This document shows positions 1 through 27,889 of a stretch of DNA of 27,889 bases, piece after piece (within the stretch, counting starts at the first letter, position 1; the number at the start of each line of letters is the position of its first letter). The DNA comes from a virus. The translations under genes were made by a program, and so were the position numbers. The DNA is taken from IMG/VR virus record IMGVR_UViG_3300002064_000002; one strand, given 5' to 3'. The notes beneath the pieces were generated by a model. That model was not told the origin of the DNA and made no database searches. It saw nothing but the letters and a program-made list of their open reading frames with translations.

Positions 1-1414
1 CACCTGCATATAACATTCCAGATAAAGGAACATTTAATTGACCTGCATTAACTACACCGAATGAAGTTGATCCGCTTGCTCTTGGAGTTTCCCAATTTAC
101 AGTCACACCCTGAGATGTAAAAGTACCTGCCCATCTATCTAATAAAATGTCTTGTGTAGCTGTGTATGTTTGTTTGAAATCTTCTGGTAAAGTTATAGCA
201 CCTCTAGCTCCACCTTCACCATTTAAGTTTTGTGGGTTTATTGGAAAGCTATAACAATCTTCGCCAACAGTAGTTTTTACAATTGGATTTCTAGGAAGAG
301 TGTTATCTACTTCTTTGCCTGTTACAGTTTCAACATCATCGTCTGCATGATCTGTACCCCCGCCTTCTTGTTTTAAAGATTTGACTGCTTGTAATTGATC
401 TGGACTCAATACTTTATCACAAGGAATATAACCTAATAAGTCTGGAGCTGTTATTTCATCTCCATTACTGTCACAATAAACTTTTACACCATCAAAAGAT
501 ACGTTTTCTTGTATTTTTTTTCCAACCATAAATACTGCCATAGCAGGAGTATGCGGGGATGTCTGAAAAGAAGATTGAGGATTAGGGAAAGCTGAATTAG
601 CATCCCATTTGAGTTCCTGTCCAGCAGCTAGAGTAGGTGTGACTTCAAAAGTATAAGTATCTCCTGAAATAAAATCAGCAAAACCAAAAAACAATTCTGT
701 ACTAATACCTATTGAGGGATGTACTCCACTAAAGTTTTGAGTAGTATTATCTGAAATATTTGTAATAACTAAATCAACAGGTATTGGAGAATTAGTAAAA
801 GATGATTCAAATAATCTTATTTCAATTAAACCTTGTCCTGATGTTGTAGGTGTCCACTCAACAATATCTGTAATATCAACTGTTTGGTTGTTGAAATCAT
901 TATTAATCTCATCAAAACCTAAGTTTTCATAATAACAATTGATAGCTTTTGTTTGCTTATCTATTACAACACATTCTTCCCAACCTTTTATAAGTTCTTG
1001 AGCTGAAGCAGAGAATCCACCTCCACCGCCATTTTGCCAAGCAGTAAAATTTATATTGAATAATTGTCCAGTAGAGATAACTCTCATTTGAACATTTTGA
1101 TAACTAGCGTTTAAAATAAATTGACCTATAGAGCCATCATATGAATCTTCAAAGTCTGTGAAAGTTGGACCGAATGAATCATTAGTCCATTCAGTATCAG
1201 CAGGTGAATTTCCACCACTGTAAGAAGTTTCAGAAATTGAATTATATAAACCACCGTTGTTTGCTCTTTTAAGTTCAACAACACCTGCAACTAATACCCA
1301 AGTTTCTACATTACCTGCTCCATTAGCTTGTGTCACATCAATAGATGTTCCTAGGGTATCTTGGGGAATACCTGTTGTAATATCTTCTTCTGTATTACGT
1401 AATTTGTGTTGCTG
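1..1414 (-). CDS. Partial structural / tail-associated protein running off the left edge; probably the frameshifted continuation of 1395..1943
   Basis: Not in the ORF track. Manual translation gives a stop-free frame of 471 codons from 1414 to 2 (QQHKLRNTEEDITTGIPQDTLGTSIDVTQANGAGNVETWVLVAGVVELKRANNGGLYNSISETSYSGGNSPADTEW...FTAWQNGGGGGFSAS...LSGMLYAG). It is T/G/S/N-rich and beta-strand-like. There is no ATG near its beginning (first GTG about 1337, first ATG about 1088). Confidence 0.85.
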
Positions 1415-1943
1415 TTAGATTACAAAAGTCAATTGCATGTGTCAGATTCTCTATCTGGGTAGTAGTAAGTTCAGAGAAATTTACTGTACCAGTAAAATCA
1501 CAAGACTGTAAAGCTGCACACAACGCATTTACCTGTGTACTTGTAAGTTGTGACATATCAAACTTCTGTAACAGCTCAGTAAACTGTGTAGCAGTACTGT
1601 TGTCGATTAATTTTTGGAATATATTCTCTACCTGTGTCTGACTTAACTGTGTGAAATCTAAACCTTGAAGAATACATGTGTATTGAGCAGGGGTTAGGTT
1701 ACAAAAGTCAATTGCATTTACAATCTGAGTTATGTTCTCTTGATTATTTACTATGCAGTTAGCAATAGCGTCACATTGCGCCTGACTAAGCTGTGTAAAA
1801 TCTAGCTTAGATAAGAACTGATTGAACTGCTCAGGTGTACCATTATCTATGATACATTGAAACAGTGCAACACATTCTGCTGCTGTTAAATTAGCAGGTA
1901 CAAAAGGTACCTGAACTATAGTAAGTGGATCACAATCTTCCAT
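1395..1943 (-). CDS. Cys-containing helical-repeat protein (N-terminal part of a probable tail structural protein)
   Basis: 182 aa made of repeats of the form DFxxL(T/S)xxQ: DFTQLSQAQ, DFCNLTPAQ, DFTQLSQTQ, DMSQLTSTQ, NFSELTTTQ, DFCNLTATQ. It has an A-rich leader and ends abruptly in mid-repeat. Confidence 0.8.
   Translation of the reverse strand: MEDCDPLTIVQVPFVPANLTAAECVALFQCIIDNGTPEQFNQFLSKLDFTQLSQAQCDAIANCIVNNQENITQIVNAIDFCNLTPAQYTCILQGLDFTQLSQTQVENIFQKLIDNSTATQFTELLQKFDMSQLTSTQVNALCAALQSCDFTGTVNFSELTTTQIENLTHAIDFCNLTATQIT
1420..1717. repeat. Intragenic 19-bp exact direct repeat (ttacaaaagtcaattgcat at 1420-1438 and 1699-1717)
   Basis: Read directly from the sequence. The spacing is 279 bp (93 codons) and both copies fall in the AIDFCN repeat. 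Confidence 0.9.
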
Positions 1944-1974
1944 TTTATTTTATCTTTGTTGTTAGTTAATTAGA

Positions 1975-2703
1975 TTACCAATCAGGACTTAAACCTTCAG
2001 GTAAAGCTTCAGCATCGCAATCATCACAATCAGTATTACTTTGGCCACCACATGATCCTGGAACTACATCCCCTACTGGTACAAACGAGTTCATATTACC
2101 ATCAAAACTTCTAACAATAATGTTTGTGAGTTTATCAAATGTTCTATAAAAAGTAATACCGTTATTACAAAATGGTAATGTCACTAATTGCACTTTCTGC
2201 CCAAGATTATCACATTTACATGCTTCTCCTTGAATTTGGTAGTCATTTTTCAAATCTTCTGTTCTATCACTTTCATCTACTACTCCTGTTGTATGGTTGT
2301 AGCATGTAATTCGCATGAATCGAACTATACTTCCATCAGCTAATGTGTCACACCAACATTCTTTATCTGCAAATATCTTATCTTCAACAGCATTACATTT
2401 AGCACATGTAGGATCTAATTCATCTACATTACCTGTGTATGCTGTGCCTGATGGTAATGCAAAGGTATTTGACACTACAGTCCCTTCTAAATCATAGCAA
2501 ATTCTATTAGCTATTATCTGACAATCAGGTGCACACAAGTAATTAGTCTCACATCTGAGATTGTTCTGATTCTCTTCATTGATATTAGAAATTTTATCAC
2601 AGAGTTCTTGTATTAATGTATTAGTGTTATTCTGACTTTGAATTAAAGTTTCCAATAAGTCTGATGTACAACACTTTTTTTTCCCACGTCTAGTTTTAGC
2701 CAT
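1975..2703 (-). CDS. Cys-rich repeat protein, putative tail/virion structural protein
   Basis: 242 aa with 18 Cys and a basic N-terminus. It has about three imperfect modules (C...(F)xR...G.V...Y/F..G...C) and lies in the tail module. Confidence 0.75.
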   Translation of the reverse strand: MAKTRRGKKKCCTSDLLETLIQSQNNTNTLIQELCDKISNINEENQNNLRCETNYLCAPDCQIIANRICYDLEGTVVSNTFALPSGTAYTGNVDELDPTCAKCNAVEDKIFADKECWCDTLADGSIVRFMRITCYNHTTGVVDESDRTEDLKNDYQIQGEACKCDNLGQKVQLVTLPFCNNGITFYRTFDKLTNIIVRSFDGNMNSFVPVGDVVPGSCGGQSNTDCDDCDAEALPEGLSPDW

Positions 2704-2859
2704 TACTTATCTTTAGCAGCTTCTTAAGCCTCTTGCTCTTTAGCCTGATTAAGAATATTTAAATACAATCCTCCTGTATCTTTAGCTGGTAGTTGTCCAA
2801 GAATATCTAGGACATAATTTAGCTTCTTGATTGCTTAAATTAAAAGTGTATTTTTCCAT
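2703..2859 (-). pseudogene. Small (~51 codon) phage helical protein gene interrupted by one extra base and an in-frame TAA (pseudogene or sequencing error)
   Basis: ATG at 2859 reads MEKYTFNLSNQEA. Removing one A at 2818-2820 continues NYVLDILGQLPAKDTGGLYLNILNQAKEQEA*EAAKDK*. The last TAA (2703-2705) overlaps the next ATG as TAATG, and the repaired gene fills the gap between its neighbours. Confidence 0.7.
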
Positions 2860-3206
2860 TTGTAACAATTTTTAGTATTAGAAGATTTTAGTTTATTCTT
2901 CTTAGGTTTTTTAAATTTCTTTTTCTTGGGACAAGTTTTGCACTTCTTTTTCTTGTGTATTGTAAAGTAAGAAACTTCATCCCCTTTTATAATTGCAATG
3001 TTAGATCTAGTGAGATTTAATTGATCTGATATTTTGTAAATTTGTATATTTACTTCAATTTGATCAATCGTATCCTTTAATATTTTTATGTCACTTCTAG
3101 TATCAGACTTATCTACATAAATCTTTATCTGAGATTGAAGATTAATACCTATAAGTAAAAATATACTAAGGAGAATCTCCTTTGTAAATAAACCTGTACG
3201 TAGCAT
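2835..3206 (-). CDS. Hypothetical protein with signal-peptide-like N-terminus and Lys-rich C-terminus
   Basis: ATG at 3206 gives MLRTGLFTKEILLSIFLLIGINLQSQ (the track starts at TTG 3215). The C-terminus contains KKKKCKTCPKKKKFKK. Confidence 0.6.
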   Translation of the reverse strand: MLRTGLFTKEILLSIFLLIGINLQSQIKIYVDKSDTRSDIKILKDTIDQIEVNIQIYKISDQLNLTRSNIAIIKGDEVSYFTIHKKKKCKTCPKKKKFKKPKKNKLKSSNTKNCYKWKNTLLI

Positions 3207-3672
3207 TGAATCCAATATTTCTAGTAAGAGTTATAAATGCAAAATCAATCAAGTACCAATACCATTTTTGTCTCCGTCCTAAATTCACAACAACAGCAGC
3301 TACTAAAAAAGATCGCTCTGCGCTTTTCAATAGGTGAAAAGAATCTGTTGTCGCTACTAAAAAGGTAGAGGATCCAAAGAACTTTTCTCCTTGATTAATA
3401 TCTCCATTCTTCCATTTATTTTTCCAAGAAACTTGTGGATTCCAAAACTGCTCGTTTGCATTTGGATGTACATCTCTGAACTTATGATACTTAAACTGTA
3501 CTATGTCCTTAACACCATCAAGCGCACCTGATGCAAGAGCCAAAGACCCTTGTACCAAATACTGTTTCTTTTTTTTATTTAAAAAGTCTTTATCCATTCT
3601 TAATTGCCCTAAACAATTTGATACGACAAATAAGAGTGAAAATATTACTAATGTTATTTTACTATATTTCAT
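3166..3672 (-). CDS. Putative membrane/exported hypothetical protein
   Basis: 168 aa with a Sec-type signal (MKYSKITLVIFSLLFVVSNCLG/Q) and further hydrophobic segments. The motif FWNPQVSWKNKWKNGD...GEKFFGSSTFLV..TDSFHL resembles uncharacterised Bacteroidota membrane proteins (recalled, not searched). Confidence 0.7.
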   Translation of the reverse strand: MKYSKITLVIFSLLFVVSNCLGQLRMDKDFLNKKKKQYLVQGSLALASGALDGVKDIVQFKYHKFRDVHPNANEQFWNPQVSWKNKWKNGDINQGEKFFGSSTFLVATTDSFHLLKSAERSFLVAAVVVNLGRRQKWYWYLIDFAFITLTRNIGFNATYRFIYKGDSP

Positions 3673-3675
3673 TAT

Positions 3676-6375
3676 TTATTTAACATTTGCATTAACGTCT
3701 GCTGTTCCAGTTAATAAGTTTGTATTTACTCCTAAAGGCATAGTCATTGATACTACACTATACAAATGTATTTGACCAGAACCACCACCTGCAACTCTGT
3801 CTATAGAAAAACCGTAACCACCTTCTTCTATAAGTACTGATGCTGAATGTATGAAAACACCAAGTTCATCACCTGTTATGGCTTGATCAGGTTGTAATTG
3901 TATTACAGGTTTTGTAGCACTTCTTGAAATATATCTTCCTGATTGTAGATGGACTTGTGTTGCGAAAGCCCCTGTTGATGCAGCAGCAGAATTTACTGAT
4001 ACTGTAGCACTATTCTCAGATATAGCCTCAAAACATCTTACATAAGATATCCCATTTCCTTGTGAACCAATACATGATTGATTAGTCTGTGAAATTGTAC
4101 CAACTGTTATATTACCATTATAAATTCTATCTACATCAATATATTGAGTACCACCATTTGCATAAAAATTAGCTTGAGTATTTGCTTCAGTATTTTCACA
4201 ATAACTACCTTTATAATGACCTTGACTACCTGATTGCGCCCAATGACCACCAATAGAAGTCTCAAAGTTTAATTCCATATAACTGTCCACGTCCATAAAA
4301 GTGGCAAACACTGATTCGGTAACTAACTTCCCTACTTCTGCATACATTTCGCTGTTTCTTCTAACTCTTATTACAGAACCTCCTATATTAGTAATATCAG
4401 GTCTACCATAAATATGCATAGTGCTATTGTCTTCAGCAAAGAAACCTGCTCCACTTGTAAAATTGAAATGCACTTTACCATCAGCTATAATAGTAACGTA
4501 CTCTCCATTATCTGCTCTTGTAGAACCTGCAATATCATACTGACCTGCTCTAACTATTATACTGTAATCTTCTGTAAAATACCCTGCTGCTCTCATTGCT
4601 GTATGAGCTGCACCATAAGTTTTAAAAGGTTTATCATCTCTTAACACTAAAGCTGTTGCATCATTTCCAAACCTCCAATCAACATATGTTTGAGTATGCC
4701 ATTTTTCTACTGTAATTTCAGAAGTTCTACTACAATCAGTAATAGTTTCAGCAACAAATACTTTTTGGGCTATATCATCAGTTTCAACATCTACAACACC
4801 ATTATCATCATTCTCACCTCCAATAATATGATTAGTATATGATCCAGTATCATTAGCAGTTAATGATTGTGTCCCTGTATTTGTGTTTACATCAGGAACT
4901 GAAAAAGTTTGAATACTATTACCATCTTCTTTTAAATCAAAATCTGTTTTACAGTTAACTGTATCTGCGGTTTTATCTAAAGTGTATGTGTTACTCGTAG
5001 AAGGTGGAACAACTGTTACTGTTCCGTCATTTGCTGTATGTGTTAGTGAACCATCTGCATTTGCTACCAAAGTAGAATTACAATTTCCAGCCACTATAGC
5101 ACAAACATCAAGACTTGCTGTAGATCCATCTTCTGATGTAAAAGTTACATTAGAGCCAGATACTACAAAGGATTGAATATCCATGTCAATTTCATTGACA
5201 TCGATTACAGATGTATTACCAAATCCATCATTAAACGTATATGTTCCGTCTCCATTAGCTACTATGGTTGGCTTACAACCACCAGCATCTACCATTGCAC
5301 AGATATCCAGTACTGTAGCTACACCTGCTTCATCAGTATATGTAGCTGTACCGTCTCCATTATTTACTAAAGGAGATACAGTATCATTGGTATCAAAAGT
5401 AACGGCTGTGCCTGATTCATCTATATAAGTGTATGTTCCATCTCCATTATCAACCAGCGGAGTGATGCTTTCTATAATATCCACATCTGTTCCACTTCCA
5501 TCAGTATGTGTTGCTACTGTATTACCTGCTGTCACAATTTGTGTCACAGTTGATGGAGCAGGAATATCAAACGGAAAATCTTGAGTTGTTCCATCAGAGT
5601 TCGTATGTGTCAATGTAATTGTCGTCGATCCATCTGCATTTTCAACAGCGGCTCCAGTTAAATTACCATTATCAACAGGAGCTGGTATTACTGTTTCTGC
5701 TCCTGTCTGATCTGTATAAGTGAAAGACCCATCATCATTAGTTACCAATGGAGTAATTGACTCCATGATATCTACAGAATTCCCTAATCCATCATCATGA
5801 GTAGCAATAACATTACCATCTGCAACTACTGGAGTTACAACTGAAGGGGTAGAAGTAATATCTATAGTACCAGGAGTGGATAAATCTATATTTACAGAAT
5901 CATCTGAACTAATAATTGCAGTAGTATCACCTACAGATACTGGAAAACTATTTCCATCTGCATCTTCTAGAGTATAAAGCTCACAAGCTCCATCTGCTAG
6001 TAATTTACATACATCTACGGCTGCACCTGCAGATCCGGTAATATTAATAGTACCATCTCCATTATCTACAAGCTCTTGATTATCAAGAGTCATTACTACA
6101 TTTGAAGTAGTGGATTGAGGAGCACCTGCAGCATCTATCCAATTTACTGTAAAACTGAGTTCATCTGGATTATCAGTAGCAGTAATAGCTACAGAATCAA
6201 TTGTCATAAATGTATCTACATCAATACAAATATTACAATCACCAGTGTAATCTGGATCATCCGGATCATTGAATGGAATCTCTAAAGACTTTATCAGTGC
6301 CTTAATATCTGATAGACAAGGTTTAGCACTACACGTTTTCTTACCACGGTAGTCTCTTCTTATTGGGCTGGACAT
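3676..6375 (-). CDS. Putative tail fibre/spike: repeat stalk plus C-terminal beta-helix-like head
   Basis: 899 aa, acidic and T/D/G/N-rich, with repeated LVxNxDG(T/S)xTY and (V/L)D(V/I)C...C units. YVDWRFGND...KPFKTYGAA...IIVRAGQY resembles the capping motif of pectin-lyase-like beta-helices and is followed by Gly/Ser-rich strands. Confidence 0.7.
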   Translation of the reverse strand: MSSPIRRDYRGKKTCSAKPCLSDIKALIKSLEIPFNDPDDPDYTGDCNICIDVDTFMTIDSVAITATDNPDELSFTVNWIDAAGAPQSTTSNVVMTLDNQELVDNGDGTINITGSAGAAVDVCKLLADGACELYTLEDADGNSFPVSVGDTTAIISSDDSVNIDLSTPGTIDITSTPSVVTPVVADGNVIATHDDGLGNSVDIMESITPLVTNDDGSFTYTDQTGAETVIPAPVDNGNLTGAAVENADGSTTITLTHTNSDGTTQDFPFDIPAPSTVTQIVTAGNTVATHTDGSGTDVDIIESITPLVDNGDGTYTYIDESGTAVTFDTNDTVSPLVNNGDGTATYTDEAGVATVLDICAMVDAGGCKPTIVANGDGTYTFNDGFGNTSVIDVNEIDMDIQSFVVSGSNVTFTSEDGSTASLDVCAIVAGNCNSTLVANADGSLTHTANDGTVTVVPPSTSNTYTLDKTADTVNCKTDFDLKEDGNSIQTFSVPDVNTNTGTQSLTANDTGSYTNHIIGGENDDNGVVDVETDDIAQKVFVAETITDCSRTSEITVEKWHTQTYVDWRFGNDATALVLRDDKPFKTYGAAHTAMRAAGYFTEDYSIIVRAGQYDIAGSTRADNGEYVTIIADGKVHFNFTSGAGFFAEDNSTMHIYGRPDITNIGGSVIRVRRNSEMYAEVGKLVTESVFATFMDVDSYMELNFETSIGGHWAQSGSQGHYKGSYCENTEANTQANFYANGGTQYIDVDRIYNGNITVGTISQTNQSCIGSQGNGISYVRCFEAISENSATVSVNSAAASTGAFATQVHLQSGRYISRSATKPVIQLQPDQAITGDELGVFIHSASVLIEEGGYGFSIDRVAGGGSGQIHLYSVVSMTMPLGVNTNLLTGTADVNANVK

Positions 6376-6404
6376 ATTCTAGTTTTAATATTTTTTATTA
6401 ATGT

Positions 6405-6656
6405 TTACTCGGCAAGCTTCCTTTCTAAAGCCTCTATTCTTGCCATTAGCATTCCTATGACTGTATCATCTTTACAACCATCAAAACAATTTGCTTCATA
6501 ACAATGTATGCAGTCGTAACCACATGCTCTCATTATATCTCTTACTGCTTTATTGAGGTGGAGACCTCTTGCCTTTTCCCCTGGCTTAAAAGTACTGTAG
6601 TTTCCATCAAAGATGTAGTACTGTGGGGCTTTCTTCTTGTATCGGTTATCACTCAT
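6405..6656 (-). CDS. Small hypothetical protein with a Cys cluster and C-terminal coiled coil
   Basis: 83 aa containing CGYDCIHCYEANCFDGC and ending LMARIEALERKLAE. It is the first gene after the promoter-like gap. Confidence 0.7.
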   Translation of the reverse strand: MSDNRYKKKAPQYYIFDGNYSTFKPGEKARGLHLNKAVRDIMRACGYDCIHCYEANCFDGCKDDTVIGMLMARIEALERKLAE

Positions 6657-6694
6657 TGGTGTCTAATTTTAGTTACTAACGTAATCTACTTCTT

Positions 6695-6725
6695 AAAATA
6701 TAAGCATTATATTTTGTATTGTCAA
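6695..6725 (-). promoter_or_regulatory. Putative host-RNAP promoter for the tail module
   Basis: The minus strand reads TTGACA (6725-6720), N17, TATATT(TT) (6702-6695) in the only sizeable intergenic gap (6657-6733). It fits the sigma70 consensus and, with one mismatch, the Bacteroidota TTG-N19-21-TAnnTTTG consensus. Confidence 0.6.
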
Positions 6726-6733
6726 TAAAAATG

Positions 6734-9700
6734 TTATCGTTTCATACCTTCTCTTATCTTTATAGCCTCTATCATGTTAAAATCCCCTACTTTACTAGTC
6801 CCCATTCCTAATATTTGTTTCTGAAGTTCATTAAAAAACTTTAATTCTCCTTTTCTGTATGTGGGGCCGTTCTTCTCATATCTTCCTCCATATACACTAG
6901 ACGCTACTTTAAGAACTTGATCAAACATTGGAATCATTTCTGAAGTAAGATTGTTTCTTACTCTGTTGAACTCATTAATACCTGTGACCACATTGACAGA
7001 TTGATATTCAGAACTTATCTTATTCAACATATTTGCAACTGTATTAAGCGCTTTACCAACTAAGGTATGATCTCTGGCTTTCATTTTATTATAAGCAGTA
7101 GCTTTTTTCTTTTCCCATTCATTGGTATATTCATTATATACCATAACAGTCTCATCCTCATCATCAAATCCTACTGCTAACATAGCAATTGACACCACTG
7201 CGGTCATTATAATAATATCATTGTGAACTTTTTTTATATCTTTTATTTCTCTTTCATTCAAGAAATCATGATGCATGGGTCTGGTAAAAGTATTTATAGT
7301 ATGCATTGCCATTTTTACTATACCCTGCCCTTTCAAATGCCTTGGATCTACTGCATCGATCATTGTTCTGTAATAACCTTGTCTCAATCCTCCTGCTTCA
7401 AATTTGTAATGAAGTGATCCATACCTGAATCTCAACATAGGAAGAAGGAATTGCTTCATCCAGAATAATGATCTCCATACTATATGTCTCTGCGCTAGAG
7501 TCTGATTAAGAGAACCATAGTTTCCATTCACATTTCTTTGTAAATCTGCTACTTTTGCACTGAATAAAAATTCATGTGTAGATTTATACTGCTTGATATA
7601 ATGTTCTGCATCCTGTAGGTCCTGTAAGTTTTCTGATGTTCTTAATATTTCTCTTGCTTCCACATACTCATCATACTCTTCTTGAGTAGCTGTAGGAAAT
7701 TTTATATTTCCTATCTCCATAGGATAACCTTGAGTATTCTCATATGCTTCTATAATAGGAACCTGTCTGTTTCCATCAATTGTTACCATGTACTTCTCTC
7801 CTACCATCCTATAAGTGGTAGTAGCAAGTGTAAGTTCTACCGAGTTCTTCAACCAAAATAAGAAATCTCTACTTAGAAACTTTCTAAGAGCATTCTTATT
7901 CCTAACCCTTTCTCCGGTTACATCTGAAAGAGTGGACTCCAATGCTCCAAAATACCACATCATTTGACTACCAAGATTATCTGAATATGCTTCAGAATTA
8001 TGCCAATCATTAAATACTGATTTCAGATCCTTAGTGGCTTTTTTATAAGCTCTGGCAGTTTCTTTCAGACTATATTCATTATTGGTACCTGTCATCAGTG
8101 CCATCTGTAACATACCATTGGCCAAGTTGGCTCCTTGAGTAGCAAAAGCATGCGCTGACCATGGTAGAGTAGCCATTACTACAGTAGATCTCCAGCCCAG
8201 TAAAGTACCAAATGCCTTATCAACATTGATAGCTTTATCTCCTATGGAAAGCTTATCCAACTGTTCAACAGTAATCTTCTTTTGATTTAGAATATGCATT
8301 TCTCTCATCTGAATTAGTGCTTCATGTCTTCTATTTACTGCCTTTGAATCTATTACTCCTTTGATCTTCAGTTTACTAGCAGTTTCCTCTGCCAATTTTC
8401 TTCTATGTGCCTGGTCAGTAGCATCTTCTTTATCTTTATTCTTTATAGAATTGTTACCAGTAGTCTCAATAAGGGCATTAGCTGTACTGTCTATATTAGT
8501 AAGATGCTCATATCTGTAGGCATGTCTTCCATACTCTAATATAGTCTGAGAAAAAATATTAGAATTGTCTTCTGGTTCTATTGGTCCAGACATGAGCACA
8601 GGAATTCTCTGAGCTTCCTTGCCCTTAGAGTCTACTGATACTGCTTCTCCTTCTGTGAGATCCTGCTTTGTCTTGATAAACTGTTCTGAAAATCTATTAA
8701 AAGTATCTTTTGCACCTTGCCATTCATGCCCCATATTTTCCAAAGTGAATTCCTTTCTCTTGGAAGGAAGTACATCTCCCAGTCTCTTAGACTCCGGATA
8801 TTTTAATTGAAAGTTATGATACTCTTTTCTATATCCTTCTACAAAAGCTTCTTTATCAGGATTGTTGGCTATATTTTGATACTTTGGATTCAACCATCTT
8901 TTATGTTTGATGGCTTTGTAATTACCTTTAATATCTATATCCCCCTCTTCATTAAACTCATCATTGATAAATCCTCCTTCTTTTATTCCTTCAGGATTGA
9001 TTATTCCATCTCTTACCTTTCTCTGCTTCCATGCAAATGTAGGAGCTTCCTTATCTATATGTTCCTGATTCCTGGGCTTACTATGTTTCCAAATATAGAT
9101 AGGCTCGAATGTTTTAGATATATATGATTTTCCTGATTCTTCATTCTTTGCTATGAAAAAATTGGATATATGGTTATTCTTGTACCACTCTGACTCTGCC
9201 TTAAACTTATCCTGGAAGTTCTTGGATCTTCTGTATATGGATAAGATATTCTCTCTTGGTCCAAGGTAAGTTGCTAATTGTTCTTGTTCATCAAGCTTAA
9301 TCTTCTTCCATGTCTTGCCTTCTAAAAAATACCTATTACCATTTGCCTCAAAGTCTTCTTCCAATTGTATATCCTGCTGTTCGGCAAACTCTTCCAAAGC
9401 ATCATCCAATGCTTCCTGATAATATTCTGTAGTGATCCTTTTGCTTAGATCCCTCATCTGCTCTGATAACTTTTCATAAGATGTAAGAAGATCGTACATT
9501 TCTCTATTAGAATCCCTCAAAGCCTGTCTCTGATCCCTCATCTCATTGGCATTATCTTGTCCTAGCTTATTCATTGACTTTCTAAGCTCTCTTTGTCTTG
9601 TTTTTATTGCCTTGAGATCTTCTTTATCTGTAATGATCTGTTGTTGATATTCCAATTCATTTTTTTCTTCTACTAGTTTAGCTATCTGTTCTGTTCTTTG

Positions 9701-12289
9701 AGAATACTCAGGACTCAGATCTAGAATTTGTTCTACTAGACCCATGTTGAATATTAACTGTTTCTGTAACTTCTTTATCTCAGCTACTTTCTCTGTTTCT
9801 CCTTTAAAAAATTTACCATTTATTATCCCTTGTACTTTATATGCAGATGTTAGCTCTGATAATACTCTAAATATATCTTTTCCAGAAGTAAAGTCCACAT
9901 TAGGGTTCCCATTAAGCCTTTTCATCTCCTCTTCTACTCGAGCTCTCTGTTCTATTAAAGATTTTCTCTTCTCATAGAACTCTGTAGTAGCAGAAGTTTC
10001 TATATTATTCATAGACCACTGATCAAAAGTACCGTTTTTCTCATGGAACTTTTTTTCTCTTTCCCATCTCTTTAGAGATGATTCAGGTATTACCCATTGA
10101 TGCATCTTATAATTAGCTTCAGAATAGTCATGAAATACCTGTGCTATTTTCTTATATTTATCTTCCTTTCTATTAATAGACTCCAAGTGAGTCTCATAGA
10201 GTTCTTCTGCATTTGCAACTCCATTGGCTTTATCTTCCTCAAATCCTTTCCTGGCTGCTTCTCTCTCTGCATTATACTTCCTCTCCACTGCAGCAATACT
10301 TCCCAACTCAAATTTCTCCTGTCTTAATTTTCTAATATCAGATCTGGAAGTAGGTGTTTCATTACCTGACATTATCTGCTCCTGCATCTCTCTAATGCCG
10401 TCATCTATTTCCTTCATCATTCCGGCCAGATACTCTCCTTCTATGACTACTTCCAGTTTGTTCAGATTCTCATAGTACTCTTGCGTATAAGGTTTTCTTA
10501 CATTCTCAAATTCAAATTTATTATTAGCACTATTTGCCATAATAAATAATCTGTTCATAGCACCTCTGTACTCATCGGTCTTACTACCATCATTATCTGC
10601 CTTCTGTCTAAATGCTTTTATCTGTCTTAGAAAAGACTTATTAAATGTTCTTTGCTTATCAAACTCAGGACTTATCTCTCCCACTAGTCTTAATTGTCTA
10701 TTTCTCCTAAGTCCTACTTTTTCTGCCACAGTTTCTATATCTCCAGATTGTAGAGCTAGTACCAGTTCATTGATACCTTCTATAGTATCAGGAATTTCAG
10801 CCAAGTTATCTGTACCAAATGTTTCTACTATTTCTACAAATTCTTCATAGTCTTTTTCTGTATTGCTCTTATTACCCAAAGCTCCAGTTTCTATTGCTTT
10901 ATTCAATATCTTTTGTAATGCAGTGGCTGGTCTTTGGAATTCATTAGCAGAATCTCTTTCTGACCTAGCTACTAGATTACCAAATCCCTGCACTATAAGA
11001 TCCTTATTATCTCTAGAAGCCTGAATCATGGTTTTTATATAATGCACATCTCCTCTCTCCCCTTCCAATATAGATACTATAGTTTCCTTTGTAGGAGCAA
11101 GGTCTTCTACTTCCTTCTTTCTCCTAGCTAGTGCAGATTCATAGTTTTTGATAGCTCCCTCATTGTTTGCTTCTTTTGATTCTCCAAGTTTGCGCTCAAG
11201 GTAAGCTATGTCCTTATCCGCCTTTCTTTTCCATATTCTGTATCCTGGTTCATATAACTTAACTAACTCTTCAGTAGCTTCTTTTTTGGCTAGTTCTCTC
11301 TTGATATCATTAATCGATTTTATTCTAGCCTCTAGTTTTTCAAGAGTATTAGTTATAGGACTTTTTGAAGAATTTCTACCAGTTCCTAATTCTAGTTCTT
11401 TTCTGATTGCATCTATAGCTCCTAGATGTGGTGCTAATAATTCATACAAATCATGTACTTCAAGATACTTGTTGACAGCTTTCTCATCTATTTGTATCTG
11501 TCTTATCCCACTACCAACCCCATTAGCTAGTGTATTCACATAAGCCAAATAAGAACCCAGTGCTTCTGCTTTCTTTTTGAGATTCATACCGACTTTGTTC
11601 TCATTCATAAGAACTTGACTTAGTTGCTTATGCATCTTGAATCCCTTACCTACTACATCTACCTTATCCAAAGCTCTCTGATTTTCATCGGATACGGTCT
11701 GCTTATTCTTCTCAATATTTAATTGCTTATGTAGTGCATTATATGCAGTATTAATAGCTTCCAGTATAGGAGTTTCATTTTTCAAGAAGTCCTTCTGCAT
11801 TCTATCAGTAGTAAGTTTTATATATTTAGAAGTACCTATATTTTGAGTATCTATCTCTACATCTTTTTTATTATGGTGGGCATCCACAATTGCTTGTGAT
11901 TCTTTCTTAGTAAGATATCTCTTTACAAAGAACAATCTTTCAGTTTCTACACCAGGGCTACCATCTTCTTCTACACTTCTTGTTACTGCTATCTTGAATA
12001 CAGGAAAACCGAATGCAGTATTCATTTGATGAATAGTGTCATGTAGTTCTCTACGCATCTGATCAATATCAGCCTGCCCTACTTCATCTTCAGTCCCTTC
12101 TCTTTGTAAGATCCTGTCTGAAAGTACATCCAAGTCTACACTGGCATTAGTTTCATTGAAAGAACCAAAGTCTCTTGTAAAGTTCTCTCCATATGCTTTT
12201 TTTAGGATATCAGTAACAGTCACCACCTCCCTTGCAAGGATATTACTTCCTGATTGATCTTTTCCTAACTGTGATTTACAATCACTCAT
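6734..12289 (-). CDS. Giant putative virion ejection/cargo protein with C-terminal membrane-interacting region
   Basis: 1851 aa, charged and coiled-coil rich. Near the C-terminus are the hydrophobic segment IIIMTAVVSIAMLAVGF followed by DDEDE, and GNYGSLNQTLAQRHIVWRSLFWMKQF, a layout resembling crAss-like ejection proteins. Its only Cys is at position 4. Confidence 0.7.
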   Translation of the reverse strand: MSDCKSQLGKDQSGSNILAREVVTVTDILKKAYGENFTRDFGSFNETNASVDLDVLSDRILQREGTEDEVGQADIDQMRRELHDTIHQMNTAFGFPVFKIAVTRSVEEDGSPGVETERLFFVKRYLTKKESQAIVDAHHNKKDVEIDTQNIGTSKYIKLTTDRMQKDFLKNETPILEAINTAYNALHKQLNIEKNKQTVSDENQRALDKVDVVGKGFKMHKQLSQVLMNENKVGMNLKKKAEALGSYLAYVNTLANGVGSGIRQIQIDEKAVNKYLEVHDLYELLAPHLGAIDAIRKELELGTGRNSSKSPITNTLEKLEARIKSINDIKRELAKKEATEELVKLYEPGYRIWKRKADKDIAYLERKLGESKEANNEGAIKNYESALARRKKEVEDLAPTKETIVSILEGERGDVHYIKTMIQASRDNKDLIVQGFGNLVARSERDSANEFQRPATALQKILNKAIETGALGNKSNTEKDYEEFVEIVETFGTDNLAEIPDTIEGINELVLALQSGDIETVAEKVGLRRNRQLRLVGEISPEFDKQRTFNKSFLRQIKAFRQKADNDGSKTDEYRGAMNRLFIMANSANNKFEFENVRKPYTQEYYENLNKLEVVIEGEYLAGMMKEIDDGIREMQEQIMSGNETPTSRSDIRKLRQEKFELGSIAAVERKYNAEREAARKGFEEDKANGVANAEELYETHLESINRKEDKYKKIAQVFHDYSEANYKMHQWVIPESSLKRWEREKKFHEKNGTFDQWSMNNIETSATTEFYEKRKSLIEQRARVEEEMKRLNGNPNVDFTSGKDIFRVLSELTSAYKVQGIINGKFFKGETEKVAEIKKLQKQLIFNMGLVEQILDLSPEYSQRTEQIAKLVEEKNELEYQQQIITDKEDLKAIKTRQRELRKSMNKLGQDNANEMRDQRQALRDSNREMYDLLTSYEKLSEQMRDLSKRITTEYYQEALDDALEEFAEQQDIQLEEDFEANGNRYFLEGKTWKKIKLDEQEQLATYLGPRENILSIYRRSKNFQDKFKAESEWYKNNHISNFFIAKNEESGKSYISKTFEPIYIWKHSKPRNQEHIDKEAPTFAWKQRKVRDGIINPEGIKEGGFINDEFNEEGDIDIKGNYKAIKHKRWLNPKYQNIANNPDKEAFVEGYRKEYHNFQLKYPESKRLGDVLPSKRKEFTLENMGHEWQGAKDTFNRFSEQFIKTKQDLTEGEAVSVDSKGKEAQRIPVLMSGPIEPEDNSNIFSQTILEYGRHAYRYEHLTNIDSTANALIETTGNNSIKNKDKEDATDQAHRRKLAEETASKLKIKGVIDSKAVNRRHEALIQMREMHILNQKKITVEQLDKLSIGDKAINVDKAFGTLLGWRSTVVMATLPWSAHAFATQGANLANGMLQMALMTGTNNEYSLKETARAYKKATKDLKSVFNDWHNSEAYSDNLGSQMMWYFGALESTLSDVTGERVRNKNALRKFLSRDFLFWLKNSVELTLATTTYRMVGEKYMVTIDGNRQVPIIEAYENTQGYPMEIGNIKFPTATQEEYDEYVEAREILRTSENLQDLQDAEHYIKQYKSTHEFLFSAKVADLQRNVNGNYGSLNQTLAQRHIVWRSLFWMKQFLLPMLRFRYGSLHYKFEAGGLRQGYYRTMIDAVDPRHLKGQGIVKMAMHTINTFTRPMHHDFLNEREIKDIKKVHNDIIIMTAVVSIAMLAVGFDDEDETVMVYNEYTNEWEKKKATAYNKMKARDHTLVGKALNTVANMLNKISSEYQSVNVVTGINEFNRVRNNLTSEMIPMFDQVLKVASSVYGGRYEKNGPTYRKGELKFFNELQKQILGMGTSKVGDFNMIEAIKIREGMKR

Positions 12290-14694
12290 AACTTACAATT
12301 TTTATATTCTTCTATAGTATCACTCTTAAAATAATAGAAAGTTCCTTTACTCTTTGCCAACTCTGCTCTACTACCAGGATCATGGTCTGATATAGTATCA
12401 AGAGTTACATCTTTCTGGTTATTAATAAGAGGTACAAATTGATTTTCATACTTTGCCCCAATCATTAGATTACCATGTTCATAAGTAGTACTCTCTCCTA
12501 GATGCTCCATAGCATCCACATTTGTTTCTCCATTGAAACTTTCACGAGGTTGCTTGAATTCCTGCTTTACAATATGAGTTCTACTATTCAGAAATCCAGC
12601 AGATAAATTATAGCCATCAATTGTCATCAATTGCGCATTAGTAAGATCCTCATAGAAAAAATAATCTCCATGATCTATATCCTTAGTGGGTTGACTATTT
12701 CTTCTTGCTTTGAAATATAGTAGCTTTGGTTCCCCATTTTCATCTAGTAATAGACTGGACTTAGGGTTATGCATTATAGCAAACTCTCCAAGATTGAATA
12801 TCCCATTCTTACTTACTTTCTTATTTACATCTGTGTTCTTACTACCTTCCAAGTACTTAGGTATGTCATACCTAAGAAGATGTCTTGTCATCTGATATCT
12901 TGTCAGTAGGTTCCCACTATAAGTATATCCTGGTCGTAATAATTCTATATCAGCCCGCATCTCTGATAACTTTTCTTCATTAATGTTACCTCTGTCCTTC
13001 AAAATTTCTACCAGTTTATGATTAAGTTGAATAGTTTTTATAAATTTAGCTCTATCAGACATAAACTTAAGCTGCTCTATTTCTTCATTATAGCTACCTG
13101 GTGTAGTTGCTTTACCAATCTTCTTGGATACTAATTCTTTCAACTCTTCTGTAGTGATGGTACCATCTACATCCGGTCTAAGGTTCTCTACATAAAAATC
13201 AAGTAACTGATCTATATTAGAATGAGCAGTCATTCTGTTGTATACTCGCAGCATATCTGCTTTAAGCTTTCTTTTAAATTTATCAGGTCCAAATTCTACT
13301 ATTCTAAAAAACTCTTTAGCTAAATCCTGATTGTAGAGCCTATCTCTATTATAATAATCGATTGCATCATAAAAGTTAATGACTGATATATCATACATTG
13401 ATGCATCCGAATCAGGGTTGTTATTTTCTAATTTGATATACTCTAATGCAGTATATTTCTTTCTTGTTTTCTTAAATTCTTTACCTAGATTACTTCTTAG
13501 ATCCGATACTGTTATTGCTACCTGATCTCCGTGCTCTGTTCTTATATCTTCTATACTCATTTTGGTATTTTCAAGAAGACTTGATTTTAAAAGAACTATA
13601 TCATCAGTAGTATTACTGAGGTCATTTAGCTCTCTTATCTTGTCATTACCTATTTTTTCAGTGAAAGAAAGGATAGTTTTCAATCTTTTTATCTCTTTGG
13701 GTAGGTTATCCGATAGTCTCAGAAACTCATTATCCTTTTTGTCTGTACTTAATTCTGCTATAGTTTTTCCATTAAATCTAGGTACTAATTCTACTTCGAT
13801 GGGATCAAGATATTCTTCAGTAGGGAACTGTTCTATATCTATCTCTCTACTTTCCTGACTTACATTATCTAGATCAGACTCAAAGAATTCTTTTACATTT
13901 GATAGATTTCCCATAGTACGGAAGGTGGGATTAGTGTCTGATTTTTCATACACTACTACTCTGTTAGGTATAATCTCATCAAAGACTAAATCTTTATCTT
14001 CAAAAAGCTCATCTAATATATCATTCATATCTCTTTCAGGATCTTCTGCCACAATATCAAAGTATTCTGACTTTAGAGGCATGGATAATTGAAGAGGAGA
14101 AAATTTACTTCCCAGATAGCCTTCTGGTTTCTTTATATCATTATCTATGGGAATGGTTATTCTGTCTATACTCTCATTGCCTAAATCTACTCTCAGTACT
14201 ACTGCACCTGGTACTTCTGTTTTGGATAATATGGATACTATCTTCTTTCTATCTGCAGTATTTATGAAATTAGAATCTGTAATAGGGATTTCTATCTTAA
14301 AATTTTTATCAGAAATTCCCAGTATCTCTCCTATTCTACTATCTACCCTGGATACCAGACTCTTGGATTCTATACCAAGGTATTGTTCCAGGTTTGCTTT
14401 ATTACTGGATTGTTGCCAATCTCCAAACTGACTTTCAAACTTAGGAGTATAAGCATGAGCCCATAGACCTACAGCCATCTCCTGCAGATCAGTTTTCCAT
14501 TCATAAATATGACCTGCTCTCTCCAAGGAATCCAAGTGATCTTTCATATCCTGACTAAGAGAATTGACTACACTGGGCACATTGGCAATTGCTTCATTGA
14601 TCTTCTGAAAGAGCAGGCTAGGTTTACCAGTTACTGTTTTCACTTCCAATCCATTTTCTCTGCTTACTTGTCCATCAAATACTTCACAAATCAT
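12286..14694 (-). CDS. Large virion-associated protein with a split, probably inactive ART-PolyVal-like domain
   Basis: 802 aa with GKPSLLF and YTPKFESQFGDW near the N-terminus, and LLDENGEPKLLY...YFFYED...A...GFLN...NQF near the C-terminus. Cys occurs only at positions 3 and 800. It overlaps both neighbours. Confidence 0.6.
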   Translation of the reverse strand: MICEVFDGQVSRENGLEVKTVTGKPSLLFQKINEAIANVPSVVNSLSQDMKDHLDSLERAGHIYEWKTDLQEMAVGLWAHAYTPKFESQFGDWQQSSNKANLEQYLGIESKSLVSRVDSRIGEILGISDKNFKIEIPITDSNFINTADRKKIVSILSKTEVPGAVVLRVDLGNESIDRITIPIDNDIKKPEGYLGSKFSPLQLSMPLKSEYFDIVAEDPERDMNDILDELFEDKDLVFDEIIPNRVVVYEKSDTNPTFRTMGNLSNVKEFFESDLDNVSQESREIDIEQFPTEEYLDPIEVELVPRFNGKTIAELSTDKKDNEFLRLSDNLPKEIKRLKTILSFTEKIGNDKIRELNDLSNTTDDIVLLKSSLLENTKMSIEDIRTEHGDQVAITVSDLRSNLGKEFKKTRKKYTALEYIKLENNNPDSDASMYDISVINFYDAIDYYNRDRLYNQDLAKEFFRIVEFGPDKFKRKLKADMLRVYNRMTAHSNIDQLLDFYVENLRPDVDGTITTEELKELVSKKIGKATTPGSYNEEIEQLKFMSDRAKFIKTIQLNHKLVEILKDRGNINEEKLSEMRADIELLRPGYTYSGNLLTRYQMTRHLLRYDIPKYLEGSKNTDVNKKVSKNGIFNLGEFAIMHNPKSSLLLDENGEPKLLYFKARRNSQPTKDIDHGDYFFYEDLTNAQLMTIDGYNLSAGFLNSRTHIVKQEFKQPRESFNGETNVDAMEHLGESTTYEHGNLMIGAKYENQFVPLINNQKDVTLDTISDHDPGSRAELAKSKGTFYYFKSDTIEEYKNCKL

Positions 14695-17600
14695 TAGTTA
14701 CATTTTTTACTTAGATTATCTTTCTGGCTTTGACTCAGGTCTTTTACTTCTTTTATTTCAGAAGAGTCATATAAAAACATCACCTCTTCCCCTTTCTTAT
14801 ATTCCAGTAAACCTGAATCATCTTGAGCAATCTCAATGTTTTCTACCTTTAAGAAGTCGCGCATTCTTTCATCACTTTTAAGTTCACTTATAGGTACCAA
14901 GGCTATTCCTCCTTTTGATACTACTGCTATTATATCTCTAAGAGGTAATTTTGAATCAAAGTCAATATACACAAATTTATTTTTAACTGCTTCAGAATCC
15001 ACATCAGCTTCTCTAAGTGTATCAAGTATAAAGTCTTTCTTACTTATCTGCTCTACTGTTTTGCCTTTCACAGCATCAGTAGTATTCTTGACTTTTATTT
15101 CAAGATCTCTATATCTTCTTGTACCAGGAGTTAACCTTTTCTGACTTCTATCCGGGTCTGATGATGTATAAAACTCAGGATTATAAACTTCAAAGTCTTT
15201 TAGGAACTTCTGAAATAAGCCTTGGCTATTATCTAGATCTTCTAATATAGAAAGATCAAGTACTCCGTCAGTAAATTCTTTCATAAACTTTCTAGGAATA
15301 CTAGGTACGAAGCCAAAGTGATTCTTTCTAAACCCAGCTTGCCCAAATCCTATCAAAGCTATTTCTTTTGCCAGTCCTTTGAACCTGTCATCTATCTTCT
15401 CTATAGCTTCTATTTTTAATATAGATTGATGTATTGCATTCACCATACTAGTATCACTAATATCCTTATTCACCTGTAAATATACATCTGTCAGATCCTC
15501 CACCTCATTAGTATAGTGAGTTCTATAAAGCATATCAGATTGTAACTCAGGATACTCTGCAGTCATCAATAGATATTTGTCATAAGTGCTATTTGCTATG
15601 TCTGAGAGTTTCTGATTTATATTAACTCCATCTACTGTACCTGTCTTCTTTACCAAGTATTCTTTGAAGTCTGCTATAAGAAGAGTTCTCAACCTTTCTC
15701 TTTGAGATCTCTTTAATTTGGCAAATACCTTTTTGCCAGTAGAATATTTTCTAATAGCTTCTGTCAGATCAGCATCATAAGTGAAAGGAGCAAGGTTTTC
15801 ATGTATAGTCTGTACTGCATCATCCTGATGATAAGGACTAACCTCTGAATCTTCTAGTACTTTCTTTATATACTCTGCCTGTACCAAAAGATTCTTATCA
15901 CTAAGACTTATCTGTGATCTTCTATCTTGTATCTCCATAGGAGTTCTTGATGGACTAGTATCCACTTTCAAGAATGACTGGATGGATAACATCTGCCCTG
16001 CCTGTATATCCATTTCATTGAAATAAGCTAAGACAGCCAATTGTTCCACTACTTCTGGATCTGTTCTCTCAAAGAAAGACATTTCTACCTGGTCTTTACT
16101 AGGTCTTTTTTTCTTCTGTAATTCAGCTAACTTATCCGAATACCTTCCTTCCTGAAATGCTTTATTCGACCATTCTTCTAACTTGAATTTACCATCCTCG
16201 AAGAAATAATCTGCACCCAGTTCCTCGAATATTCTTCTACTATCCAATCCAGCTTTTACTAATTTATCTCCTCTCTTTTTCTTTATGATATATTCTTGAG
16301 GAATACCGTATCTTTCTGCCATTTTAACTACTGCAGTTTCCTTATTCACTCCAGAATCTACTAATTGCCCGGCTTGGAATATAATAGGTTGCTTCATGAA
16401 TCTCTTCATTCTACTAAATGGTATAGATAAGAAGTTAGAGAACATATATACGGACTTAGTGAACTCATTGAAGCCTGCTGCTCCGAGATCCGGCTTCTTC
16501 GCTCCATCTACCGACTTGTTAATATAGCCGGACTGTATAGCTACTTTAGTAAGGAAGGCTTTTAGTTCTCCTACTCCATCGATGATCTGCTGATTATCTA
16601 ATCTGAATCCATCCTTATCCGTATTAGATGCTTGTTCTGCATCAGTAAGAAGCTGAATATTTAATACTTCACTGGCTGTCTTTTTATTGGTTTTTCTATT
16701 CCATACTATATTACCAGACGCATCAGGGTATCCCATTCTAGCCCCTGCTCTCATAAAGAGTTCTATAAATGGAAGATTGGCTGCTGCTATATCCAAAAGA
16801 TTCTTTGTCTCTATAAGAAACTTTCTGGCCTGTAAGTTCACAGTAGGAGCATATATGTCCATTCCAGTAGGTAGATCCAATTCATCTCCGAAGTTATCAT
16901 CATTATTGGTTCTATAGTCTTTCTGGTCTGACTTAGTCTTTAACTCAGCAAGTTCATCAGTCATGTAATTATTATCAATAGGCTTGATCGTATTATAGAA
17001 GTTATACGGATGAAGAAGGCTGTTCTTAGTTGCATCCAGTAACTGGTTAGTGTACCGAGCTTTATCCGAGTTCAATTTTTTTGCTTTCTTTTTAGGATCC
17101 CCACTATATTCTTCTGTAATTCTATCACCTGTTTCAGGATCAAGACTCGGGTACCATAGATTGATCTTATCAAAATCAAAATCAGATCCCATCTGTCCTA
17201 CTACTTCTAGAGGAAGTATAGCTACTGGTCCTTGTGATGCTGAAAGGAATTTCTTTATCTTGAATACACCGGCAGAAGAAAGTAGCTGTGTAGGTATTCT
17301 ATATGCTACAGCAGTGATAAGATCAGCTGGTATAGCATTTTCTGCTATCAATTCATTCAATGCATCTACCTTACTGATCTTTTTCTCACTGGCTCTTTGC
17401 CTTACGTCTGCTCTTTTAAGAAGAGGTTTGAAATTATCTGACATAGGTACCATCATCTCTGATGGTTCTCCTATTGCAGGCATATACTTCAATTTATTAT
17501 CAAATCCTGCAGTAAAACCTGATGCAGATAATTGTACAGCAAGAGTACCATCTATGGTAAATCTGTAGATATTCTTATTAACTATACCAGTAATAAGGTT

Positions 17601-20600
17601 GATAAGTGTACTATCTACTCCTGTGTTTTCTATAGTAGTTACATTACTGATAGAATCTCTAGTCTCATGGATCCAATCCTTGATAGGAGCTGGTATTTCT
17701 CCATCATTGGTCTTCATCAACTGATCTTCTATTGCATTGACCAATACACCTATACCACTTTGTTTCATAGTGAAACTGGTATCTCCTAATTCTACACCTA
17801 TTTGTAATCTCAATTTATCAAGCTGTGTATTCAATAGACCTCTGAGAGCACCCTTGTATTTATTATGGTTGTATTCAAATTTCTTTGTAGAATCAGTTAG
17901 TATTCCTTTGTTATCATCAGCATCAACATATCTACCATTGTGCATCACATTGGAGAATATCTCTTTACTGAACTGGGATCCTATTCTGTTCTTAGTCTTT
18001 TGTTTATTATCTGTATCTATCTGCTCTATTAAAGTAGGAGAATATAATTGAATAGTTTGATCACTGAAGTTATCATTATCTATGAACTTCTGATTAACTC
18101 CATTGCTATCAGACCCTCCGAAGAAGTTCACTATAGTAGATTTCTTACTATCATTTCCTTCTGCTATCCCCAACTTGATAGCTTCCTGTGAAGCAAATAC
18201 ATGTATATTCTGTTCATAGGCTTTCTTAACTAAGCTTTCCAGTGGAGTATTATGCATAGCGGACGGAGAAAGACTGGCATAAGAACTCTTCAAGAATACT
18301 GCATGGTTATTTTCTCCTACTGCATTACCTCTGTATTGTAATTTCAATTGAGCAAATCTATGATCAGGTTTTGGTGGAAGAAGTATCTTTTCTCCTCCAG
18401 GTAGATAATGCTTTTTATAATATGCTAATTCATACTTGTATAGTTTTTGATCTTTGTCTGTCCACTTACCTTTTTCCTTTAAGTAGTTCCTCATATAGTC
18501 TAAGCTCATGTAAGACTGTGCATCATTAGAATCCATCTTACTTAATGGCCCTCCTTTTCCATCTTTACCAAATAACTCTTCTCTGGTATCTTTCTCTATA
18601 ATTGCTCTTAATGCAGCATGGTCTTCTATAGGAATCTGGTACGTATTTATAAATGCTCTGAATCTTGATTCGACTCCATTAGCAAGTAAAGTCTTTGCCT
18701 GTTCTGCTCTCTGAGTTGGTTTTCCTTTATTCTTACCCTTAGTTTCTACTTCATCAGGATCCAGTTTTATTACATCATTATCAATAAACATTGTATTGAT
18801 ATGAAAACTATTATAATCTTCTTTACTTTGCTTCTCTCTGGCAGTGACATCATAGAAGTCATTAGAGTAAAGATCCCAATCTCTTCTATCAGTACTGCCC
18901 ATCTTTCCACTAGAAATAATATCCTTTAATCTCTTATGTATACCCTTGTTAGGATAATTGTGTATTCCACCATAAAGTAATCTCATGGATTCTCTCTGAT
19001 GCACAATATAGTTATGACTGAATTTCTTAAGAAGTAATTCTTTAGGCATACTCTGATGAGGATCGTTTTCATCCAGTCCCTTCTTATATTCTCTCACTGC
19101 ATCTATATCCAATACCTCGTACTTTTCTATTAGTAAATCAGCCCAATGGTCATGGTATGTTAATACAGCATCTTCTATTATTTCTAATTGATCTGACATA
19201 GCATCATAAAACATCATCCCAAGACCTGTTGTAGAACTAGTAGCAGCTAGTGTTACTTCTCTAATAGCATCTTGTACTTCCTTATTATCTACACTGTCCT
19301 CATATAGATCAAAACTCTCCAAGTATTTAAAATCAGATAAACTTATTTTAGGGTAGTTATCAGTTAGTAATTTTCCTTCTCTGGTCTCTTGTCTTACTCT
19401 TAGCAGTTCAGAAGCCAGAGCTCTCATTTCAGTTTTAATAAGCTGTTCATTTATAGATTTTTCCGTAGTACCTGGAATCCATAATCTTTTATCACTGAAC
19501 TTGAGTGCTGCAGCAGTAGCTGCTGTTTCTGCTCTAGGTAATTCAACAAATCCGTTTCTCAACATAGTGAGAATATTAAGATGTAGCCATTGTTTATCTG
19601 TAAGGTTATTAGTAGTCTTTTCTGTATTATTCTTAGGATCTTTTCTTATATTCTGATCTCCATTATAATTAATGAACTCTACTGCTCTTTTTCCTGCTTC
19701 CCTGTACTCTTTCCTTAGTTCTTTAGTTTCTGCAGACCCCTTACCAGTAGGTAATATGGTTTCCTTTATTCTCTGATAGAAAGGGGAGTTGACAAATGAC
19801 TCACTATTTAGATGGCTGAGTATGTTATACATCTCATTATCCTCTACTCCTTGCATTAGTCCTTCAAAGAAAGCCTGGTCATTAATACTTCTTTCTACTA
19901 AGTTAGCAAAGTTAGGTTTACTATTGGCAGGAGTAGGTTTACCCCCAGCTCCTAATGCATATTGATTGGAAACTATTCTGGTGTACTTAGCCTCTTCTCT
20001 AGCTAAAGTATCAATCAGAGTTTTGATAGAGTATACTTTTCCATTAGCTTCCTCATTAGCTACGTTCTTTCTCAACTGCTCTACTGGATTACTTAATCCT
20101 CCTTTGGTAGCCGTTTCCTTTACTGCTGCAGTTCTATTAATGAAATCAGCTATATTGCCTGATATTAGAGAGAACTTTAAATTACCTGCCTTTTTTTCTT
20201 TCTTTATATCTTCTATAGTTCTTGGATCCACCTCGAATCCTAGTACCTTGAAAAAGGTGTTGTACAATATATCTGCAGTATTGGTTCTTGAAGCTACTTC
20301 TTTATTGCCATTACCCAGAGCATAATCTATTACTTTTTTAAGATTGACCGGATTTGCTACTAGCTTATTATTAGGTAGATTCATTACCAGATCATCATAG
20401 GTTATTCCTGATACTTCATCATAGCCATCATATCCTCCATCCTCGAATCTATCATCCCATGGAAATACAAGATTAAAATTACCCTGATGTTTTCTGAAAT
20501 TACCAGTCCAACTTCTCTTTATCTTTACATTGGCTCCTCCAATACTCATGATGAAGTTGGAATCTCCCAAAGAATCAGTAAATCCTACCTGCATGTATAC

Positions 20601-23600
20601 TGGAAAATCAGGATTATTTATTTCCTGATAGAGACTGTTCCATAGATCATTCATGGATTGATCCATGTCAGTTATCTTAAGTCTGTCTAAAATCTCCTCT
20701 ACAAATGGATCGTCTTTTTTCTCCATCAGTCTTTCCAATGCCTGTCTCTTACTGGTAGTGACTCCGAATATTCTTCTCACTTCCTGTGCTGCAAGAGAGT
20801 AAGGAGTACCAAAGTCCTCCATTCCCAAGTGATTATATACTTGCTGATACTCTCCATCTACATTTACTGTAGTAGGAAGTCTACTTAATAGTATCTTTAC
20901 TGGCTTAGAAAGGGCTTTTACCATACCTATATTACGATCATCACCAAATATCTCCGGCTTGGAGTATTCTTCTTCTGCTACTTCAAAATCTCCGTATTCA
21001 TCTATTACATCAGTATCCTCTATCTGTTCCTCATCTTCTGGAACAAGAAAATCATTGTCTCTGTTTTCAATCTTCTTAGATATCTTTACTTTTACCTTGA
21101 ACATGGTACTGGTCCTTGCCCAGTCTGTCAGAAACGCCTCTCTTGATTCTGTGGTATTGAAGATCTTTATCAGAGACTCTGTCATGTCTAAGTACTCCTG
21201 CTCTGCATCTTCTCCAAATTTCTCTATCTCTTCTCTTATATCTTTTCTCCTTCTATCTATATAAGTTGTTCTCATGAATTCATCAAAGTCCAGGAAGTAA
21301 GAATTATCAAGAGTAGTCTTAGTAAGTCCGTTTTCCTTCTTAGAGCTATCCTGATTCAGAATAAAACTGATAAAAAGATTATCCACTTCCTGTTTTAGAA
21401 GTATCTTATCTGTCTCATTATTAAGATCAATTCCTTTGGGTCCTGGTAAGAATACAGTAGATTTTCTCCTTCTTCTTTTTCTCTTAGCAGGTACTTTTTT
21501 CTCTGTAACATTGACATCAGGCGTATCAGTAATATCTGCTATGAATAAGTTATTGAGAGTAAGTAATGTATCATATACATTGACTCCTTCTACAGTATTA
21601 TCCGTCCTGAAGAAAGGATCTCCTGTCAGTGCTTCAAATATCTTATTAATAAAGTCCTTTATAGATCCTACAAATGTACCGGTCAATAATGAACCCTTTC
21701 TACCTTTCTCCTTAGCATGTAGTCTATTGAGGAACTCCAGTTGCTCGGCATTCAGTTCAAAAGAGATCTCTCTCTTCTTCAACTCTCTGACAAAGTCGCT
21801 ATTAGTGATACCTTTTGCCAGAAGTTCTACTCCCATATCATATTGGTACTCTTCTCCTGGTTTCATTTCAGATTCCAGTCCTACCAGAGTGGATTCAAGG
21901 TTCTTATCAGTTCTTAAGAATGAATCTTCTGCTTCCATATGTTCACTATGGAAAGCATTAGCTAGTTGTCCTACTATATCTTGAAAAGTATTTCTATCTT
22001 TTGTAGATAATTGACTTTCAAAAAAGTCAAGAACTGCATGCAGTCTCTCCTCCTGAAGCACCTCTTCATACAGCCTTTCTCCTTTTTCCTGCCCTAGTTC
22101 ACTGATTAGTTTTCCTTTGACCTTTGGTACTTTAAAAATAGTACCTGTCTTTATTGTCTTACCATCTCTAGTATAAGTGAATGGAGTATTAGGGTCATAA
22201 AAAGCTGGAGTATAGAATCCTTCTTCAAGACCTCGTCCACTGATAGCTTCTTCCACTATTGCTATTTCTTTCTTAGTCTTTGGGAACTTTATCATACCGG
22301 CTGGTATGAGTTTCTTAAGCGCAGAATCGATTCTCTTGAGAACTCGGTTCCTTCTCTCTGTCTTACTGTCATTTCTAGGAGCACTGATTTTGGTCTCTCC
22401 TATTACTTTGCCCCTTCTCTTTTTTTTCTTAACTATCTTTCTCTTAGGGTTAGGATCAAATCTTGCATATCTGTGCTGATCAGATGTAACTGTCTGCAAT
22501 GTCTCCAAGTTGAACTTTTCTACTTTTTCTACTTTATATTTTGGAAAGGATACTGCATTAACATAGTCTATTCCTCTAGGCTCATATCCTTCTGGATCCA
22601 ATCCTAGAGAATGAGCTACAAAGTCTCTTACTGTATTTCCTGTTTGATCCATAACATCATCAGGAACTTTATAAGAATCAGTAAATACTTTATTATAAAC
22701 CTTACTAAGTTCAGTACTTGATAAATCTTTATTTTCTAATTCCTTTGGAATATTCTTAGCAGCAGTAAGACCTTGTCCTTGAAAAAATATTTGAAGATCC
22801 TTCGGATTATCAATGTACATTTTCTTAGGAGAGGGGTTAGCTGGAGACACGTAGAACAGTCTTACATTATTAGCTCCTTCTGAAGTATCAAGGTATAACC
22901 TGCCAAATACAAACTTACCTTTCCTTTCTCCATTACCGTTTAATTCATTGGCTAAGTTCTCTGATCTGAAAGATGCACCGTAGATGAATTGCATGGCATA
23001 TGCTATATCTGTCTGTAGGAAGGTCCTTATTTTCTCTTCTTTAGTATCTGTTATAGAGTAAGTAGTTTGATGACTCCCATCCGGTTGGCTTAATTGAAAT
23101 ACTTTTTCATTCCAATATGTGAACTCGTCTTTACCATCTAATTCTAAGTCTACTTTTCTCTTCAGTTCCAGTTCATTACCAGACTGCATTCTGATACTGA
23201 TCTTTCCTCTATTTTCCAGATCATCCGGATCTCTGTTAATAGTTAAAGTGGATCCTTCAAAGAGAGTAGGTTCTTCTTGAACCATTTCTGATAAATCTGT
23301 ATTATCATTATTCCATATAGATATCTGACTAGAAACATTCTCTATGACAAGAGGGTAGTATTCTCCATTATCTATATTATCAATAAGAGTCTGCATCTTA
23401 CTGAACTTATCCTCATAGATAAATTCTACTGCTTTTTGCTCTGCACTGGATTTTGCATCAGTTTCAAATCCTTTACTATCTATAACTGCTTTAACATGAT
23501 CCTCATTGTTATTAAGATATGCTCTTACATAAGTATCTATCTTTTCCTGAGCATCCAGGCCCTCTTGTTTCCCTACTCTAGTTATGAAGCTGGATTCTGC

Positions 23601-24518
23601 TAATGTCTTACCCATCTTCTCCCTAGATAGAGGTATAATAGGTAATTCAGAAGCATCCTCTCCATCCACTACAGTTAATTCTCTAGGATTGGAATTGTCT
23701 AGTCTAAGAGCTTTAGATTCTAAAAAAGATAACTTATCCTGTATGTTTTCTAACTCTTTTGTTAGTGTATTTTCAGTATCCTTTACAACAAGAAGTACTG
23801 TGCCATCTCTTGCTATTCCCTGCTTATTTCTTCTTTCCTCAGAATCTATATCCTCGAAGTAAGCTTCATTATCCTTAACCATGACTATCTTGTAGTTAGA
23901 GATATTATCATCCGTATCAAGGTACTCTATGACGGCTCTTGCTTCTTTAGTATGTGTTACACTTTTATGAGGTCCTTCCCATGCTACTTGCTTATCCAGT
24001 GGTATCTGTCTACCATCTGTTCTCATATCTATATAATCAGATACTAGTTGATCTTCACCTACTGTAGTAGTCTCTATATCTATTCTTGGTGTACTACTAA
24101 CTCCTATAAATTTCTCTATAGGATAAGCTGCACTATCTCCCTCAAACTTAAATATAACTTTTCCTTTCTCCAGACTGAAAGTAACGTGCTTGAAATTCTG
24201 TTGTTTCTTACCTATAATGTTACCGTCCTCGTCTATATCATTTACAGTTCTTATTCCATCTATTTCAGATATATTTTTACTGATAGTTCTAGTCTGTCTT
24301 TTAAAATTCATAAAAGCTAGACCACCAGGTCCTCCAAGATCCTTGGTATTCTCAGAAACTTCATAAAGTCTATTTCTTATAAGATCTCTCAGATCCTCTA
24401 TGGTATCTACTTCAGCTTCTATCTGAGACTTAGCTTTCCCATCAGAATAAGTAGGTCTATTATTATCAAATAAGAAACTATTAAGTGCTTTATCTTTTAT
24501 TACTAGTTTACAACTCAT
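14694..24518 (-). CDS. Giant single-chain virion DNA-dependent RNA polymerase (two-barrel, crAss-like phi14:2 gp66 type) with N-terminal accessory domains
   Basis: 3274 aa. AYRIPTQ is followed by GSDFDFDK (DFDFD at 17169-17183, aa 2446-2450) and later SVDGAKKP. Upstream second-barrel-type motifs are DSNDAQSYMS, QLKLQY, FLKSS, AIKLG and QFSK. A zincin-like EERLH lies at 22038-22052. Confidence 0.9.
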   Translation of the reverse strand: MSCKLVIKDKALNSFLFDNNRPTYSDGKAKSQIEAEVDTIEDLRDLIRNRLYEVSENTKDLGGPGGLAFMNFKRQTRTISKNISEIDGIRTVNDIDEDGNIIGKKQQNFKHVTFSLEKGKVIFKFEGDSAAYPIEKFIGVSSTPRIDIETTTVGEDQLVSDYIDMRTDGRQIPLDKQVAWEGPHKSVTHTKEARAVIEYLDTDDNISNYKIVMVKDNEAYFEDIDSEERRNKQGIARDGTVLLVVKDTENTLTKELENIQDKLSFLESKALRLDNSNPRELTVVDGEDASELPIIPLSREKMGKTLAESSFITRVGKQEGLDAQEKIDTYVRAYLNNNEDHVKAVIDSKGFETDAKSSAEQKAVEFIYEDKFSKMQTLIDNIDNGEYYPLVIENVSSQISIWNNDNTDLSEMVQEEPTLFEGSTLTINRDPDDLENRGKISIRMQSGNELELKRKVDLELDGKDEFTYWNEKVFQLSQPDGSHQTTYSITDTKEEKIRTFLQTDIAYAMQFIYGASFRSENLANELNGNGERKGKFVFGRLYLDTSEGANNVRLFYVSPANPSPKKMYIDNPKDLQIFFQGQGLTAAKNIPKELENKDLSSTELSKVYNKVFTDSYKVPDDVMDQTGNTVRDFVAHSLGLDPEGYEPRGIDYVNAVSFPKYKVEKVEKFNLETLQTVTSDQHRYARFDPNPKRKIVKKKKRRGKVIGETKISAPRNDSKTERRNRVLKRIDSALKKLIPAGMIKFPKTKKEIAIVEEAISGRGLEEGFYTPAFYDPNTPFTYTRDGKTIKTGTIFKVPKVKGKLISELGQEKGERLYEEVLQEERLHAVLDFFESQLSTKDRNTFQDIVGQLANAFHSEHMEAEDSFLRTDKNLESTLVGLESEMKPGEEYQYDMGVELLAKGITNSDFVRELKKREISFELNAEQLEFLNRLHAKEKGRKGSLLTGTFVGSIKDFINKIFEALTGDPFFRTDNTVEGVNVYDTLLTLNNLFIADITDTPDVNVTEKKVPAKRKRRRRKSTVFLPGPKGIDLNNETDKILLKQEVDNLFISFILNQDSSKKENGLTKTTLDNSYFLDFDEFMRTTYIDRRRKDIREEIEKFGEDAEQEYLDMTESLIKIFNTTESREAFLTDWARTSTMFKVKVKISKKIENRDNDFLVPEDEEQIEDTDVIDEYGDFEVAEEEYSKPEIFGDDRNIGMVKALSKPVKILLSRLPTTVNVDGEYQQVYNHLGMEDFGTPYSLAAQEVRRIFGVTTSKRQALERLMEKKDDPFVEEILDRLKITDMDQSMNDLWNSLYQEINNPDFPVYMQVGFTDSLGDSNFIMSIGGANVKIKRSWTGNFRKHQGNFNLVFPWDDRFEDGGYDGYDEVSGITYDDLVMNLPNNKLVANPVNLKKVIDYALGNGNKEVASRTNTADILYNTFFKVLGFEVDPRTIEDIKKEKKAGNLKFSLISGNIADFINRTAAVKETATKGGLSNPVEQLRKNVANEEANGKVYSIKTLIDTLAREEAKYTRIVSNQYALGAGGKPTPANSKPNFANLVERSINDQAFFEGLMQGVEDNEMYNILSHLNSESFVNSPFYQRIKETILPTGKGSAETKELRKEYREAGKRAVEFINYNGDQNIRKDPKNNTEKTTNNLTDKQWLHLNILTMLRNGFVELPRAETAATAAALKFSDKRLWIPGTTEKSINEQLIKTEMRALASELLRVRQETREGKLLTDNYPKISLSDFKYLESFDLYEDSVDNKEVQDAIREVTLAATSSTTGLGMMFYDAMSDQLEIIEDAVLTYHDHWADLLIEKYEVLDIDAVREYKKGLDENDPHQSMPKELLLKKFSHNYIVHQRESMRLLYGGIHNYPNKGIHKRLKDIISSGKMGSTDRRDWDLYSNDFYDVTAREKQSKEDYNSFHINTMFIDNDVIKLDPDEVETKGKNKGKPTQRAEQAKTLLANGVESRFRAFINTYQIPIEDHAALRAIIEKDTREELFGKDGKGGPLSKMDSNDAQSYMSLDYMRNYLKEKGKWTDKDQKLYKYELAYYKKHYLPGGEKILLPPKPDHRFAQLKLQYRGNAVGENNHAVFLKSSYASLSPSAMHNTPLESLVKKAYEQNIHVFASQEAIKLGIAEGNDSKKSTIVNFFGGSDSNGVNQKFIDNDNFSDQTIQLYSPTLIEQIDTDNKQKTKNRIGSQFSKEIFSNVMHNGRYVDADDNKGILTDSTKKFEYNHNKYKGALRGLLNTQLDKLRLQIGVELGDTSFTMKQSGIGVLVNAIEDQLMKTNDGEIPAPIKDWIHETRDSISNVTTIENTGVDSTLINLITGIVNKNIYRFTIDGTLAVQLSASGFTAGFDNKLKYMPAIGEPSEMMVPMSDNFKPLLKRADVRQRASEKKISKVDALNELIAENAIPADLITAVAYRIPTQLLSSAGVFKIKKFLSASQGPVAILPLEVVGQMGSDFDFDKINLWYPSLDPETGDRITEEYSGDPKKKAKKLNSDKARYTNQLLDATKNSLLHPYNFYNTIKPIDNNYMTDELAELKTKSDQKDYRTNNDDNFGDELDLPTGMDIYAPTVNLQARKFLIETKNLLDIAAANLPFIELFMRAGARMGYPDASGNIVWNRKTNKKTASEVLNIQLLTDAEQASNTDKDGFRLDNQQIIDGVGELKAFLTKVAIQSGYINKSVDGAKKPDLGAAGFNEFTKSVYMFSNFLSIPFSRMKRFMKQPIIFQAGQLVDSGVNKETAVVKMAERYGIPQEYIIKKKRGDKLVKAGLDSRRIFEELGADYFFEDGKFKLEEWSNKAFQEGRYSDKLAELQKKKRPSKDQVEMSFFERTDPEVVEQLAVLAYFNEMDIQAGQMLSIQSFLKVDTSPSRTPMEIQDRRSQISLSDKNLLVQAEYIKKVLEDSEVSPYHQDDAVQTIHENLAPFTYDADLTEAIRKYSTGKKVFAKLKRSQRERLRTLLIADFKEYLVKKTGTVDGVNINQKLSDIANSTYDKYLLMTAEYPELQSDMLYRTHYTNEVEDLTDVYLQVNKDISDTSMVNAIHQSILKIEAIEKIDDRFKGLAKEIALIGFGQAGFRKNHFGFVPSIPRKFMKEFTDGVLDLSILEDLDNSQGLFQKFLKDFEVYNPEFYTSSDPDRSQKRLTPGTRRYRDLEIKVKNTTDAVKGKTVEQISKKDFILDTLREADVDSEAVKNKFVYIDFDSKLPLRDIIAVVSKGGIALVPISELKSDERMRDFLKVENIEIAQDDSGLLEYKKGEEVMFLYDSSEIKEVKDLSQSQKDNLSKKCN

Positions 24519-24906
24519 GGTTACATTTGCTTATAATATAATCTCCTTCATCGGTTTCTTCAAAGTTCCTTGTTATGAGGGTATTAGTACAAGTTACTAT
24601 ATTAAACAGGGGTCCCTCATACTTTATCTTAGATAGTTCTGGACATGGGATACTATACCCCACTCTATTGATCTTACCGTCCAATAAAGATATGGATTTT
24701 CCACATAAAAAGATTTTACCATCTCTATAGTAGTCTAGAACGCCATTATACTCTTTGATAATATTTACTTCCAATATCTTAGTAGACTTGAATTTATTCT
24801 TGTCATAGCCTATAATATCTTCTACATTCTCTACTTTGGTAATATACTCCCATCCCTTAGTAGTCAATATCTCTGTAGTGGCAGGCCACCATGTTCTCTT
24901 ATTCAT
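24508..24906 (-). CDS. Stand-alone degenerate Hint/intein-like domain protein
   Basis: 132 aa from the TAATG-coupled ATG at 24906 (135 aa from 24915). WWPATTEILTTKGW aligns with intein block A (CxxxxTEILTxxGW). EYNGVL matches the YxGxM strand, and IKYEGPLFNIVT..NTLITRN...IISKCN aligns with blocks F/G. The catalytic Cys1, block B TxxH and the +1 nucleophile are absent. Confidence 0.7.
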   Translation of the reverse strand: MNKRTWWPATTEILTTKGWEYITKVENVEDIIGYDKNKFKSTKILEVNIIKEYNGVLDYYRDGKIFLCGKSISLLDGKINRVGYSIPCPELSKIKYEGPLFNIVTCTNTLITRNFEETDEGDYIISKCNHEL

Positions 24907-27889
24907 TAGTCGCATTCTATTTCAAATAATACACCATAGTGTTTCAATACATCTCTATATTCATCAGGAGTCAGAGTTTTAATGAATTCTGATATTCCCT
25001 TGGATCTTTTACTATTGAGGATCTTGATATCCTTCTTGGTGAATTTTAGAGCATCAGTTACATCAGATGGACTGAACTGATCATCTTCTCCTAGATCAAG
25101 TTCTCCTGTTCCATCTTTATACAGTCCGGGTGGAAGTAATGCAATATCTATTTCTCTGAATTCTCTTATACTCGGTACACTGGCTCTTCTCCCTTCCTTT
25201 CCCTTATTAGCATAAAGAGCTCCGTTATTATTTACTTGTAGTCTTTCATTTGTAATAATATCCTCTCCAGTAGACTTATCTTTCTTTATTTCAAAAGTAA
25301 GATATGATCCTCTATGCGGACTCTTTCCATCTGACCCTAAACCTAGTTCTCTAAGTAGAAAGAATTTGTTCTTGCTATTTTTAGCTACCCATATTTTACC
25401 AGGAGCAGCCTTATTTCTGAACATGAGATTACCTCCTCTGCCTGAAGTACCTTTACTTGGAATAGCCTTTCCACTTATATTAAGATCTGGATAGTTATCA
25501 AATGGATTAGCTAGATCTTTTAGTTTTAATTCAGTAAACCTTGGTTTTTTCTTACCCTGTGCTCTGAATTCGCTTAAGGATATCTTGATCTTCTTTCCAC
25601 TGCCATCTACCAGATCCTGTCTTTTTCCTATTGTTCTAGAAAGTATAGCCAGAGTAACAAATCCTTCAGTAAGTGTCTGAGTACCGTCCTCATTATTGAT
25701 AAGCGTATCTGGACTTACACCAGTTACTTGATATATAGAAGTATGATCATCTCTATCACGAAGTAAGATATGAGGTTTTACTCTGTTATCTTCTTGAACA
25801 ATAGTCTCATCCCTGTTCATGCCTATTTGCCACTCATTTTCTATACTGTTGAGTTCATTTACAAGCTTGTTAACAGTTTTACTATATAGGTTCTTACTAC
25901 CTCTTTCCTCAAATAGTTCTTCAATACTATTAAACTCAAAATCCTTATCAGCACTTTCATCATCCGGCATCCTAGTTCTTGTGATGAGATCTTTATACTC
26001 TTCTTGTGGAATAGTTCTCCACATTACTACAAGTTCATTTTTACTAGTTACTTGATTAAATTTAGTGGTTAGAAACTGTACTCTATGAGCAAAGTTACCA
26101 CTATGAATTATAGTACCTTGTCCGAATACTTTACCTCCCACCTGTACAGTATCAAAATACTTATTTCTATGCTTACCTTTTTTCTTGTTCTTCTTATTAT
26201 TCTCTATGTACTTTATGATATCCTTTGGAGTATTGGTGGACCTTCCTCTATTACTCACTTTTCTTTCTATATTCCTCTGTATAGCTGTTACTGCATTTAT
26301 CTTTTTACTATGAAATTCTACTTCAGCATCTGTAGGAGTAGTGTACCCTTCTGCCACATATGACTTTATCATAGTACCGTCTACTTCTACATCTTCTCCA
26401 TATAATAAATAAGTCAAATCTTCAAGTTCACCACTATCCAATACCTTTTGTACATAGAATCCTCTTACCTTTCCATTCTCATCTCTTTCAGTAAAATTGT
26501 AGAATCTCCGGTAAATATCTCCATCTTTCATTATAAAGTTGGCCTTTATCACTCTGTACGGATCATCCTTTGGAGCAGATACCTGGCTCTTAGCCATCTC
26601 TGTCCAGTCATCATACGACTTATCTTCTCTTGCACTTTCTTCTTCCAGCTGTTTAAGAAGATCATCTTTAGACTTTTTGGTCGTACCGAATCTTGCTTTT
26701 CTTACGGATTCAATAGTCACCTTGGCACTAGGCTGACGTAAAGTCATTCCTTTTAACCTAAGAACTCTATTACCATTATCATCTACGTCCTTATCCTTGA
26801 AGTTAAAAGATGCCCTTCTGTTGGTAGCTGTATTGATTATAAGAGTAGACTTATCATTAGCCTGTGTCACTATATCTTTCTCTTTTGCTTTTCTGTCAGT
26901 GAAAGCTGTTTCTATCTGCCCTATTCTTATAAGGGAAGGGTCACTCTTTACTTGTCCCTTACCTCTCTTAGTTAAAAAATATACCTTACCTGCTCTATAA
27001 CCTACCTTTACTCCTGCACTTTCTGCAGCCCATTTGTAGAACAGGGTCTGATTATCAAGTTTTCTGATATCAGAGGTCTTGGAATTACCAAAGGCTTCTT
27101 TGGACATGAAGAAGGGATACTTGTCAATACTATGAACTATCATCTCCTTTGTCTTCAGATCCTGTATATTGATAAGTCCCACTTCAGGATTAGCTACAAC
27201 TCTAGTCTGTAACTCTCCTGTACTATTATCAGAGATTATCTTATACTTGTAACCAGTAGTCAATTCATCAGGTGTACCAGTAGCTACTATCTTAGTCTTA
27301 CCATTAGCATCCGGTCTTTCATAACTGAGCACTATTTCTCCTCCTTTAGAATTCTGGTTAAAAGGAATCTCTCCTCTATAGATATACTCTTCCAGATCTT
27401 TTTGTAGAAGTTCTAGTAATTGACCTTTTACTTTAGTCATTTGCTTTACTTTCACTTCTTTCCCATCAATAGTTTTTGTAACGAGGTTCTCATCACCATC
27501 TATGATATCAAATTCACCATTCTTGGTACTGATAGTGTGGTTGGTCAGACTGAATCCTCTGGTTACTTTTCTTATCAATTCATCCTTGGCCTTATCTCTT
27601 ACTTTTGCATCATTCTTATCATACAGTCTAGCAAGCATTTCAGGATCTGACATTAGCTTTCCTGCATTGTGCATGAAGTCTCTTCTAGCTTCATCCACTA
27701 ACTTACCCATCAATGTCTTAGTATAAACGTTCAATAATCCATAATCTCCTTTGGTTGGATCTTCATTCTTACTATTGAACTTACTCTTTACTTCTTTTAC
27801 TACTCTTTCAGCTTCTTTGGTATTATCTTTAACTTCTTCAGGTACAGGTTCATTAATACTTTCATATAACTCCTCTGCTTGTGATCTTT
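24906..27889 (-). CDS. Partial giant virion/ejection protein with a PD-(D/E)xK nuclease-like domain; start lies beyond the right edge
   Basis: The frame is open from 27887 (RSQAEELYESINEPVPEEV...), so the TTG at 27734 is not the true start and the protein is >=993 aa. Motifs: GKLVDEARRDF, E, GTPDEL, IQDLKT, QTLFY. The only visible Cys is in the terminal IECD. Confidence 0.8.
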   Translation of the reverse strand, partial: RSQAEELYESINEPVPEEVKDNTKEAERVVKEVKSKFNSKNEDPTKGDYGLLNVYTKTLMGKLVDEARRDFMHNAGKLMSDPEMLARLYDKNDAKVRDKAKDELIRKVTRGFSLTNHTISTKNGEFDIIDGDENLVTKTIDGKEVKVKQMTKVKGQLLELLQKDLEEYIYRGEIPFNQNSKGGEIVLSYERPDANGKTKIVATGTPDELTTGYKYKIISDNSTGELQTRVVANPEVGLINIQDLKTKEMIVHSIDKYPFFMSKEAFGNSKTSDIRKLDNQTLFYKWAAESAGVKVGYRAGKVYFLTKRGKGQVKSDPSLIRIGQIETAFTDRKAKEKDIVTQANDKSTLIINTATNRRASFNFKDKDVDDNGNRVLRLKGMTLRQPSAKVTIESVRKARFGTTKKSKDDLLKQLEEESAREDKSYDDWTEMAKSQVSAPKDDPYRVIKANFIMKDGDIYRRFYNFTERDENGKVRGFYVQKVLDSGELEDLTYLLYGEDVEVDGTMIKSYVAEGYTTPTDAEVEFHSKKINAVTAIQRNIERKVSNRGRSTNTPKDIIKYIENNKKNKKKGKHRNKYFDTVQVGGKVFGQGTIIHSGNFAHRVQFLTTKFNQVTSKNELVVMWRTIPQEEYKDLITRTRMPDDESADKDFEFNSIEELFEERGSKNLYSKTVNKLVNELNSIENEWQIGMNRDETIVQEDNRVKPHILLRDRDDHTSIYQVTGVSPDTLINNEDGTQTLTEGFVTLAILSRTIGKRQDLVDGSGKKIKISLSEFRAQGKKKPRFTELKLKDLANPFDNYPDLNISGKAIPSKGTSGRGGNLMFRNKAAPGKIWVAKNSKNKFFLLRELGLGSDGKSPHRGSYLTFEIKKDKSTGEDIITNERLQVNNNGALYANKGKEGRRASVPSIREFREIDIALLPPGLYKDGTGELDLGEDDQFSPSDVTDALKFTKKDIKILNSKRSKGISEFIKTLTPDEYRDVLKHYGVLFEIECD

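Follow-up and report, generated by a model that had tools for sequence, protein, structure and literature searches.

Crassviruses are the most abundant gut phages, and passages of PMC10172136 and PMC13434306 state as an open question how several megadaltons of cargo protein are ordered and moved through a channel of <50 Å. Homologues of the cargo proteins discussed here are packed in the virion, according to passages on crAss001, where mass spectrometry was used (PMC10172136), and on phi14:2 (bioRxiv 2020.03.07.982082). The crAss001 cryo-EM map leaves gp47, gp49 and gp50 without resolved density, the available passages on disulfides in the same paper concern the tail (PMC10172136), and passages of bioRxiv 2020.03.07.982082 describe fusion of cargo proteins A, B and C in some phages. 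In the N4-like phages (Schitoviridae), passages of PMC11445570 and PMC13434306 describe a giant ejected polymerase with near-total suppression of Cys, attributed to its passage through the periplasm, and a beads-on-a-string mode of ejection. In the cyanopodophage A4 (Anabaena phage A-4L), a disulfide between gp27 and gp26 was seen in the virion by cryo-EM, and its authors suggest a 'chain reaction' of ejection (passages of PMC12002296). A check of the main texts in the literature found no statement of a terminal-Cys rule for crassviruses, and the word 'cysteine' occurs 0 times in the main texts of PMC10172136 and bioRxiv 2020.03.07.982082.

We analyzed a stretch of 27,889 nucleotides (the window; IMG/VR record IMGVR_UViG_3300002064_000002) in which four giant proteins carry Cys only at their facing ends.

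Cargo proteins of the window and their cysteines

The comparisons given below identify the four giants, all encoded on the minus strand, as Crassvirales cargo protein A (crAss001 gp47-like; 3' part of the gene at 24906..27889, its ORF running off the window end), the crAss-type virion RNA polymerase B (3,274 aa; 14694..24518), an extra 802-aa link M (12286..14694) and cargo protein C (crAss001 gp49-like, 1,851 aa; 6734..12289), which ends the chain. By analogy with the crAss001 homologues, we infer that they are packed in the virion and ejected.

Assignment of B was based on motif, tblastn and alignment. It carries GSDFDFDK at residue 2446 (DFDFD catalytic motif at 17169..17183), with the DFDxD motif in its conserved YRIP...GxDFD context in a protein of >2,000 aa, and it aligns with phi14:2 gp66 and crAss polymerases; tblastn of B matched 79 phage records, crAss-like phages leading (best E 2e-11). 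Because a phmmer search of B against PDB returned no match, its link to the crassvirus polymerases is considered remote. The full-length form of A was found separately as P0156 (2,159 aa; 99.8% identity over 993 aa). Over its residues 12-770, P0156 is similar both to A proteins encoded separately and to the N-terminal arm of A+B fusions (best E 2e-15). Window C has blastp matches to 14 C proteins and is matched at E 9e-58 by a profile of C-protein C-termini made without the window sequence. Homologues of A and C thus flank the polymerase, the arrangement that marks the Crassvirales cargo gene block. M begins with an N-terminal module common to many C proteins and phi14:2 gp66 (alignment A2), a profile matching M residues 42-124 at E 2e-10; A2 also finds the N-terminal end of PDB 6VR4 (E 6e-8).

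The window phage is very divergent, with 27-28% core identity at best. The window contains no genes for terminase, portal, major capsid protein or primase, the markers for genome-level placement in the order Crassvirales. Pfam, PHROGs and NCBIfam named none of the chain proteins. No close relatives of the B core were found among viral contigs, nor of B in the 5.8-billion set; searches found no DNA continuing past the window end and no longer forms of M, the latter being weak evidence. An ART-PolyVal-like identity for M, suggested by a split signature noticed by eye, was confirmed by neither Pfam nor our own profile.

A sequence-only reading of the window had located six Cys in the four giants, all at facing termini. 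Recounting with codon positions derived from ORF ends recovered each of them at the same codon and no others: six Cys in 6,920 residues (whole-ORF count), every one ≤4 residues from a protein end. All lie on the minus strand. A ends IECD (donor Cys at 24912..24914) and faces acceptor Cys3 of B (MSC; 24510..24512); the only other Cys of B, Cys3273 (KKCN; 14700..14702), is the donor that faces Cys3 of M (MIC; 14686..14688); Cys800, the only other Cys of M (KNCKL; 12295..12297), faces Cys4 of C (MSDC; 12278..12280), the last protein of the operon, which has no further Cys and terminates in GMKR. The C-terminal Cys of B is kept in P0006, a 99%-identical database protein. The chance of six Cys all falling ≤4 residues from the seven visible ends is about 4e-15, and at a Cys rate of 0.85% six or fewer would be expected with a probability of about 1e-18.

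The same reading proposed checking whether the first protein of the operon lacks an N-terminal Cys, and P0156 does lack one: its sole Cys is residue 2158, second from the C-terminus, giving 6 Cys per 8,086 aa across A, B, M and C. The adjoining genes, which it called Cys-rich tail genes, are indeed rich in Cys (15 per 899 aa, 18 per 242 aa and 10 per 182 aa), while the tail label comes down to one weak PHROG tail-fibre match (E 3.5e-4). Each C-terminal Cys does face the N-terminus of the next giant, but the genes of the first two are not directly adjacent, a 135-aa ORF lying between them (24508..24915, minus strand; probable start 24906). A predicted model of this stand-alone ORF resembles Hint-type models (TM 0.71-0.77), and its feature matches to Hint/intein clusters reach 0.89-0.91; it has no Pfam match above cut-off, and no relatives of it were found in viral or metagenome contigs. 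It has four Cys (71, 91, 109 and 131), starts MNKRTWWPATTEILT with no Cys or Ser at the start, and is separate from both A and B, so that it has neither the nucleophile (its site judged by eye) nor the in-frame exteins of an intein. It is probably a bystander rather than a chain link.

Terminal cysteines across Crassvirales

Our survey comprised 93 loci (the window, 12 named phages and 80 IMG/VR loci; 75 clusters at 70% core identity), with the size thresholds dividing fused from split genes picked after inspection of the data. Both the terminal enrichment and the reciprocity between adjacent genes that the sequence-only reading had anticipated were recovered. Wherever a separate giant gene lies downstream of the polymerase, the polymerase has a Cys in its last 12 residues (79/79) and the downstream protein has one in its first 8 (79/79). 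At A|B junctions, Cys was present at the C-terminus of A in 32 of 35 cases and at the N-terminus of B following a separate A in 32 of 35. Free ends had none (A N-terminus, 0/17; C C-terminus, 0/66; gp46-like C-terminus, 0/5), and control genes had a terminal Cys at 2 of 77 N-termini and 12 of 81 C-termini. Internal Cys is strongly purged from the cargo proteins (0.033%, versus 0.87% in other genes).

The acceptor Cys occupies positions 3-6 across loci, never residue 1 or 2, and the donor Cys is followed by 0-18 residues; junction sequences have little in common besides the Cys. In cultured phi14:2, whose A, B and C have 1,797, 2,180 and 1,421 aa, Cys are at -1 in A, at 3 and -2 in B, and at 3 in C; in cultured crAss001 they are at -3 in A, at 5 and -9 in B, and at 5 in C, the rule still holding with A on the opposite strand. 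It also holds in the cyanophage Lbo-JY46, where A, with its Cys at -1, lies next to a C-type protein with Cys4; the D[FYL]DxD motif is absent from both.

Gene fusion and fission are mirrored by the Cys. The eight polymerases lacking a C-terminal Cys are exactly the eight that contain the C domain. A+B fusions retain only the B C-terminal and C N-terminal Cys, B+C fusions retain only the A C-terminal and B N-terminal Cys, and of the two loci in which A, B and C are all fused (L045 and L048), L048 encodes a protein of 5,005 aa with zero Cys. Of the 67 clusters scored, 34 have A and B fused; the junction zone is free of Cys in 26 of 33 A+B fusions, and in none of the 33 do two Cys occur there within 60 aa. 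A quick tree, several of whose branches are long, gives nine changes of the A|B state, six of them forced by strong branches; Cys tracks the fused or split state in 6/6 independent pairs (p 0.031); B|C offered only two independent contrasts. L078 and L085, apparent exceptions that proved to be A+B fusions broken by a frame change, were excluded from the fused-cluster, tree-contrast and junction-zone counts. New splits of C (L031 and L089) bear a new Cys pair. The new A|B junction of L040 duplicates that locus's own B|C junction, a near-identity that would allow cross-pairing or cyclisation. Small inserted genes with Cys at both ends occur in L015, L023/L024, L039, L068 and L070, an arrangement that inserted genes of the GIY-YIG and ferritin kinds do not show. 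The facing Cys pair is lost on fusion, gained on fission and conserved across Crassvirales.

Among the exceptions, L011 reflects a mis-called start (the true start reads MSC), and L061 has its Cys at -19. L064 is a misfit: it has two N-terminal Cys for a single visible donor, and the split in its C-like region lacks a Cys pair. In a set of 148 polymerases from databases, the C-terminal Cys was absent from 7 of 131 and the N-terminal Cys from 14 of the 90 that are B-sized; many of these look like fragments or fusions.

A putative disulfide-linked chain and its alternatives

These patterns suggest that the facing Cys pairs probably form inter-chain disulfides, which would link the separately encoded proteins head-to-tail and make them act like a single polyprotein, A-B-M-C, about 8,086 residues long. 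The best reading, judged from the sequences, is a split polyprotein in which disulfides would replace peptide bonds. A loosely conserved C-terminal segment of each protein would dock onto a small module at the N-terminus of the one that follows, with the disulfide forming within the assembled particle. The chain would set a 1:1 stoichiometry of A, B, M and C and, partly unfolded, would be fed N-to-C and in order through the narrow tail, much as proposed for the single-chain N4 polymerase; internal Cys would be purged since mis-pairing would result. Reduction in the host cytoplasm may release the pieces, and the polymerase would function without need of it. According to passages of bioRxiv 2020.03.07.982082, crystals of recombinant phi14:2 gp66 grown with DTT/TCEP contained a form that was still self-inhibited. 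Because of this, and because A-B fusions are so common (and all three proteins are fused in L045 and L048), the proposal in the sequence-only reading that reduction activates the polymerase is not supported.

It is somewhat unlikely that the disulfides are real but serve no pulling through the tail, either locking a pre-ejection core at assembly or tethering the polymerase to a membrane-spanning part after ejection. Against these roles, a disulfide exposed to the host cytoplasm is expected to be reduced, and the strict C-to-N polarity, together with the interchange with peptide bonds, is more in keeping with a linear thread than with a general cross-link, for which any place on an interface would do. 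In favor of them, the A4 bond is said to stabilise a helix that inserts into a cleft in the packed core (passage of PMC12002296), the N4 vRNAP is proposed to be membrane-anchored via its linker (passage of PMC13434306), and timing cannot be read from sequence alone. Another candidate is a non-covalent clasp, in which a metal ion such as Zn is shared by the two Cys and by acidic or His residues. The reducing cytoplasm would allow such a clasp to form at assembly, and an acidic stretch lies 5-8 residues ahead of the donor Cys. It is nevertheless improbable: there is one Cys per end, no conserved second Cys or His lies near either, and the only solved case of this geometry, in A4, is a disulfide. 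We judge a different pairing order highly improbable, be it B closing on itself and A joining C or promiscuous pairing. The homologous junction modules of B and C, the direct meeting of A with a C-type protein in Lbo-JY46 and the twin junctions of L040 would fit it, but the Cys retained in A+B and B+C fusions imply that B-C and A-B pairings are each selected, and in most genomes two junctions of one locus resemble each other no more than junctions from different loci do (mean score 27 vs 24).

That the ends are ligated to true peptide bonds by thioester/Hint chemistry, with the 135-aa protein acting in trans, is hardly credible in spite of that gene's location exactly at the window's A|B junction. 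No Hint-like protein was noticed by eye among the gap ORFs listed for the 80 IMG/VR loci, those scanned being GIY-YIG, ferritin, ART-PolyVal or unassigned; in the 135-aa ORF a Trp occupies what we take, by eye, to be the nucleophile site; and the positions of the acceptor Cys (3-6) and of the donor Cys (with 0-18 residues following) are ill suited to it. Hint-driven ligation as a general mechanism was therefore rejected, and the thioester chemistry floated in the sequence-only reading found no support, the N-terminal Cys avoiding residues 1 and 2. The probability that the terminal Cys are chance, or by-products of DNA signals at overlapping stop and start codons, is vanishingly small. Two window junctions do overlap and TGT is the commoner codon, but both codons are in use (donor TGT 77, TGC 17; acceptor TGT 82, TGC 11), junction gaps range from -20 to 4,126 nt with variable Cys positions, and the rule is kept across intervening genes and for genes on opposite strands, the latter refuting a DNA-level artefact, which we rejected.

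If the disulfide-linked chain is correct, the rule specifies the exact residue pairings to be expected in cultured phages, explains the free fusion and splitting of cargo genes, and separates chain members from bystander genes by sequence alone. Cys coupling also suggests a natural route for attaching extra proteins to the injected chain. We tentatively propose, with slightly less than even confidence, that the coupling is portable among crassviruses and related podophages, an acceptor module plus a donor Cys sufficing to join unfused genes to a redox-cleavable injected chain, so that payload could be added or swapped and drawn into the host along with the polymerase. The ART-PolyVal ADP-ribosyltransferase in L023 and the 802-aa M of the window are candidate payload cars.

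Comparison with known systems

Close counterparts of the window proteins are crAss001 gp47/gp50/gp49 and phi14:2 gp66 with its two neighbors, which are homologous to A, B and C and have the same order and Cys pattern; the window phage differs in its divergence, its fourth link M and its Hint-fold gene. The terminal docking domains of modular PKS/NRPS assembly lines are likewise short C- and N-terminal modules that take the place of a peptide bond at the split point of a polyprotein; to our knowledge they are non-covalent, unrelated in sequence to the crAss modules and without an invariant Cys. The N4-like polymerase is a single chain of the T7 type with no Cys at all, whereas the window has terminal Cys and a DFDxD-type polymerase; the N4-like case can explain the absence of internal Cys in the window but not the presence of terminal ones.

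In architecture the window resembles A4, in which consecutive giant ejection proteins have single Cys at facing C- and N-termini, as in the window: gp27 (1,717 aa) has its only Cys at -3 and gp26 has only Cys5. A4 comprises one link between two proteins in one phage, with no polymerase and, in the available passages of PMC12002296, no rule across relatives, whereas the window has three links among four proteins and belongs to an order-wide equivalence of fusion and fission. Because blastp found no match between the A4 proteins and the crAss set at E 0.01 (none being listed for three profiles either), the A4 precedent is an analogy. We suggest on this basis that the window chain may work like the A4 pair, without classing it as a member of the same family.

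Cysteine inventory of the cargo proteins

Four long minus-strand ORFs encode the cargo proteins of the window: A (27889>-24906; 3' part, cut by the window end), B (24518-14694; 3,274 aa), M (14694-12286; 802 aa), and C (12289-6734; 1,851 aa). B carries GSDFDFDK at residue 2446, has 79 matching records among virion polymerases of crassviruses (best E 2e-11), and is alignable with gp66 of phi14:2, a crassvirus polymerase of known structure. P0156, a 2,159-aa database protein recovered by protein search with 99.8% identity over 993 aa to the first ORF, is the full-length form of A; it has matches to other A proteins and, among A+B fusions, to their N-terminal arm. The 1,851-aa ORF product was identified as a C cargo protein. 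M begins with a module that also opens many C proteins and phi14:2 gp66, and no assignment was obtained for its remainder. Its FGDW and DENGEP motifs, neighboring in relatives, lie ~550 residues apart, suggesting a large insertion. Homologs in crAss001 (gp47, gp49, and gp50) were detected by mass spectrometry (PMC10172136), and by homology the cargo proteins of the window are probably packaged in virions.

The sequence-only reading had located six terminal Cys in the giant proteins, and each was found at the codon it named. These are the only Cys among 6,920 residues of the four ORFs (P about 1e-18 at 0.85% Cys), and all lie within 4 residues of one of the seven visible ends (chance about 4e-15). 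ORFs adjoining the giant genes are Cys-rich, as that reading had claimed. It had also asked whether the first protein of the operon lacks an N-terminal Cys, and this is the case in full-length P0156, whose sole Cys is residue 2158. The chain therefore comprises 6 Cys in 8,086 residues, with none at either free end.

The pattern of facing Cys stands, but the reading overlooked a 135-aa ORF (24508-24915, minus) at the junction of A and B. This ORF is separate from both proteins, has a Hint fold in its predicted structure, and lacks an N-terminal nucleophile when inspected by eye. Its C-terminus (ISKCNHEL) resembles the end of B (KKCN), and it has no N-terminal Cys. The Atlas holds several clusters of similar unnamed proteins of 128-164 aa.

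Terminal cysteines across Crassvirales

Relatives comprised 12 named phages and 80 IMG/VR loci, the latter being the best 80 of 507 confirmed in 19 of the 64 parts of the collection that were scanned. With the window, this gave 93 loci in 75 clusters at 70% core identity. Roles were set from size, position, and homology rather than Cys, with size thresholds chosen once the data had been seen. The expectation that terminal Cys would be enriched and reciprocal between adjacent genes was borne out. Where a separate giant gene follows the polymerase, Cys occurs in the last 12 residues of the polymerase (the donor) in 79/79 cases and in the first 8 residues of the downstream protein (the acceptor) in 79/79. 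At the A|B junction, 32/35 A C-termini and 32/35 B N-termini carry Cys; the exceptions are L061, whose Cys lies at -19, L011, whose start was mis-called, and the frame-broken fusions L078 and L085. The frame change that breaks these A+B fusions (L078 6900-7330; L085 8180-8330) may reflect either assembly error or programmed frameshifting.

Free ends lack Cys (A N-terminus 0/17, C C-terminus 0/66, gp46-like C-terminus 0/5), and control genes of at least 250 aa have terminal Cys at 2/77 N-termini and 12/81 C-termini. Internal Cys number 130 in 399,159 cargo residues (0.033%) and 448 in 51,557 residues elsewhere (0.87%). In 148 further polymerases taken independently from databases, C-terminal Cys is present in 124/131; in this same set, N-terminal Cys occurs in 76/90 B-sized and 0/17 fusion-sized proteins. 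The facing-terminal Cys feature is real and order-wide.

Gene fusion, fission, and inserted genes

The eight polymerases without a C-terminal Cys are exactly the eight that contain the C domain, and in L048, A, B, and C form a single 5,005-aa chain with zero Cys. Among 33 A+B fusions, the junction zone is free of Cys in 26, and a close pair occurs in none. Conversely, L031 and L089 have a split C with a new Cys pair at the split. L040 (654-17979) nests among fused relatives, and its new A|B donor and acceptor are near-copies of its own B|C junction, which suggests that a junction cassette was duplicated. In these loci, the Cys pair is lost where genes fuse and a pair arises where they split. 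A|B switches between states nine times on a quick tree (six forced by strong branches), and independent pairs agree in 6/6 cases (p 0.031); B|C offers just two contrasts. Polymerases in the tree set start with Cys in 33/33 split and 0/23 fused cases, a contrast that is partly automatic since a fusion starts with A's own N-terminus. The informative evidence lies in the Cys lost internally and the pairs regained.

Several small genes that have been inserted between B and C have a Cys at each terminus (L015, L023/L024, L031, L039, L068, L070, and L089); the equivalent insert of L060 was scored with a C-terminal Cys only, and other inserts (GIY-YIG, ferritin, and unassigned genes) lack the two-ended pattern. 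The insert of L023/L024 (L023 13810-14796), a 328-aa ART-PolyVal ADP-ribosyltransferase, is a candidate payload in the chain. Ferritin-like genes occupy this position in two distant phages (L034 13109-13600; L064 13294-13782). L064 (13785-20186) contradicts the rule, with two N-terminal Cys proteins after a single visible donor and a C-like region split without Cys. The rule is kept in crAss001, tikkala, and DAC15 though A lies on the opposite strand. In the Leptolyngbya phage Lbo-JY46 (L094 2913-15819), a C-type protein whose only Cys is Cys4 comes after A, whose only Cys is at -1; the D[FYL]DxD motif is absent from both, so the Cys link is independent of the polymerase. With a cyanobacterial host on record and crAss-type A and C homologs, Lbo-JY46 is a possible test system.

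Nature of the proposed link and known systems

Because the Cys pair occurs on both sides of splits and is gone at fusions, it is most simply a substitute for a peptide bond. The pairs use either Cys codon, vary in spacing, and include genes on opposite strands, which rules out a DNA-level signal. Each side has a single Cys and no second Cys or His is conserved close by; this points to a disulfide, and we consider such a link between facing termini likely. The full model, in which disulfide-linked cargo would thread in order, N-to-C, is somewhat favored; threading itself, like the timing of oxidation and the pairing specificity of the termini, is inferred. The further proposal that reduction activates the polymerase found no support. 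A remains fused to the polymerase in 34/67 scored clusters, so reductive release is not required, and phi14:2 gp66 was crystallized with DTT/TCEP in a self-inhibited form (bioRxiv 2020.03.07.982082), indicating that reductant alone does not activate it. In three Intestiviridae (L001 30948-31217; L002 30351-30629; L004 30142-30417), genes annotated as thioredoxin are located a few kb away from the polymerase gene and could have other uses.

Cys purging in ejected proteins of N4-like phages was already known (PMC11445570). A term search of the crAss001 structure paper (PMC10172136), the gp66 preprint, Yutin 2021 (PMC7886860), a Crassvirales review (PMC10136315), and the N4 paper found no mention of terminal Cys in cargo proteins, and we found no report of a multi-link, fusion-equivalent chain with a virion polymerase in a search of mainly open-access papers. 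Cyanopodophage A4 offers a solved example of one such link, in which a disulfide joins gp27 Cys1715 and gp26 Cys5 (PMC12002296). The two genes are consecutive, and these are the sole Cys of each protein, with Cys1715 third from the end. The proposed crassvirus chain is directly testable in cultured phages. Whereas A4 has a single link, the window provides an example of a probable four-link chain that includes a virion polymerase and has a complete Cys inventory.
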